DNA of 64,000 nucleotides from Actinomycetes bacterium. GTDB taxonomy: Bacteria; Actinomycetota; Actinomycetes; JACCUZ01. Each line of letters begins with the position of its first letter. The first letter of the stretch is position 1. The position numbers and the translations under genes are program-made. Below are positions 1 through 64,000 of this stretch, in pieces. A model generated the notes under the pieces. The model did no database searches. It saw nothing but the letters and a program-made list of their open reading frames with translations, and was not told where the DNA came from. The DNA is taken from the NCBI GenBank assembly GCA_038246575.1, contig JBBRVU010000002.1:4613-68612 (forward strand), written 5' to 3'.

Positions 1-240
1 CGGCGGCTGGTGGAGGCGCACCCCGAGCAGGTGCTGTTCGGCACCGACGGCTATCCCCTGGGCGTCGAGGTCTACCGGTCGTACGCGCGGTTCCTGGAGA
101 CCGCGGACGAGAGCTTCCCGTACACGCCGGAGGAGGAGCGGCCGTCCATGGGCCGCTGGGACATCGCCGGGGCCGAGATCCCCGCCGCGCTCCTGCCCGC
201 CCTCTACGCAGGGAACGCCCGCCGGGTCCTCTGCCTCTGA
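1..240 (+). CDS. amidohydrolase-family protein, C-terminal fragment (5' end outside window)
   Basis: Frame is open from base 1 to the stop at 238-240. The C-terminal sequence LFGTDGYP...YAGNARRVL resembles the end of metal-dependent amidohydrolases. Confidence 0.55.
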   Translation, partial: RRLVEAHPEQVLFGTDGYPLGVEVYRSYARFLETADESFPYTPEEERPSMGRWDIAGAEIPAALLPALYAGNARRVLCL

Positions 241-289
241 CGGGGAACCGGAGCGGGCCGCCACGCAGGCGTGGTTCGCGCAGTGCGGG

Positions 290-1597
290 TCAGGCACGAA
301 CGCTCACCCGCAAGGAGGGCGGCAGCAGGTCGCCGTGCGCTGCGACCAGCTCGTCGCACAGGTCCCAGACGTCGTCGAGGCCGAGCGTCGCCGCCGTGTT
401 GGGGTCGAGCATCGCCGCGTGCCGCACCAGCCGCGGGTCGCCGTCGACGGCTGCCGCTGCGGTCAGGTCGACCACGTTGAGGAAGTTCCGGTTGAGGGCT
501 GCGCACTGCGGTGGCAGGGCCCCCACGTGCACCGGGTGCACACCCATCTCGTCCACCAGGCAGGGGACCTCGACCCCGAGGCCGGCCGGCAGGTTCGTGA
601 TCAGCCCGGTGTTGGCGACGTTGCCCTGGATCCGCCGGGGAAGCCCGGTCACCATGCTGTGCACCACCTGCGGCGCGTACTCGGTCGCGGTCTGCTCCAG
701 GGCCAGCGGCTCGCCGGCGGCCAGCAGCCGGCGGGTCTCCTCATAGGTCGCGACGTTCCCCTCGCTGATGCCGAGGTAGACGTCCGGCTCCAGTCTCAAC
801 CGCTCCACCTCCGCGTCGTGGCGGAGGTACCACGGGACGTACTCGCTGGAGTGCTCGCTGGTCTCGGTCGGGTAGTAGCCGAGCCGCCGGTACATGTCGA
901 CCCGAACCCGGCGCCGGAGCTCGGGGTCGGCGGCGATGCGCTCGTCCAGCAACGGGTACAGGCTCTGGCCGCTGCGCTCCCACCGCAGCAGCCACGCCTG
1001 GTGGTTCACCCCCGCCGAGAACCAGCTCGTCTCCTCGAGGGGAACGCCGATCACCTCGCCGAGCCCGACGACCGTCCAGTGCACGGAGTGGCAGAGCCCG
1101 ACCACCTTGAGTGCCGGAGCCACCCGGCTCAGGTAGGTGATGTTCATGCTCATCGGGTTGGTGTAGTTCAGCAGCCAGGCGTCCGGGCAGACGGCCAGCA
1201 TGTCGGCGGCGATGACGTCCAGCACCGGGAACGTGCGCAGGGCGCGGAAGACGCCGCCGATGCCGAGGGTGTCGGCGATGGTCTGGCGCACGCCGTGCCG
1301 GTTCGGGACGGCGAAGTCGGTACGGGTGGCTGCCAGTCCGCCGACCTGGATCATGTTGATCGCGAAGTCGGCGCCGTCGAGCGACTCGCGACGGTCGGCA
1401 TGCGCGCTGACCTTCAACGAGCCGCCCACCTGGCGGGTGACCTGCGCGGCGATGCCCTCGGCGGTCTCCAGCCGGTCGGGGTCGATGTCGTGCAGCCGGA
1501 CCTCGCAGCCGGCGAGCTCCTCGAAGCCCAGCAGGTCCGCGAGCAGGTCCCGGGTGAACTCCACACTGCCAGCGCCGAGGAAGGTGATGGCCGTCAT
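290..1597 (-). CDS. glycoside hydrolase family 4 enzyme (alpha-galactosidase/alpha-glucosidase-like, NAD+/Mn2+-dependent)
   Basis: Has the ITFLGAGSVEF dinucleotide-binding N-terminus and the NYTNPM, VGLCHS and ETSEHSSEYVPWY motifs typical of GH4. Start set at ATG 1597 (MTAITFLGAGS) rather than the ORF-track start at 1642. Confidence 0.85.
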   Translation of the reverse strand: MTAITFLGAGSVEFTRDLLADLLGFEELAGCEVRLHDIDPDRLETAEGIAAQVTRQVGGSLKVSAHADRRESLDGADFAINMIQVGGLAATRTDFAVPNRHGVRQTIADTLGIGGVFRALRTFPVLDVIAADMLAVCPDAWLLNYTNPMSMNITYLSRVAPALKVVGLCHSVHWTVVGLGEVIGVPLEETSWFSAGVNHQAWLLRWERSGQSLYPLLDERIAADPELRRRVRVDMYRRLGYYPTETSEHSSEYVPWYLRHDAEVERLRLEPDVYLGISEGNVATYEETRRLLAAGEPLALEQTATEYAPQVVHSMVTGLPRRIQGNVANTGLITNLPAGLGVEVPCLVDEMGVHPVHVGALPPQCAALNRNFLNVVDLTAAAAVDGDPRLVRHAAMLDPNTAATLGLDDVWDLCDELVAAHGDLLPPSLRVSVRA

Positions 1598-1760
1598 GGG
1601 CGCATCGCACCATGTCCCTGCGTTGCGCGCAAGAACAAGCACTGAGATTGTTCATCTATGCTCAAGAACGTCCTCGGTCGACGCCGTGCCCGGCTACCGT
1701 GACCCCCCGTCGGCCCTCACCAGCCGGCGCCTGACCGGCTCCGACCGGGGAGGAGGTGCG

Positions 1761-2543
1761 GTGCGCAGGACCGATCGGCTCAGCGCGATCCTGACCGCCC
1801 TGGACGCCGAGGGCAGCATCGACGTGACGGAGCTCGCCGGGCGGCTCAACGTGTCGGCGGCGACGTTGCGGCGTGACCTGGCGCTGCTTGAGGAGGAGCG
1901 GCTGCTGGCCCGCACCCACGGCGGTGCCACCACCTCCGGAGTGGCGTTCCCGGTGCCGGCCAGGAGCCGGGACGAGGGCCGGGACCGCAAGCGCGCGGTC
2001 GCCCGGGTGGCCGCCGAGCGGGTCCCCGGGGGGCCGCAGGTGGTGGCGCTGGCGTCCGGGGTGCTGACACCGGTGCTGGCCCGCGAGCTCGGTGACCGCG
2101 ACCGGCTGACGGTGGTGACCAACGCCCTGGACATCGCGGCGGACCTGACGATGCGGCCCCGCCTCAAGGTGGTCGTCATCGGAGGAGTCGCCCGGCCGAA
2201 GTCCTACGGCCTGGCCGGGCCGTGGGCCGAGGAGGTGCTGCGCGACCTGAGCATCGCGGTCGCGTTCCTGGAAGCGGGCGCGGTCACGGTCGACGGCGGC
2301 GTGATGACCGACGACGAGGTCGAGGCGCGGACGCTGCGCGCGATGTCCGGTCGGGCGGCCCGGACGGTCGTGCTCGCCGACGGCGCTCGCCTGGGCCACA
2401 TCCTGCTCGCGCACGTCGTCGGGCTCGACCGGGTCGACGAGATCGTGACGGACACGACCGCCGACCCGGCCCAGGTCGCCCTGCTGCGCGAGGCCGGCGC
2501 CACGGTCACCGTGGCGAGCGACGCCTCGGTGGAGCCGGACTGA
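1761..2543 (+). CDS. DeoR/GlpR-family transcriptional regulator
   Basis: N-terminal HTH (IDVTELAGRLNVSAATLRRDLALLEEERLLARTHGGA) followed by a DeoR-type C-terminal effector domain. GTG 1761 is preceded by GGAGGAGG. The upstream part of ORF 1200..2543 is antisense to the GH4 gene. Confidence 0.85.
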   Translation: MRRTDRLSAILTALDAEGSIDVTELAGRLNVSAATLRRDLALLEEERLLARTHGGATTSGVAFPVPARSRDEGRDRKRAVARVAAERVPGGPQVVALASGVLTPVLARELGDRDRLTVVTNALDIAADLTMRPRLKVVVIGGVARPKSYGLAGPWAEEVLRDLSIAVAFLEAGAVTVDGGVMTDDEVEARTLRAMSGRAARTVVLADGARLGHILLAHVVGLDRVDEIVTDTTADPAQVALLREAGATVTVASDASVEPD

Positions 2544-3303
2544 GCTCGGCCCCGGCGACCAGGGAGGCGGTGAGGTCGCGGACCTCGGTACCCAGCCTGG
2601 CCAGGCGCGACCGTGGCAGCCGCGAAGCCGGCGCGGTGACGCTCACGGCGCCCACCGGGGCCTGGCCGGCCAGCACCAGCGGCACGGCGACGCAGTGCAC
2701 CCCGGCCTCGTTCTCGCCCAGGTCGACGGCGTAGCCACGGGAGCGGGCGTGGGCGAGGCGCCGGGCCAGGATGTCGGCTGAGGTCACCGTGGCCGGGGTG
2801 CGGGCGGCCAACGGCCCGTGCCGTTGCACCCAGTCGTGCACGGCGGCGTCGTCGGGCAGCAGCGCCGACAGCAGGGCCTGCCCGACCCCTGTGCAGTAGG
2901 CAGGGTTCCGGCCGCCGATGGTCGAGCTCATCCGCACCGGGTGGGCGCCCTCCTGCTTGTCGACGTAGACGACGTCGGCGCCGGACAGCACCGCGAGGTG
3001 CACGGTCTCTCCGTACCGTGCCGCCAGCGCGCCCATCAGTGGTCCCGCGAGCACGCGCACGTCCAGACGCTCGTAGAAACCGAAGGCCGACTCCAAGGCG
3101 GCCGGGCCCAGCAGGTAGACGCCGTTGGGCTCGGGCTGGGAGGCGAACCCCCGGTGCCGCAGCGAGCTCAGCACCCGGTGCAGCGTGCTCTTCGGCATCC
3201 CGCTCGCGACGGCCAGCTCTTCCAGCGACCAGCCCTCACCGCGCTGCGCGAGCAGCCCGATGACCCGGAGAGCCCGGTCGATGCTCTCCACCGGTGCGTC
3301 CAC
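2506..3303 (-). CDS. IclR-family transcriptional regulator
   Basis: SIDRALRVIGLLA...LEELAVASGMPKSTLHRVLSSL winged HTH plus an IclR effector domain (GRNPAYCTGVGQALLS, AVDLGENEAGVHCVAVP). GTG start at 3303. Confidence 0.9.
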   Translation of the reverse strand: MDAPVESIDRALRVIGLLAQRGEGWSLEELAVASGMPKSTLHRVLSSLRHRGFASQPEPNGVYLLGPAALESAFGFYERLDVRVLAGPLMGALAARYGETVHLAVLSGADVVYVDKQEGAHPVRMSSTIGGRNPAYCTGVGQALLSALLPDDAAVHDWVQRHGPLAARTPATVTSADILARRLAHARSRGYAVDLGENEAGVHCVAVPLVLAGQAPVGAVSVTAPASRLPRSRLARLGTEVRDLTASLVAGAELSPAPPRRRSPR

Positions 3304-3413
3304 CGATCGTCACCCCATTCCGTCGGACGGAACGCTAGTCCATCCAGCGGATTGCTAGTAGCGTCCGGCCCCGGACGCCCGCCACGACGGGCGCCGCGAC
3401 AGGAGGCGGCTCG

Positions 3414-4349
3414 GTGCGTGCACTGGTGTTCACGGCCCCGGGCGAGGTCGAGCTGCGCGACCTCGACGAACCGGTGGCGGGTGACGGTGAGGTCGTGCTG
3501 GAGGTCGGTGGGGCCGGTATCTGCGGCAGTGAGCTGCACGGGTTCCGCAGCCTCGGCATGCGCAAGCCGCCGCTGGTGATGGGTCACGAGGTCGCGGGAA
3601 CCCTGCCGGACGGCCGCCGGGTGGTGGTGAACCCGCTGCTGAGCTGCGGCCGCTGCGACCTGTGCGGGCGGGGGCTGCCCCAGGTGTGCCGCGAGCGCGG
3701 GTTGCTGGGCGTGCACCGTCCGGGCGGCTTCGCCGAGCGGGTGGCCGTCCCGGAGTCCGCCTGCCACGAGCTGCCCGAGTCGGTCGGCTGGGACGCGGCG
3801 GCGATGATCGAGCCGCTGGCCAACGCGGTGCACGCCGTGGGGCTGGCGGGCGACGTGCGAGGCAGCCGGGTCGGCGTCGTCGGTGCCGGCGCGTTGGGGT
3901 TGCTGACCCTGGTGGTCGCACGGCTGGCCGGCGCTGCCCGGGTCGCCGTGGTGGACCCGTCGCCCGGCCGGCTCGCCATCGCCGAGCGGCTGGGCGCGGA
4001 CGAGGTCGGGGCCGAGCTGCTGGCCGAGCAGGACGTGGTCGTGGACGCCGTCGGGGTGCAGGCGACCAGGGCGGCGTCGCTCGCGAGGCTGCGTCCCGGG
4101 GGCACGGCGGTGTGGATCGGGCTGGCCCAGGCAGCGGTGGAGTTGGACGGGAACGAGGTGGTCCGCGGCGAGCGCAGGGTGGCCGGGTCCTTCGCCTACA
4201 CGCCCGCCGAGTTCGTGCGCGCCGTCGAGCTCTCGGCGGGCTGCGACCTGGGCTGGGCCACCGCTGTGCCGTTGGCGGACTCGCAACGAATCTTCATGGA
4301 GCTCGCCGAGGGGCGCTCGCAGATCGTCCGCGCGGTGATCCGGCCGTGA
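3414..4349 (+). CDS. zinc-dependent alcohol/polyol dehydrogenase (MDR superfamily)
   Basis: Catalytic-zinc motif GHEVAG, structural-zinc cluster CGRCDLCGRGLPQVC and NAD-binding motif VVGAGALG. AGGAGG lies 8 nt upstream of GTG 3414. Confidence 0.85.
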   Translation: MRALVFTAPGEVELRDLDEPVAGDGEVVLEVGGAGICGSELHGFRSLGMRKPPLVMGHEVAGTLPDGRRVVVNPLLSCGRCDLCGRGLPQVCRERGLLGVHRPGGFAERVAVPESACHELPESVGWDAAAMIEPLANAVHAVGLAGDVRGSRVGVVGAGALGLLTLVVARLAGAARVAVVDPSPGRLAIAERLGADEVGAELLAEQDVVVDAVGVQATRAASLARLRPGGTAVWIGLAQAAVELDGNEVVRGERRVAGSFAYTPAEFVRAVELSAGCDLGWATAVPLADSQRIFMELAEGRSQIVRAVIRP

Positions 4350-5104
4350 GAGGGCTCGACGACGCCGGCGTGCTCGTCACGGGCGGCAGCCGGGGCATCG
4401 GGCTGGCGGCCGTGCGGCGCTTCCTCGACGAGGGCGCGCGGGTGCACCTGTGCGGGCACGAGCCGGAGGTTGTGGCCGAGGCGGTCGCCGCGACGCCTGG
4501 CCTGGCCGGCAGCACGGTGTGTGACGTCAGCCGCGTGGACGACGTGGCCAGGCTCGTCGCCGATGCGGTGGCGTCGTTGGGCCGGATCGACGTGCTCGCC
4601 AACAACGCCGGCGTGTCGTGGCGGGAGCCGTTCCTCGACATCACCGTGGAGAGCTGGGACCGCATCCTCGAGGTGAACCTGCGCGGCATGTTCCTGGTCG
4701 GGCAGGCGGTCGCGCGGCACATGGCGGAGCAGGGAAGCGGCGTCGTGGTCAACATGGCGTCCACCAACGGCCTCGGCGCCGAGGCCGACTACGCGCACTA
4801 CAACGCCTCCAAAGGTGGAGTTGTCCAGCTGACGCGCACGATGGCCGTCGAGCTGGGCCGGTACGGCGTGCGGGTCAACGCCCTCTGCCCGGGCTACATC
4901 GACACTCCTCTCAACCGCGAGATCGTGGTTGCCATGGGTGACCCGTCCTTCGCCGCCGACTACGCGCGCGGCGCCATCCCGCTCGGCCGGGCGGGCACCG
5001 CCGACGAGGTCGCGGCGGCATATGCCTTCCTCGCCTCGGCCGACTCGGCGTTCGTGCACGGCGCCTGCCTGGTCGTCGACGGCGGCCAGACGGCGGTGAT
5101 GTAG
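4346..5104 (+). CDS. short-chain dehydrogenase/reductase (SDR)
   Basis: TGGSRGIG cofactor motif, NNAG, and the catalytic YNASK (YxxxK). The GTG start overlaps the ADH stop (GTGA). The long N-terminal extension of ORF 3662..5104 is an out-of-frame shadow of the ADH gene. Confidence 0.9.
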   Translation: MRGLDDAGVLVTGGSRGIGLAAVRRFLDEGARVHLCGHEPEVVAEAVAATPGLAGSTVCDVSRVDDVARLVADAVASLGRIDVLANNAGVSWREPFLDITVESWDRILEVNLRGMFLVGQAVARHMAEQGSGVVVNMASTNGLGAEADYAHYNASKGGVVQLTRTMAVELGRYGVRVNALCPGYIDTPLNREIVVAMGDPSFAADYARGAIPLGRAGTADEVAAAYAFLASADSAFVHGACLVVDGGQTAVM

Positions 5105-5109
5105 CGGTC

Positions 5110-6399
5110 ATGTCCACGGTCACCGTCCTCGGGTCGGGCAGCGTCGAGTTCGGCCGGAGCCTGGTCGCCGACCTGCTCGGCTCGGCCGTGCTCGGTGATC
5201 TGCGGCTGGTGCTGCACGACACCGACGCCGGTCGGCTCGACACGTCGGTGCGCCTGGCTCGGGCCGCGGCCGAGACCATAGGCTCCGGCGCCACCGTCGT
5301 CGCTGCCGCCGGCCTGGGTTCGGCTCTGGACGGCGCCGACTACGTGGTCAACCAGGTGAACGTGGGCGGGTTCGGGGCCACCCGGCTGGACTTCGAGGTA
5401 CCGCACCGGCACGGGGTGCGCCAGACGATCGGCGACACCCTCGGGATCGGGGGCATCTTCCGCGGCCTGCGCACCATCCCGGTCGTGCTCGGGTTCGCCG
5501 CGGAGATGCGTCGCCGCTGCCCGGACGCGTGGCTGCTCAACTACACCAACCCGATGACCATGGTGCCGTGGGCGGTCGCCGAGGCCGTTCCCGACGTGAA
5601 GGTCCTGGGCGTGTGCCACTCGGTCCGCGACACGCAGGTGCTGCTGGCCGACCTTCTCGGGATCCCCGAGCCGGAGGTCGCCTTCACCACGGCCGGCGTG
5701 AACCACCAGGCGTTCGTGCTGCACATGTCGCACCGTGGCGTCGACCTCTACCCGCGCCTGCGCGAGCTGGTCGCCGGGAGCCCCGGGCTGCAGCAGAAGG
5801 TCAAGTTCGAGATCTTCCGCCGGCTCGGCTACGTGCCGACCGAGTCCAGCGAGCACGGCGCCGAGTATGTGCCGTGGTTCCTGCCGCACGACGACGCGGT
5901 CGCCCGCCACGCGATCCCGGTGGGTGCGTACCTGGAGTGGTGCCAGGAAGGGTTGGACGAGTACGACGACGTACGCCGGCGGCTGGACGCGGGTGAGGAC
6001 GTCACCGTCGACCCGGGGCAGGAGCTCGCCACGACCGTGATCGAGGCGCTGGAGGGCGGACCGGCCCAGGTCGTGGCCGGCAACGTCCGAAACGTCGGGC
6101 TGATCGAGAACCTGCTCGAGGGTGCGTGCGTCGAGGTCCCGTGCCTGGTCGACCGCACCGGGGTGCACCCCATCCGCGTCGGCGCCCTGCCGCCGCAGCT
6201 GGCCGCGCTGAACCGGTCGTTCCTCAACGTCTCCGAGCTCGTGGTGCGCGCCGTCCTCGACGGCCGACGCGATCACGTCCACCAGGCCGCCATGCTGGAC
6301 CCGGCGACCGCGGCCGCACTGCCGCTGGACGCGATCGCCGCACTCGTCGAGGAGATGCTGACGGTGCATCGCCCGCTGCTGCCCGAGGCGCTGCGGTGA
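5110..6399 (+). CDS. glycoside hydrolase family 4 enzyme, second paralogue
   Basis: VTVLGSGSVEF, NYTNPM, GVCHS and ESSEHGAEYVPWF motifs. Collinear similarity to the 290..1597 product. Confidence 0.85.
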   Translation: MSTVTVLGSGSVEFGRSLVADLLGSAVLGDLRLVLHDTDAGRLDTSVRLARAAAETIGSGATVVAAAGLGSALDGADYVVNQVNVGGFGATRLDFEVPHRHGVRQTIGDTLGIGGIFRGLRTIPVVLGFAAEMRRRCPDAWLLNYTNPMTMVPWAVAEAVPDVKVLGVCHSVRDTQVLLADLLGIPEPEVAFTTAGVNHQAFVLHMSHRGVDLYPRLRELVAGSPGLQQKVKFEIFRRLGYVPTESSEHGAEYVPWFLPHDDAVARHAIPVGAYLEWCQEGLDEYDDVRRRLDAGEDVTVDPGQELATTVIEALEGGPAQVVAGNVRNVGLIENLLEGACVEVPCLVDRTGVHPIRVGALPPQLAALNRSFLNVSELVVRAVLDGRRDHVHQAAMLDPATAAALPLDAIAALVEEMLTVHRPLLPEALR

Positions 6400-7289
6400 C
6401 GACCACCGTGGTCCTCGACGAGGGTGACCTCCTACTGCGTGAGGCGGGACAGCTCTGCGAGGGACCCTTGTGGGACGAGCGTGACAACCGGCTGCTCTGG
6501 GTGGACGTCCCGGCCGGCGCGGTGCACGCCACCGACCTCGGGACCGGTGAGGACCGGGTGGTGCTGCGTGACAGCGGCCCGGTGGGCTGCGTGGCGCTTC
6601 GCGCCTCAGGCGGGCATCTGGTGGCCCGCCGCTCCGGGGTGGCCGGGGTCGAGCCCGGCTGGGGGCGGTGCAGCGACCTCGCGTCGCTCCCCGGACAGCA
6701 GCCGCGCACCCGCACCAACGACGGCGGGTGCGACCCGTGGGGCGGCTTCTGGGTCGGCACGCTCGCTACCGACGACCGCCCGGGGGCGGGGGGCCTGTGG
6801 CGCCTCGAGCCCGACGGCGCGGTGCGCCCGGCCCTGGACGGTGTCAGCGTCTCCAACGGGCTCGACTGGTCGCCGGACGGCTCGCAGATGTACTACGTCG
6901 ACAGCCCGACCGGCCGGATCGACCTGCTCGATCTCGACCCCGACGACCGCTCGGTGCGGAGCCGGTCGCCGCTGGTGTCGCTGGGGCTGCCCGGGGCGGT
7001 GCCGGACGGGCTGACCGTGGACGCCGAGGGCTTCCTCTGGGTCGCCGTCTGGGACGGCGCCCGGGTGCGCCGGTACGACCCTGCCGGACGACTGGACCGC
7101 GAGCTGCTGCTGCCGGTCGACCGGGTGACCTCGATCGCCTTCGGGGGCCCTGCCCTCGACGTCCTCGTCGTCACCACCGCGTGGGACGGCCTGTCACCGT
7201 CGGCCCGCGCGGCGCAGCCGCTGGCCGGATCGCTGTTCGTGCACGATCCCGGCGTCCGCGGTCGGCGGGCCGGCTCGTGGGCGGGGTGA
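6396..7289 (+). CDS. SMP-30/gluconolactonase/LRE-family lactonase
   Basis: EGPLWDERDNRLLWVDV, NDGGCDPWGGFWVGT, SNGLDWSPDG and PDGLTVDAEGFLWVA beta-propeller motifs. GTG 6396 overlaps the GH4 stop (GTGA). Confidence 0.85.
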   Translation: MTTTVVLDEGDLLLREAGQLCEGPLWDERDNRLLWVDVPAGAVHATDLGTGEDRVVLRDSGPVGCVALRASGGHLVARRSGVAGVEPGWGRCSDLASLPGQQPRTRTNDGGCDPWGGFWVGTLATDDRPGAGGLWRLEPDGAVRPALDGVSVSNGLDWSPDGSQMYYVDSPTGRIDLLDLDPDDRSVRSRSPLVSLGLPGAVPDGLTVDAEGFLWVAVWDGARVRRYDPAGRLDRELLLPVDRVTSIAFGGPALDVLVVTTAWDGLSPSARAAQPLAGSLFVHDPGVRGRRAGSWAG

Positions 7290-7295
7290 GCGGTG

Positions 7296-8546
7296 TCAGA
7301 AGATCGTGCGCAGGCCGCCCACCACGGTGCGGTCGTCGTCGACCAGCAGCAGCAGCGACCACTTGTCGAACGTCGTGCAGGGGTGCGAGACGCCCACGCC
7401 GACCAGGTCGCCGACAGCCAGGGGGTCGTCGGCAGGCACGGACAGCCAGGCGTGCTGGTCGCCCAGGGCGGTCACCGTCATGTCGCTGACGGCGCGCAGG
7501 TCACCGTCATGGGAGGCCCAGAGCGGCACCGGCAGCCCGAGGTCGAAGGACACGTCTCGGCGGCCGAGGTTGACCAGCGCGAGCGCGGGCTCCGGTCGCG
7601 AGAGCACGCGGCCCCACACCTCGATGGCCGCGGTGAACTCGTCGCGCTGCCAGCCCGGCTCGACGTCGGGCGAGACGTGCTCGTAGAAGCCGTCGTCGTG
7701 GGTCAGGTAGCAGCCGCTGCGCAGCACCACCCGCGCGCCGCGGGACCGGAGCGGCGCGAGCGTCTCGGCCACCTGGTCGAAGAAGACGCTGCCGCCGGCG
7801 GTCACCACCCGCTCGCCCGGTGCCATCAGCCCGGCGTCGTCCAGGGTGTCGAAGGTGTCGCGCAGGTCCGCCAGGTAGGCCGTGACCCGGGCGAGCGTCG
7901 CGGCCGAGCGGTCGTGGCCGATGGTGCCCTCGTAGCCGGCCACGCCCACCAGCGCGAGTCGGTCGGCGTCCTGCACCGCGCGCGCCACCGCCATCGCGGT
8001 GGCCGCGTCCCTGGTGCCGGTGCGCCCGTCGGCGTGGCCGACCTCGAGCAGCAGCTGCGCCACCCGGCTGCCACCGGACCGACCCATCGCGACCTGCGCC
8101 AGGCGCACACCCTCGACGGAGTCGACGTACCAGAGCACCTCGAGCCCGTCGTCGTCGTGCAGCCGGCCCGCCAGCCAGGCGAGTGCGCGCGCGTCGGTCA
8201 CCTCGTTGGCGACCAGCACGCGGCGGACGCCGAGGTGCAGGAGCACTTCGACCTGGCGGGGCACCGCGGCCGTCAGCGCCCAGGCGCCGGCCGCGAGCTG
8301 GCGGGTCACCAGCTCGGGGGACATGTGCGTCTTGACGTGCGGCGCGAGCGACACGTCGTGCTCGGCGCAGAAGCCCCGCATGACGTCGAGGTTGCGAGCC
8401 AGGGCTGCCTCGCGGACGACCGCCACCGGCGTGCCGGTGTCGCCGGCCAGCACGTTCCAGCCGGTCGCTGCGAGGTCCTCGACGCTGAGGGCGGCGCCCG
8501 GTGGCAGCCCTTTGGTGCGCCAGTCCAGCCAGGAACCGTCCGACAC
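7296..8546 (-). CDS. PLP-dependent amino-acid deaminase/aldolase (alanine-racemase-fold, D-serine-deaminase-like)
   Basis: HVKTHMSPE (putative PLP lysine region) in an alanine-racemase-like N-terminal barrel, with a C-terminal HPCTTFDKW motif seen in D-Ser dehydratase-like proteins. GTG start preceded by GGAGAGGAG. Confidence 0.65.
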   Translation of the reverse strand: MSDGSWLDWRTKGLPPGAALSVEDLAATGWNVLAGDTGTPVAVVREAALARNLDVMRGFCAEHDVSLAPHVKTHMSPELVTRQLAAGAWALTAAVPRQVEVLLHLGVRRVLVANEVTDARALAWLAGRLHDDDGLEVLWYVDSVEGVRLAQVAMGRSGGSRVAQLLLEVGHADGRTGTRDAATAMAVARAVQDADRLALVGVAGYEGTIGHDRSAATLARVTAYLADLRDTFDTLDDAGLMAPGERVVTAGGSVFFDQVAETLAPLRSRGARVVLRSGCYLTHDDGFYEHVSPDVEPGWQRDEFTAAIEVWGRVLSRPEPALALVNLGRRDVSFDLGLPVPLWASHDGDLRAVSDMTVTALGDQHAWLSVPADDPLAVGDLVGVGVSHPCTTFDKWSLLLLVDDDRTVVGGLRTIF

Positions 8547-8617
8547 GACCGAGCTCCTCTCCGGCGCGACCAGCGCGCGGTGAGCATAGCCACGCGACCA
8601 CCACGAAGGGACCGACC

Positions 8618-8998
8618 ATGAGCCGTGCCGAAGGGCGTACCGAGGCAGCGCCGCCGCCCGCTGGGCCCTACAGCCAGAGTGTCCGCATCGGCACCATCGT
8701 CGCGGCCGCCGGCCAGGCCGGCATCCGACCCGACGGGGAGGTCGTCAAGGGCGTCGGGCCGCAGACCCGGCAGGCGCTGGACAACATCGCTGCCGCGCTG
8801 GCGGCGTCGGGCTCGTCCATGGCTGACGTCGTGAGCATGCGGGTGTTCCTCACCGACCCGTCGCAGTTCGCCGAGATGAACGCGGCCTACGCCGACGCGT
8901 TCACCGCGCCCTACCCGGCCCGCACGACCGTCTACGTCGGGCTACCGGCCGGGCTGCTCGTCGAGATCGACGCGCTCGCGGTGGTGGCGTCGGCGTGA
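8618..8998 (+). CDS. ridA: RidA/YjgF-family reactive-intermediate deaminase
   Basis: APPPAGPYSQSV...GQAGI...QTRQALDNIAAAL...VVSMRVFL...PARTTV...EIDA is the classic RidA pattern. ATG at 8618. Confidence 0.85.
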   Translation: MSRAEGRTEAAPPPAGPYSQSVRIGTIVAAAGQAGIRPDGEVVKGVGPQTRQALDNIAAALAASGSSMADVVSMRVFLTDPSQFAEMNAAYADAFTAPYPARTTVYVGLPAGLLVEIDALAVVASA

Positions 8999-9849
8999 GG
9001 CTGCTGCGGGTGGGTCCGCCGCGTGACGAGCGTCCCGCGGTGCTGGTCGACGGTCGGGTCCTGGACGTCTCGGGCTGGGTCGACGAGCTCGACGGTGCCT
9101 TCCTGTCCGGTGACGGCCCGGCCCGGCTGGCCGGCCGCCTGGTGGATGAGGGCGCCCACCTGCCCGAGGTCGCGGCCGGCACGCGGATCGGCCCGCCGGT
9201 GCCGCGGCCGGGCAAGGTCGTCTGCATCGGCCTCAACTACTCCGACCACGCGCGCGAGTCGGGACAGCCGGTCCCGGCCGAGCCGGTCGTGTTCATGAAG
9301 GACCCGGCCACTGTCGTCGGACCCGCTGACGACGTGCACATCCCGCGCGGCAGCGAGAAGACCGACTGGGAGGTCGAGCTGGGAGTCGTGATCGGCCGGC
9401 CGGCGCGCTACCTCGACTCGGTCGAGGAGGCGGCCGGAGTGGTCGCGGGCTACTGCGTCTCGCACGACGTGTCCGAGCGGCACTTCCAGCTTGAGCGGGG
9501 CGGCCAGTGGGACAAGGGCAAGTCGTGCGAGACGTTCAACCCGCTCGGCCCGTGGCTGGTGACCCCCGACGAGATCGCCGACCCGCAGGCCCTCCGGTTG
9601 TGGCTCGACGTCAACGGTGAGCGTCGGCAGACAGGCAGCACCGCGGACATGGTCTTCGGGGTGCTCGAGATCGTGCGCTACCTGAGCAGGTTCATGGTCC
9701 TCGAACCCGGCGACCTGGTGAACACCGGGACGCCGGCCGGAGTCGGTCTCGGCCTGCGGCCCCCGACATACCTGGCGGCGGGTGACGTCGTGACGCTCGG
9801 TGTCGACGGCCTGGGCGAGCAGCGGCAGAGGTTCGTCCCGGCGCCGTGA
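8995..9849 (+). CDS. fumarylacetoacetate hydrolase (FAH)-family protein
   Basis: GKVVCIGLNYSDHA, DWEVELGVVIG, CVSHDVSER, KGKSCETFNPLGP and GDLVNTGTPAGVG motifs. GTG start overlaps the RidA stop. Confidence 0.9.
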   Translation: MRLLRVGPPRDERPAVLVDGRVLDVSGWVDELDGAFLSGDGPARLAGRLVDEGAHLPEVAAGTRIGPPVPRPGKVVCIGLNYSDHARESGQPVPAEPVVFMKDPATVVGPADDVHIPRGSEKTDWEVELGVVIGRPARYLDSVEEAAGVVAGYCVSHDVSERHFQLERGGQWDKGKSCETFNPLGPWLVTPDEIADPQALRLWLDVNGERRQTGSTADMVFGVLEIVRYLSRFMVLEPGDLVNTGTPAGVGLGLRPPTYLAAGDVVTLGVDGLGEQRQRFVPAP

Positions 9850-9866
9850 GCAGGAGTTCGCCGTCC

Positions 9867-10275
9867 ACGGGGCACGGTCGTCCACAAGCCCCGACGGTGG
9901 CGGTTGGGGGAGTCGCCCCGTCCCGGCTACCCTCGCTCGACGGCATGCCGCGCGCGGCCCCGTCCGTCCATCCCGCCGGGGGCATGGGGCCCTTCTCCGT
10001 AACGCGATCACGACCGTCGAGGACGAGGTGCGCGAGCTGGTCCGGCGCCGCGGCCTCGACCCGGTCGCCGATCCCGCGGCCGTCCGCCGCCTGGTCGACG
10101 AGGTGATCACCGACTACGACGAGCGCAGCCTGTCCGGCACGTTGCCGCAACTGACTGACGCCCTTTAGGTGGCCCGGCAGGTGTTCGACGCGGTGGCCGG
10201 TATCGGCAGGAGAGTCCCGTGGAGTGGTGGGGTGTGAGGGTCAACGGCGAGGAGATCTGGATCAAGGGTCGGCTG
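9867..10275 (+). repeat. direct repeat copy A: upstream region plus 5' coding part of a cpaF/tadA-type gene (degraded copy)
   Basis: Aligns by eye with 16926..17305. It starts at acggggcacgg, the core 10001..10200 is near-identical to 17049..17246, and both end at ggagatctggatcaa. Confidence 0.8.
9998..10275 (+). pseudogene. cpaF/tadA 5' fragment, decayed
   Basis: Encodes NAITTVEDEVRELVRRRGLDP...DYDERSLSGTLPQLTDA, as in copy B. The GTG start is replaced by CGT (9998-10000), and an in-frame TAG at 10166-10168 replaces the CAG of copy B. Similarity ends at ~10275. Confidence 0.75.
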
Positions 10276-10453
10276 GCTGTCAGGTAGGTGGTTGCCCGTG
10301 GACTGTCCCGCGGGTTGATGGGTGAGTCGAACCGCCCTGGGCGGACGCGCGGAGGTCCCTGCTCGGACGGTGCCCCCGATCGCTGCCGGCCGGCGCGGTT
10401 TCCGAGCACACTGACGTGAAGCCAGCGGAGCCGCTCGGAGCGACAGGTGGACC

Positions 10454-11005
10454 ATGGAGGGACGCGCGAGCTGCACGGACGCCGAGCTGCTGCGCGCCGT
10501 GGCCGACGGGGACACCGGTGCCCTCCGTGTCCTCCACGAGCGGCACTCGGCGTGGCTGACCGTCCGGCTGCTGCGCCGTTGCAACGACCGCGGCCTGGTG
10601 GCCGAGGTCCTTCAGGACACTTTCGTCGCCGCGTGGAAGGGGGCGGGGAGCTTCCGAGGCGACGGCGAGGTGGCCGGATGGCTCTGGGGGGTGGCCATCC
10701 GACGGCTGGTGTCCAGGTTGCGCACCCGGGACCGCACCGCGGAGGTACCCGTGGCGGAGGTTGTCCTCGCTGCCGATGTCAGCGTCGAGGAGCGCGTCCT
10801 CGCCGGCGTGGAGTACGGCGACGCCGGCGCGGCGCTCGCCCGGCTCAGCCCCGAGATGCGGGCCGTCGTCCAGGCGACGGTCCTGGACGGGCTCACCACC
10901 CGGGAGGCCGGCCAGCTGCTCGGCGTACCTCGCGCCACTGTGAAGACCCGCCTGTTGCGGGCTAAGGCGCAGCTGCGCCGCGACCTGGTGGAGGGACCGG
11001 CATGA
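10454..11005 (+). CDS. ECF-type sigma-70 family RNA polymerase sigma factor
   Basis: Region 2 (VLQDTFVAAWKGAGSF, WLWGVAIRRL) and a region 4 HTH (LTTREAGQLLGVPRATVKTRLLRAKAQLR). Confidence 0.9.
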   Translation: MEGRASCTDAELLRAVADGDTGALRVLHERHSAWLTVRLLRRCNDRGLVAEVLQDTFVAAWKGAGSFRGDGEVAGWLWGVAIRRLVSRLRTRDRTAEVPVAEVVLAADVSVEERVLAGVEYGDAGAALARLSPEMRAVVQATVLDGLTTREAGQLLGVPRATVKTRLLRAKAQLRRDLVEGPA

Positions 11006-11835
11006 GCAACCGGACGACACGGACCTGGCACGTCGACGACGACGCGCTGCGCGGGTGGGTCGAGGGCACCGCGGGGCAGCTGGTGAGCGCCTCCGTGGAG
11101 CAGCACCTCGGTACCTGCGAGCGGTGTCGCGACGCTGTCACCGCGATGGTCGGCACCGACGAGCTGAACACCTGGCAGGGCGTGCTCGCCGCCGTCGAGG
11201 CGCCGGCCCAGGCACCGGTCGAGCGGCTGCTCACCCGGCTCGGTCTCTCCGGCGCGGACGCCAAGGTCATCGCGTCCGCCCGGGCGATGCACGCCCCTTG
11301 GGTCGTCGGGCTGACCGTCGTCATCGCGTTCGTCACGGTCTCCGCGGCGTTCGCCGAGGTCGGAGGGCTGCTGCTCTTCCTGCTCGTTGCGCCGCTCGTG
11401 CCGGTGATCGGTGTCGCCGCCGCCTACGGGCCCGGTGCTGACCCGACGTACGAGGTGGTGCTGGTCGCGCCGTACGCCACGGCTCGCATCGTCCTGCTCC
11501 GCGCGGCCGCTGTGCTGCTCACGTCGGTGCCGCTCGTCGTCCTCGCGGGCCTGCCGTTGCCAGGCGAGGCATGGGTCGCGGTCGCGTGGCTGCTGCCGGC
11601 CGCCGGCTTCATCGCGGTCGTGCTGACCGCCAGCATCTGGGTCGAGCCGATGTACGCGGCGACCCCGGTCGCGGTCGGGTGGGTCGGCACCGTCCTCGTA
11701 GCCCAGCGCAACGGCGACGCGCTGGCCGTCTTCGCGCCGCTCGCAATGAGCCTCTACGCCGGCCTCCTCGCCGTCGCCGTCCTCGTCCTGCTGCAGCGCC
11801 TTCTCAGCACCACCCCCTCCTGGCGGCTCCGATGA
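11002..11835 (+). CDS. membrane anti-sigma factor (zf-HC2 type)
   Basis: ATGA overlap with the sigma gene. Has the HLGTCERCRDAV zinc-finger anti-sigma motif followed by several hydrophobic transmembrane segments. Confidence 0.75.
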   Translation: MSNRTTRTWHVDDDALRGWVEGTAGQLVSASVEQHLGTCERCRDAVTAMVGTDELNTWQGVLAAVEAPAQAPVERLLTRLGLSGADAKVIASARAMHAPWVVGLTVVIAFVTVSAAFAEVGGLLLFLLVAPLVPVIGVAAAYGPGADPTYEVVLVAPYATARIVLLRAAAVLLTSVPLVVLAGLPLPGEAWVAVAWLLPAAGFIAVVLTASIWVEPMYAATPVAVGWVGTVLVAQRNGDALAVFAPLAMSLYAGLLAVAVLVLLQRLLSTTPSWRLR

Positions 11836-12728
11836 GCACGCCACAGACCGAAGGACCCCACATGCCCGAACCCACCGTGTCGTTGCGCGGCGCCGCGAAG
11901 TCCTACCGCGGCACGCCCGCGCTGGCCGGCGTCGACGTCGACCTCTACCCGGGCGTCGTCGGCCTGCTCGGCCCCAACGGTGCCGGCAAGTCGACCCTGC
12001 TGCGGATGCTGGCCACTGTCCTCGGCGCGGACGCCGGCACCGTGCGGATCCTCGGCCGCGACCCGGCCATCGGCGCCGACCGCACCGCGATCCGCCGACG
12101 CCTGGGCTACCTGCCGCAGGAACTCGGCTACCCGCGCGGCTTCACTGCCTACGGGTTCCTCGACTACATGGCTGTCCTCAAGGAGTGGGACGACCCAGAG
12201 CAGCGGCGCGCCGAGGTGCGCCGGGTGCTCGAGCAGGTCGACCTCGCTGACCGCTCCACCAAGCGGATCCGCACCCTGTCCGGCGGGCAGAAGCGGCGGG
12301 TCGGTCTGGCCCAGGCGCTGCTGGGCTCCCCCGATCTGCTCGTCCTCGACGAGCCGACGAACGGCCTCGACCCCGAGCAGCGGGTGTCACTGCGCACGGT
12401 CCTCGCCGAGGTCGGACGGCGCGCGACCGTGCTGGTCGCGACCCACCAGACCGAGGACGTCGCCGCCCTGTGCGAACGGGTCGTCGTCCTCGACGGGGGC
12501 GCGGTGCGCTTCGACGGCCCGGTCCGGGATCTGGTCGGCACCGCCGACGGGCGGGTCTGGCTCTCCGACGCGCCCGACCCGGTCGCGCAGGCCTCGTGGC
12601 GCACAGGTACCGGCCGCTACCGCAACCTCGGTGCCGCACCGGCCGGCGCCGACCTCGCCGAGCCGTCTCTCGAGGACGCCTACCTGCTGCTGCGGCGCAC
12701 CTCCGCCCCGGCGGAGGTGGCGGCATGA
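11832..12728 (+). CDS. ABC transporter ATP-binding protein
   Basis: Walker A GPNGAGKST, signature LSGGQKRRV and Walker B LLVLDEPT. ATG 11832 overlaps the anti-sigma stop. Confidence 0.9.
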   Translation: MSTPQTEGPHMPEPTVSLRGAAKSYRGTPALAGVDVDLYPGVVGLLGPNGAGKSTLLRMLATVLGADAGTVRILGRDPAIGADRTAIRRRLGYLPQELGYPRGFTAYGFLDYMAVLKEWDDPEQRRAEVRRVLEQVDLADRSTKRIRTLSGGQKRRVGLAQALLGSPDLLVLDEPTNGLDPEQRVSLRTVLAEVGRRATVLVATHQTEDVAALCERVVVLDGGAVRFDGPVRDLVGTADGRVWLSDAPDPVAQASWRTGTGRYRNLGAAPAGADLAEPSLEDAYLLLRRTSAPAEVAA

Positions 12729-13648
12729 GCGCCCTCGTCGCCGACCGGCTGGTCGTGGACTCCACGCCGGCGACTTCGCTGCGCCGGCTCGCCACGATCG
12801 AGGCGAAGCGATACGCCCGGCACCCGCTGTTCGTCCTACCGGCGCTGCTGTGCGCCGGGCTGAGCATCGGCCTGCACGGCCCGGAAGAGCTCGACTACCA
12901 GGTCATCCCGGCGTTCTTCCTCGGCGTCTTCGGCGTGGTGGTCGCCGCGCGGCTCACCCGCTCGACCGACTCCACGACCCCGATCCTCGACGCGGCCCCG
13001 GTCACGGTCACCCGCCGTACCGCCGCCCTCTGCCTCGCGTGCGCCGTGCCTTTCGTCACCGCGGTGCTCATCGTGATGCTTCACCGGGTGACGATGCTGG
13101 TCGACCCGACGCCTGCCTCCCGCTACGGGACGTACGGTGTGTTGGACCGCCAGGTCATCACGCTGCTACTACCGATCGTGTACGCCGCGGGCGGGCCGCT
13201 GCTCGGCGTCGCCGTCGGCCGATGGCTGCGGTTCCCCGGCGCACCGCTGCTCGCGATGGTCGCACTGATCGCCTGGTCCAGCACGTTCGGATACCTGCCG
13301 CAGAGCAACAACAGCGCGTCGGGTCTGGTGCGCTTCCTGCACGCGTTCACGCCGTACACCGCCTTCGCGTTCAGCGACGGTGACAACATCCACCCGATCA
13401 CGCTCGTCACGACGATGCCCGGCGCGCCGCACTGGTTCGCCGTCTGGGCGATCGCCCTCTGCGGCCTCGCCGTCTGCGCGGCCCTCTGGAAGGGAGCCGG
13501 TGACGTCGTCCGAGGACGACTCGTCCGCACCTTCGCCGTCATGGGTGCCGTGGCCCTCGTTGCCGTGTCCCTCGCCGCGGTGGGCGGGCACAGCGTCAAC
13601 CACGAGACCGACCGGTCCGGGTCCACGACCGTCAGCCGTGGCGACTGA
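12725..13648 (+). CDS. polytopic membrane protein (putative ABC permease partner)
   Basis: ATGA overlap with the ATPase gene. Multiple hydrophobic helices and high GC3. No specific family recognised. Confidence 0.6.
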   Translation: MSALVADRLVVDSTPATSLRRLATIEAKRYARHPLFVLPALLCAGLSIGLHGPEELDYQVIPAFFLGVFGVVVAARLTRSTDSTTPILDAAPVTVTRRTAALCLACAVPFVTAVLIVMLHRVTMLVDPTPASRYGTYGVLDRQVITLLLPIVYAAGGPLLGVAVGRWLRFPGAPLLAMVALIAWSSTFGYLPQSNNSASGLVRFLHAFTPYTAFAFSDGDNIHPITLVTTMPGAPHWFAVWAIALCGLAVCAALWKGAGDVVRGRLVRTFAVMGAVALVAVSLAAVGGHSVNHETDRSGSTTVSRGD

Positions 13649-14258
13649 CCCCCGGCTGCGTCGCGGCCTTCGCGTCCTGCGGTCGACGCCGTGGCTGCCG
13701 GTGGCTGGGGCGTCTGCCGTCGGCGGGGCGCTGCTGCTCACCGCCGCCGCGACGCCCACCGCGGGCTACGCGATGTTTATCGTCGTGATCGGCCTGGCGA
13801 CCTGCGGCAGCGCGGCGGGGTACCTGCTCGACGAGGAGTCCTCCGCGGTGCTCGACGCGACGCCGACCTCCCGCAGCCGGCGCACCGGGTGGCGGCTGAT
13901 GGCGCTGGTGCTCCCGGCCGGCGTCGCGCTGACCGGGCTCGCGCTGCTGGACCGGGCCGACGGCACCGGGCAGTGGGAGTGGCAGAAGCTCGGCCCGCTG
14001 GCCGCCGGCAGCCTCGCGACGGCTACGGCGCTGGCGGCGGTGTTACGCCGCGGCAACAGCGCGCCGGGCGACGTGGCCGCCGCCGTCACCCTCACGGGTG
14101 TCCCGCTCGTCGTCGCCAGCAACCCGTTGCGGCACTGGGTCTCCGTCGTGCCCTCGCACGACGCGGGCGTGGGGCGAAGCGCCCTGCTCTGGGCGTCGGT
14201 CGTGCTGGCGGCGGCGGTCGTCGTGGTGCGCTGCTCGCGCGACCCGGTGCGCACCTGA
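13638..14258 (+). CDS. membrane protein, unknown function
   Basis: GTG 13638 overlaps the upstream stop. Several hydrophobic helices. Start is approximate. Confidence 0.5.
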   Translation: MATDPRLRRGLRVLRSTPWLPVAGASAVGGALLLTAAATPTAGYAMFIVVIGLATCGSAAGYLLDEESSAVLDATPTSRSRRTGWRLMALVLPAGVALTGLALLDRADGTGQWEWQKLGPLAAGSLATATALAAVLRRGNSAPGDVAAAVTLTGVPLVVASNPLRHWVSVVPSHDAGVGRSALLWASVVLAAAVVVVRCSRDPVRT

Positions 14259-14509
14259 GCTCGCCGTGCTGTGGGGCGTCGCCGCCTGGCTGGGCGGCTC
14301 GGTGACTCTGGTCGGCCTGGTCGTGGTGGGAGCGGTCGTGGTCGTCGCGAACCGGTAGATGCGGGGGTATCGCTCGGTCCGGCGGGCATCACGACGCCGG
14401 TACGCGACCCCTGGGCTCCTTCGGGCTGACTGATGCGCCTGGCATTGGCGCTGTCGCTCGGGCGATGACGGTGCGGTCCAGGGGGGCTCCTTCCTCGTCG
14501 CTGCGAGGA

Positions 14510-15271
14510 TCACAGGACGTCCCTCCTCGGGGTGACGGAGAGCGCGAGGGCGACCGCCGCGGCGGTGTACACGCCGAGGACGAGCCCACCGACCACTGGC
14601 GACAGCAGCCTGCCGTCGAGGCTCATCGAGGGGCCGAGCTGCAACACCGCATCGGTCGCTCCCCCCGGCAGCCACCGTCCTATCGCCGGGTGCGCGGGGA
14701 TGACGATCTGCTCGACGGCGAGCATCCAGACCAGCACGCCGACGGCGGCGGCGATCTGGTTGCGGACCAGGGCGCCGATCGCGACACCGATGACGCCGTA
14801 CGCCGCCATCACCACGAACCCGGCCGCAACAAGCTGCCAGAACTGCGCCCCCGTGGTCACGTCGCCGTCCCGGGAGCGGACCAGCGCGATGGCCAAGGTC
14901 ACCGAGAGGGCCAGCGTCGCCGCGGTGATGACGACGCTGAAGAGGGCCAGCGACAGCCACTTCGCGACGAGGACACGCGTGCGGCGCGGCTCGCCCAGGT
15001 AGGTCGACGTGACCGTGCCGTAGCGGAACTCCTGCGTGAACGCGAGCACGCCGAGCAGCACCACGAACACCAGGGGGACGCCGAAGCCGATCCCCACGGT
15101 GCCGGCGACGAGGCCGGGGTCGTCGAGAGACACCGGAGCGTTCTCGGCGCCCACCTTCGGGACGTTCACGGCGACCGTCAGAGCCACCAGGCCGAGCGTC
15201 GCGAGCAGCAGACCCGTCGGCGTCCGTGTGCTGCGCAGCTTGAGCACCTCCGCATGGACGAGCGCCTTCAC
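14510..15271 (-). CDS. ABC-2 type transporter permease
   Basis: MKALVHAEVLKLRSTRTP N-terminus and six hydrophobic segments typical of ABC-2 permeases. Overlaps the upstream ATPase stop by 4 nt. Confidence 0.8.
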   Translation of the reverse strand: MKALVHAEVLKLRSTRTPTGLLLATLGLVALTVAVNVPKVGAENAPVSLDDPGLVAGTVGIGFGVPLVFVVLLGVLAFTQEFRYGTVTSTYLGEPRRTRVLVAKWLSLALFSVVITAATLALSVTLAIALVRSRDGDVTTGAQFWQLVAAGFVVMAAYGVIGVAIGALVRNQIAAAVGVLVWMLAVEQIVIPAHPAIGRWLPGGATDAVLQLGPSMSLDGRLLSPVVGGLVLGVYTAAAVALALSVTPRRDVL

Positions 15272-16215
15272 TGGAGCGCCTCCTCTACTGATGTCCGTCG
15301 CTGCGCCCCGCCGGACTCCTGGATGAGTCGGAAGAAGGCCTGCTCCAGGTCGGCCGTCCCGGCGAGACCGTGCAGCACGACCCCGTGCGCCGCCGCGATC
15401 TCCCCCACCTCCTCGGGTGTCGCGTCGACCGCGAGCCCGTCGTCCGTAGGGCGGTAGGCGTGGCCGGCCGCGTCGAAGGCGGCCCCCAGCCGGTCCGGAT
15501 CCGGCGTGCGGACCCGGGAACCGGCGCCCGCCTCGGCGCGTAGTGCGGCGAGGCTGGCCGACCGGACCAGCCGCCCATGGACGAGGACGAGCACGTGGTC
15601 AGCGGTCTGCTCGACCTCGCTCAGCGCATGGCTGGACAACAGCACCGTGCGACCCTCGTCCGCGAGTCGGCGCACGTAGCCGCGCAGCCACCGCACGCCC
15701 GGCGGGTCGAGGCCGTTCGTCGGCTCGTCCAGAACGAGCACTGCCGGGTCGCCGAGCATCGCCGCGGCCAGCCCTAGTCGCTGGCGCATCCCGAGGGAGA
15801 ACTCCCCGACCCGCCGCCGCGCGTCCGCCGCGAGCCCGGTCTCGGCCAGGACGCGGTCGGGCGCGTCCTGGGGCAGCCGGGCCGCGGTCGCGAGGACGCG
15901 CAGGTGGTCGAGCGCGGTGCGGCCGGGATGGCAGCCCGACGCCTCCAGGACCGCGCCGACGTGACGGGCCGGGTCCGGCAACTCGTCGTACCGCGTGCCG
16001 CCGAACGTCGCGGCCCCAGTGCTCGGCGCCACGAGCCCGAGCAGCATCCGCAGCGTGGTGGTCTTCCCGGCGCCGTTAGGCCCGAGTAGGGCCGTCACCT
16101 CGCCCGGCGTCGCGACCGCGCTGACGTCATCAACCGCGCGGACGCCCCCGAAGGACTTGGTGAGGTTGCGCAGCTCGACTGCGCCGCTCACCGGTTGCCT
16201 CTTCGATCGCGACAT
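15268..16215 (-). CDS. ABC transporter ATP-binding protein
   Basis: Walker A GPNGAGKTT, FSLGMRQRL signature and Walker B VLVLDEPT. Start set at ATG 16215 (MSRSKRQP) with an upstream purine-rich RBS. Confidence 0.9.
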   Translation of the reverse strand: MSRSKRQPVSGAVELRNLTKSFGGVRAVDDVSAVATPGEVTALLGPNGAGKTTTLRMLLGLVAPSTGAATFGGTRYDELPDPARHVGAVLEASGCHPGRTALDHLRVLATAARLPQDAPDRVLAETGLAADARRRVGEFSLGMRQRLGLAAAMLGDPAVLVLDEPTNGLDPPGVRWLRGYVRRLADEGRTVLLSSHALSEVEQTADHVLVLVHGRLVRSASLAALRAEAGAGSRVRTPDPDRLGAAFDAAGHAYRPTDDGLAVDATPEEVGEIAAAHGVVLHGLAGTADLEQAFFRLIQESGGAQRRTSVEEALQ

Positions 16216-16259
16216 CGCCACGAGCCCTTTTCCTTCAGGCAACCTGATCTTCAGGTACC

Positions 16260-16703
16260 TTGAGCAATGTGGCACAGCACCCGCAGACGGTCAACACCGT
16301 CGCTCTGCTCGGCCGCGCCTACAGCCTGCTGGGATTCCGCATCGTCGACGGCGTAGTGGGCGCCGGCTTCCCACAAAGGCCGGCCCACTCGGCCGTTTTC
16401 GGGCAGATCGCGCCCGACGGCTCACGGCTCACAGACCTGGCCCGGCGGGCGAACATGTCGCCGCAAGCGATGGGCGAGCTCGTCGATGAGCTCGAACAGA
16501 TGGGGTACGTCGTCCGCCGGCCGGACCTGACCGACCGGCGGGCCAAGCTGATCATCCTGACCAGGAAGGGGCAGGCCTGCATCGCAGCGGGTATCGCCAC
16601 CATCGACGGGATCGAGCAGCAGTTGGCCGACCGCCTCGGCGAGCGCGGTCACCGGCAGCTGCGGAGTCTGCTCACCAAGCTCTTGGACGACGGCGACGGG
16701 TGA
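16260..16703 (+). CDS. MarR-family transcriptional regulator
   Basis: Winged HTH: SRLTDLARRANMSPQAMGELVDELEQMGYVVRRPDLTDRRAKLIILTRKG. Divergent from the ABC operon. Confidence 0.85.
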   Translation: MSNVAQHPQTVNTVALLGRAYSLLGFRIVDGVVGAGFPQRPAHSAVFGQIAPDGSRLTDLARRANMSPQAMGELVDELEQMGYVVRRPDLTDRRAKLIILTRKGQACIAAGIATIDGIEQQLADRLGERGHRQLRSLLTKLLDDGDG

Positions 16704-16925
16704 GGCGATCACAGCCGGTCGTCGATGTGAAGGCGCACCACCGAGATCGTCAGATACACCCTCAGGGCGGCGGTGAGCCGAGCGCCTCCGTGCCGCCTGT
16801 TCGGTCGGGCAGGCTATGCACCGAGGCTCAACCAGTCCGCCGCTTCCAGCGGGTCCCGCGACCGTCAGCACGAGGCGCATCGGTCCATCGTGGCCGGGTC
16901 GCCGGTCCGGCTGGTCCATCTGTCT

Positions 16926-17305
16926 ACGGGGCACGGTTGTCCACAGGCCACGCGTCCGGCGGTTGGGGAGCGACCCGCCCACGGTTACCCTCGCCGGGGA
17001 GCGGCGCGCAGCCGCGACGGACGCCGAGCCCAGGGGGACGCCCTCGTGAACGCGATCACGACCGTCGAGGACGAGGTGCGCGAGCTGGTCCGGCGCCGCG
17101 GCCTCGACCCGGCCGCCGACCCGGGCGCTGTCCGCCGCCTGGTCGACGAGGTGATCACCGACTACGACGAGCGCAGCCTGTCCGGCACGTTGCCGCAGCT
17201 GACCGACGCCCACCAGGTGGCCCGGCAGGTGTTCGACGCGGTGGCTGGGTTCGGCCCGCTGCAGAAGTACCTCGACGACCCCACCGTCGAGGAGATCTGG
17301 ATCAA
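16926..17305 (+). repeat. direct repeat copy B: upstream region plus 5' coding part of the cpaF/tadA-type gene
   Basis: See copy A (9867..10275). This copy keeps the GTG start and an open frame. Confidence 0.8.
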
Positions 17306-17471
17306 CGAGCCGACGAAGGTGTTCATCGCGCGCCGCGGCGTGCACGAGCTGACCACGACTATCCTCACCGGCGACGAGGTCCGGGACCTCGTCGAGAAGA
17401 TGCTGAAGTCGTCAGGCCGTCGGGTCGACCTGTCGACGCCGTTCGTCGAGGCGAACAGTCGATTGGGATAG
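17046..17471 (+). pseudogene. cpaF: cpaF/tadA-type ATPase gene truncated after ~141 codons
   Basis: The N-terminal domain of CpaF-like ATPases is present (FGPLQKYLDDPTVEEIWINEPTKVFIARRGVHELT...VEKMLKSSGRRVDLSTPFVEA). The frame then ends (NSRLG-stop) before any Walker A motif, whereas full-length homologues are ~400+ aa. Confidence 0.75.
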
Positions 17472-17622
17472 GTCGGTGGCTCCCTCGGCGCGAGCGGTGT
17501 CCCGAACCGCTTCCGATTGCTTGTGAAGCACTTCCGACCCTGACGATGAACGGACAACCGCCAACGGGACTCGCGGCTCTGCCGCGGCTCTGAGGTCGGG
17601 GTCGATACGCTCCGCTCGCGAC

Positions 17623-17641
17623 GGTCAAGACGGTCTTGACC
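17623..17641. promoter_or_regulatory. perfect palindrome GGTCAAGAC-G-GTCTTGACC
   Basis: 9-bp arms with a 1-nt centre, in the noncoding left end of the island, 70 nt upstream of the 17711 gene. Confidence 0.4.
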
Positions 17642-17677
17642 GGGATACGGTCGCGAACGTATGGTCTCTACACACAA

Positions 17678-17698
17678 GACGCTTCAGACTGAAGCGTC
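17678..17698. promoter_or_regulatory. perfect palindrome GACGCTTCAG-A-CTGAAGCGTC abutting the RBS
   Basis: 10-bp arms ending immediately before GGAGAGG and GTG 17711. Could be an operator or a translation-masking RNA hairpin. Confidence 0.45.
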
Positions 17699-17710
17699 GG
17701 AGAGGAACAC

Positions 17711-18202
17711 GTGAACGACCTCAGAATCCAGGTGCAGATCGCCATCGACGCCTCGGAGGTGACGGCGGACAAGGCGGTTGAGTACGTCAAGAACATCGTC
17801 GCCGGCCTCAACAAGGCCAACGGCACCAGCACGCCCGTCGTGCTGTCGGCGCCGGTCTTCGGCCTCGATAAGCAGCTCGGTCGGCTTCTCGACCACAACC
17901 CGGTCTTCGCCACGCGGGTGCGTACGGTGCACGACCAGCTCATCGCGCTCGGCTACGTGCCCACGCTGCCGAGATCGAAGAAGGACCCGCTTCCGAGCTA
18001 CATCAGCTACATCGACCCGGTCATCGGCAGCAACCTCGGAAACCTCAACAGCGAGAAGTTCTACGTCATGCGCGGCGAGCTCAAGACCGAGCTTGAGGCG
18101 CTGCCGCACTTCGGCTCCGACAGCCGTTACGCGAACGTGCACCTCGTCAACGACGACGCAGTGCAGGCGCTGCTCAAGATCGCCGAGCGCGAGAAGAAGT
18201 AG
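17711..18202 (+). CDS. hypothetical protein (163 aa), no family recognised
   Basis: GTG start with a GGAGAGG RBS, lower GC than the surroundings, and a strong hairpin downstream. No TM segment or signal peptide. Confidence 0.6.
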   Translation: MNDLRIQVQIAIDASEVTADKAVEYVKNIVAGLNKANGTSTPVVLSAPVFGLDKQLGRLLDHNPVFATRVRTVHDQLIALGYVPTLPRSKKDPLPSYISYIDPVIGSNLGNLNSEKFYVMRGELKTELEALPHFGSDSRYANVHLVNDDAVQALLKIAEREKK

Positions 18203-18230
18203 CCGCTCGTCACTGCACAGCGACACCGAA

Positions 18231-18260
18231 GGGCCCCGGACGGTGCACCGTCCGGGGCCC
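18231..18260 (+). terminator. intrinsic-terminator-like hairpin
   Basis: GGGCCCCGGACGG-TGCA-CCGTCCGGGGCCC, a perfect 13-bp stem 29 nt after the stop at 18202. No U-tract, as is common in actinobacteria. Confidence 0.6.
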
Positions 18261-18428
18261 TCGCGCGTCCGAGCCTCCGACCCCCCGACGAATGCTCATA
18301 CGGTCACGCGTGCCGTCCGCCTTGGGCGGCTCGTCGTCCCACAGTCATCGAGGGATGCCTTGGGCGTGGCTCCGGCGGGCTGCTTGCGGACACCCGCCGC
18401 GGTAATGTGCCTCGCCCACCCGGATCTG

Positions 18429-18458
18429 TTGACGTAACGACAACCTTTACTTTATGGT
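18429..18458 (+). promoter_or_regulatory. sigma-70-like promoter candidate TTGACG-N18-TATGGT
   Basis: AT-richer stretch 30 nt upstream of the kinase start. The -10 fits actinobacterial TANNNT. A GTTGC-N7-GCAAC inverted repeat follows. Confidence 0.4.
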
Positions 18459-18488
18459 TGCTCTCACGGCAACGATTGGTGGTGGGAC

Positions 18489-20036
18489 GTGCGGATGGGC
18501 GGCGTCACGGAGGTGGCAGAAGCGCTTGGCGTCTCTCGGCAGCGCCTGTCCAAGCTTCGCGGACGCGCAGACTTTCCCGATCCCATCGGGGTGCTCGCGC
18601 AGGGACCCATCTGGGACCTCGACGCGGTCGAGGCGTGGAACGGCTCCGGCTCTAGGAACTCCACCCCGGGTCGGCCCCGGGCTGACGCTGCCGTGAGGAC
18701 ACTGGGCGGCCGCTTCGCACTGGAGCAGCTGATCGGCCGGGGGGGGTTCGCCGCCGTCTACCGAGCGGCAGACCGCAAGCAGGGCGGCCAACTCGTCGCC
18801 GTGAAGATCCTTCACGACGTCGCGGCCGTGGACCCCGAGGCGTTGGCCCGCTTTCGCCGCGAGCTCCGGCTCCTCGAGGGACTGGAGCACCCGAACGTGA
18901 TCTCCGTCCTGGGCCAGGGCCAGGCCGAGGATGAGGGTCCCTGGTATGCCATGCCGCTCGCTCAGGGCAGCCTCCACGACGCCCTTGAGGAGATCGAGGG
19001 CAACCAGGCGATGATCTTGGACGTCATGCGGCAGGTTTGCGCTGGGCTCGCCTACATCCACAGCCGGGGCATCTTCCACCGTGACCTCAAGCCCGGGAAC
19101 ATCCTGCGGTCCCAGGCGGGGAACTGGGCGATCTCCGACTTCGGCCTCGCTGTCGAGGTCGAGCGCAACACGTCCTTCCTCACCTCGACACTGCGCGCCG
19201 GTCTCGGCTCCTGGTGGTACACGGCGCCGGAGCAGTGGACGAACGCCCGCAACGCCGACCACCTCTCCGACGTCTACAGCCTGGGAAAGGTGCTGCAGCA
19301 GATGGTGACCGGCGAGCCGCCGGTCAACAACGAGATGCCGTCCGGGCCTCTGCGACCCATCGTCGAGCGCGCCACAGCCAACAAGGCAGACCAGCGGTAC
19401 GGGGATGTCGAAGAACTCTTGGCGGCCGTCGAGGTCGCCATCGGGGCCCCAACCGGCAGGTGGGAGTCGGCCGAGGACGTCGCGAAGCGCCTGCTCGAGC
19501 GGGTTCGGCTCCCGCGGCCCGCCGCCGAGGACCTCGTTGAGCTCCTGTCGTGGGCACAGTCCCTCGACGAGAACAACCGCGACGACATGGGGGCCCTCGC
19601 CCGCGTCCTGCCCTGGATTCCCGCACGGGCCATCCGAGCCCTGAACGCCGGGGACGCTGGCGCATTCCGGCGGATCTTCGAGCGCCACAGCCTTCACGTC
19701 GAGGCCACCAGCTTCGACTTCACCTACTGCGACGTGCTCGCCGACTTCGCTCGACGGGCGGTCCAGCAGACCGAAGACACCGCCATCCTGCGGGCCGCGG
19801 TCCGGTCCCTCGCGGTGCTCGGTAGCGGCCACAACAGGTGGTACGTGCGGGACGTCCTCACCACGCTCCTGCAAGCCGTCCGCAGCACCGAGCAGGCCGT
19901 CGCGGCCGCCGATGCACTGCGGCAGGCAGGCCACGCTGCAGCCGCCTTCTCTGTCAGCGACTTCTCCCTCCGGTCGCTGCACCCGGTCCTTCGCGAGGGC
20001 ATCGGCACCTACCTGGACGAGGACAAGCCAACATGA
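18489..20036 (+). CDS. Hanks-type Ser/Thr protein kinase with N-terminal AlpA/excisionase-like HTH and C-terminal helical domain
   Basis: HTH: VTEVAEALGVSRQRLSKLRGRADFPDPIG...WDLDAVEAW. Kinase motifs: GRGGFAAV, VAVK, HRDLKPGN, DFG and YTAPE. About 190 aa of alpha-helical C-terminus has no recognised family. Confidence 0.85.
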   Translation: MRMGGVTEVAEALGVSRQRLSKLRGRADFPDPIGVLAQGPIWDLDAVEAWNGSGSRNSTPGRPRADAAVRTLGGRFALEQLIGRGGFAAVYRAADRKQGGQLVAVKILHDVAAVDPEALARFRRELRLLEGLEHPNVISVLGQGQAEDEGPWYAMPLAQGSLHDALEEIEGNQAMILDVMRQVCAGLAYIHSRGIFHRDLKPGNILRSQAGNWAISDFGLAVEVERNTSFLTSTLRAGLGSWWYTAPEQWTNARNADHLSDVYSLGKVLQQMVTGEPPVNNEMPSGPLRPIVERATANKADQRYGDVEELLAAVEVAIGAPTGRWESAEDVAKRLLERVRLPRPAAEDLVELLSWAQSLDENNRDDMGALARVLPWIPARAIRALNAGDAGAFRRIFERHSLHVEATSFDFTYCDVLADFARRAVQQTEDTAILRAAVRSLAVLGSGHNRWYVRDVLTTLLQAVRSTEQAVAAADALRQAGHAAAAFSVSDFSLRSLHPVLREGIGTYLDEDKPT

Positions 20037-20067
20037 TCTCTATCTACGACGACCAGATCGGACGCTC

Positions 20068-21930
20068 ATGACCCTCACCTGCGAGGAGGTTGCCGCGTTC
20101 TTCACCGAGACGCGGGTCGACATCGCGGCCAACCCGCGGCTGCGTGAACCTCAGGTCGAAGGCCACGCAGCGGCGGTCGCGCACTTCGCCGCCGGTGGCG
20201 GGCAGGCCCTCGAGCAGATCCCCGTCGGGTGCGGCAAGTCGGGGCTGATCACCCTGCTGCCGTTCAAGGTCGCCGAGGGACGCGTCCTGGTGATCGCGCC
20301 GAACCTGACCATCCGCAACCAGCTCGTCGACGCCTTCAGCAGCAGCAGCCCCAGCTGCTTCTACCGCAGCGCCGCGGTCCTGACCGACCTCAGCGCAGGC
20401 CCGTTCGTCGCGGCCCTCGACGCCGACGCCAACCTCAGCGACCTCGAGGAGGCCCACGTTGCCGTCACCAACATTCAGCAGCTCGCGGCAGGCGGTGGAC
20501 GCTGGCTAAGCAACCTGCCAGAGGACTACTTCGACCTCATCCTCGTCGACGAGGGACACCACAGCGCCGCCAGCAGCTGGCAGGAGGTCTTCGAGTGCTT
20601 CCCCAACGCAAAGATCCTCAGCCTCACCGCCACGCCCTTCCGGAGCGACGACCAGCCCGTCGAGGGCGAGCCCATCTACAGCTACCACATCGCCGAGGGG
20701 ATGCGCCGGGGCTACATCTCCCAGGTCCAAGCCTCCAACGTCGCGCCGACCGAGCTCCGTTTCACCTACCGTGGACAGGAGAGTACCCACACGCTCGAGG
20801 AGGTGCTGCGGCTCAAGGACCGCAACTGGTTCTCGCGCGGCGTCGCGCTGGCGGAGCGGTGCAACGTGTCGATCGTCGACGGCTCGATCGAGTGGCTCAA
20901 GCACCTGCGTGACACGGGCAACGTGCACCACCAGATCATCGCCGTCGCCTGCTCGGTCGACCACGCACGGGCCATCCGTCGTCTGTTCGAAGAGCGTGGT
21001 TACACCGCGCACGAGATCCATTCGCAGATGAGGCCCGAAGAGCAGGCCCGCGTCCACCGCGACCTGCGCGATGGAACGCTCGACGTCATCGTGCAGGTCC
21101 AGATGCTCGGCGAGGGCTTCGACCACCCGCCACTGTCGGTTGCTGCGATCTTCCGGCCGTTCAGGTCGCTCAGCCCGTACATCCAGTTCGTGGGGAGGGT
21201 CATGCGGGTGAACGTGCAGCAAGCACCGGGGCACCTGGACAACCGCGGGATTGTGGTCAGCCACGTGGGCCTGAACCTCGACCGGCACTGGGAGGACTTC
21301 AAGTCGCTAGACGCGGCCGATCAGCAGCTCGTACAGGCCTGGCTGCTCAGTGGCGAGCAAGGACCTCCCCCCGCCGCCGAGGGCGACGACCGCCAGCCCT
21401 TGCTTCCTTCGATGCTCGTCAGTCACGAGCTGACACTCGACCAGTTCCTCGGCGAGAAGTTCCTCGACATCCCAGACGCCGACCTGCCCGACCGGGTCAT
21501 GGACGCCCTCCGCGCCCAGGGCATCGACCCGGCAGCGGCGGGCCTCAACCGGGAGATCCTCGACGCCCTCCGGGAGGCGGACTCACTGGCCGAGCCCGTC
21601 GGTCCCGTCGCGCAGCCAGTCCAGCCACAGGCCCGCCGTCAGCGACAGCGAGCGCGGCTCAACGACCAGATCAAGGCGGTGTCCGTTAGGATCTGCCAGG
21701 CCGTGAAGCTCTCGCTGGGAGGGCGGAAGCTCGCATCCAGGGGCGTCGGCGGTGCGACCTCTGACCTCAGCGCGGTGATCATCCTGATGAACGGCGCCGT
21801 CAACACCCACCTGGGCCATGACGCCGGAACGCGCCGGGAGCTCTCCACCGAGGAGCTGGAACGGGCGATCGGGTCGCTCGACGAGATCGCCGACCGGGTA
21901 CAAGCGGACGTCGTCAGGCGGATCGCCTAA
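20068..21930 (+). CDS. superfamily-2 DEAD/DEAH-box helicase (type III restriction Res-like core) with ~250-aa unknown C-terminal extension
   Basis: Motif I VGCGKSG, motif II LILVDEGHH, motif III LSLTATP, and motifs V/VI VQVQMLGEGFDHP...QFVGRVMR. ATG 20068 lies 31 nt after the kinase stop. Confidence 0.85.
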   Translation: MTLTCEEVAAFFTETRVDIAANPRLREPQVEGHAAAVAHFAAGGGQALEQIPVGCGKSGLITLLPFKVAEGRVLVIAPNLTIRNQLVDAFSSSSPSCFYRSAAVLTDLSAGPFVAALDADANLSDLEEAHVAVTNIQQLAAGGGRWLSNLPEDYFDLILVDEGHHSAASSWQEVFECFPNAKILSLTATPFRSDDQPVEGEPIYSYHIAEGMRRGYISQVQASNVAPTELRFTYRGQESTHTLEEVLRLKDRNWFSRGVALAERCNVSIVDGSIEWLKHLRDTGNVHHQIIAVACSVDHARAIRRLFEERGYTAHEIHSQMRPEEQARVHRDLRDGTLDVIVQVQMLGEGFDHPPLSVAAIFRPFRSLSPYIQFVGRVMRVNVQQAPGHLDNRGIVVSHVGLNLDRHWEDFKSLDAADQQLVQAWLLSGEQGPPPAAEGDDRQPLLPSMLVSHELTLDQFLGEKFLDIPDADLPDRVMDALRAQGIDPAAAGLNREILDALREADSLAEPVGPVAQPVQPQARRQRQRARLNDQIKAVSVRICQAVKLSLGGRKLASRGVGGATSDLSAVIILMNGAVNTHLGHDAGTRRELSTEELERAIGSLDEIADRVQADVVRRIA

Positions 21931-22193
21931 TGCCCGGCAAGACGCGCTCCATACTCCTGGGCCTGGAGGTCCGGCCGGCTGGCCGCTCGTGCAACTGCAA
22001 GCACAACAAGACCCACCGGATTCAGATGGGAGAGCTGCGCTTCGTGGTGAAGAACGCCGGTGCGGCCGCCGGCGAAAACGGGTACTGCCGCTCCTGTGCC
22101 GAGGTCATGATCACTGAGGCACAGCAAAGTCTGGAGCAGCTGCTCACCGCGCTTCATGACTCCGGAGGCGACGTCTGTTCGTTCACGCGATGA
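21930..22193 (+). CDS. small Cys4 zinc-ribbon-like protein (87 aa)
   Basis: The start overlaps the helicase stop (TAATG). CNCKHNKTH...CRSC gives four Cys in a CxC...CxxC arrangement. Confidence 0.55.
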   Translation: MPGKTRSILLGLEVRPAGRSCNCKHNKTHRIQMGELRFVVKNAGAAAGENGYCRSCAEVMITEAQQSLEQLLTALHDSGGDVCSFTR

Positions 22194-22379
22194 CTTGCCT
22201 CCGTGGTACGCCATGCGTCTGACCTGCGCAAACAGGTCTGTCGGACCGGTGAGCAAAAATATCTGGAGGAAAGTTGGGGGGAAACCCGCGCGCGCGCACC
22301 TACGAAGGAGCGTCCGTGCGGTTGGGGACGAGGACGAAGTCGTTGGGTCCAGGCGAGACGAACACTCCATCGAGGAGGG

Positions 22380-23162
22380 ATGGGCGAGATGGCGAGCACC
22401 GGGTCCGGTGGGCAGCGCGCCCGCGGTCTCGCTGCTGCGCGCCTACAACCGGAGAACCAGGTAGCCATCGAGCAACCCGACACTGCGGCGCTGCGGGACG
22501 AGGCGGCTCGCATCGATCGCCTCGCTGGTGACCGAGACCTGATCGACCGGCTGCGCCGTCGCGACTTCACCGGCGCCGAGTACGACCGCACGGCAGAGGA
22601 ACTTGTCCGCTACGGCGTCGCCGTCCTCAAGTCATGGATTCTGGCGGGCACCATCTACGAGAAGTGCGCCTATAAGGGCCGACCCGTCAAGCGGGCGGAC
22701 TTCGAAGCCTTCGATGATGCAGAGGCCGAGTCCATGGCCGGCGAGGTCATCACGGTGGCGATCGCGCGCTTCCGCACCGAGGTGCTGCTGCCAGGGCTCT
22801 GGGACCCGAGCCGGGGTGCGTCGCTCACCACCTACTTCGTGGGGCAGTGCATCCTCTGCTTCCCCGGCGTCTACCGACCCTGGCGCACCCAGCAGCCGCC
22901 GAAGCGCAACTGGGCCCTCAACCGACTGGACGAGAACCTCTCGACCGAGCAAGCGGTCGAGGACGACGTGATCCGAGAACGCACGACCGTAGACGCTCTG
23001 CGGCTGGTGAAGAGTCAAGAGGCTCGAACCGCGCTGGTCATGGTCGGCATGGGCTACCGCCAGGCTTATATCGCCGAGCATCTAGGCATGACCGAGAAGG
23101 CCGTCGAGCGAATGATCCACTACGCCAAGCAGCAGGTTCGCAAGGGGAGGGAGTCCGCGTGA
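22380..23162 (+). CDS. sigma-70-family-like protein (region 2-like segment plus region 4 HTH)
   Basis: ATG 22380 is preceded by GAGGAGGG. Has AESMAGEVITVAIARF...GASLTTYFVGQC (region-2-like) and ARTALVMVGMGYRQAYIAEHLGMTEKAVERMIHYAKQQVRK (region-4/LuxR-type HTH). Confidence 0.6.
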   Translation: MGEMASTGSGGQRARGLAAARLQPENQVAIEQPDTAALRDEAARIDRLAGDRDLIDRLRRRDFTGAEYDRTAEELVRYGVAVLKSWILAGTIYEKCAYKGRPVKRADFEAFDDAEAESMAGEVITVAIARFRTEVLLPGLWDPSRGASLTTYFVGQCILCFPGVYRPWRTQQPPKRNWALNRLDENLSTEQAVEDDVIRERTTVDALRLVKSQEARTALVMVGMGYRQAYIAEHLGMTEKAVERMIHYAKQQVRKGRESA

Positions 23163-23311
23163 GCAAGATCGAACGTGCGATTGAGCGCTCATCACTGGGG
23201 ACCAAGAAGGCGCAGGCCGCCCGCCGGTCCGTCTCCCGAGCCAGCGCCACCCGCATCGTGGCAGCAGCTGCCACGAAATCAACCAGCAGAACCTATGGGG
23301 GGAAACGCTGA
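23159..23311 (+). CDS. possible small basic protein (50 aa)
   Basis: GTG overlaps the stop of the sigma-like gene (GTGA). No family recognised; could be non-coding. Confidence 0.3.
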   Translation: MSKIERAIERSSLGTKKAQAARRSVSRASATRIVAAAATKSTSRTYGGKR

Positions 23312-23558
23312 AGGTGCGACCTATACGCAAGCGTGGACGGTCGAACCCGACCTGACATGTGGCGGGGGCTCGATGGGCCTCGAACCACGCCAGCAACCGA
23401 CCTGTCGGCCACCGCCGACAAGGCTCACCGCAGCGCCTTGGCCCACGCCCTGGTTCGCACCAGGTCAACATGCCATCCCTAGCTCTTCCACGAGTCGCAA
23501 CACGCCTGCACCGTCCTGGAATCGACACACCTCGGCGGTCAGCAGAGAGGTCTCAACC

Positions 23559-24275
23559 ATGACCACCCAGATCACCACCGACCTGCAGGTCCAGAATCAG
23601 GGCATCAACATCGACATCGAGTCGATCGCACCTACCCACGCATTCGGCGCGGACGCCTATGACGTGGCGAACATGACGATCACCGCCACGGTGCAGTCCC
23701 CGGCCGAGCAGGGCTACCGCCTGGTCCTGGCCGCGGACGTTGAGGCGGGCACCTCGGCGTTCGTCCGGGTCGTCTCCGCCTCGAAGGCCCACTTCAAGGA
23801 CACCGCAACGTTCAAGCGGATCATCAAGAGAGACGCCGAGATCATCCGGCCGATCCTTCTCAAGGCGGGAATCGTCCTTGACCCCAGCGGGGACGAGCAG
23901 GACCAGCTAGAGGCCCACGCCGCTCACTTCAAGGTGGCCGACCTCAAGATACCGGCCGGTCAGCAGGTCCTGCGGATCCACGCCAGCCAGAAGCTCAACC
24001 CCGTCGACGGCAACCCCCGCCGCTACCGGTTCACCATGTACGCGCCCCAACTGAGTCTCGCCCCCGTGGGTAACGTGCGCCTCGGTGCGACCGTGGTCTT
24101 CCCCCTCGACATCAACGCCACCATCGACCCCCCCGTCGTCGAGGCGATGCCCGGCCAGCCAGCGGTCAACCTGGTTGGCGGCGGGGACGCCCCCGTGCAG
24201 CTGGGACTGCAGAAAGCCTACGGCTGGGCCTTCCAGGCCGACCCCAAGATCACCGTCTCCTACACCTACAACTGA
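23559..24275 (+). CDS. hypothetical protein (238 aa), beta-rich, no family recognised
   Basis: ATG 23559 with an AGAGAGG RBS. The upstream part of ORF 23175..24275 is Pro/Arg-rich and looks non-coding. Confidence 0.6.
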   Translation: MTTQITTDLQVQNQGINIDIESIAPTHAFGADAYDVANMTITATVQSPAEQGYRLVLAADVEAGTSAFVRVVSASKAHFKDTATFKRIIKRDAEIIRPILLKAGIVLDPSGDEQDQLEAHAAHFKVADLKIPAGQQVLRIHASQKLNPVDGNPRRYRFTMYAPQLSLAPVGNVRLGATVVFPLDINATIDPPVVEAMPGQPAVNLVGGGDAPVQLGLQKAYGWAFQADPKITVSYTYN

Positions 24276-24903
24276 CTCCAACAAGGGAAGGCAGACCCGA
24301 GGTCGATTCCCGGCAGGTCGTGCTGGTGCTCAAACCGCGCACCTCGCAATGGGTACTCGCGCGGGCCACGTTCCTCAAGCCAACGTGACTCATGGGCCGT
24401 CGCTGAGCGGTCGGTAATTTCGGCTGCATTCTGGAGTCACCCAGGACCCTCTGCAGCTTCGACTGACGGCGCGTCGTCCTTCGCGCGGAGAACTTGTCCG
24501 ACGGGCTCTACGGCTGCCGAAGCGCGACGCAGGCGAGTTCGGCGTCAACTGGCCTCAGCTTGACGTGTTCGAGGTCCCCTTCGTGCGCCGGAGGAACTTG
24601 GTCGCGACTCTAGAGTCTCCGCTGTGAGTACCCGGCGCACGACTTGTGCCTGTGCCTCGGTAATTGGAGGGACCTCAGCGAGCTGAACGCCCACCCAGGC
24701 ACTGAGTTGTAACTGTTCCGCAGGGGTCAGCTCTCTCCACCGAGCTCCTTTCATGACGAGACGTCTCGACAGGCTCGGGATGAGCGATCTTGGTGACCGG
24801 AATTGATCCGGGAGGGGGGCCTGGTCGTTCGCATACCAACACACGATGCGCACCCAGGTTGGCCGAGATATTGGCCGCCTACATATGGAGTCTGTGGTCA
24901 TGC

Positions 24904-24927
24904 GATCTCGGCCTCCGAGGCGAGATC
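24904..24927. promoter_or_regulatory. near-perfect hairpin/inverted repeat GATCTCGGCCTC-C-GAGGCGAGATC
   Basis: 11-bp arms with one bulged G, in a lower-GC noncoding stretch. Confidence 0.35.
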
Positions 24928-24961
24928 AAGGGGGGTCGAGCGCCCAGCCGAATCGCGGCCG

Positions 24962-25009
24962 ATGCTGGACAACATGTTGGACCACTGGTTGGACAACCTG
25001 GTTGGTCAC
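24962..25009. repeat. 4 x 12-bp tandem array (atgctggacaac / atgttggaccac / tggttggacaac / ctggttggtcac)
   Basis: Read directly from the sequence. Two units contain TGGACAAC, a one-off variant of the island-wide CGGACAAC motif. Iteron/operator-like. Confidence 0.6.
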
Positions 25010-25223
25010 CATGCGGGTCATGTCATCTCTCCACTCAGGAATGGTTGGCGCCAGTTGTCAACAGATGCCAGCAAGGGTCTTGACTGCCCGATTCGATCAA
25101 GCCAGGCTGCGACGCAAGCGATATCGAGGGACCACCTCGAGGTTGCAGGTTGATCTTTCGGATGACTCCGCCCAGGCGGGAGAAGCTCGCGCGAGGGGAA
25201 CCGCCGCTCGCGAGGCGACGACG

Positions 25224-25796
25224 GTGACGGCGGTGCTGGCCGTGGGAATCGCAAGACAGACGGGTCTCGGCGTCCGATCGCTGACTGTCGTCGCCGCGGG
25301 AGTCCTGGTCGCCTGTTCGAGTAGTCCAGGCGCCGCGCCTGGGCCGACCAGCGCGCCGGCGGTCACGCTAGAGGGCGACGCCAGCCCGACATTGACAGCG
25401 ACCGTGAAAGATGAAGTGCTGTCGGACTACCGGGCATTCTGGGAAGCATTGCCAAAGGCTTCACGGCTCAAGGAGGGTGCCCGCAAACGGCTGCTCGCCG
25501 AACATCTCGTAGATCCCGCGCTGTCCCGGGTGGCCCAATCCCTCGCCTCGCAAGCGGCCTTCAACAAGCGGCTATACGGAGAAAACCGTCCACGTCCGCG
25601 TCTTGTTGATTTGGGGCCGTCCACGGCGACAATCAAGGACTGTCAGGACTCGAGCCAGGCCGGAATAGTCGACCTAAAGAGCGACGAGAGACTCACTGTC
25701 GGCGTCGCGCGAAACCCGGTCAAGGCAACGGTCAAGCTCGATGGTGACGGCCGCTGGAAGATCGCGACGATCACTTATCCAAGCGGTGACTGTTGA
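25224..25796 (+). CDS. putative lipoprotein
   Basis: Hydrophobic leader ending in the lipobox-like LVAC-SSSPG. Start is approximate (GTG 25224); the upstream part of ORF 24846..25796 is unlikely to be coding. Confidence 0.5.
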   Translation: MTAVLAVGIARQTGLGVRSLTVVAAGVLVACSSSPGAAPGPTSAPAVTLEGDASPTLTATVKDEVLSDYRAFWEALPKASRLKEGARKRLLAEHLVDPALSRVAQSLASQAAFNKRLYGENRPRPRLVDLGPSTATIKDCQDSSQAGIVDLKSDERLTVGVARNPVKATVKLDGDGRWKIATITYPSGDC

Positions 25797-26677
25797 ACGG
25801 CCTCGCCCCCCTAACGGTCATCGTCGTTTTGGCTCTGACCTATCTCGCCCCAGGGCGGGCGGGCGCTGGGGAGTCGGCTCCGATCGTCGTTGTCGGCGAC
25901 AACAACGGCGGTATCTCGACTGGGGTTTTCGACCCCGGGACCGATCCCACGCGAGGCGGAACTTCGGCCAACGAATCGTCCGCCGTGACGTGCAGTTACC
26001 GCCCGGATACGAGCAACCACTCGTCAGGACCTCCGCAGTGGGAGCGTGATGCGCCTCACCTTCGCGAGGAGGGGGCGTGGTTCTTCCGCCAGTGCAGCGA
26101 CGGCTCCTTCACAGTCGTGTGGATCCCGGCCGATGCTGGCTCGCCGAACGCCCCCCGGGTCTCACCGGGCGAGCTGGCGGTGCAGGCGGCGAACTATCTG
26201 CCGCTGCCCGCGCCTGCGGTGCATCACAACCCGGACCAGACCGAGGGGCGTCCGCAGACGGTGGTCGGTGTGCCAACGTGGCTGTGGGTCGCTGAGGGTT
26301 CCTTCTCGACTTTGCGGCAGACCACGTCGGCGGGTGGGGTGTCCGCGACTGTGACGGCCAGGCCGGTCTCAACCATCTGGACAACCGGTAGTGAGGACGC
26401 CGCGGGCCTGGTGTGCTCGGGGCCGGGCGTGCCCTACGACCCGTCCCGGGAGCCGGAGGGCCAGTCGACGTACTGCTCCACGATGTACTCGCGCTCCAGC
26501 GCGGCACAGCCGCAGACGGGTCCGCTACCCAATGACCGGTACTTCACCGGCACTGCCACCACCGTGTGGCGGGTCAGCTGGACCGGTAGCGGCGGTACCC
26601 AAGGGACCCTTCCCGACCTGCGTCGGACCAGCACATTCCGGCTCGCGGTCGCCGAGATTCAGGCGGTGAACCAATGA
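25793..26677 (+). CDS. secreted protein, unknown function
   Basis: TTG start overlaps the upstream stop. Has an N-terminal signal-like helix (LAPLTVIVVLALTYLAPGRAGA). No family recognised. Confidence 0.6.
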   Translation: MNGLAPLTVIVVLALTYLAPGRAGAGESAPIVVVGDNNGGISTGVFDPGTDPTRGGTSANESSAVTCSYRPDTSNHSSGPPQWERDAPHLREEGAWFFRQCSDGSFTVVWIPADAGSPNAPRVSPGELAVQAANYLPLPAPAVHHNPDQTEGRPQTVVGVPTWLWVAEGSFSTLRQTTSAGGVSATVTARPVSTIWTTGSEDAAGLVCSGPGVPYDPSREPEGQSTYCSTMYSRSSAAQPQTGPLPNDRYFTGTATTVWRVSWTGSGGTQGTLPDLRRTSTFRLAVAEIQAVNQ

Positions 26678-27399
26678 CCACAGACCTCAGTCGGCCTGTG
26701 CCACCCAACGGCTCGACACCTACGACCACGCATGAGGTGCCGCGGGGCGCACCGGCCACGCCGCTGGCAGCGCCGCGGCTGGTCGCGCCGGGCCGCCGCC
26801 GCCCCGCTGTGTGGGGGCTGGGTTTGGCGCTGGTGATGGCCGGCGGTGCGGTGGCGGCCGCGACCACGATGGCCGCCGGTGACCGCGCCGCGGTGCTGAG
26901 CGTGGTCCGTCCGGTCGACGCGGGCACCGTCATCGAGGCGCGCGACCTCGGTGAGGCCCGGGTCGCGCCCGACCCGATGCTGGACCCCATCCCAGCCGAC
27001 CAGCGTGACCGGGTGCTTGGGCAGGTCGCGGGGGTCGATCTGCGCCCGGGCACGTTGCTCACACCGAGCCAGCTCGAGGAGCGGGCGATCCCGGGCGCGG
27101 ACCAGGCCCTGGTCGGAGTCGCGCTGGACCCGGGCCGGCTACCCGCGCGGCGCTTGCAGCGCGGCGATCGGGTCCTTGCCGTCGTCACCGCCCAGGAGCC
27201 GCCGATCGGTGTCGAGTCCGGGGTGCCCGCGACCGAGCCGCCGGGCACCCGGGTGGCGGAGGTGGTGTCCACCGGACGCGTCACGCCGGACGGGCGGGCG
27301 GTAGTCGACCTCCTTGTCCCCGAAGGTGAGGCGGCGGGGTTGGCGGCGGACGCGGCCGCAGCCCGGATCAGTCTCGTCCTGCTGCCCCGGGCCGGGTGA
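26674..27399 (+). CDS. SAF-domain protein (CpaB/RcpC-like Flp pilus assembly protein)
   Basis: One TM helix followed by a SAF-like segment: VVRPVDAGTVIEARDL...VAGVDLRPGTLLTPSQL. ATGA overlap with the upstream gene. Confidence 0.7.
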   Translation: MTTDLSRPVPPNGSTPTTTHEVPRGAPATPLAAPRLVAPGRRRPAVWGLGLALVMAGGAVAAATTMAAGDRAAVLSVVRPVDAGTVIEARDLGEARVAPDPMLDPIPADQRDRVLGQVAGVDLRPGTLLTPSQLEERAIPGADQALVGVALDPGRLPARRLQRGDRVLAVVTAQEPPIGVESGVPATEPPGTRVAEVVSTGRVTPDGRAVVDLLVPEGEAAGLAADAAAARISLVLLPRAG

Positions 27400-27406
27400 G
27401 GGTCCC

Positions 27407-28372
27407 ATGGCGCTGATCGTGTTGGTGTCGGCGAAGGGTTCCCCTGGAGTCACCACGTCGGCGCTGGCGCTGGCCGCGCTGTGGCCCCGCCGCGTGTTGC
27501 TCGCCGAGTGCGACCCGGCCGGCGGCGACGTCACGCCCGGGTTCCTCCAAGCGAGCACCCCGCCGGTGGGAGGGCTGCTGGAGCTGGCGCTGGCCGCCCG
27601 CCGGGGTCTCACCGCCACCGATGTGCTGTCGCGCTGCCTGCGGCTCTCCGAGACCGACGACCGGGTGCTGCTGCTCCCGGGGCTGACCGATCCCGCGCAC
27701 GCGGCCGCGGTGACCCCGATGTGGCCGCGGATCACCGCGGCGCTCCGCGACCTCGGTGCATCCGACCCGGCGCGCGACGTGCTCGCCGACGCCGGCCGGT
27801 TGCCGTTCCCCCCCGAGCCAGACCTGCTCACCGCCGCGGACCGGGTGCTGCTGGTGTTGCGCCCGACGCTGGCGCAGGTGCACCACGCCCGCCACCAGCT
27901 GAGCGTCCTGCGCTGCCTGCGCCCCCAGGACGCCACCGATCGGAGCACCTGCGGCGGGCGTGGTGTCGGGCTGCTGCTGGTCGGTGACCGCCCCTACGGG
28001 CCGGGCGACGTACAGACCGCCCTCGAGACACCGGTAGTCGCGGTCCTAGCCCACGACCCGCGGGCGGCCGCCGCGCTGGGCGACGGCACCGCGCGGGGCC
28101 GCTGGTTCGACCGGTCGCAGCTGGTGCGCTCGGTCCGCCGAGCCGCCGCCGCCCTCACCGACATGAGCACCGACACGAGCACCGACACGACGCCCGACCC
28201 GACGCCTGAGGGGCTACCCGGGCACGGATCGGACCGGGCCGGACAACACCTGGACCGGGCCGGACAACACCTGGACCGGGCCGGACAACACGCGGAACCA
28301 GCTGGACTACCTCGCGGACAACACGTCCCGCAAGCAGCCCCGCGGCGCAGCGACGGGCGGCTCGCGCCGTGA
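27407..28372 (+). CDS. MinD/ParA-like protein with degenerate Walker A (TadZ/Ssd-like), repeat-containing C-terminal tail
   Basis: IVLVSAKGSPGVTTSALALA occupies the P-loop position but lacks the GK[ST] lysine. The position before cpaF matches actinobacterial Tad loci. The tail is STDTSTDTTPDPTPE followed by DRAGQHL x3. Confidence 0.6.
   Translation: MALIVLVSAKGSPGVTTSALALAALWPRRVLLAECDPAGGDVTPGFLQASTPPVGGLLELALAARRGLTATDVLSRCLRLSETDDRVLLLPGLTDPAHAAAVTPMWPRITAALRDLGASDPARDVLADAGRLPFPPEPDLLTAADRVLLVLRPTLAQVHHARHQLSVLRCLRPQDATDRSTCGGRGVGLLLVGDRPYGPGDVQTALETPVVAVLAHDPRAAAALGDGTARGRWFDRSQLVRSVRRAAAALTDMSTDTSTDTTPDPTPEGLPGHGSDRAGQHLDRAGQHLDRAGQHAEPAGLPRGQHVPQAAPRRSDGRLAP
28231..28293. repeat. 3 x 21-bp tandem repeat ggaccgggccggacaacac(ct/gc)
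   Basis: Two identical units and one with 2 changes, each containing CGGACAAC. A fourth CGGACAAC lies at 28315-28322. The array sits 47-139 nt upstream of the cpaF start. Confidence 0.85.
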
Positions 28373-29835
28373 CGCGCCGCGGGCCTGCGTCGCTGGACCT
28401 GCCCGGCACCGGCGGGTGGGCGACCGACGCGCCTGGGCTGCTGGAGGAGGTGGACTACGCGCTGGTGCGCCGGCTGCGCCGGCAGGTCGCTGAGCGTCTC
28501 TCCGACGAGCTGGTCGCGTTGCGGGCCCGCCGGGGGTCCGATGTCGGTGCGGCGGACCAGCGGATGCTGGCCCGCGCCCTGATCGATGATGCGCTGGCGG
28601 GTTGGGTCGCGCAGCGGGTCCGTGACGGCGACCCGGCACCGACCGCGGCCGGGGAGGACGCCACGTCGGGGGCGGTGTTTGCGGCGCTGTTCGGGTTGGG
28701 CCGCCTGCAGCGGTGGGTCAACGACGAGGCCATCGAGAACATCGACGTCAACGGCGCCGACGAGGTGTGGCTGTCCTACGCCGGCGGTCGGCTGGTCCGC
28801 GCCCCCGCGGTCGCGGACTCCGACGACGAGCTGGTGGAGATGATCCAGTCCTTCGCCGCCTACCTCGGGCAGTCCACCCGCGAGTTCTCCTCCGCCCGGC
28901 CGCTGCTGAACCTGCGCCTGCCCGACGGGGCACGACTGTCGGCCTGGATGGGGGTCAGCCCGCGCCCCGGTCTCACGATCCGCCGGCACCGCCTGACCGA
29001 CATCACCCTGGACGACCTGCGCGAGCTGGACAGCCTGGACTCCGGGTTGGTCGCGTTCCTGCGGGCGGCGGTGACGGCGCGGAAGAACATCGTGGTCACC
29101 GGCGGGGTCAACGCCGGTAAGACGACCCTGGTGCGGGCGCTGGCCAACGAGATCGACCCGCACGAGCGGATCGTGGTGGTGGAGAAGGAGTACGAGCTCG
29201 GCCTGGACCGGCTCCCCGACCGCCACCACCAGGTGGTGTGCTTGGAGGCCCGTGACCCCAACGCGGAGGGGTCCGGGGAGGTGGCGTTGGCGGCGCTGGT
29301 CGTGCACGCGCTGCGGATGAACCCGCGGCGGATCATCGTCGGGGAGGTCCGCGGCGACGAGCTGATCCCGATGTTGACCGCGATGGGCTCGGGGAACGAC
29401 GGGTCGCTGTGCACCCTGCACGCCAACTCCGCGCACGCCGCGTTCAACCGGATGGCCGCCATCGGCCTGGCGTGCCCGCAGCGGCTGCCGGTCGAGGCGG
29501 CGCACCTGCTCGCCGCGGATGCCGTGGACCTCGTCGTGCACGTCAGCATCCGCGACGACACCGCGTCCGGGGGGATCCGCACCCGGCACGTGTCCAGCGT
29601 CCTGGAGGTCACCGGTCTCGGGGAGAACGCACGGGTCGCCACCAACACGATCTACCGCCCCGGGCCGCAGGGGCGCGCCGTGCCCGCCACCGGCCCGGCG
29701 TGCCTGCCCGACCTGGTCCGCGCCGGGTTCGACCCGGCCTTCCTCGACGCCCCCGCCGGATGGTGGACCGACCCACCGGCCCCGCCCGCGGGCGCACAGC
29801 GCGACGGCGCCCAGCCCGACGGAGCGCTGCGGTGA
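28369..29835 (+). CDS. cpaF: CpaF/TadA-family secretion ATPase (complete)
   Basis: Walker A GGVNAGKTT, Walker B/Asp box RRIIVGEVRGDE and His box GSLCTLHANS. GTG overlaps the upstream stop. Confidence 0.9.
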   Translation: MTRRGPASLDLPGTGGWATDAPGLLEEVDYALVRRLRRQVAERLSDELVALRARRGSDVGAADQRMLARALIDDALAGWVAQRVRDGDPAPTAAGEDATSGAVFAALFGLGRLQRWVNDEAIENIDVNGADEVWLSYAGGRLVRAPAVADSDDELVEMIQSFAAYLGQSTREFSSARPLLNLRLPDGARLSAWMGVSPRPGLTIRRHRLTDITLDDLRELDSLDSGLVAFLRAAVTARKNIVVTGGVNAGKTTLVRALANEIDPHERIVVVEKEYELGLDRLPDRHHQVVCLEARDPNAEGSGEVALAALVVHALRMNPRRIIVGEVRGDELIPMLTAMGSGNDGSLCTLHANSAHAAFNRMAAIGLACPQRLPVEAAHLLAADAVDLVVHVSIRDDTASGGIRTRHVSSVLEVTGLGENARVATNTIYRPGPQGRAVPATGPACLPDLVRAGFDPAFLDAPAGWWTDPPAPPAGAQRDGAQPDGALR

Positions 29836-30731
29836 CCGGCCTGTCCGCGCTGGCCGGGGCCACCGCCGCGCTCGGGATGTTGCTAGTCGCGGTCGGCCTG
29901 GTCGCCACCCCCGACCGCCCGGGCACCCGCCCACGAGGGACCTGGTGGGCCAGGCACCGGGTGAGCGGGCGGCGACTCGGGGTGCTGGTCGCGATACCGG
30001 TGGCGGTGCTCGCGGTCACCGGCTGGCCGGCCGCCGCACTGATAGCCCTCGTAGCCACGGCGGGAGCACCACGGCTGCTCGGAGGACGCCGCGCCTCAGA
30101 GACCCGGATCGCGCGGCTGCAAGCGCTGGCCGACTGGACCCGGCGCCTTGGCGACGTCCTGGGCGCCGGCGCGGGCATCGAGCAGGCCATCGAGGCCAGC
30201 CTGCCCGGCGCCCCGGCACCGATCGCCGGGGACGTCGCGCGGCTGGTGGCCCGGCTGCGCGCCCGACACCCGGTCCAGGCTGCGCTGCGCGCGTTCGGCG
30301 ATGACCTGGACGACCCGACCGGGGACCTGGTGGTCGCGGCCCTGCTGCTCGCCGCCGACCGGCGCGGGCGCGGCCTGGCCCGGCTGCTCGCCGCCCTGGC
30401 CGCCACCGTGGAGGCGGAGGTGGCGATGCGCCGAGGGATCGAGGCGGACCGGGCCACGCCGCGGACCACGGCCCGCTGGGTCCTCTACATCACCCTCGCC
30501 GTCGTCGCCGGCCTGGTGCTGTTCGACCGCACCTACGTCGCCCCGTTCGGCACCCCCACCGGGCAGGTCGTGCTCGCCCTGATCGGCGCGCTGTTCACCG
30601 GCGCCTTCGCGTGGATGCACCGGCTCACCACCGGCACCCCAGGCCAACGCTTCCTGCCCGCCGACAACCCGCCCGCGGACCGGACCGGATCCGCCAATCG
30701 TGCAAGTGACGGCATGGGGTGGCAGCGGTGA
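29832..30731 (+). CDS. tadB: type II secretion system F-domain membrane protein (TadB-like)
   Basis: GTGA overlap with cpaF. TM helices flank a cytoplasmic T2SS-F-like domain, in the canonical position after cpaF. Confidence 0.7.
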   Translation: MTGLSALAGATAALGMLLVAVGLVATPDRPGTRPRGTWWARHRVSGRRLGVLVAIPVAVLAVTGWPAAALIALVATAGAPRLLGGRRASETRIARLQALADWTRRLGDVLGAGAGIEQAIEASLPGAPAPIAGDVARLVARLRARHPVQAALRAFGDDLDDPTGDLVVAALLLAADRRGRGLARLLAALAATVEAEVAMRRGIEADRATPRTTARWVLYITLAVVAGLVLFDRTYVAPFGTPTGQVVLALIGALFTGAFAWMHRLTTGTPGQRFLPADNPPADRTGSANRASDGMGWQR

Positions 30732-31636
30732 ACCTGCTACCGGTCGCCGTCGCCGCGGGCGCCGCCTGCGGCGCCGGCATGGTGCTGGTCGTCCGCGAGG
30801 TGTGGCCGGGTGCCCCGAATCTGGCCGCGGCGCTGGACCGCCTCGACGCCCCACCCCGGCCGTCGGCCGCAGGCGCGGCCGCAGCTGCGGGCGCCGGCGC
30901 CGGCGCGTGGCGCGGTCTGGCTGCCCAGGTCGGGCGGTGGCTGGCCTCCCGAGCCACCGGCGTGGCGGTACCGGTCGACGACCTGCGGCTCCTGGACCGC
31001 CCGGTCGAGGCGTTCTGGGCGTCCAAGGCCGCCTTCGCCGCGCTGGGGCTCGCCCTGCCCACTGCGCTGATCGCGCTGGGGTGGCTGGGCGGGATGAGCC
31101 CGCCGCTGCTCGTGCCCGTCGCGGCGCCGCTGGTCGCGGCGGTCGTGCTGTTCTTCGCCCCGGACCTGGTGGTGCGCTCGCAGGCCGTCACGGCCCGGGC
31201 CGGGTTCCGGCAGGCGGTCGCGGCCTACCTGGAGCTCGTGGCGCTCGAGCGCGCCGCTGACGGCGGGCCCGCCGACTCCCTGGAACGGGCCGCCGCCGTC
31301 GGACACGGCCGCGACTTCACCCGCATCACCGACGCCCTGCACCGGGCCCGCCTGCTCGGAGTGCCACCCTGGACCGCGCTCGCCGAGCTCGCCGAGATCA
31401 CCGGAGTAGAAGACCTGCGCGACCTCGCCGACATCGTCGCCCTGGCCGGCCACGACGGCGCCGCCATCTACGACACGCTCGCCGCCAAGGCCGCCGCGCT
31501 GCGCACCCGCGCGCTGGCCGATGCCCAAGCCGCCGCGAACGCCGCGTCCGAGCGGCTCACCCTGCCCGCAGTCGCCCTCGGCCTCGGGTTCGTTCTGCTC
31601 GTCGCCTACCCGGCGCTGGCCCGCGTCCTGGTCTAG
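30719..31636 (+). CDS. tadC: type II secretion system F-domain membrane protein (TadC-like)
   Basis: Second T2SS-F-like polytopic protein directly after the TadB-like gene. The start may be GTG 30719 or GTG 30728. Confidence 0.7.
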   Translation: MAAVNLLPVAVAAGAACGAGMVLVVREVWPGAPNLAAALDRLDAPPRPSAAGAAAAAGAGAGAWRGLAAQVGRWLASRATGVAVPVDDLRLLDRPVEAFWASKAAFAALGLALPTALIALGWLGGMSPPLLVPVAAPLVAAVVLFFAPDLVVRSQAVTARAGFRQAVAAYLELVALERAADGGPADSLERAAAVGHGRDFTRITDALHRARLLGVPPWTALAELAEITGVEDLRDLADIVALAGHDGAAIYDTLAAKAAALRTRALADAQAAANAASERLTLPAVALGLGFVLLVAYPALARVLV

Positions 31637-31663
31637 ACCCAACAAGAACAAGGAGCACCTGAC

Positions 31664-31912
31664 ATGCCCGCACCCACCCGCTGGCCCTCGCTGCGGCCCG
31701 CCCTTCCCAGCTCTCTGATCATCGCCATGCTGGTTGTGCTGGTCGCGCTCACCACCCTGCCGGCGCGGCTGCGTGCCGCCCGGACAGAGCGCGCCGACGC
31801 CGGCTCGGTGACCCTGGAGCAGGTCGCCATCGCCGCCGGTCTGCTCGCGGTCGCGGTCGCTGCCGTCGCCGTGATCGGCAAGGCCGTCACCAACTACACC
31901 GACCTGCTCTAG
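31664..31912 (+). CDS. Flp/DUF4244-like pilin candidate
   Basis: Small protein with ERADAG-SVTLEQVAIAAGLLAVAVAAVAVIG. This resembles the G/xxxxE(Y) processing site plus hydrophobic helix of actinobacterial Flp pilins such as the M. tuberculosis Rv3656c type. Confidence 0.55.
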   Translation: MPAPTRWPSLRPALPSSLIIAMLVVLVALTTLPARLRAARTERADAGSVTLEQVAIAAGLLAVAVAAVAVIGKAVTNYTDLL

Positions 31913-31914
31913 CC

Positions 31915-32346
31915 GTGACGGCAGCGACCATGCCGGGACGGCGGCCCCCGACGCCCCGGACCGGGCGCAGCGAAGGAGGGTCGGTGACCCTCGGGTTGGC
32001 GGCGGTGTTCCCGGCGTGCCTGGTGCTGGTGCTCCTCGTCGTGCAGGTCGCGCTGCTGGTCCACGCCCGCAACATCGCCGGGGCCGCAGCCCAGGAGGGT
32101 CTGCGGACGGCCCGCCTCTACGACGGCACCGCCTCCACGGGGGAGGACCGGGCGCGGGGCTTCCTCGCCCAGACCGGCGGGGACCTGCTCACCGCCACCA
32201 CCGTCACCGTCTCCCGCGGCGACCAGCGGGTGAGGGTGCAGGTCGCCGGCCGGGCGCTCTCGCTGCTGCCCGGGGTGCACCCGAGGGTCGGGGCCGTCGC
32301 GGCCGGTCCGGTGGAACGATTCGTCCCCGACACCGCCACTCCATGA
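31915..32346 (+). CDS. TadE-like pseudopilin
   Basis: SEGGSVTLGLAAVFPACLVLVLLVVQVALLVHARNIAGAAAQEG is the TadE N-terminal motif (E-x-helix). Confidence 0.7.
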   Translation: MTAATMPGRRPPTPRTGRSEGGSVTLGLAAVFPACLVLVLLVVQVALLVHARNIAGAAAQEGLRTARLYDGTASTGEDRARGFLAQTGGDLLTATTVTVSRGDQRVRVQVAGRALSLLPGVHPRVGAVAAGPVERFVPDTATP

Positions 32347-32840
32347 TTCATCTCGGCTCCATGACCCGCCCGGGCGCCGTGAGCCGTCATGGCACCCGGT
32401 GGGCCCGATCCCGGGGTGCCGGGTGGCATGTCGGCTCGGGCGGGTCGGCGACCCTCGAGCTGGTGGTGCTGGCCCCCGCTCTGCTCGCGCTGGTCCTGCT
32501 CGTCGTGGCCGCCGGACGGGTCGCCGCCGCCGGCGCCCAGGTGGACGGCGCCGCGCGCGATGCCTCCCGCGCCGCGTCCCTGGAACGCACCGCCACCGCC
32601 GCGCGGGCGGCCGCCCGGGACACCGCCGCCGCGTCGCTGGCCGGCCAGCGCCTCACCTGCCGGTCCATGACCGTGCGCGTGACCGGATCCTTCGCGGCGC
32701 CACCCGGCACCCCCGCGGCCGTGCGGACCTCCGTCGGCTGCACCGTGGCTCTTGGCGACGTGGCCCTACCTGGGCTGCCCGGGGTCAAGACGCTGACCGC
32801 GGACTACACCTCGGTCCTCGACACCTACCGAGGACGGTGA
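32343..32840 (+). CDS. TadE-like pseudopilin (second)
   Basis: ATGA overlap with the upstream gene. GSATLELVVLAPALLALVLLVVAAGRV is a TadE-type N-terminus. Confidence 0.7.
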   Translation: MIHLGSMTRPGAVSRHGTRWARSRGAGWHVGSGGSATLELVVLAPALLALVLLVVAAGRVAAAGAQVDGAARDASRAASLERTATAARAAARDTAAASLAGQRLTCRSMTVRVTGSFAAPPGTPAAVRTSVGCTVALGDVALPGLPGVKTLTADYTSVLDTYRGR

Positions 32841-32845
32841 CCGGG

Positions 32846-33289
32846 ATGGGAAGCACCGGGCGCCCCGCCCCACTGCGCGGGCGCGACCCGGAGCGCGGGT
32901 CGCTGACGCTGTTCGCGGTCGTGCTGGCGCTGGGGCTGCTCGCGATGACCGGACTGGTCATCGACGGCGGCGCGCAGCTGACGGCGCAGCGCCGAGCCAA
33001 CCACCTCGCCGAACAGGCCGCCCGAGCCGGCGCCCAGGCCGTTGACCTCGGCGCGCTGCGATCGAGCCGACCCACCCTGGACCCGGTCGCCGCCCGGACC
33101 GCCGCCACGAGGTACCTGGCCGCAGCCGGCCACCGCGGGCAGGTCAGCGTCGACGCGGGCACCATCACGGTCAGCGTCGCCGACCGCCAGCCCACCGCCG
33201 TGCTCGGTCTGCTCGGCATCCACCACCTCGACGTCACCGGCCGCGGCCGCGCCCGGCTCCTCGTCGGCATCCGGGAGGCCCGCCCATGA
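32846..33289 (+). CDS. TadG-like/pilus assembly protein (putative Flp pilus-assembly TadE/G-like domain)
   Basis: ERGSLTLFAVVLALGLLAMTGLVIDGG is the motif typical of TadG-related proteins. Confidence 0.6.
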   Translation: MGSTGRPAPLRGRDPERGSLTLFAVVLALGLLAMTGLVIDGGAQLTAQRRANHLAEQAARAGAQAVDLGALRSSRPTLDPVAARTAATRYLAAAGHRGQVSVDAGTITVSVADRQPTAVLGLLGIHHLDVTGRGRARLLVGIREARP

Positions 33290-36285
33290 CCACCACCCGA
33301 CCAGCTGACCCAGCCCGACCCTCCCGCCGGCGCGCCGGCCGCCGCGACCGGCGCGGGGAGCTGGCGCGCGGCGCCGCAGCCATCGGGCTGCTCGTCCTGC
33401 TCGTCGCCGGGCTTCCGGTCCTGCTGCGGCGCACCGGAGGCAGCCCCCTACCGGGCGGGATGCCGTCACTGACCGGGGTGGGGGACTGGCTGCTCCAACC
33501 CGACTCCGGGGAGCTCCTGCTCTCCACATTGTTCGGCCTCGCCTGGCTCGGGTGGGCCTGGTTCACCCTCGCCGTGATCGCCGAGACCACCGCCCAGCTC
33601 CGCGGCCAGCCCCTGCCGCGGCTGCGCGGGTTCAGCGCGCCGCAGCAACTCGCGGCGCGCCTGGTCGCCGTCGCGGCCCTCGTCGTGGCGACCCCACCGG
33701 TCGCGACGTTCGCCACCGCTCCCGCCCCGGTGACCCTCGTCGCCACCGAGCTGCCGGCGACCAAGACGCCCTCGCCCCCACCCATCGCCCGCGAACAGCC
33801 CCCCGCGACGCCGCCGGTCGTGGCCGCCAGGGCGACCCCAAGCAAGGTGTATGAGGTGCAGCCCCCCCGGCACGACCGCCGGGACAGCCTGTGGGCGATC
33901 GCCGAGCGTCACCTCGGGGACCCGCTGCGATGGACCGAGATCGCGAAGCTCAACCACGGCCGTCTGCAGCCCGACGGCCACCGGCTCACCGACCCGCACT
34001 GGATCCGCCCCGGCTGGCTGCTGGCGATGCCCTCAGACGCCACCGGTCTGCCCGCGCTCACACCCCCGCCTGCGCGACACGACACGGCGGCGACGGACAA
34101 GCCCGCCCACCCAACCTCTCCGCCGCTGCCGCCGCCCGCCGATGAGGTCACACCGAACCTCGCACCCCCGGCGCCAGCCGAGGGCGCCGGAAGGTCGCCC
34201 GCGCAGAACATCGGACCAAGGCAGGCACCCTCGGCTGCGCCCCCTCGAGAACGCGCACCGGAGACCGACCGGCGCACCACCCGTCGAAGCGATCGCGATC
34301 GACCAGAGATCGCTCGGCAAGAACGCGACCAGCGGGACACCGCCGAGCAGGCCCTGCCCTTCGGCGCGCTCGTGGCCGGTGGCGGCCTGCTCGCCGCCGG
34401 GCTGGTCGCCGCCCTCGCCCAGGCCCGCACCCGCGCACGCCGACGCCGGCCCACCGGCGCCCGGGTCCCGCGACCAACACCAGGCCTTGCCGCCGCGGAG
34501 GTCCGACTTCGGGTCCTCGCCGAGCCCGATGACCGCGACTTCCTCGACCTCGCGCTGCGCTCCCTGTCCCTGCTCACCGCCCGCCGCCGCGACCACGAGA
34601 CCCCCGGGGCGGCCCTGCCCGAGCTGCTGGTCGCGCGACTCACCGCCAGCGCCCTCGAGCTGCACCTCGCCCAGCCTGCGGCAGACCCTCCCCTGCCCTA
34701 CACCGCCAACGTCGACGGTCGCATCTGGACCGTCGACAAGGAGTCCTTGCTGCCGCTGGACCGGGCGACCGCTCGCAGCGTGCTGGCCCCCTACCCCGGC
34801 CTGGTCCCGGTCGGTTACGACGACACCGCCCTGGTGCTCGTCGACCTCGAAGGCGCAGGGAGCATCGCCATCGGCGGCGACCCCGACCACGCGCGAGGAC
34901 TGCTGGCCTGGATCTGCGCCGAGCTGGCGGTGGGCAGCTGGTCGGACTACCTCGCAGCGACCGCTGTCGGGCTCCCAGCGTCGCTGTCGGGCTTGGCCAG
35001 CGACCGGCTGCAGATCGTCGCCCGGCTCGACGTCGATGTCCTCCAACAGTTCGCCAAGCGCCCGGCTCAGCGGGTGCTCGAGAGCCGGCTCGGTGACGGG
35101 ACCGACCCAGCGATGCCCGAGTTCCTGCTTCTGTCCGAGCCCCCGACCTCGGCCACCGCAGATGCCCTCGACACCCTGATGCGGCGCCGGGGACGAACCG
35201 GTGTCGGGGTCGTGGTCACCGGTGAGTATCCCGCCGCCAACTGGCACCTCAGCATCAACCCAGCCGGGCACCTCACCTTGCCGGTGCCCGGTCTCCCCGT
35301 GACCGCGAACCGTCTCGACGACCAGACAGCCGAGGTGATGACGGGTCTGCTGGTGACCGCCGATGTTCCCCTCCGCCCCGAGACGCCCACGCACGAACCG
35401 CCCCGAGCAACAGCAAAGACCTCAGCGACGCACCCCGAGACGAGACAACTCCCGCCCGAGCGGGCCGCGGACGACCCGGCTGCAGACGACCTGGACGCGG
35501 CGGTCTCGGCCTACCTCGACGTCAACCGCACCGACGTGGCGCGTATCGAGATCATGGGGCCGGTGCGGGTCCGGGCCGCCGGGCCGGTTTTTACCAACCG
35601 GGCATCAGTCTGCACAGAGCTGATCGCCTACCTCGCCGCCCATCCCCGCGGGGTGGACGAACCCGCCAAGCTCGACCTGGCGCTGTGGCCCGACCGTGCT
35701 GTCCTGACCACCACCCGAAACGAAGTCATCGCCCGAGCCCGCAAATGGCTCGGGCACGACGCGAACGGCGACCTGCACCTGCCCCACCGCCGCGACGGTT
35801 CACCACTGCGGCTCAGACCGGGCGTGCTCGTGGACTGGCACCTCTTCCAAGGCCTCGCCCGTCGCGGCCTCGCCGCCGGCGCCCACGGGACCCAGGACCT
35901 AGCGTTGGCGTTGGCGCTAGTGCGCGGCAAGCCGTTCGAGAACGTCCCCGGCACCCGGTACGCGTGGGTCGCCGAGACCTTCCTCGAACAAGACATCCCC
36001 ACCCTCGTCGTCGACGTCGCCCACACCCAGGCCCGACACCGGCTCGCCGCAGGCGATCCTGCCGCCGCCCGGGGTGCCGCCCGCAGCGGACAACGTGTGG
36101 ACCAGTACGACGAACGACTGTGGCGTGACCTACTCCTCGCCGAGCACCGGCTCGGGAACAGCCACGCTCTTCGTGTCCTGGCCGCGAACCTCGCGACCGT
36201 CCTGGAGACCGATCTCGGCGAGGATCTCGAGCCGGAGACCAGCGACCTGATCCGCCACCTTCTGCCGCGGTCACAAGCCTCCTGA
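33286..36285 (+). CDS. large membrane protein with LysM-like domain and C-terminal BTAD (bacterial transcriptional activator domain)-like helical repeats
   Basis: LysM-like segment YEVQPPRHDRRDSLWAIAERHLGDPLRWTEIAKLN...IRPGWLLAMP, Pro-rich linkers and TM segments. The C-terminus (WHLFQGL...GKPFENVPG..YAWV...RLWRDLLLAEHRLGN) resembles BTAD/TPR. Confidence 0.65.
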   Translation: MTTTRPADPARPSRRRAGRRDRRGELARGAAAIGLLVLLVAGLPVLLRRTGGSPLPGGMPSLTGVGDWLLQPDSGELLLSTLFGLAWLGWAWFTLAVIAETTAQLRGQPLPRLRGFSAPQQLAARLVAVAALVVATPPVATFATAPAPVTLVATELPATKTPSPPPIAREQPPATPPVVAARATPSKVYEVQPPRHDRRDSLWAIAERHLGDPLRWTEIAKLNHGRLQPDGHRLTDPHWIRPGWLLAMPSDATGLPALTPPPARHDTAATDKPAHPTSPPLPPPADEVTPNLAPPAPAEGAGRSPAQNIGPRQAPSAAPPRERAPETDRRTTRRSDRDRPEIARQERDQRDTAEQALPFGALVAGGGLLAAGLVAALAQARTRARRRRPTGARVPRPTPGLAAAEVRLRVLAEPDDRDFLDLALRSLSLLTARRRDHETPGAALPELLVARLTASALELHLAQPAADPPLPYTANVDGRIWTVDKESLLPLDRATARSVLAPYPGLVPVGYDDTALVLVDLEGAGSIAIGGDPDHARGLLAWICAELAVGSWSDYLAATAVGLPASLSGLASDRLQIVARLDVDVLQQFAKRPAQRVLESRLGDGTDPAMPEFLLLSEPPTSATADALDTLMRRRGRTGVGVVVTGEYPAANWHLSINPAGHLTLPVPGLPVTANRLDDQTAEVMTGLLVTADVPLRPETPTHEPPRATAKTSATHPETRQLPPERAADDPAADDLDAAVSAYLDVNRTDVARIEIMGPVRVRAAGPVFTNRASVCTELIAYLAAHPRGVDEPAKLDLALWPDRAVLTTTRNEVIARARKWLGHDANGDLHLPHRRDGSPLRLRPGVLVDWHLFQGLARRGLAAGAHGTQDLALALALVRGKPFENVPGTRYAWVAETFLEQDIPTLVVDVAHTQARHRLAAGDPAAARGAARSGQRVDQYDERLWRDLLLAEHRLGNSHALRVLAANLATVLETDLGEDLEPETSDLIRHLLPRSQAS

Positions 36286-36363
36286 GGAAAGCCGCGGGCT
36301 GGATCCGGGCAGATCAGAGCCCCGTCTCTGACCGCACGGTCGGCGCCGGGACTTTCCGGCGGC

Positions 36364-37239
36364 TCAGGTCTCGCAGACCACGCCATCGCTGTCAGAGTCG
36401 GTGTACCAGTCGTATTCCGGGTCGCTGCCTCGGTAGTAGGGGCCGTAGCCAGCGTCGATAGCGTTGTAGCAGTAGTTGAACTGTGGGTCCAGGCCGCCGG
36501 TCGACCCGCCGCCACCCGCGGACCCGCCGCCACCGGTGGAACCACCCGTGCCCGTCGAGCCAGAGGAGATCACCGGCCGGGAAGGTCTCGGCACCCGCGG
36601 CCAGCCGCACGACGCAAGCTCCGAGCGAACCGCCGAACTCTCGGCGGCGTTGACCTTCAACTGCCAGCGCCACTTCACTGCCACCCACTGAGCCACGTAC
36701 CTGCAGCTGTAGGCCGCCCGCTCAGGCATCCAGTCCTGCGGTTCCCGGTCGCTCTTCGACCTGTTGCTCGAGGCGGACACCGCGATCAGCGACGCCCGGT
36801 ACCCGAGATCGTTCGCGAACGCCTTTCGCTTCGCGGCCGACCACCGCCACGCCCCGGACTGCCATGCCTCGTTGAGAGGCACCATGTGGTCCACGTCGAA
36901 CGTCGAGGGGTCCGCGGTCCTCACCCCGTCGTACCGGGACCACCAACGGCCCCCGCTCAGCTCGCAACCGGACCGCAGCCGCGGCTTGACCACAGCTTCC
37001 TGGATGAGGACCTCGTCGCGGGCGTCGCAGCCGTCACCGTCGGCGTCTGCCCAGTGGGAGAACTTGGCCCGGTCGTACCCGGCGGTGTGCTCCCCGCCTG
37101 GGTCGAGCTGGCTGAGCATGTACCGGGTGGAGATGCTGCCCGCGGCCTGCGCGGGTGCCGCTGTCGCGGTCAAGCCGGCGACGGCCAGCAGTGGTGCGGC
37201 GGTCGCGGCAATGGCTCTGGTGAGCACAGCTGTGCGCAT
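36364..37239 (-). CDS. secreted DUF1524/His-Me-finger nuclease with C-terminal Excalibur Ca-binding domain
   Basis: Signal peptide ...TATAAPAQA-AG. DVDHMVPLNEAW and SNRSKSD motifs of the GmrSD C-terminal (DUF1524) nuclease fold. Gly/Ser linker, then NYCYNAIDAGYGPYYRGSDPEYDWYTDSDSDGVVCE (Excalibur). Confidence 0.7.
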   Translation of the reverse strand: MRTAVLTRAIAATAAPLLAVAGLTATAAPAQAAGSISTRYMLSQLDPGGEHTAGYDRAKFSHWADADGDGCDARDEVLIQEAVVKPRLRSGCELSGGRWWSRYDGVRTADPSTFDVDHMVPLNEAWQSGAWRWSAAKRKAFANDLGYRASLIAVSASSNRSKSDREPQDWMPERAAYSCRYVAQWVAVKWRWQLKVNAAESSAVRSELASCGWPRVPRPSRPVISSGSTGTGGSTGGGGSAGGGGSTGGLDPQFNYCYNAIDAGYGPYYRGSDPEYDWYTDSDSDGVVCET

Positions 37240-37492
37240 GGCGGTGTCCCCCGGCTAGATGGCGGCCCCGTAGGCGCCCGCAGCGGCAATGTCTACCGGA
37301 TCGGGGACCTTGATCACCGCAGAATGGACAAATTGCCCCCGGCACGATCTCGGCCCGTCGCTGACCTCACGGTCGCCGATGCCCGTTCCGCGTTGTGAGG
37401 TCTCAGGTGGCGCATCTGGTGAACACCACCCCGGAGGCTCGGGCTGGTCCTAGCCTGACTCGGACGTACCTACCTACATTTCGGGGGATCTG

Positions 37493-37777
37493 ATGCACCG
37501 TCCCAAGGGTGCCGGGCTGGCCGTGGCGGTGGGGCTCATCGTCGCTACCGCCGTCGTCGCGGTCCCGGCTCAGGCCCACTCCACAGGCATCCACGACAAC
37601 TGCACCAACCTCAACAAGACGTGGCCGCACGGGCTCGGCACACGCAGCGCTGTGGACAAGACCAGCGGTACCCGCGTCACCAACTTCACCAGGAACAATG
37701 ACGCCTACAGGCGTGCCGAGCGGCACAACGGTGACCTGGACCGGGACAGCGACCGCATCGCCTGCGAGAAGCGGTAA
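37493..37777 (+). CDS. small secreted Excalibur-domain protein
   Basis: Signal peptide ...AVPAQA-HS, then NCTNLNKTWPHG...YRRAERHNGDLDRDSDRIACE (DxDxDGxxCE-type calcium-binding motif). Confidence 0.6.
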   Translation: MHRPKGAGLAVAVGLIVATAVVAVPAQAHSTGIHDNCTNLNKTWPHGLGTRSAVDKTSGTRVTNFTRNNDAYRRAERHNGDLDRDSDRIACEKR

Positions 37778-37824
37778 ATCCGAAACGAACCGTCCCACCG
37801 TCGCCGCCTGGCAGGCTGGTCGGT

Positions 37825-38064
37825 GTGAAGCACGGCGGAGGGTGGGCTTACTCCGAGCGCGGTTGTCGCTGCGCGGAGTGCGTCGAGGCGTGGAATGCCC
37901 GCAACCGTGAGATGCGGGCACGGCGCGCAGAAATGGTCGCGGACCGCGCCGACCTCGAGCACGGCACCCGCTCGACGTACTCCAACCACGGCTGTCGATG
38001 CGACGCGTGTGTGGACGCCCAACGCCAGAGCAACAGGGCACGGCCAAGTCGGGCTAGGACGTGA
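37825..38064 (+). CDS. small Cys-rich protein with two GCRCxxC repeats
   Basis: ERGCRCAECVEAWN and NHGCRCDACVDAQR. This repeat type occurs in small proteins of actinobacterial plasmids, phages and ICEs. GTG start. Confidence 0.5.
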   Translation: MKHGGGWAYSERGCRCAECVEAWNARNREMRARRAEMVADRADLEHGTRSTYSNHGCRCDACVDAQRQSNRARPSRART

Positions 38065-38102
38065 GTGATCGGCCCCACGGCGACGTGTCGAGGTCAGTTC
38101 AT

Positions 38103-39044
38103 CTAGGGCTGGATTCCGATGTGGATGTGGTCTTGGTGGACTGCGTTGGTGAAGGTGCCGGGCTGCACCAGGTCGGGCCAGGGTTGCCCGATCTCGTATC
38201 GGGTGCCGGCGAGTAGCGCTTGGAGTTCGCGGACCACGCTCCGTGCACCTGGGTTGACTCGGCTGACGGGTCGTCCGTCGATGCTCATGAGGTCCGCCCC
38301 GCGTCCGTAGTAGTGGGTGCTGATGAGCGCACCTGGGCCGGCGGCGGTGACGATCATCTTCGGATGCCCGGTCTTGAACCCGCCGATTGAGAGGCTGTGT
38401 CGCTGCAGCAGTACTGCGAGTGCCGCGGTCAGGCGGGCATCCACGACGCCAGCGACGAGGTCGGTTCGGGCGTAGGGGGAGAGGGTCAGTCGCGGGTGCT
38501 GCAGCAGCGCCAGCGTGTCGGCCGGCGCGATGCCTGTCTCGTACGCCGCCGCCTGCGCCAGGACCTGCCGGACGTACCAGTCGGCCGGGTTGTACGCGAA
38601 CACCGCGTCGGAGAGGCGTCGTGGGTTCCCGGCGCCGCTTGCACACAGGTAGCTCGCGGCACCGAAGATCGCGTCGGCCGGGTCGTACCGGTCGGTGCGC
38701 CCGTCCTGGTTGGCATCGACTCCGTAGGCGTCCCAGGTGGCGGCGAGGAACTGCATCGGTCCGCCCGCGCCTGCGGCGTTCTCCCCGGAGGCCACGCCGG
38801 GGGCGGGGGAGCGGCCGTGGTCGCTCTCGATCTTGCCGATGGCGGCGAGCACCGCCCAGGGCAGACCGGGGCAGGTGGTGGCGGCGCCCCGCTGGTAGAG
38901 CGCGAGCAGGTCCGCGGGGATGTCGGCCACCGCAGCCGCGGCGGGTTGCTGCGCCGCGGTGCCGGAGACCGCGGCGGCCACCAGTGCGAGGAGGGCGAGC
39001 GGTCCGGCGACGCCCGCTACCAGCAGTGCCGCCAGCTTCTTCAT
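38103..39044 (-). CDS. secreted cell-wall hydrolase: lytic transglycosylase (SLT) domain fused to M15/VanY-like zinc peptidase domain
   Basis: SLT motifs IGKIESDHG, GPMQFLAATW, AASYL and AYNPADWY. C-terminal STHYYGRGADL...HQDHIHIG (HxxxxxxD...HxH zinc ligands). Start ATG 39044 (MKKLAALLVAG) with a GGAGAGG RBS. Confidence 0.8.
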   Translation of the reverse strand: MKKLAALLVAGVAGPLALLALVAAAVSGTAAQQPAAAAVADIPADLLALYQRGAATTCPGLPWAVLAAIGKIESDHGRSPAPGVASGENAAGAGGPMQFLAATWDAYGVDANQDGRTDRYDPADAIFGAASYLCASGAGNPRRLSDAVFAYNPADWYVRQVLAQAAAYETGIAPADTLALLQHPRLTLSPYARTDLVAGVVDARLTAALAVLLQRHSLSIGGFKTGHPKMIVTAAGPGALISTHYYGRGADLMSIDGRPVSRVNPGARSVVRELQALLAGTRYEIGQPWPDLVQPGTFTNAVHQDHIHIGIQP

Positions 39045-39096
39045 CCGCTCGCCTCTCCAGTCCCCCCGGCTTGAGCCGCACACGTTGCTGCCGGAG

Positions 39097-39184
39097 GTTG
39101 TCCGCACCGTTGTCCGCGCCCTCCGCGCAGGTTGTCCGGCGAGGACTTGGGGCCGGGTCGGGTCCGGCCAATGTTGCGGACAAC
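39097..39184. promoter_or_regulatory. cluster of four GTTGTCCG/CGGACAAC boxes in a divergent promoter region
   Basis: GTTGTCCG at 39097, 39109 and 39131 (direct) and CGGACAAC at 39177 (inverted), between the hydrolase gene (-) and the T4SS operon (+). Confidence 0.6.
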
Positions 39185-39238
39185 GTCCGCGCCGACCCTG
39201 GGTGCTGACAACAGCGGCCTTGACTTGAAGGAGCCCCG

Positions 39239-39571
39239 ATGATCTCCACAGTTGCCCTTGACGTCCTCACGTCCGGCGCGGTGGGCCACCTCCTCGCGGA
39301 CGTCAGCACCCGCCCGGACCCCAACGGGCTGCCGGGCGGTGCGGCGCTGCAGAAGCTGTTGAACGGTCTGGTGTTCCTCGGCCTGCTGGGCTGTGTCGCC
39401 GCCGTGGTCGCCGGCGGGGCGACCTGGTTTGCCGGGGCGCAGGCCGGGAACTTCACGGCCTCGGTCGGCGGGCGCCGCGCGGTGCTCGCCGGGATGGTCG
39501 GCGCGCTGGTGATCGGCGCGGCGGCCGCGATCGTCAACTTCTTCTTCGACGCCGGCTCGGCCGTCCGATGA
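39239..39571 (+). CDS. small membrane protein (VirB2/TrbC-analogue candidate, DUF6112-like)
   Basis: 110 aa with two to three hydrophobic helices. First gene of the T4SS operon, with a GGAG RBS. Family assignment is from memory only. Confidence 0.5.
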   Translation: MISTVALDVLTSGAVGHLLADVSTRPDPNGLPGGAALQKLLNGLVFLGLLGCVAAVVAGGATWFAGAQAGNFTASVGGRRAVLAGMVGALVIGAAAAIVNFFFDAGSAVR

Positions 39572-40794
39572 TCCCCGAGTTGGCCGATGTCGCTGCGCTC
39601 CCGGCGGACCTCGCCTTGCAGTTGCAGACCGGGCTCTGTGACGGGCCAGGTTCGGTGGTGGTGGCGGCCTGCAACCTTCCCCTGCCCCTGCCCGGCGGGG
39701 TTGGGGCGGTGACCGACAGCATCACCGGTGGCCTCGGTGACGCCGCAATGCGGGGGCTGACCGGGTTCGTCGTGGACGGGGCGGTGTGGCTGATCGGGCA
39801 GGTCGCCACCGCGGTGACCGCGTCCACGCAGGTGCGGGTCCAGGCGGGCTGGTTCGCCGGGCACTACCAGCAAATGACCGGCATCGCCGCCGTGTTCACC
39901 GCCGCCTTCCTGCTGCTCACCGCGGCGTCGACGATGCTGCACCGCGACCCGGCGCGACTGGGCCGCGCCGTCGGCATGGTCGCCGCCGCCGGCCTGGGAA
40001 CCGGCGCGGTGCTGGTGATCACCGACCTGCTGCTCGCCGTGTCCGACCAGCTCTCCGCGACGGTCGCGCGCGGCATGGCCGGTGACCTGCGCACAGCGCT
40101 GACCGGCGCCGCCGACGGACTCGGATCGCTGATCCTGCCCACCGCGCCGGCAACCGGGGCGGGGGTGCCGCTGTTCGCGGTGCTACTCGCGGGCCTGCTG
40201 GCCGCCGCGGCGGCGGTGGTGATCTGGGTCGAGCTGCTGCTGCGCGAGGTCGCCCTCTACGCCGTCGTGCTGTTCTTCCCCCTCGCCCTGGCCGGGCTCG
40301 CGTGGGAACCGGCCCGGGCGTGGGCGCGCCGGCTCGCCGAGCTGCTCGGCGCGCTGATCTTCGCCAAGTTCGTCATCGTCGCCGTGCTCTCCCTCGCTGC
40401 CGGCGGCCTCGCCTCCGGCGGGGACCAGGACGCCGGTGGGTTCGGCGGTGTACTGGCCGGCGCGGCCCTGTTGGTGGTGGCCGCTTTCTCCCCGTTCCTG
40501 CTGCTGCGCCTCGTCGGGGTCATGGAGGTCGCTGCGGCCGCCACCATGCTCGAGGGCACCCGCGCGCGCGGCACCCGCCCGATCGTCACCGGCGCCCGGA
40601 CCGCCATGTATGCGGCGGCACGCCACCACGGCCCTTCCGCCTCTTCGGCGCGCGGCATGGGCGCGATCACGGTCGCCGGCGCCGGCGCGCCGTGGGCCGC
40701 CGCCGCAGCCGCTGCCCGACCACCCATCCCGCTGGGACCCGCCACCGCCGCGTCCGCGTCCCTGGCCGGGCACCGCTCGGCGAGAGGAGCCTGA
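39568..40794 (+). CDS. polytopic membrane protein (VirB6/TrbL-like channel candidate)
   Basis: ATGA overlap with the upstream gene. At least six hydrophobic helices and an Ala/Gly-rich tail. Confidence 0.55.
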   Translation: MIPELADVAALPADLALQLQTGLCDGPGSVVVAACNLPLPLPGGVGAVTDSITGGLGDAAMRGLTGFVVDGAVWLIGQVATAVTASTQVRVQAGWFAGHYQQMTGIAAVFTAAFLLLTAASTMLHRDPARLGRAVGMVAAAGLGTGAVLVITDLLLAVSDQLSATVARGMAGDLRTALTGAADGLGSLILPTAPATGAGVPLFAVLLAGLLAAAAAVVIWVELLLREVALYAVVLFFPLALAGLAWEPARAWARRLAELLGALIFAKFVIVAVLSLAAGGLASGGDQDAGGFGGVLAGAALLVVAAFSPFLLLRLVGVMEVAAAATMLEGTRARGTRPIVTGARTAMYAAARHHGPSASSARGMGAITVAGAGAPWAAAAAAARPPIPLGPATAASASLAGHRSARGA

Positions 40795-40796
40795 CT

Positions 40797-42362
40797 GTGA
40801 CCTCCACCGCCACCACCTCACCGATCGACGACACGATCCCGCCGGTACCCAGCTCCACCGGCAGCCGGGCGGGCTTCGTGTTCGGGCCGCGGGAGACCCG
40901 CGGGTTGCTGCTTGGGCTGCGCGGCCCGCAGCTGGCCGCGATCCTGGGCGGCCTCGCCGCGGTGGCCGCCGGACTCAACCGCGGGCCGCTCGGTGTCCTG
41001 CTCGGCCTGGGGGTCGCCGCGTTCGCGGTGGTCGCGGCATTCTGGCCGGTGGCCGGTCGCACCGTGTTGGAGTGGGCGCCGGTCGCCCTGGGCTACGCCG
41101 CGCAGCGCGCGATCGGCCAGGCCAGCTACCGGCACCCGCTCACACCGGCCCCGGACCTGCCCGGCCCGCTCACCGCCCTGACGATCCACGCCGTCCCGGT
41201 CCAGGGCCAGGCTGCGGGAACGGTGATCGGGGTCGTCGAGGATCGACGGCGCGGCACCCTGGGCGCGGTCGCCGCCGTCACCGGGGCGCAGGCACTGGCC
41301 CTGCTCGACCCCGCCGACGCCGACCGGCGGATCAGCGGGTGGGGCAGCGTGCTGGCCGGGTTGGCCCGGGACGGCTCGCCGGTCCGGGGGCTGCAGTGGG
41401 TGGCCCGCACCGTCCCCGACCCGGGCGGGGACCTGTCCCGGTTCTGGGCGCAGGCCAGCGCGTCGGGTCGGGCGGGGCTGCCGACGGCCGCAGCGTCCTA
41501 CCGGGCGCTCCTGGACACCCTGGGCGACACCGGGGGCGGCAGCGGGCTGTGGCGCCACGAGGTGTACGTCGCGGTGACGGTCGACGCCCGCAGCGGCCAG
41601 CGGCGGCGCGCCCGCGGCGGTAGCCATCGCGACCCGTATGGCGTGCTGCTCCGGGAAGTCGCCGCGCTGCAGGACCGCCTCGCCCAGTGCGAGCTCGAGG
41701 TGGCCGGCTGGCTGCCCCCGCCCGCCCTGGCCCGGGTGCTGCGCGAGGCCTACGAACCCGCCGTCACCCGAGCCCGCGACGCCCGCGAACCCGAGCAGTC
41801 CGAACAGTTCGAGCAGATCGAGTCCGCGGTGGATCCGGCCGGCTGGGGGCCGATGGCCACCACCAACACCTGGACCTGTTTCCGCTCCGAGGACGCCTGG
41901 CACGCCACCTACTGGATCTGCGAGTGGCCCCGCAGCCCCGTCGGTGGGGACTTCCTCACCCCACTGCTCGCCGCCCCCTGCGCGTCCGGCGTGCGGCGCA
42001 CCGTCAGCGTGCTCGCGGAGCCGGTCGACCCGCGCGCCGCCGCCCGGGCCACTGCGTCCGCCCGGACCGCGGAGGCCGCGAACCAGGCGCTGCGGGACCG
42101 GGTCGGGCAGCTCACCACCGAACGCACCCGCGCCGAGGCCGCCGACGTCGCCCGCCGCGAACGCGAACTGGTGCAAGGACACGGCGACTACCGCTTCCTC
42201 GGGCTGCTTACTGTCACAGCCCTCACCGCGCAGGCATTGGACGATGCGTGCGGGCAGGCCGAGCACGACGCGCACACCGCCGGGCTGGAGGTCCGCCGCC
42301 TCTACGGCGAGCAGGACCAGGCCTTCGCCGCCACTCTCCCCCTCGCCCGGGGCCTGCGATGA
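40797..42362 (+). CDS. SCO6880-family-like conjugation protein (VirB3/PrgI-analogue region plus cytoplasmic domain)
   Basis: FVFGPRETRGLLLGLRGPQLAAILGGLAAVAA, followed by two TM helices and a large soluble domain. Always precedes the VirB4-like ATPase in actinobacterial T4SS ICEs (from memory). Confidence 0.55.
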   Translation: MTSTATTSPIDDTIPPVPSSTGSRAGFVFGPRETRGLLLGLRGPQLAAILGGLAAVAAGLNRGPLGVLLGLGVAAFAVVAAFWPVAGRTVLEWAPVALGYAAQRAIGQASYRHPLTPAPDLPGPLTALTIHAVPVQGQAAGTVIGVVEDRRRGTLGAVAAVTGAQALALLDPADADRRISGWGSVLAGLARDGSPVRGLQWVARTVPDPGGDLSRFWAQASASGRAGLPTAAASYRALLDTLGDTGGGSGLWRHEVYVAVTVDARSGQRRRARGGSHRDPYGVLLREVAALQDRLAQCELEVAGWLPPPALARVLREAYEPAVTRARDAREPEQSEQFEQIESAVDPAGWGPMATTNTWTCFRSEDAWHATYWICEWPRSPVGGDFLTPLLAAPCASGVRRTVSVLAEPVDPRAAARATASARTAEAANQALRDRVGQLTTERTRAEAADVARRERELVQGHGDYRFLGLLTVTALTAQALDDACGQAEHDAHTAGLEVRRLYGEQDQAFAATLPLARGLR

Positions 42363-42637
42363 CCGGCGCCAGCGACCGCGCCGGCAGGTGGCCCGTGGGC
42401 GCGGCGTCGGAGGACGCGGCCACCGCCACCGGCCGCGACGCGGTGGACAACGAGACGACGCAGCCCTGGGCGCGAGGAACCGGCTGCCCGGAGCTGGCGC
42501 TGCTGTTGGACCGGTTGACGGCCGAGCGCTACCGGGCCGTCCCGCCCCCACCGGGAACCTGCCCCGCCGTTCATCGGCCCGCGACTCTCGGCCCGGACCC
42601 TGCCACCGGTGGGGCGGGGGGCGGCGGCGATGCGTGA
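42359..42637 (+). CDS. small hypothetical protein (92 aa)
   Basis: ATGA overlap with the upstream stop, and its own stop overlaps the VirB4-like start by 8 nt. GC3 is very high across the ORF. No family recognised. Confidence 0.45.
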   Translation: MTGASDRAGRWPVGAASEDAATATGRDAVDNETTQPWARGTGCPELALLLDRLTAERYRAVPPPPGTCPAVHRPATLGPDPATGGAGGGGDA

Positions 42638-44045
42638 GCGCGGCCGGGTGCTGCGCCCGGCGCGGGTCCCGCGGCACCGGGGGACCACCGCGTCGCTGCA
42701 GGCCGCCTACCCGTTCCTCACCGCACCCGGCCTGGCCGCGCGCCTCGGTGGGCGTGGGCTGTACGTGGGGCGGGACTGGCACGGCGGCGCGTTCAGCTTC
42801 GACCCGTTCGAGCTCTACGCCGCCGGGCTGCTCACCAACCCCAACCTGCTCGTCGTCGGGCAGGTCGGGTCCGGGAAGTCGGCGCTGGTCAAGACGCTGC
42901 TGTGGCGGGCGCTGGCGTTCGGCTACACCGCGTGGGTCGCCGATCCCAAGGGCGAGTACGGCGACCTCGCCGCCGCGGCCGGCGCGCCCGTGGTCCGCCT
43001 CGGCCCCGGCGAGCCCACCCGGCTCAACCCGCTGGACACCGACGAACCGCACCCGGCCGGCGCCGACACCGGCGACTCGGGTGACGGCGGCGACGGCGGC
43101 ACGGGTCAGGGGGATGGGCGGGTGCGTCTGGTGGCGGCGCTCGCGGCGACCGCGCTGGGCCGGGTACTGGCCCCGGTGGAGCACGCCGCCACCGCCCTCG
43201 CCCTGCACGCAGTCATCCGCGGCGCCGGCGGGGCGGCGCCGGTGCTCCCGGACCTGGTCGAGGCGCTGCTCGCCCCGTCCAAGGACGCGGCCGGCGCGGT
43301 CCGGATGACCGTCCCGCGCTTCGCCGACGCCACCCGCGACCTGGCGCTGGTGATGCGCCGGATGTGCGCCGGGGACCTGGCCGGCATGTTCGACGCACCC
43401 ACCCGCCTCCCCGGGGACAGCCGCGGCGGCGACCGGTCGGTGCTCGACCCTGGTGCGCGGCTGGTGGTGCTGGACCTGTCCGCGGTGTACCGGGGCAACC
43501 GGGACGCGCTGCCGCTGGTGATGTGCACCGCCACCGCCTGGCTACAAGCCACCATCGCCCGCGCCGCCCAGGCCGGCGGTGACGGGACGCGCCGCTTCGT
43601 GGTGGTCGACGAGGCGTGGGCGCTGCTCAACCAGGAGCCCACCGCCCGCTGGCTGCAGGCCTCCTACAAGCTGGCCCGTGCCCACGGCGTCGCCAACATC
43701 GCCGTCCTGCACCGGTTCTCCGACCTCGCCGCCGCCGGCGCGGCCGGCTCCGAGACCGCCGCGCTCGCCCGCGGGCTGCTCGCCGACGTCGGCACCCGCG
43801 TCGTCTACAACCAGCCCGCCTCCGAACTCACCGAGGCCCGAAGCGCGCTGGGCCTGACCGGCCCCGAGACCGAGCTGCTTCCGCACCTGCCGCGCGGTCA
43901 CGGGCTGTGGAAGCTCGGCACCCGGTCCTGGCTGGTCGAACACCACCGCTCGGAGACGGAGCGGGCGATGACCGACACCGACCACGCCATGCGCGGCACC
44001 ACCGGACCCGCAGCGACCGCGCCGACCGCAGGAGAACAGCGGTGA
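42630..44045 (+). CDS. VirB4/TraE-like conjugative ATPase
   Basis: Walker A VVGQVGSGKSA and Walker B RRFVVVDEAW. N-terminal RHRGTTASLQAAYPFL is typical of actinobacterial ICE ATP/GTP-binding proteins. Confidence 0.8.
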   Translation: MRERGRVLRPARVPRHRGTTASLQAAYPFLTAPGLAARLGGRGLYVGRDWHGGAFSFDPFELYAAGLLTNPNLLVVGQVGSGKSALVKTLLWRALAFGYTAWVADPKGEYGDLAAAAGAPVVRLGPGEPTRLNPLDTDEPHPAGADTGDSGDGGDGGTGQGDGRVRLVAALAATALGRVLAPVEHAATALALHAVIRGAGGAAPVLPDLVEALLAPSKDAAGAVRMTVPRFADATRDLALVMRRMCAGDLAGMFDAPTRLPGDSRGGDRSVLDPGARLVVLDLSAVYRGNRDALPLVMCTATAWLQATIARAAQAGGDGTRRFVVVDEAWALLNQEPTARWLQASYKLARAHGVANIAVLHRFSDLAAAGAAGSETAALARGLLADVGTRVVYNQPASELTEARSALGLTGPETELLPHLPRGHGLWKLGTRSWLVEHHRSETERAMTDTDHAMRGTTGPAATAPTAGEQR

Positions 44046-44623
44046 TCCCCGACCCCGGCGCGCCCGACCTGCCCGTGCCCGGCGACCTCGACGCGGAACG
44101 GGCGGTGCTCGGGGCGATCCTGCTCAACCCGGCCGTCGCCGCCCAGCTCCTGCCGCTGCTCAGACCCGCCCACTTCTACCGGCCCTGGCACGGCCAGGTC
44201 CTCGAAGCCGCCCAGCACCTGCACACCGCCGGGGGACCGGTGGACCCGATCGCCGTGCACGCCGAGCTGCGCCGCCGCGGCCTGCACGGCGAACCAGGGC
44301 GCAGCAGCGGCGTCCTGCTCCACGACCTGCTCGCCGCCGTCCCGGTCACCACCTCGGGCGGGCACTACGCCCGGATCGTGCTCGAGCACGCCGCCCGTCG
44401 GCGCCTGGCCCAGGCCGGGGTCAAGCTCGTCCAGCTCGCCGCGAACCCGCACGGCGGGACCGGAGACCTCGACGAGGTGATGCGCGACGTGGTGCAGGAG
44501 ATCGCGTGCGTCCGGGCCGCCGTCGACACCTACCACCACACCCCACCGCCGCTGGCATCCCGCGCACGGTCCGCGCGCGGGGACGAAGGGCGTTCGCTGC
44601 GCTCCGTCGGACCCGACCGATGA
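44042..44623 (+). CDS. DnaB-helicase N-terminal-domain-only protein
   Basis: DLDAERAVLGAILLNPAVAAQLLPLLRPAHFYRPWHGQVLEAAQHL...DPIAVHAEL...GGHYARIVLEHAARRRL matches the DnaB N-terminal domain. No RecA-like ATPase part follows. GTGA overlap upstream and ATGA overlap downstream. Confidence 0.75.
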   Translation: MIPDPGAPDLPVPGDLDAERAVLGAILLNPAVAAQLLPLLRPAHFYRPWHGQVLEAAQHLHTAGGPVDPIAVHAELRRRGLHGEPGRSSGVLLHDLLAAVPVTTSGGHYARIVLEHAARRRLAQAGVKLVQLAANPHGGTGDLDEVMRDVVQEIACVRAAVDTYHHTPPPLASRARSARGDEGRSLRSVGPDR

Positions 44624-47109
44624 GCACCCGTCCCCGGCCGCGGCCCTCCCGGGTCGGCAGCGACCTGGACGACCTGCTCACCGGTTGGCTCCTCGGTGCC
44701 GTCGCGCTGCTCGGCGCCGCCGGCCTGGGCCTCTGGGCGGCCGGGCAGCTCGCCGCCCTGCTCGTCCACGGCGACTGGCCCGACGTGCCGCCGGCCGCGG
44801 CCTTCGGCATCGCGACGGGGCTGCCCGCCCACCTCACCGACCCCGCGCAGGCGTGGCCGGTCACCGCCCGCGGCCAGGTCCCCGGACCGGTGGTGCTGTA
44901 CGGGGTGCTGCTCGTACTGATGGTCGCCTTCGTCACCTCCGGCCTGTTTGCAGTCTCCGCATGGCGCCACCACCACGCCGGAGACGCCCGTCTCGAACGG
45001 GACCGGTCACCGCTCTGGGCCCGGCCCACCCAGATTCGGGCGCTGCTCGTGCGCCACCCCGAACCGGGACGGGTCGTCCTGGGCCGGCTCGCCCGCCGCA
45101 GCCGTTGGCTGGTCGCCGCCGAAGCCCGCCGCTCCGTGCTGGTCGTGGCGCCCACCCAGGCCGGGAAGACCAGCCGCATCGTGGTGCCCACCGTGCTGCG
45201 CTGGACCGGGCCGATGCTGGTCACCTCGGTCAAGGCCGACGTGCTGCGGCTGACCCTCGCCGAACGCCGGCGCCGGGGCCCGGCGTACGTGTTCGACCCC
45301 ACCGGCGCCACCACAAGTGGCGGCGCCGGGCACGGCATCAACCCCGGTGACGGCGAGGGCATCGACCCCGGCAACAGCGACGGCATCGACGTGGCGATCC
45401 GGGCCGCAGCGGTCAAGTGGTCCCCGCTGCTGGCGTGCACCAGCTATCCCGACGCCGAGCGCACCGCCGCGTGGCTGATCGAGGCCGGCGGGGATCCGCG
45501 CGGGGAGAACGCCACCTTCTGGGAGTCCCTGGCTGCGAAGCTCCTGGCACCTTTGCTCTACGCCGCCGCCGGGACCGGCCGGTCGCTGCGCCACCTCGCT
45601 GCCTGGGTCGACCGGCGCGAGACCACCGAGATCACCGAAGCCCTCAGCTCCCTCGGCGACCTTGATGCTCTCGACGCGTGGGCCGCCAGCTGCGCGCGCG
45701 AGGAACGCCAGCGGGAATCCGTCTACGCCACCACCGAGGTGATCCTGCGCGCCTTCGCCTCGCCGTCGGCGCGCGCCGCCACCGACATCACCGACGATGA
45801 CCGCACCGCCGGCCGGGTCCTCGACGTCGGGCGTCTCCTCACGGAGCACGCCACCCTGTACCTGGTGGCGCCGGCGCACGAGCAGGGCCGGCTCCGGCCA
45901 CTGTTCGAGTCCCTGGTGCAGGCCGTGCTGCGGGCCGCACAGGACACCTACGCCCGTACCGGTCGCCCGCTGGACCCGGCGCTGATGGTGATGCTGGACG
46001 AGGCCGCGAACATCGCGCCGCTGCGCCAGCTCGCGACCTACGCCGCCACCGGCGCCGGGCAGGGCATCCAGATCTGCTCCGTGTGGCAGGACCTCGCCCA
46101 GGTCGAGGCCCTCTACGGGCGCCGCGCCGCGACCGTGATCAACGGGCACACCGCGCGGGTCTTCCTCGCCGGCTCCGCCGACCTCACCACCCTCGACGCG
46201 ACCTCCCGCATGATCGGGGACCACCCCACCGATCGCCGGTCCCGCTCGACTGGTCCCGACGGCGGACGCAGCGTCTCCGAGCACACCGCCGACACCCGGC
46301 TCGCGCCGGTGGAGTACCTGCGCCAGCTCCCACCGGACACGGCCGTCGTCCTCTACGGCCGGGCGCCGGTCATCCGGCTCACCACCACCCCCTGGTACGC
46401 CGACCCTGCTCTGCGCCGCCTGGTCGACCCGATCGCGGCGGCCGAGTCCGACGGAACAGCCAGCACCTCGACTCGCTCGCTGCGGCGGCGGCACGTCAGG
46501 CGATCCGAGGGTGCGACTCGTCGTCCCCAGGGCGACGGGTATCCACAGATCCACAATCAGCCAACCGCAGCCGTAACGGCCGCGTCAGGCTCGTCACCGG
46601 AGAGCCCAGCAGTAGCGCGCGAGCAGACCAGCGAACCAGCCCTGCCCGCCACCGAGGAATGGAGCACCGTCGTGAACCACGTCGCCACATCTGAGCTCAC
46701 CAGACGCCTCGCCGCAGCGGAGTCACCGTTAGACGTGGTGGCGTTGGCCTGGCAGGCCGCTGACCACGGCGAGACCGTCGCGCTGGCTCTGTCGCGCACC
46801 GGCTCCACCGACGACATCCCGGCCTACCTGACCGCCGCCGATGCCTTCGCCAGCCTCCGCACCGACCTTGACGACCACGTCCACGGCGCACAAGCGACCC
46901 CTGTACCCGCGCTCGACAACTCCCAGCAGTCACCGGATGAGCTGGCGATGGCCGAGACCGCCCTTGCGGAGCTCGCCCGGACCCTCATCGTTGCCCTCAG
47001 CGACACCGCTCGAGCCTGCGGTGATCCTGACCTGGCGCGCGCCTGCTCCCAAGGCGCCCTCTCCGCCGCCGACGCGGCCGAGGCCACCACCCGCACGAGC
47101 ACCCCGTGA
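44620..47109 (+). CDS. type IV coupling protein (VirD4/TraG/TraD family)
   Basis: Two N-terminal TM helices, Walker A VVAPTQAGKTS, Walker B MVMLDEAANIAPL, and QGIQICSVWQDLAQ. Long acidic/Ala-rich C-terminal tail. Confidence 0.85.
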   Translation: MSTRPRPRPSRVGSDLDDLLTGWLLGAVALLGAAGLGLWAAGQLAALLVHGDWPDVPPAAAFGIATGLPAHLTDPAQAWPVTARGQVPGPVVLYGVLLVLMVAFVTSGLFAVSAWRHHHAGDARLERDRSPLWARPTQIRALLVRHPEPGRVVLGRLARRSRWLVAAEARRSVLVVAPTQAGKTSRIVVPTVLRWTGPMLVTSVKADVLRLTLAERRRRGPAYVFDPTGATTSGGAGHGINPGDGEGIDPGNSDGIDVAIRAAAVKWSPLLACTSYPDAERTAAWLIEAGGDPRGENATFWESLAAKLLAPLLYAAAGTGRSLRHLAAWVDRRETTEITEALSSLGDLDALDAWAASCAREERQRESVYATTEVILRAFASPSARAATDITDDDRTAGRVLDVGRLLTEHATLYLVAPAHEQGRLRPLFESLVQAVLRAAQDTYARTGRPLDPALMVMLDEAANIAPLRQLATYAATGAGQGIQICSVWQDLAQVEALYGRRAATVINGHTARVFLAGSADLTTLDATSRMIGDHPTDRRSRSTGPDGGRSVSEHTADTRLAPVEYLRQLPPDTAVVLYGRAPVIRLTTTPWYADPALRRLVDPIAAAESDGTASTSTRSLRRRHVRRSEGATRRPQGDGYPQIHNQPTAAVTAASGSSPESPAVAREQTSEPALPATEEWSTVVNHVATSELTRRLAAAESPLDVVALAWQAADHGETVALALSRTGSTDDIPAYLTAADAFASLRTDLDDHVHGAQATPVPALDNSQQSPDELAMAETALAELARTLIVALSDTARACGDPDLARACSQGALSAADAAEATTRTSTP

Positions 47110-48614
47110 CCACCTTCGGCGAGCTCACCACCCTCGCCGCACGGCACCTCGACGCCGCAAACCGCAGCGACACCGCCAGGCTCACCGACGCGGAATCGGT
47201 CGCCGCCCTGGCGGCCCTGTCGAAGTGTCTGAGTTCCTGCCAGCTGCTCTGGCGAACCGTCGACCGGCCCGACCGCCGTTTCTGTGACCCCGACCCCGCC
47301 TGGCAACGCGCCGGAGGGCGACTCGACCGGGGACTGACCGATGCGATCCGCCACCTGCACCGCGCCACACCCACCGCTGCGCGCGATCCGCAGACGGCCA
47401 CAGCGGCTCGCCTGCATGCGGCGTCGGTCGCCATCGGAGCCAGCCATGACCTGCTCGCGACGCACAGCGACACCCTGTCCACCGGGCGGCTGGACCGGAC
47501 CGGCTTCGCCGCTGTCATCGACAGCCCGGCCGGGCGCCGCGCGCTGGCTAAAGTCATCGTTGCTCACCTCCGGAGACTGACGGCAGTCGCCGAGCTGGTG
47601 GGCGGCAACTCGCAAGTCCAGCGGCCCACCCGTGAGGCGGCTCTGCGGGCCAGTGACGTCCTGCACGAGGCGCAGCGCGCAATCCGCACCGCTGGGGTCC
47701 TGGTCCGACCCGAGCGTGAGCTCCTGCCCGCGGTACCGCTGCTGTCCCCACTGCGGCTGTCACCGGTGCGGAATGGGGAGCCATCGGAGGTGTTGCTGCG
47801 CGAGGCGATCCGGGGTGCCGAACGGCTCCATCGCGTGGCCCGCGAGGAGGTCCAGACCGGGCACCTCGCCCGATACACCCCCGGGTCGATGGCCACCGTC
47901 GCGGTGGCCATGTCCACCGCGCAGTTGGCTACCGCGCAGGCGTTCCGGCAGCTCCGAACACGCGCCACGAACCTCGTTGACGAACCGGCCGGTACCCGGT
48001 TTGACGCTCACTTGCAGGAAGCGGCCGATACGGCCGAGCAAGCCGGTCACGCCTGGGCCGAGGTCCGCATCAGATGGCAAGGCATTCGCGCCGCGAGGGA
48101 AGACGGGCCAGCCGACGCGATCCGCCGCGAAGCCACCGACCTCACCACTCGCATCGGCAGGCTCGTCCACACCGACCCGGCATGGCTGCCGCGACTCGAC
48201 GCGAACAAGGACCTGCGGCCCGGCGCCGAGTTGGCGCCCGATGCGACCGCGTTCTGGAACCTCCTCGGCGGCCTTAGGCAGCTCAGCGCACTGGCCGCCG
48301 ACATCGCCGTAGATCACGTCGACCTCACCCACGCTCTGCAAGCACGCGATCTTCTCCTCGTCAGAACATCCACCCTCCCTGCCGAGTACGACATTGCCCG
48401 TCCGTGGGCCAGCGCCCCCAGCCGCGTAGTGCAGAAACTCGCGTCCGTCCAGCACCACGCCACCGCGACCACCCGCCTGTCGTGGACGACGGCCGTGGCC
48501 CTCACGGAGCTGGCGCCCCGTGAGCACCGCGACCTCGCCCGTGTCACGCTCGAGGGACGACGCCTTGCGCCCACCGCCGATATGCGCGCCGTCGAGAGCG
48601 GCCGTTACCGCTGA
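47106..48614 (+). CDS. hypothetical protein (502 aa), helical, no family recognised
   Basis: GTGA overlap with the coupling-protein stop and high GC3. Last gene of the T4SS operon. No HUH or relaxase histidine triad noticed. Confidence 0.6.
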   Translation: MTTFGELTTLAARHLDAANRSDTARLTDAESVAALAALSKCLSSCQLLWRTVDRPDRRFCDPDPAWQRAGGRLDRGLTDAIRHLHRATPTAARDPQTATAARLHAASVAIGASHDLLATHSDTLSTGRLDRTGFAAVIDSPAGRRALAKVIVAHLRRLTAVAELVGGNSQVQRPTREAALRASDVLHEAQRAIRTAGVLVRPERELLPAVPLLSPLRLSPVRNGEPSEVLLREAIRGAERLHRVAREEVQTGHLARYTPGSMATVAVAMSTAQLATAQAFRQLRTRATNLVDEPAGTRFDAHLQEAADTAEQAGHAWAEVRIRWQGIRAAREDGPADAIRREATDLTTRIGRLVHTDPAWLPRLDANKDLRPGAELAPDATAFWNLLGGLRQLSALAADIAVDHVDLTHALQARDLLLVRTSTLPAEYDIARPWASAPSRVVQKLASVQHHATATTRLSWTTAVALTELAPREHRDLARVTLEGRRLAPTADMRAVESGRYR

Positions 48615-48755
48615 AATTCGCAGACGGCGCCGCCCAAACTCCGCGGGCGGTCCGGGTGGCCGGCGGGGGAACTTTCGATCTTCCGATTTTCAGTGCCGGT
48701 CGAGGGGTCCGGAGGCGTCCATCGACGTAGATCAACAGGGCCCTGACCTGCGGTT

Positions 48756-48820
48756 TTGCTAAACGATCTTCCGGAGCCGTTCGCCGGAATCCGACGCTGT
48801 TGTTAGCAAAGTGTTAGCAA
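48756..48820. repeat. TTAGCAA boxes: two direct copies 11 bp apart (TGTTAGCAA at 48801 and 48812) plus an inverted copy (TTGCTAA at 48756)
   Basis: Read directly in an AT-richer noncoding stretch just after the T4SS operon. Confidence 0.5.
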
Positions 48821-49462
48821 GATAGCGGGATCGAGAGAATCTCGTGGTTACTGCCAGTGACACAGAGACGCGTATCGGACGACCGCTTGCGGTGTCCGCT
48901 TAGGTGAGGTTGTTCACATCCTGCTCCTCGACCGGATGGACGAGCCGGACGTCGATCGACATTCGTTGTCCGGGCTGGCGCAGAGGCGTCGAGTTTGGTC
49001 GACAGTCCGCGCTGCATGACTTTGGGTCGCCAACCCCGTGCCGCGGCAAGCCCGTCTTCGCCGTCGTGCGGCCCTTTCGGGATTGGGCGAGCTCGTCGAG
49101 CTCGCACGAAGCACGCAGGCGGCTTCGTCCAAGCAGCCGATGGCGGATGTCGCCGCGACGATAGGGACGCCGTCCTGGGGACGTCCGACTTCTCACGAAT
49201 GTCGCGAAGCCCGATCGGCGAATCGTGCGCGAGCAGGACTGACGGCGACCTCGCGACGCACGCCCAGTCTGTCGCCCCGCCAGGGGCTCGTGGACGAGCT
49301 TCTGCGGTTAGCGGAACCTCCCTTTCCAAGGTGCAAGCCTCAACGTGCCCAGGTCGTCGGCCTATTCGCCGCTCCACCAGTGCCACTTGCCGTAGCCGTC
49401 CGGCCGACGCTCCGGTGGCGGTATGAGTGCTCGGCTCAGGTCGGGCCGCTCCTGGACGCGCG

Positions 49463-49969
49463 TCACCTGGACGGGCGGGGACGAGGCGTGCGGCGGGGCA
49501 GACGTGCCGTCATCGGTCCTGACAGGAGCCGGAGGTTGGTGGCGAGGGGAAAAAACCAGTCCTCGCCGACGAGTGTGACCCCGATAAGCCGGTTTTCTGT
49601 GCGTAGCCGGGTTGGTCAGCCTGACATTCTCGGTACCTGTCGTTGCTCACGACGACAGCACTTGCTTTCGACGAGATGTCCAGGATGACGGCATCGCCGG
49701 CACCAACGCTTCCAGCCGGTGCGACGATGATCTTGCGGCGCCGAATGTCTTCACGCATCTCGATGGCCTCAACCTTCTCGAGTCGATGTTCGAGATTGGC
49801 GCTGGCCGCCACGTGCGGCATCTGGAAGAATGTTCACAGTCCCGCTCCAACTGCTCTGCGCAGCCAGCAGGACCTCGCTAGCTGAACCATCGGCCCCGCA
49901 CGCAACGCGTGAGGGGCCGACTGCGTGGCTCGGGGCACGATGCGGGCCCACACTGCCTAAGCGCGACAA
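49463..49969 (-). pseudogene. Zc3h12a-like NYN-domain ribonuclease, frameshifted
   Basis: Three minus-strand frames together rebuild an NYN domain: VACGADGSAS.. / ..LEHRLEKVEAIEMREDIRRRKIIVAPAGSVGAGDAVILDISSKASAVVVSNDRYRE / RLIGVTLVGEDWFFP. Compare eukaryotic MCPIP1: [51 protein letters not shown]...RLLMYSFVNDKFMPP. One shift maps near an A-run (cagaaaacc). Confidence 0.5.
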
Positions 49970-50085
49970 CGCTTTGTCGAGGGTCCGGCCGCGGCAGGTG
50001 CTCGGCTCCTCCTCACTCCCACCATGCGCCGCCAGATCCGGCGAAACCGGGAAATACCCGCAACGACTCGCACTAGCCTGACCGT

Positions 50086-50286
50086 ATGGCCGAACCTTGG
50101 GTGTCTGCTGACGTGATAGCCGAGCACCTCGGCGTCACCAAGGACAGCATCTACACCTGGATCGCGGCGAAAGGCATGCCTGCCCACCGCGTGGGCCGCC
50201 TTTGGAAGTTCAAGGTCACTGAGGTCGACGCCTGGGTCCGCCGGGACGGGGCCGACGAGGCCCCCGGTAGGGGGGTCGGCTCGTGA
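50086..50286 (+). CDS. excisionase-family (MerR/Xis-type) helix-turn-helix DNA-binding protein
   Basis: VSADVIAEHLGVTKDSIYTWIAAKGMPAHRVGRLWKFKVTEVDAWV is the classic excisionase-family HTH. Its stop overlaps the next start (GTGA). Confidence 0.8.
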   Translation: MAEPWVSADVIAEHLGVTKDSIYTWIAAKGMPAHRVGRLWKFKVTEVDAWVRRDGADEAPGRGVGS

Positions 50287-53200
50287 GGATCATCGACAAC
50301 CTCAACGAATTGCTGGGTGACGATCTCAAGACAGAGATCTTGGCCGGCTCCAAGGTGCGCATTGCTGCCTCGACGTTCTCAATTTTCGCCTTCGAGGCAC
50401 TTCGCAAGGAGCTGGAGAAGGTCAGCGAGTTGGAGTTCATCTTCACTTCGCCCGCATTCATCACCAGCAACGCCACGGACAAGATCCGCAAAGAGCGTCG
50501 TGAGTTCTTTATCCCGCGGGCCACGGGCGGGGAGTCCAGCCTCTACGGCTCTGAGTTCGAGATCCGGCTTCGCAACAAGCTCACACAGCGCGCGGTCGCC
50601 AAGGAGTGCGCGGACTGGGTGCGCCGCAAGGTCACGTTCCGATCGAACTCCACCGGCAACCCGATGCAGCAGTTTGCCGTCGTCGACGACAAGGCGGCCT
50701 ACATGCCGCTCCAAGGTTTCACGACAGCGGATCTCGGCTACGAGCGCGGCAACGCGGTCTCGAACATGGTCCATCGGATCGATGATGGGCCGATGACCGC
50801 GCAGTACGTCCAGCTTTTCGACCAGATCTGGCACAACCCTGACCAGCTAGACGACGTTACCGAGGCGGTTCGCGATCACATCGCCAGCGTGTACGCCGAG
50901 AACTCGCCGGCCAGGATCTACTTCCTGATCCTCTACAACCTGTTCTCGGAGTTCCTCGACGACATCAACGAAGACGTCCTGCCGAACGACCGTACGGGCT
51001 ATCAGGAGACTCAGGTCTGGCAGAGCCTTTACAACTTCCAGCGCGATGCCGCGACAGGGATCATCAACAAGCTTGAGACCTACAACGGCTGCATTCTCGC
51101 CGATAGCGTGGGCCTCGGTAAGACCTTCACCGCCCTGGCCGTGATCAAGTACTACGAACTACGGAACAAGTCCGTGCTCGTGCTCGCGCCCAAGAAGCTC
51201 TCCGAGAACTGGACCAACTACAACGCGAACTTGACGACCAACATCTTCGCGGCGGATCGGTTCAACTACGACGTGCTCGCGCACACCGACCTGTCCCGCA
51301 CGCGAGGCGAGTCGCTGGGACTACGGCTCGACCGGGTGAACTGGGGCAACTACGACCTGGTCGTCATCGACGAGTCCCACAACTTCCGCAACGCCGACTA
51401 CGCAGAGGAGAAGGAGTCGCGCTACCAGCGGCTGATGCGGCAGGTGATTCGCGAGGGTGTGAAGACCAAGGTCCTGATGCTCTCGGCGACCCCTGTTAAC
51501 AACAGGTTCAACGACTTGAAGAACCAGCTCCAGCTCGCCTACGAGGGCGAGTCGGAGAGCCTTGGGCAGCACCTCAACATTTCCACCACGGTCGAGAAGG
51601 TCTTCAGCGACGCCCAGCGCGTTTTCAACGAATGGTCCAAGCTTCCGCCCGAGGCAAGGACCACGGACCAGATCCTCCAGATGCTCGACTTCGACTTCTT
51701 CGAGTTGCTCGACGCGGTCACCATCGCCCGCTCAAGGAAACACATCCTGGCGTCCTACGACACCACCGAGATCGGCGCCTTCCCCCAGCGACTCCCGCCC
51801 GAGTCGATCCGCGCACCGTTAGCCGACCTGCCGAATGTGCCGACATTCAACGAGATCTTCGAGCAGCTCCAGGTACTCACGCTGGCGGTCTATACCCCGC
51901 TGGCCTACGTCTTCCCGAGCCGCATCGGCAAGTACGAAGACCTGTACGACGTCAGGGGAGGCACCGCCCGATCCAACCTCGGACAGAGCGGCCGAGAGCA
52001 AGGCCTCAAGAAGCTCATGACGGTCAACCTGCTCAAGCGGCTCGAGAGCTCGGTCGAGGCATTCCGACTAACGCTGGAGAGGATCGAGAGTGCTGTCGAC
52101 AAGACTCTCGGACGCCTCGAAACCCACACGGGGTCGCTCACCGACATGGACGTCGACTTGGCCAGCCTGGATGTAGACGACGAGGACGACCTCGACGTCG
52201 AGGCGCTCTCGTTCGGCGAGAAGATCAAGATCGACCTCAACGACATCGACATCGAGTCCTGGCAGCGCGACCTGTGGCACGACCGCGAGACCTTGCGTGA
52301 GCTGCTCGACGAGATGCACAAGGTCACACCGGCCCACGATGTGAAGCTCCAGACCCTCAAGCGGCTCGTCGAGGACAAGGCCGCCCACCCCATCAACGAA
52401 GGCAACAAGAAGGCGTTGATCTTCTCGGCGTTCGCCGACACCGCCAACTATCTCTACCGGGAACTTGCGCCGGCGTTAGCATCAGGCGGCCTGCAGACCG
52501 CACTCATCACCGGTGGCGGGCACGCCGCAAGGACGACACTCGGGACCGGCTACGATTTCCAGCAAGTCCTCACGTTGTTCTCGCCGCGCTCGAAGCAGCG
52601 GCATCTGACGATGCCGAAGGAGACAGGCGAGCTGGACGTCCTGATCGGCACCGATGTCATCAGCGAGGGCCAGAACCTCCAGGACTGCGACTACCTCGTC
52701 AACTACGACATCCACTGGAATCCGGTGCGGATCATCCAGCGATTCGGCCGCATCGACCGCATCGGATCGACCAATGGCTACATCCAGCTGGTGAACTTCT
52801 GGCCGGACATCTCGCTCGACGAGTACATCAACCTGAAGGAACGCGTCGAGAGCCGCATGGTCATCGCGGACCTCGCCGGCGTTGGCGACGACAACATTCT
52901 CGATCCGGCCAGCGCCGACGCGGCCTATCGCAAGGAGCAACTGCGCAAGCTCCAAGATGAGGTCATCGAACTCGAAGACGTGCGGACGGGCGTCTCCATC
53001 ACCGACCTCGGCCTCAACGACTTCCGCATGGATCTCCTCGGATACCTCAAGCAGTACGGCGACCTCGCCACCGCGCCGAAGGGTCTCCACGCCGTGGTGC
53101 CGGCCCAGCCGGAGAAGGGGCTGAAGCCCGGCGCGCTCTTCGCGCTTCGCAACGTCGATGCCACCGACACGAACAACCGTGGCAATCGACTCCACCCCCA

Positions 53201-53546
53201 CTACCTTGTGTACCTCGACGACGACAGCAACGTCATCGCTGACCACACCGAGGTGAAGCACCTGCTCGATGTAGTCCGTGCCGGATGTCGCCCGTACGAC
53301 GAGCCGGTCGTCGAGGCGACGCACATCTTCAATGCCGCCACAAGTGAGGGCGCAGAGATGGAGAAGTACTCCGAGCTACTCACCGCAGCCATCCGCTCCA
53401 TGATCGACGTGACTGACGAGCGAGATCTCGACAGCCTCTTTACCGACGGCCCCACAACAGCACTCACTCAGGCGATCGGCGGCGTCGACGACTTCGAGCT
53501 GATTGCCTTCATCGCGGTCGTCAATCCAGTGCCGGGGGTCTCATGA
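50283..53546 (+). CDS. SNF2-family helicase with N-terminal PLD-like domain
   Basis: N-terminus RIIDNLNELL...VRIAASTFSIFAFEAL (PLD-like). SNF2 motifs ILADSVGLGKTFTALA, VVIDESHNFRN, LMLSATPVNNRFNDL and GTDVISEGQNLQDCDYLVNYDIHWNPVRIIQRFGRIDRIGS. Confidence 0.9.
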   Translation: MRIIDNLNELLGDDLKTEILAGSKVRIAASTFSIFAFEALRKELEKVSELEFIFTSPAFITSNATDKIRKERREFFIPRATGGESSLYGSEFEIRLRNKLTQRAVAKECADWVRRKVTFRSNSTGNPMQQFAVVDDKAAYMPLQGFTTADLGYERGNAVSNMVHRIDDGPMTAQYVQLFDQIWHNPDQLDDVTEAVRDHIASVYAENSPARIYFLILYNLFSEFLDDINEDVLPNDRTGYQETQVWQSLYNFQRDAATGIINKLETYNGCILADSVGLGKTFTALAVIKYYELRNKSVLVLAPKKLSENWTNYNANLTTNIFAADRFNYDVLAHTDLSRTRGESLGLRLDRVNWGNYDLVVIDESHNFRNADYAEEKESRYQRLMRQVIREGVKTKVLMLSATPVNNRFNDLKNQLQLAYEGESESLGQHLNISTTVEKVFSDAQRVFNEWSKLPPEARTTDQILQMLDFDFFELLDAVTIARSRKHILASYDTTEIGAFPQRLPPESIRAPLADLPNVPTFNEIFEQLQVLTLAVYTPLAYVFPSRIGKYEDLYDVRGGTARSNLGQSGREQGLKKLMTVNLLKRLESSVEAFRLTLERIESAVDKTLGRLETHTGSLTDMDVDLASLDVDDEDDLDVEALSFGEKIKIDLNDIDIESWQRDLWHDRETLRELLDEMHKVTPAHDVKLQTLKRLVEDKAAHPINEGNKKALIFSAFADTANYLYRELAPALASGGLQTALITGGGHAARTTLGTGYDFQQVLTLFSPRSKQRHLTMPKETGELDVLIGTDVISEGQNLQDCDYLVNYDIHWNPVRIIQRFGRIDRIGSTNGYIQLVNFWPDISLDEYINLKERVESRMVIADLAGVGDDNILDPASADAAYRKEQLRKLQDEVIELEDVRTGVSITDLGLNDFRMDLLGYLKQYGDLATAPKGLHAVVPAQPEKGLKPGALFALRNVDATDTNNRGNRLHPHYLVYLDDDSNVIADHTEVKHLLDVVRAGCRPYDEPVVEATHIFNAATSEGAEMEKYSELLTAAIRSMIDVTDERDLDSLFTDGPTTALTQAIGGVDDFELIAFIAVVNPVPGVS

Positions 53547-54244
53547 CGGCATTGCTCTACCGCTGGCCAGCTGGCGCCAAGTTCGGGCGGGTTGTGCCGA
53601 AGAACAGGTTCTACGAGCGTGGGCAGGTGACGAACGTCGTCAAGGAGAAGTTCGTGGGCGAGGTCCAACGGATCACGTGGGCCTTCAAGCTCGCAGAGTC
53701 GACGATCAATTTGCCCGGCACCAAGGCCCTGCCCGAACTGCAGGTGTTTCAGATCGACGCCAAGAGCGACGACGTCAGCGACGTAGTGCTCACCGCCATC
53801 GACAGAGTCGTCAAGAGTCCGATCATCTTCGAGATCACCCGCAGTTCTGCTGACTCCCAGCAAACTCGGATGGTCGCCGCCCACAAGACCCTCGGAGGTG
53901 GCTCGGCCAGAGTCGGTGCCTACTTCACCACTTCGTGGCAGGGGGAGGATGCCGAGCGCATGCCGCTTCCGACGGCGATCAACCTTCCGATCCTGTACGC
54001 CGCCCTGTTGGAGCCCATGTTGCCCGTAGCGGCGCGCCCGGGTGAAGACCTGTTGGAGGTCACCTCCAGACTGGCGGCGGTGCGACAGCTACAACGCGAG
54101 GTCGGGGCCCTCGAGCGCAAGCTTCGCAACGAGCCACAACTCAACCGGAAGGTGGAGTTGCGTCGCGCCCTGAGGATCAGACAGGCAAGGCTCGTCGCTC
54201 TGACCAGCCAGACGCCCGGCACGATTCCTAGCACTGAGAACTGA
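53543..54244 (+). CDS. DUF4391-like protein
   Basis: ATGA overlap with the upstream gene. VVPKNRFYE...ITWAFKLAESTINL...LQVFQI...VLTAIDRVVKSPIIFEI matches my memory of DUF4391, which co-occurs with SNF2 and type III-like R-M genes. Confidence 0.65.
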   Translation: MTALLYRWPAGAKFGRVVPKNRFYERGQVTNVVKEKFVGEVQRITWAFKLAESTINLPGTKALPELQVFQIDAKSDDVSDVVLTAIDRVVKSPIIFEITRSSADSQQTRMVAAHKTLGGGSARVGAYFTTSWQGEDAERMPLPTAINLPILYAALLEPMLPVAARPGEDLLEVTSRLAAVRQLQREVGALERKLRNEPQLNRKVELRRALRIRQARLVALTSQTPGTIPSTEN

Positions 54245-54252
54245 GGGATACG

Positions 54253-56262
54253 GTGGAGAAGCTTCGTATGACGTCGCCCGACCTGACAGCGGCAAACATC
54301 GACAAGATCGCCGAACTGTTCCCCAGTGTGATCACCGAGACCATCGAGAGCGAGGGCGACGAGAGAGTCTTCAAGCGCGGGATCGACTTTGACCTGCTGC
54401 GCCAGGAACTCGCCGACTACGTCGTCGATGGTCCGCAGGAGCGCTACCAACTCGACTGGCCGGGCAAGCGAGCAGCTGCTTTCGCCGCCAACGCGCCGAT
54501 CGCCAAGACACTGCGGCCCGTTCGCGAGGAGTCAGTCGACTTCGACACCACCGCGAATCTGTTCATCGAAGGCGACAACCTCGAAGCGCTTAAGCTCCTG
54601 CAGGAGTCTTACCTTGGCAAGGTCAAGCTGATCTACATCGACCCGCCGTACAACACGGGTAACGACTTCGTGTACGCCGATAGCTTCGCGACTACGAAGG
54701 ACGACGAGCTCCGGCGCTCGGGGCAGGTCAGCGAAGACGGCGTGCCCCTAGTCTCAAACACTAGTGCGAACGGACGATTCCACTCGGACTGGCTCAGCAT
54801 GATGTTTCCACGCCTCAAACTTGCGCGGAACCTGCTGACCGACGACGGCGTGCTGGTCGTCTCCATCGACGAGAACGAGCACGCCAACCTCGTGAACCTC
54901 GGCACCGAGGTGCTGGGCACCGACGCTTACGTCGGGGAGATCGTACTTAAGAACAGCAGCAAGAACGACCAGAGCTACATCTCGATGCAGCATGAGTACA
55001 TCGTCTTCTTCGTCAAGAACAAGACTGCCAATTCTGGCGACTGGACCGAGCGCAAGGAAGGCCTGGAACAGATTTACGCCGCCTTCGACGGCTTCAAGAA
55101 GGAGTTCGTGGAGGACTGGTCGGCCATTAACAAGGCGGCCAAGGATTGGTTCAAGCAGTTCCCTGCTAGCGACCCCATCTCAGCGAGCAAGCACTACACC
55201 TGGATGGACGAGCGCGGCGTGTATTTCCCTGACAACATCGCCGGCCCGAACGACGGCCAGTACGTCTACGACGTTCTTCACCCGGTGACTGAGAAGACCT
55301 GCAAGGCGCCATCGACCGGCTGGCGGTACCCGGAGTCCTCGATGCAGCAACGGATGACGGAGGGGCGCGTCCACTTTGGAGCCGACCACACGACTGTCCC
55401 TAACAACAAGACCTACTTGGCGAGCACCGAGACGCAGAGCCTTACAAGCATTCGGTACGTCGATGGTCGTGCCGCCTCTAAGCGGCTTGCGACGCTCTTT
55501 GGAGAGAAGATCTTCACCAACCCCAAGGACGAACTGCTCCTGCGGGACATCTACAAGGCAGTCGGCGTGTCCGGAGGGGACATCGTCCTAGACATGTTCT
55601 CCGGGTCGGGGTCGGCGCTTCAGGCGGTGTGGGAGCTCAATCTCGCCACTGGGGGCGAAGCCCACTTCATTGGCATTCAGGTGGCGGAGGATCTGAATGC
55701 CTCGCTAAAGACGGCCAAGGGCGCTGCCAGGCAGATCACCACGAACGCGATCAAGTACCTCACCTCCCTGGGCAAGCCACTTACGGTCGCTGAGATCGGG
55801 AAGCAGCGCCTTCGGCTTGCAGGGGACAAGCTCCGCGACAAGGCTGCCATGCTCGATGTCGGGTTCAGGGCACTGACGGTCGACACGACCAACATGGCGG
55901 ACGTCTTCCGCACTCCCGACCAGACCGACCAACAGGCACTCACAGGCCTGGAGGACAGCGTCAAGCCGGGAAGGTCGGCCGAGGATCTGGTGTTTCAGGT
56001 ACTGCTCGACTGGGGCCTTGGCCTCGCGATGCCACTGAGTGCGGAGGCACTCGGAGGCCATGAGATCTTGGTCGTCGAGGACGACGCGCTCATCGCCTGC
56101 TTCGACACGGAGGTGAGCCCGGAACTGGTTCGAGCAATCGCAAAGCGTGAGCCGCTTCGCGCCGTGTTCCGGGACTCCGCCTTCGCATCGGATGACGCCC
56201 GTATCAACGCGGAACAAGTCTTCCGCGAGATCTCCTCCGCGACTGACGTGAAGGCGATCTGA
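54253..56262 (+). CDS. site-specific DNA methyltransferase, beta-class (N6-adenine or N4-cytosine), type III Mod-like
   Basis: Motif IV IYIDPPYNTGNDFVY precedes motif I VLDMFSGSGSALQAV (order IV then I means beta class). The start may be GTG 54253 or ATG 54268. Confidence 0.9.
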   Translation: MEKLRMTSPDLTAANIDKIAELFPSVITETIESEGDERVFKRGIDFDLLRQELADYVVDGPQERYQLDWPGKRAAAFAANAPIAKTLRPVREESVDFDTTANLFIEGDNLEALKLLQESYLGKVKLIYIDPPYNTGNDFVYADSFATTKDDELRRSGQVSEDGVPLVSNTSANGRFHSDWLSMMFPRLKLARNLLTDDGVLVVSIDENEHANLVNLGTEVLGTDAYVGEIVLKNSSKNDQSYISMQHEYIVFFVKNKTANSGDWTERKEGLEQIYAAFDGFKKEFVEDWSAINKAAKDWFKQFPASDPISASKHYTWMDERGVYFPDNIAGPNDGQYVYDVLHPVTEKTCKAPSTGWRYPESSMQQRMTEGRVHFGADHTTVPNNKTYLASTETQSLTSIRYVDGRAASKRLATLFGEKIFTNPKDELLLRDIYKAVGVSGGDIVLDMFSGSGSALQAVWELNLATGGEAHFIGIQVAEDLNASLKTAKGAARQITTNAIKYLTSLGKPLTVAEIGKQRLRLAGDKLRDKAAMLDVGFRALTVDTTNMADVFRTPDQTDQQALTGLEDSVKPGRSAEDLVFQVLLDWGLGLAMPLSAEALGGHEILVVEDDALIACFDTEVSPELVRAIAKREPLRAVFRDSAFASDDARINAEQVFREISSATDVKAI

Positions 56263-56267
56263 CCCGG

Positions 56268-59200
56268 ATGAAACTCCAGTTCAAGGTTCAGTCCTATCAG
56301 ACCGATGCCGTCGATGCCGTCGTCAATGTCTTTGCGGGCCAGCCGAAGCATGACGGGGACTCGTACCGGATCGACCCCGGCAAGCAGAAGCCGACTGCTG
56401 CGCCCGCACTGTTCGAGACGACCTTGCCTCCGGACTCGGGTCTGAGGAACGCCGAGCTCGCCCTCAGCCCGAAGCAGCTTCTCGAGAACCTCCATGACGT
56501 GCAACGTTCCCGGAACTTGCCTCTCTCGGCTGCGATGAAGGACAGCAAGGCGGCTCTCGGTGCCCCAAACCTTGATGTCGAGATGGAGACCGGTACCGGC
56601 AAGACCTACGTCTACATCAAGACGATCATGGAACTGCACAAACGGTACGGCTGGTCAAAGTTCATCATCGTTGTCCCCTCGGTGGCCATCCGCGAGGGTG
56701 TGAAGAAGTCCTTCGACGTGACGGCCGAGCATTTCCAGCAGGCCTACGGAACCAAGCCTCGCTCCTTCATATACAACTCGTCGCAGCTCCACGAGCTGGA
56801 GCGATTCAGTTCTGATGCCGGCGTGCAGGTGATGGTCATCAACATCCAAGCCTTCAACGCGACCGGTAAAGACCAAAGGCGGATCTACGACGAGCTGGAT
56901 GACTTCCAGTCCCGCAAGCCGATCGACGTCATCAAGGCCAATCGCCCCATCGTCATCATTGACGAGCCGCAGAAGATCGGGGCCGACAAGTCGCTCACGG
57001 CGCTCGCTGAGTTCAACGCGCTCATGGTCCTGCGCTACTCCGCCACCCACAAGGTCGAGCACACCAAGGTGCATCGCCTTGACGCCCTTGACGCCTACAA
57101 CCAGAAGCTCGTCAAGAAGATCGCGGTCCGCGGCATCACGGTGAGGGGGCTTTCCGGTTCGACGGCCTACCTCTACCTCGACGCGATCGAAGTGCGAAAG
57201 GGCCAGCCCCCGGCTGCTCGCGTTGAGCTAGAAGTGCAGACCAAAGGCGGACCGATCAGGCGCCAGGTCAAGCGCGTCACCAAGGGGAGCCGGCTCCACG
57301 ATCTCGCAGGAGGAATCGAGGCCTATAAGGACCTCGTGGTCACTGATGTCAGCGCTATCGATGACACCGTCACGCTCAGCAACGGTGATGTCATTGTTGC
57401 GGGCCAGCTTGCAGACCGCGATGTCACGGAGGAGACGAAGCGGCGCATCCAGATTCGGGAGGTGATTCGAGCCCACCTGGACAAGGAGCGCGAACTCTTC
57501 GCCCAGGGCGTCAAGGTGCTCTCGCTGTTCTTCATCGACGAGGTCGCCAAGTACCGCGACTACACCCGCGAAGACACCCTCGGCGACTACGCCCGCGTCT
57601 TCGAGGAGGAGTACGCAGCGATCGTCGAGGAGATCTTTGGTGAGCTGGAACTGGATGCCGCAACCACGGCCTACCAGGAGTACCTCCGTCGCGACGATGT
57701 CCGCGCCGTGCATCAGGGCTACTTCTCGATCGACAAGAAGACCAAACATCAGGTCGATCCGTTGGTCTCCAGCCGCGGCGAAGAAGCGGGGCAGTCAACA
57801 GATGTCTATGCCTATGACCTGATCCTGAAGGAAAAGGAACGCTTGTTATCGTTCACCGAGCCAGTGCGCTTTCTCTTCTCCCACTCGGCGCTGCGCGAGG
57901 GCTGGGACAACCCCAATGTGTTCGTCATGGGCATACTCAAGAAGAGCGACAACACTGTCTCGCGGCGCCAGGAGATCGGCCGAGGACTCCGTCTGGCAGT
58001 CGACCAACATGGTGAGCGGATGGACAATCCCGTCACTGTCCACGACATCAATGAGCTCACTGTGGTCACTGACGAGTCCTACACCGACTTTGTCGACGGC
58101 CTACAGAAGGAGATCGCGGCCTCGCTTGCGGCACGCCCACGCAAGGCGAGCGTCAAGTTTTTCACCGGGAAGGCGATTCGCACCGAGTCCGGCGAGAGCC
58201 TCGTCGAGGAGGCCCTAGCCCAGGCTCTGTACAAGTACCTGATCAAGAACGACTACCTCAACGACGATGACACGGTCTCCGACGCCTATAAGGAGGCCAA
58301 GGAGTCCGGGACGCTCGCCGAGCCGAGCTCAGAGGTGCTCAAGCCGGTCATCGATTTCGTCTGGCCCTTGGTCGACGCGCTCTACATCGACGTGCCGCTC
58401 CCGACGGACGACCGCAAGCCGAAGAAGATCCCGCTCAACGAGGCGAACTTCGCCAAGAAGGAGTGGCAAGCCCTGTGGGGAGGGATCAACCACAAAGCGA
58501 TTTATCAGGTCGAGTTCGACTCGGCGGAACTGGTGTCGAAGTGCGTACGTGCGCTCGACGCTCACCTCAACGTCGCGGCCATGCAATACGTCGTTCAGTC
58601 CGGTCAGCAGCGCGACTCGCTAGAAGCAGACGACCTCGCCAACGGCACGGGCTTCGACGTCGCCAGCACGTCGACGCATACCGAGGCGACCTCGGCAGGG
58701 TCGCAGGTCAAGTACGACCTGCTGGGCGAGATCACCGAGAAGACTCAGCTCACGCGCCGCACCGCGGCTGCGATCCTCACTGGAGTGACTCCGGCGACTT
58801 TCGCGAAGTTCACGCAGAACCCCGAGCAGTTCATTACCGAGGCGGCCCGGCTCATCAACGAGCAGAAGGCCACCGTGATCGTCGAGCACCTGGCCTACGA
58901 CGCACTCGAAGACCGCTTCGAGACGGCGATCTTCACGGAGAACCAAACCAAGCAAGACCTCACTCAAGCTGGAAACAAGCTCACCAAGCACATCTACGAC
59001 TACGTCGTCACGGACTCCAAGATCGAGCGGGCGTTTGTCACCGAGCTGGACACGAGCAAGGAGGTCTCCGTCTACGCGAAACTGCCGCGGGGGTTCTTCA
59101 TCCCCACGCCAGTGGGCAACTACAACCCGGACTGGGCCATTGCCTTCACCGAGGGCAGCGTCAAGCACGTCTACTTCGTCGCCGAGACCAAGGGGTCGTT

Positions 59201-59348
59201 GTCGACGCTCCAGCTCAAGGGCGTCGAGGACGCCAAGATCGAGTGCGCCCGCAGATTCTTCGCCTCGCTGAACGAGAAGAACGGCCAGGGCGCCAAGTAC
59301 GGCGTCGTCACCAACTACACCGAGTTGATGCAGTTGGTCATGACCTAA
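56268..59348 (+). CDS. type III restriction enzyme Res-like helicase-nuclease
   Basis: MKLQFKVQSYQTDAVDAV N-terminus, motif I METGTGKTYVY and motif II VIIDEPQK. The C-terminal PD-(D/E)xK-like NPDWAIAF...YFVAETKG. Confidence 0.9.
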   Translation: MKLQFKVQSYQTDAVDAVVNVFAGQPKHDGDSYRIDPGKQKPTAAPALFETTLPPDSGLRNAELALSPKQLLENLHDVQRSRNLPLSAAMKDSKAALGAPNLDVEMETGTGKTYVYIKTIMELHKRYGWSKFIIVVPSVAIREGVKKSFDVTAEHFQQAYGTKPRSFIYNSSQLHELERFSSDAGVQVMVINIQAFNATGKDQRRIYDELDDFQSRKPIDVIKANRPIVIIDEPQKIGADKSLTALAEFNALMVLRYSATHKVEHTKVHRLDALDAYNQKLVKKIAVRGITVRGLSGSTAYLYLDAIEVRKGQPPAARVELEVQTKGGPIRRQVKRVTKGSRLHDLAGGIEAYKDLVVTDVSAIDDTVTLSNGDVIVAGQLADRDVTEETKRRIQIREVIRAHLDKERELFAQGVKVLSLFFIDEVAKYRDYTREDTLGDYARVFEEEYAAIVEEIFGELELDAATTAYQEYLRRDDVRAVHQGYFSIDKKTKHQVDPLVSSRGEEAGQSTDVYAYDLILKEKERLLSFTEPVRFLFSHSALREGWDNPNVFVMGILKKSDNTVSRRQEIGRGLRLAVDQHGERMDNPVTVHDINELTVVTDESYTDFVDGLQKEIAASLAARPRKASVKFFTGKAIRTESGESLVEEALAQALYKYLIKNDYLNDDDTVSDAYKEAKESGTLAEPSSEVLKPVIDFVWPLVDALYIDVPLPTDDRKPKKIPLNEANFAKKEWQALWGGINHKAIYQVEFDSAELVSKCVRALDAHLNVAAMQYVVQSGQQRDSLEADDLANGTGFDVASTSTHTEATSAGSQVKYDLLGEITEKTQLTRRTAAAILTGVTPATFAKFTQNPEQFITEAARLINEQKATVIVEHLAYDALEDRFETAIFTENQTKQDLTQAGNKLTKHIYDYVVTDSKIERAFVTELDTSKEVSVYAKLPRGFFIPTPVGNYNPDWAIAFTEGSVKHVYFVAETKGSLSTLQLKGVEDAKIECARRFFASLNEKNGQGAKYGVVTNYTELMQLVMT

Positions 59349-59554
59349 GCCAATAGCCTATCCACCGGACACATATGGCAGCTCCCGCAACGCCGCCGGC
59401 CGTGAGGTTGGTGCTAGGCCCGCCACGAGAAGGTCGATTCGTCGAGCGTGGAACCGCGGTGATCGCGGTCAAGCGGGACTTGAGGCACTATTCCGCGCCT
59501 TTGCGGCGGACCTCTGCCTGACTGGCGGAGGGGCCTACGTTGAGCGACGCCTGC

Positions 59555-60400
59555 TTACGCGTGCAGCGACTCGTGTCGAGGGTTGGTGGCCACGGCGTGC
59601 ACCGTCCGGCCCCGCCACGACAGACCGGCAAGCTCAACGTAGGGCGAGGACCGCAGCTCGGACCGGCCACCTTTCGATACGGCAGGTTCCGTGCTCAGCT
59701 GACGGACCCGATCGAGGAACCGGCGGGCGCGCCGTCCAGGGGTCGGGATCGAGGCGGCGTCGAGTGCGTCGACCGCGGCTGCCCGCAACGCTGCATCCCA
59801 CACGGCGGCCAGGGTGCGCGGGGAGTCGAAGACCTCAAGCTGGACTGGCTGCCCGGCGATACACAGCACGACGCCGGTCTGGAACGGCAGCGGCACGAGG
59901 TGGGCGACCAGGGCTGCGGCCCGTTCCTCCACGCCGGCAAGGGTGTCGCCCAGGGAATGGGTCTCGCCCCCGCCATGACGGCTTTCGAGGTCACGCACCC
60001 GCTGCCAGGTCGACTGCTGCGCCTGGGCGGCCCGGACGCTGACGGGAGCCCGGTGTCCGGTTCGAGCGTGCCCGCGCCCGCCGGACCATCGGCCCTCCTC
60101 GACGCAGCGCACCTCGAGCACGTGCGATGCGCAGGAGTCGATGACGACGGAGCGTGCCGCAACTCGATGCTGCTGGCCGCCCTGCAGCAGCTCGCCTTCG
60201 AGCAGGAGCGCCGGTCGGGGGCCGGTGTTGGTGACGACGAGCTCGGCGACCACAGGGGCACCGGTCCGTTCTTCCACGCGCAGCGCGCCGGAGCCGAGGT
60301 CGTAGCCACGGGCGGTGACGGCCGCGCCGTTCCAGACCGGGAAGACGGTCAGTGCGCCGCGGACGACGGGGCGTCCGAGATGAAGATCGAGTGTGTCCAT
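59555..60400 (-). CDS. ARPP-1-like protein (family associated with ADP-ribose/NAD conflict systems), assignment tentative
   Basis: Start ATG 60400 with a GAGGAGGG RBS. GALTVFPVW, LLLEGELLQGGQQHRV and VRCVEEGRW match my recollection of proteins annotated as the ARPP-1 family. No search was run. Confidence 0.45.
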   Translation of the reverse strand: MDTLDLHLGRPVVRGALTVFPVWNGAAVTARGYDLGSGALRVEERTGAPVVAELVVTNTGPRPALLLEGELLQGGQQHRVAARSVVIDSCASHVLEVRCVEEGRWSGGRGHARTGHRAPVSVRAAQAQQSTWQRVRDLESRHGGGETHSLGDTLAGVEERAAALVAHLVPLPFQTGVVLCIAGQPVQLEVFDSPRTLAAVWDAALRAAAVDALDAASIPTPGRRARRFLDRVRQLSTEPAVSKGGRSELRSSPYVELAGLSWRGRTVHAVATNPRHESLHA

Positions 60401-60417
60401 GAAGCCCTCCTCAGGTA

Positions 60418-60460
60418 AGCGCAAAAATGCGCTAATCCGATTAGAGCATGGATGCGCTAA
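60418..60460. promoter_or_regulatory. operator-like palindromes and repeats in the divergent intergenic region
   Basis: AGCGCA-AAAA-TGCGCT (60418-60433), CTAATC-C-GATTAG (60432-60444), and the direct repeat ATGCGCTAA at 60427 and 60452. This is the most AT-rich 50 bp of the neighbourhood. Confidence 0.55.
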
Positions 60461-60470
60461 CCTGTCCAGC

Positions 60471-64000: not shown

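Follow-up and report, generated by a model that had tools for sequence, protein, structure and literature searches.

Phased direct-repeat arrays at the predicted pilus, hydrolase and T4SS promoters of a putative actinobacterial conjugative element as candidate sites for a membrane-tethered SARP-type activator

The closest described counterparts of the repeats analysed here are found at promoters activated by SARPs, among them the afs box of AfsR and the heptamers of ActII-ORF4, DnrI and PimR. At such promoters the repeats are spaced by 11 or 22 bp, the 3′ repeat is placed 8 bp away from the −10 element, and 8 bp are contacted by each protomer (PMC10936776); the sites have also been described as heptamers with 4-15-nt spacers, often in three repeats (PMC10972967). 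We found no paper that connects SARPs with conjugation or pili, nor one on the regulation of actinobacterial T4SS-type conjugative elements (SCO6880/SCO6881/DUF6112 relatives). The window studied here, a 64-kb stretch of an Actinomycetes contig, carries a putative element of this kind, and its direct-repeat arrays are most likely sites for a SARP-type activator, which would point to a previously undescribed activation route for actinobacterial conjugation genes. Based on comparative sequence analysis and structure modelling, we propose that the element-encoded protein g39 is this activator and binds these arrays to drive the Tad, hydrolase and T4SS promoters, a reading to which we assign a probability of roughly 0.65.

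A preliminary description of the window had drawn attention to an 8-mer, CGGACAAC (reverse complement GTTGTCCG), in 11 exact copies, all within the island. Our recount over both strands agrees: the plus-strand copies begin at 17551, 28240, 28261, 28282, 28315, 36087 and 39177 and the minus-strand copies at 39097, 39109, 39131 and 48965, with none outside 17.5-49 kb. The accompanying list of 7-mer matches in the non-island part (4821, 10759 and 16938) proved incomplete, as copies at 8779 and 15634 had been missed. The 8-mer had also been considered rare by chance. Dinucleotide shuffles of the window contain 3.05 copies on average and 7 at most; under a third-order Markov model its total count is absent from the top 25 over-represented 8-mers of the window; the related TGGACAAC occurs 9 times window-wide, non-island DNA included. 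Three copies (17551, 36087 and 48965) have no phased partner, a number equal to the chance expectation, and the one at 36087 is missing in the closest relative. The non-random component is the phased clustering, with three phased arrays of at least three units in the window against 0.05 expected per 64 kb, rather than the unremarkable total. What repeats is therefore not a free-standing 8-mer but a 7-mer core, arranged as direct repeats with a 12-bp phase.

This core, GGACAAC, recurs in direct orientation in every array (units NGGACAAC), spaced mostly by 12 bp and also by 21-22 bp, and the spacers are not conserved (Table 1). The TGGACAAC variants previously noted in a 12-bp array at 24962-25009 (array A) were confirmed, as were the four exact copies between the divergent hydrolase gene and T4SS operon (arrays C-left and C-right, together 39097-39184). 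The two C-right units align with a CGGACAAC-CGGACAAC pair in the related element L053, and the first gene of the T4SS operon starts at ATG 39239, with GAAGGAG as its ribosome-binding site. For the cluster before cpaF (array B), the reported copies and their 21/21/33 spacing stand, but the cluster lies within coding sequence, where the TadZ-like gene (27407-28372) nears its 3′ end, with the cpaF GTG (28369) 47 bp further on, and its first three units represent one perfect 21-bp x2.9 tandem duplication. There the motif reads as the rare codons GGA CAA (Gly-Gln). Neither an integrase, a relaxase nor attachment repeats were found in the window, and the island boundaries show neither convincing attachment-site direct repeats nor a tRNA. 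A structured ncRNA in the DUF6112-proximal intergenic region was rejected: no Rfam family reaches the gathering score within the window, and folding is not significant (z-scores −0.92 and −1.34).

Table 1. Arrays, putative −10 elements and neighbouring genes, in window coordinates
Feature	Position	Strand	Description
Array A	24966..24997	+	upstream of Tad pilus operon; 3 direct-repeat units, 12-bp period: TGGACAAC 24966-24973, TGGACCAC 24978-24985, TGGACAAC 24990-24997
P_tad −10-like hexamer CACCAT	25007..25012	+	putative; starts 9 nt past last array A unit
Tad/Flp pilus operon	25392..33289	+	presumed array target; g28 (lipoprotein-like, start maybe as early as ~25043), g29, SAF/CpaB-like, TadZ-like, CpaF, two TadB/C-like T2SSF genes, small ORF, two TadE, TadG-like
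Array B	28240..28322	+	cluster 1 of the preliminary description; 5 units, spacing 21/21/21/12: CGGACAAC at 28240, 28261, 28282, 28315; TGGACTAC at 28303
g39	33286..36285	+	last Tad operon gene; 999 aa; candidate array binder
Lytic transglycosylase (SLT) gene	38103..39047	-	signal peptide; ATG 39047; presumed array C-left target
−10-like hexamer CAACGT	39082..39087	-	9 nt past last array C-left unit; putative SLT hydrolase promoter
Array C-left	39097..39138	-	toward lytic transglycosylase gene; 3 CGGACAAC units (39138-39131, 39116-39109, 39104-39097), spacing 22 and 12
Array C-right	39165..39184	+	toward T4SS operon; 2 units 12 bp apart: degenerate CGGCCAAT 39165-39172, CGGACAAC 39177-39184
−10-like hexamer GACCCT	39194..39199	+	9 nt past unit 39177-39184; putative DUF6112/T4SS promoter
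T4SS-type transfer operon	39239..47109	+	presumed array C-right target; DUF6112, SCO6881-family, SCO6880-family, VirB4-like ATPase, DnaB-N protein, VirD4/TraG coupling protein

Related elements hold the arrays at unchanged positions while the flanks diverge. When the divergent intergenic region was aligned with that of L053 (11.3 kb), 44 of 48 unit positions were identical, compared with 62 of 130 positions elsewhere (p = 2e-8), and L053 carries four of four exact CGGACAAC copies in this orthologous region. Equivalents of array A are located upstream of the Tad operon in L079 (CGGGCAAC x5), L080, L081 and L082; the three-unit layout of array C-left recurs in L053, L061, L063-L066, L069 and L082; and where the window has array C-right, relatives carry two to three units in plus orientation, spaced by 12 bp. 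Array B is kept at the DNA level in L077 (five units, 24/12/27/12) and L078 (three units, 12/12). We rejected a protein-level repeat as its explanation: the peptide tails of the TadZ-like proteins of the window, L077 and L078 diverge, having in common only the motif-encoded Gly-Gln, whereas at the DNA level both the units and the phasing persist. Family-wide, exact 7-mer pairs of the form G.C.AC number 32 at 12 bp and 0-13 at each other distance between 9 and 25 bp, so that 12 bp is the dominant spacing, with 21-24 bp as a second class. Distant Acidimicrobiia relatives (VirB4 identity 50-55%) are uninformative for the arrays, since upstream of DUF6112 their promoter is AT-rich and a hydrolase gene is missing.

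In more distant relatives that do carry arrays, the motif is altered in step at all arrays of one element (GGGCAAC, YGGCAAC or GGGCGAC). The CGGACAAC class comprises the window, L053/L077 and L078, the CGGGCAAC class L061 and L079, the YGGCAAC class L063-L069 and L080-L082, and the RGGGCGAC class L060; all four classes fill the equivalent three or four promoter positions. The DnaA-box consensus in high-GC Gram-positives is TTGTCCACA, one mismatch from GTTGTCCGC. A DnaA-box cluster was rejected all the same, since the relatives carry GTTGCCC, GTTGCCG or GTCGCCC; the motif varies per element and is therefore incompatible with one conserved host protein such as DnaA.

These comparisons also bear on whether the enrichment is a functionless artefact of composition, codon usage or one tandem duplication. 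Such an origin would suit the unexceptional Markov count, the window-wide abundance of TGGACAAC, the chance-level singletons, the single 21-bp duplication behind three of the copies and the fit of GGACAAC to the preferred codons GAC AAC. It is strongly disfavoured by the footprint and the excess of phased arrays reported above, by orthologous positions that keep the motif with concerted changes, by an invariant −10 offset, and by the use of rare codons in array B amid a non-conserved peptide.

The offset concerns a hexamer, NANNNT. Among 24 promoter-proximal arrays representing four promoter classes, 23 have it beginning exactly 9 nt past the 3′ unit; at any other offset it was found in 0-1 of the 24. 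The signature is missing at offset 9 in the cpaF-proximal arrays (0/3), array B included, and from the tadB/C arrays of L081 and L082. If the hexamer is the −10 element, as its position suggests, the layout is the known arrangement of SARP-dependent promoters. Both present 7-8 conserved bp head to tail with short non-conserved spacers, in two to three or more units set one or two helical turns apart and oriented with transcription; in both, the repeats would take the place of the −35 element and a short, constant distance separates the 3′ unit from a weak −10 (PMC10936776, PMC10972967), which is CACTGT in afsS and of CANNNT type in the arrays here. The match is not exact. Units here repeat every 12 bp, a value inside the 4-15-nt spacer range but off the classical 11 bp (one PimR site has 10 bp), and 9 nt instead of 8 separate the last unit from the −10-like hexamer. 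Moreover, the presumed targets belong to a mobile element (pilus, hydrolase and T4SS genes) and not to antibiotic clusters, related elements differ in their motif, and SARP binding is predicted.

Iterons, centromeres and the 8-bp repeats recognised by TraB on Streptomyces plasmids typically also consist of short phased direct repeats, and clt/TraB repeats and iterons resemble the arrays in being short (8 bp), specific to their element and located on conjugative elements of actinobacteria. The arrays could be imagined as sites of DNA processing instead of transcription signals: accessory sites of oriT, replication iterons, a centromere for partition, or clt-like repeats recognised by a translocase. 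The iteron-like 21-bp spacing of array B and its lack of a −10 hexamer would fit, as would the TTGC-type repeats that precede the ParA gene of a Microbacterium plasmid and the fact that neither a relaxase nor an oriT was identified in the window. We nevertheless regard this role as improbable. A clt site or iteron region is a single cis site for a translocase or Rep protein, whereas each element here has arrays at three or four loci, each oriented towards a gene and with NANNNT at exactly 9 nt, and arrays flank the divergent promoter on both sides. In addition, no rep, par or relaxase gene adjoins the arrays, and the transfer system is of the VirB4/VirD4 type, its coupling protein being VirD4-type rather than FtsK/TraB-type.

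The preferred reading, activation by a SARP-type protein, requires a binder, for which g39 is the candidate. Hydropathy analysis identified four hydrophobic segments (residues 24-51, 81-99, 121-145 and 356-380), with a LysM-like stretch around residue 200 (weak match, E = 0.0066). These are followed by some 350 aa without recognised fold (AF2 pLDDT below 60 for residues ~389-730) and by a predicted C-terminal SARP module of winged helix and BTAD domain (residues ~750-999, nt ~35533-36282). Pfam detects the BTAD domain (E = 4e-8); Trans_reg_C, the OmpR/PhoB-type DNA-binding domain, was not matched even at E <= 10, and g39 gave no sequence or profile match to SARPs in the PDB. The winged-helix assignment comes from one AF2 model of the C-terminus (pLDDT 93.4, pTM 0.90) and a Foldseek search, in which the only PDB matches at E <= 1e-3 were AfsR (8k60/8hvr) and EmbR (2fez/2ff4); the top six span 253-268 columns at TM 0.60-0.67, with E down to 2e-6. 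The model places an OmpR-type winged helix directly before the BTAD domain, as in SARPs, and the predicted fold resembles AfsR and EmbR across this whole module, although sequence identity is about 20-24% and the winged helix is invisible to Pfam. In known SARPs the module is N-terminal and the protein soluble, with NOD/TPR, LAL or FHA extensions, whereas in g39 it is predicted to lie at the C-terminus, behind four TM segments, the LysM-like loop and the ~350-aa region.

ToxR, TcpP and CadC combine a membrane-tethered OmpR-type domain with an extracytoplasmic sensor and act at direct repeats of virulence or pilus promoters. g39 would share this one-component design, an analogy of design only, with no homology shown: the three proteins have an N-terminal winged helix, a single TM segment and no BTAD domain, and the g39 profile matched TcpP weakly and non-significantly (E = 1.4).

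The preliminary description had interpreted the 8-mer as the operator of an element-encoded regulator coordinating the pilus, the T4SS and the end regions, and had named five candidates. The link to the pilus and the T4SS is supported by the footprint, the per-element covariation and the fixed −10 distance, while a role at the end regions is not, because the copies at 17551 and 48965 (as well as 36087) stand alone, show no phasing and are no more frequent than chance predicts. The "BTAD protein" of that list, g39, emerges as the best candidate from the AF2 model and its Foldseek similarity to AfsR/EmbR; the other four lie in regions not common to the relatives. The kinase, the sigma-like protein g26 and g27 (238 aa, 23559-24275; possibly the "GCRC-repeat protein") belong to a defence-like left arm and were rejected, as they have no counterpart beside the arrays in the array-keeping relatives L079-L082. 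The same applies to a helicase, which like the kinase resembles defence proteins, and to a small divergent ORF (24545-24901, minus strand). g28 and g29 were set aside as secreted- or lipoprotein-like. Rejection is weaker for the Xis-like HTH (50086-50286), which sits in the right arm among type III restriction-modification cargo and remained without a tblastn match in the 20 closest Acidimicrobiia loci. In contrast to the left-arm candidates, which lack counterparts in relatives, g39 is a conserved backbone gene, with homologs in L053, L060, L068, L069, L071 and L078-L083; L071 has no arrays at its DUF6112 gene. NCBI gives homologs of g39 the names AfsR/SARP.

Comparison of the recognition helices, TTTRNEVIARARKW in GGACAAC-type and VKTRTQAIVRARTW in GGGCAAC-type elements, revealed that position 7 is Val in three of three GGACAAC elements and Ala in six of six G4-CAAC elements. 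L060, with Val and GGGCGAC, breaks this simple rule. The covariation of helix and motif is suggestive and phylogenetically confounded.

It is also conceivable, if rather unlikely in our view, that the arrays are genuine operators of another protein, either another backbone protein whose DNA-binding domain goes unrecognised, such as the DnaB-N protein, or a host factor, and that g39 has a different role in the pilus system. Several backbone proteins have no recognised domain, the connection between g39 and the repeats is a predicted one, the period departs from the 11 bp of classical SARPs, and in L054 and L060 the DnaB-N gene has an array in front of it, as would suit autoregulation. On the other side, no other protein of the conserved backbone was found to have a predicted fold for sequence-specific DNA binding, and it is SARP promoters in particular that the repeat type and −10 geometry match (PMC10936776). 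With a host factor, the per-element change of motif would be left unexplained. The DnaB N-terminal domain is not known as a sequence-specific DNA binder.

In the mechanism that we favour, the arrays would be g39 sites that replace the −35 element at the Tad, cell-wall hydrolase and T4SS promoters, each unit being the 7-bp core, 12 bp or about two helical turns from the next. One g39 protomer would occupy each repeat beside RNA polymerase, as at AfsR-dependent promoters. A fourth array, at the end of the gene that precedes cpaF, is also conserved and would fall outside this promoter scheme. The SARP module of g39 would be cytoplasmic and tethered to the membrane by the four TM segments, with the LysM-like loop outside, so that envelope or contact signals perceived by the extracellular part could gate transfer. 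As g39 closes the Tad operon, the circuit would include positive autoregulation. A membrane-tethered g39 would also have to reach three loci, which counts against the proposal.

We put it at somewhat less than an even chance that g39 stands for a widespread, undescribed group of membrane-spanning, one-component LysM-SARP regulators that control actinobacterial T4SS-type conjugation, sensing the wall, the pilus or contact with the extracellular LysM-like part and, through the cytoplasmic SARP module on 12-bp phased arrays, switching on Tad, hydrolase and T4SS genes together. Operators would diverge in specificity from one element to the next, leaving each of several elements in one host with a regulon of its own. 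Should activation by g39 be confirmed, SARPs would extend from activators of antibiotic clusters to membrane-tethered switches of horizontal gene transfer. The analysis yields a testable regulon, consisting of operator units, three predicted promoters with predicted starts and a named candidate activator, and the natural variants of operator and recognition helix may be useful for studies of SARP specificity or as orthogonal promoters.

Homologs of g39 are encoded on 212 actinobacterial plasmids. Two distant ones were inspected, Microbacterium plasmid B and that of Streptomyces AM 4-1-1, and neither showed clear equivalent arrays. The Microbacterium plasmid has its dense, ambiguous TTGC-type repeats upstream of the ParA gene. 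In both plasmids the g39 homolog is located at or near the end of a Tad operon, where its NCBI label is only "LysM domain protein".

The 8-mer CGGACAAC/GTTGTCCG occurs exactly 11 times in the window in a both-strand search, which recovered every copy and coordinate of the preliminary description and found all of them within 17.5–49 kb, with none outside. The count exceeded that in dinucleotide shuffles (mean 3.05, maximum 7 copies) but was unexceptional under a third-order Markov model, in which the 8-mer fell outside the 25 most over-represented of the window. A single perfect 21-bp tandem duplication (×2.9) accounts for three copies, and the one-off variant TGGACAAC occurs nine times in the window, in island and non-island DNA alike. 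Three further copies (17551, 36087 and 48965) are isolated, lack a phased partner and match chance expectation in number. For these reasons the raw count is less striking, and the proposed tie of the motif to the end regions, represented by 17551 and 48965, falls away. The non-random feature is the arrangement of the copies. Arrays were built from units with at most one mismatch to the 7-mer core GGACAAC, spaced by one, two or three turns of the helix. Exactly three had at least three units (24967–24997, 28241–28322 and 39097–39137; array A, array B and the hydrolase-facing part of array C), versus 0.05 per 64 kb in simulated sequences with the same third-order statistics.

Genes were called on the basis of GC3 and annotated by Pfam, NCBIfam and PADLOC searches. 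Four regions were distinguished, namely a left flank, a left arm, a centre and a right arm. The centre runs from the Tad operon through small cargo genes and the lytic transglycosylase gene to the T4SS-type operon, and the final gene of the Tad operon is g39, a 999-aa "BTAD" gene.

Regions, repeat arrays and inferred promoter elements of the window
Feature	Position (nt)	Strand	Content or location
Left flank	1–16 kb		metabolic genes of chromosomal type
Left arm	17.7–24.3 kb		defence-like cargo: PD-T4-6-like kinase, helicase, sigma-like protein, g27
Array A	24966–24997		TGGACAAC, TGGACCAC, TGGACAAC; period 12; noncoding stretch before Tad operon
Tad/Flp pilus operon	~25.0–36.3 kb		g28, g29, SAF, TadZ-like, CpaF, two T2SSF, TadE/G, g39
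−10-like hexamer CACCAT	25007–25012		putative Tad promoter
Array B	28240–28322		3′ tail of TadZ-like gene
Small cargo genes			centre of window
Lytic transglycosylase gene	38103–39047	−	
Array C	39048–39238 (intergenic region)		hydrolase/DUF6112
−10-like hexamer CAACGT	39087–39082	−	putative hydrolase promoter
−10-like hexamer GACCCT	39194–39199		putative DUF6112/T4SS promoter
T4SS-type operon	39239–48614		DUF6112, SCO6881-family, SCO6880-family, VirB4-like, DnaB-N, VirD4, g49
Right arm	50–59 kb		HTH_17 gene, type III restriction-modification system with SNF2 helicase

Array C is truly intergenic, as had been described for the divergent hydrolase/T4SS region: three units face the hydrolase gene and, opposite them, the degenerate CGGCCAAT (39165) and CGGACAAC (39177) face DUF6112. 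The cluster reported just upstream of cpaF, array B, is also present, but it lies in the coding tail of the TadZ-like gene rather than between genes; the stop codon of this gene overlaps the GTG of cpaF. A fifth unit of array B, TGGACTAC at 28303, is placed 12 bp ahead of the last copy. In the window, array B has been remodelled by the 21-bp duplication, GC3 over it peaks in a frame without a start codon, and just upstream (28156–28202) the TadZ-like tail contains S/T-D-T repeats, the product of a 12-bp coding tandem repeat, CACCGACACGAG (×3.9). The near-palindrome CGGAGAACTTGTCCG (24486–24500), some 470 bp ahead of array A, comprises two inverted half-sites, each with one mismatch, and has no phased partners.

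Among species-representative genomes, only distant Acidimicrobiia relatives were recovered (VirB4 50–55% identity), in which the motif is not enriched and the promoter is different and AT-rich. A large protein collection and a metagenome scan yielded closer relatives (DUF6112 70–89%, CpaF 72–90% identity). In the closest, locus L053 (11.3 kb), all four exact copies fall in the hydrolase/DUF6112 intergenic region, which holds GTTGTCCG, GTTGTCCA and GTTGTCCG at spacings of 12 and 23 together with two CGGACAAC units at a spacing of 12. Pairwise alignment with the window revealed identity at 44 of 48 positions within units, compared with 62 of 130 in the remainder of the region (Fisher p = 2e-8). 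Array B has counterparts at the same place in L077 (1073–1154; five GGACAAC units, spacing 24/12/27/12) and L078 (2179–2209; three units, 12/12). The TadZ-like tails of these two loci and the window are unrelated except for Gly-Gln encoded by GGA CAA, rare codons in this GC-rich DNA, which points to selection on array B as DNA and not as peptide. Counterparts of array A were found in L079 (CGGGCAAC ×5, exactly 12 bp apart), L080, L081 and L082, and an extra array precedes the DnaB-N gene in L054 and L060. The latter (L054 10732–10763, GGGCAAC; L060 19045–19076, GGGCGAC) have three units of 12-bp period and a −10-like hexamer directly 5′ of the gene, unlike the window, where DnaB-N (44042–44623) sits inside the T4SS operon without an intergenic region. 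L081 (12024–12069, minus strand) and L082 (5744–5787, plus strand) have, between tadB and tadC, one further array of four units, with a palindromic end, CTGGCAAC/GTTGCCAG, and opposite orientations in the two elements. Upstream of DUF6112 in L070, L071 and L073, an inverted repeat (…AACCATTCCCC … GGTGAATGGTTGGGGGAA…) takes the place of direct-repeat arrays.

The unit sequence differs per element, changing at all of its arrays together while the architecture is kept. It is CGGACAAC in the window, L053/L077 and L078, CGGGCAAC in L061 and L079, [C/T]GGCAAC in L063–L069 and L080–L082, and RGGGCGAC in L060. Family-wide, exact G.C.AC 7-mer pairs number 32 at 12 bp versus 0–13 at other distances from 9 to 25 bp, with 24 bp in second place. 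Such concerted change of a short motif at several loci would be expected from co-evolution with a DNA-binding protein that the element encodes, and it rules out a conserved host factor (DnaA, for example) as the binder.

In sigma-70-type promoters, the key −10 positions are A at −11 and T at −7. We aligned 24 promoter-proximal arrays from the hydrolase side, the DUF6112 side, and upstream of the Tad operon and DnaB-N. In 23 of them, a hexamer [C/G]ANSST, whose second base is A and whose sixth is T, starts exactly 9 nt beyond the final unit; in the sole exception it starts at offset 10. At any other offset from 0 to 29 it was counted at most once. The nine intervening bases are unconserved, and each array points toward its downstream gene. 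Start sites placed from these hexamers would give leaders of ~30 nt, within which the hydrolase and DUF6112 genes have their visible ribosome-binding sites. No NANNNT hexamer lies 9 nt downstream of the cpaF-proximal arrays of the window, L077 and L078 (0/3), and the tadB/C arrays of L081 and L082 likewise have no −10-like hexamer. Phased, conserved and co-varying arrays stand at a set distance from the −10-like hexamers of the Tad, hydrolase and T4SS promoters, and we predict with high confidence that they are functional promoter operators. DNA-processing sites (oriT, iteron, centromere or clt) are quite improbable, being a poor match for several promoter-oriented arrays, each of them accompanied by a −10 hexamer. 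The chance of a composition or duplication artefact is negligible given the conserved footprint, the covariation and the promoter geometry. Structured RNA at the arrays found no support in an Rfam search of the window or in folding of the DUF6112-proximal intergenic region; ms1-like RNA candidates are discussed in one preprint for intergenic regions of Frankia that lie close to gene contexts of the DUF6112 type.

The arrays, their covariation, the −10 geometry and a predicted SARP fold support the earlier proposal of an element-encoded regulator joining pilus and T4SS promoters. Five regulators had been put forward, of which the BTAD protein, g39, fits best, whereas the kinase, the sigma-like protein, the Xis-HTH and g27, possibly the GCRC-repeat protein of that list, lie in cargo. 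Kinase, helicase, sigma-like protein, g27 and a small divergent ORF belong to the defence-like cargo and have no counterpart beside the arrays in L079–L082; the Xis-like HTH is part of the right-arm restriction-modification cargo and had no match in the Acidimicrobiia loci, the set searched. The binder is therefore expected among the backbone proteins. Two others, g28 and g29, were rejected as both look secreted. By contrast, g39 is kept in every relative extending to its position, and we estimate a probability of roughly 0.65 that it binds the arrays.

Residues ~755–850 of g39, immediately ahead of the Pfam BTAD domain, show by eye the winged-helix pattern of OmpR/SARP regulators, although sequence methods did not detect this winged helix. 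Among the homologs that span the full 270 aa of the fragment are Streptomyces proteins of ~250 aa called AfsR/SARP regulators by NCBI. AlphaFold2 confidently modelled the fragment with 24 homologs (pLDDT 93.4, pTM 0.90) as beta-beta-alpha1-beta-alpha2-alpha3-hairpin plus a helical domain. Its only PDB matches at E ≤ 1e-3 were AfsR in transcription-initiation complexes (8k60, 8hvr) and EmbR (2fez, 2ff4), aligned over 253–268 columns with TM 0.60–0.67; according to the model, the backbone encodes a protein with a predicted SARP fold. Upstream, g39 has a very basic N-terminus and four hydrophobic segments (24–51, 81–99, 121–145 and 356–380) kept in L053 and L060. A LysM-like stretch between segments 3 and 4 matched weakly (E = 0.0066), and plasmid homologs are annotated as "LysM peptidoglycan-binding domain-containing protein". 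With the predicted topology, the LysM-like loop would be extracellular and the SARP module cytoplasmic; modelling of residues ~390–740 gave no usable structure.

The g39 recognition helix differs by motif class: TTTRNEVIARARKW (window, L053) or STTRNQVITRARKW (L078) with GGACAAC, VKTRTQAIVRARTW with CGGGCAAC (L079), QASRNQAVARARRW with CTGGCAAC (L081), and KHTRNNVIYRARTW with GGGCGAC (L060); in L071, the helix is strongly divergent and arrays are absent. This covariation is compatible with g39 as the binder but phylogenetically confounded, the classes also being phylogenetic neighbours. Binding by a different protein we consider unlikely.

Direct repeats in SARP target promoters have a spacing of 11 or 22 bp, and 8 bp separate the 3′ repeat from the −10. 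Protomers in the AfsR complex each touch the initial 8 bp of an 11-bp repeat, a pair of adjacent protomers takes the place of the −35 contact, and afsS has the weak −10 CACTGT (PMC10936776). SARP sites are heptamers with 4–15-nt spacers, often in three repeats, and 10-bp variants are known (PMC10972967). The arrays described here agree with this in the type, number and orientation of their repeats, in a spacing of one or two turns and in a constant short distance from a weak CANNNT-type −10, but their period is 12 bp instead of 11 and the gap 9 nt instead of 8.

With g39 as the binder, one protomer would occupy each unit and recruit RNA polymerase to promoters without a −35, jointly activating pilus, wall hydrolase and T4SS. 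Because g39 ends the Tad operon, this would create positive feedback, and its membrane and LysM part may gate activity on an envelope or contact signal. SARP-type activation is already known as a principle. New, if true, would be the C-terminal membrane-tethered module, the 12-bp operator period, a regulon of mobile-element transfer genes and operator specificity diverging between elements. Full-text literature searches returned no description of the regulation of SCO6880/SCO6881/DUF6112-type gene sets and no report linking SARPs to conjugation or Tad pili.

Homologs of g39 occur on 212 actinobacterial plasmids (141 from Streptomyces, 27 from Rhodococcus, and others from Curtobacterium, Micrococcus, Cutibacterium and Microbacterium among further hosts), at or near the Tad operon end in both plasmids inspected. 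In plasmid B of Microbacterium sp. No. 7 (NZ_CP012699; L084, 9940–10210), the intergenic region ahead of a ParA gene and the Tad operon is dense with periodic TTGC-type repeats (CTCGTTGC ×3 at 11/24 bp, CTTGCAATCT ×3 at 12/11 bp and TGCATATGT ×2) and may serve in partition or be a distant form of the operator.

No integrase, relaxase, tRNA or attachment repeats were found in the window, so its "ICE" status is an assumption. An exact 18-bp direct repeat, CGTCACCAACTACACCGA, at 31885–31902 (a small ORF after tadC) and 59306–59323 (the end of the type III restriction gene), 27 kb apart, is probably due to chance. In the left arm, 18489–21930 holds a Ser/Thr kinase like the PD-T4-6 defence kinase (E = 4e-57) and, after it, a helicase similar to type IV restriction enzymes; related elements keep neither. 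Between the Tad and T4SS modules lie a fusion of a GmrSD_C/HNH-like nuclease domain with an Excalibur calcium-binding domain (36364–37227, minus strand) and a small Excalibur-like secreted protein (37493–37777), cargo also present in L078. The ~1.5 kb at 48615–50085, across which GC falls, contain no convincing gene beyond a weak NYN/Zc3h12a-like ribonuclease ORF (49510–49821, minus strand) and may be the decayed boundary where the transfer module meets the restriction-modification cargo. The right arm proper (50086–59348, GC ~0.61), with an HTH_17 Xis-like gene, SNF2/HKD helicase, DUF4391, type III methyltransferase and type III restriction enzyme, is defence cargo, with PADLOC E-values down to 0.
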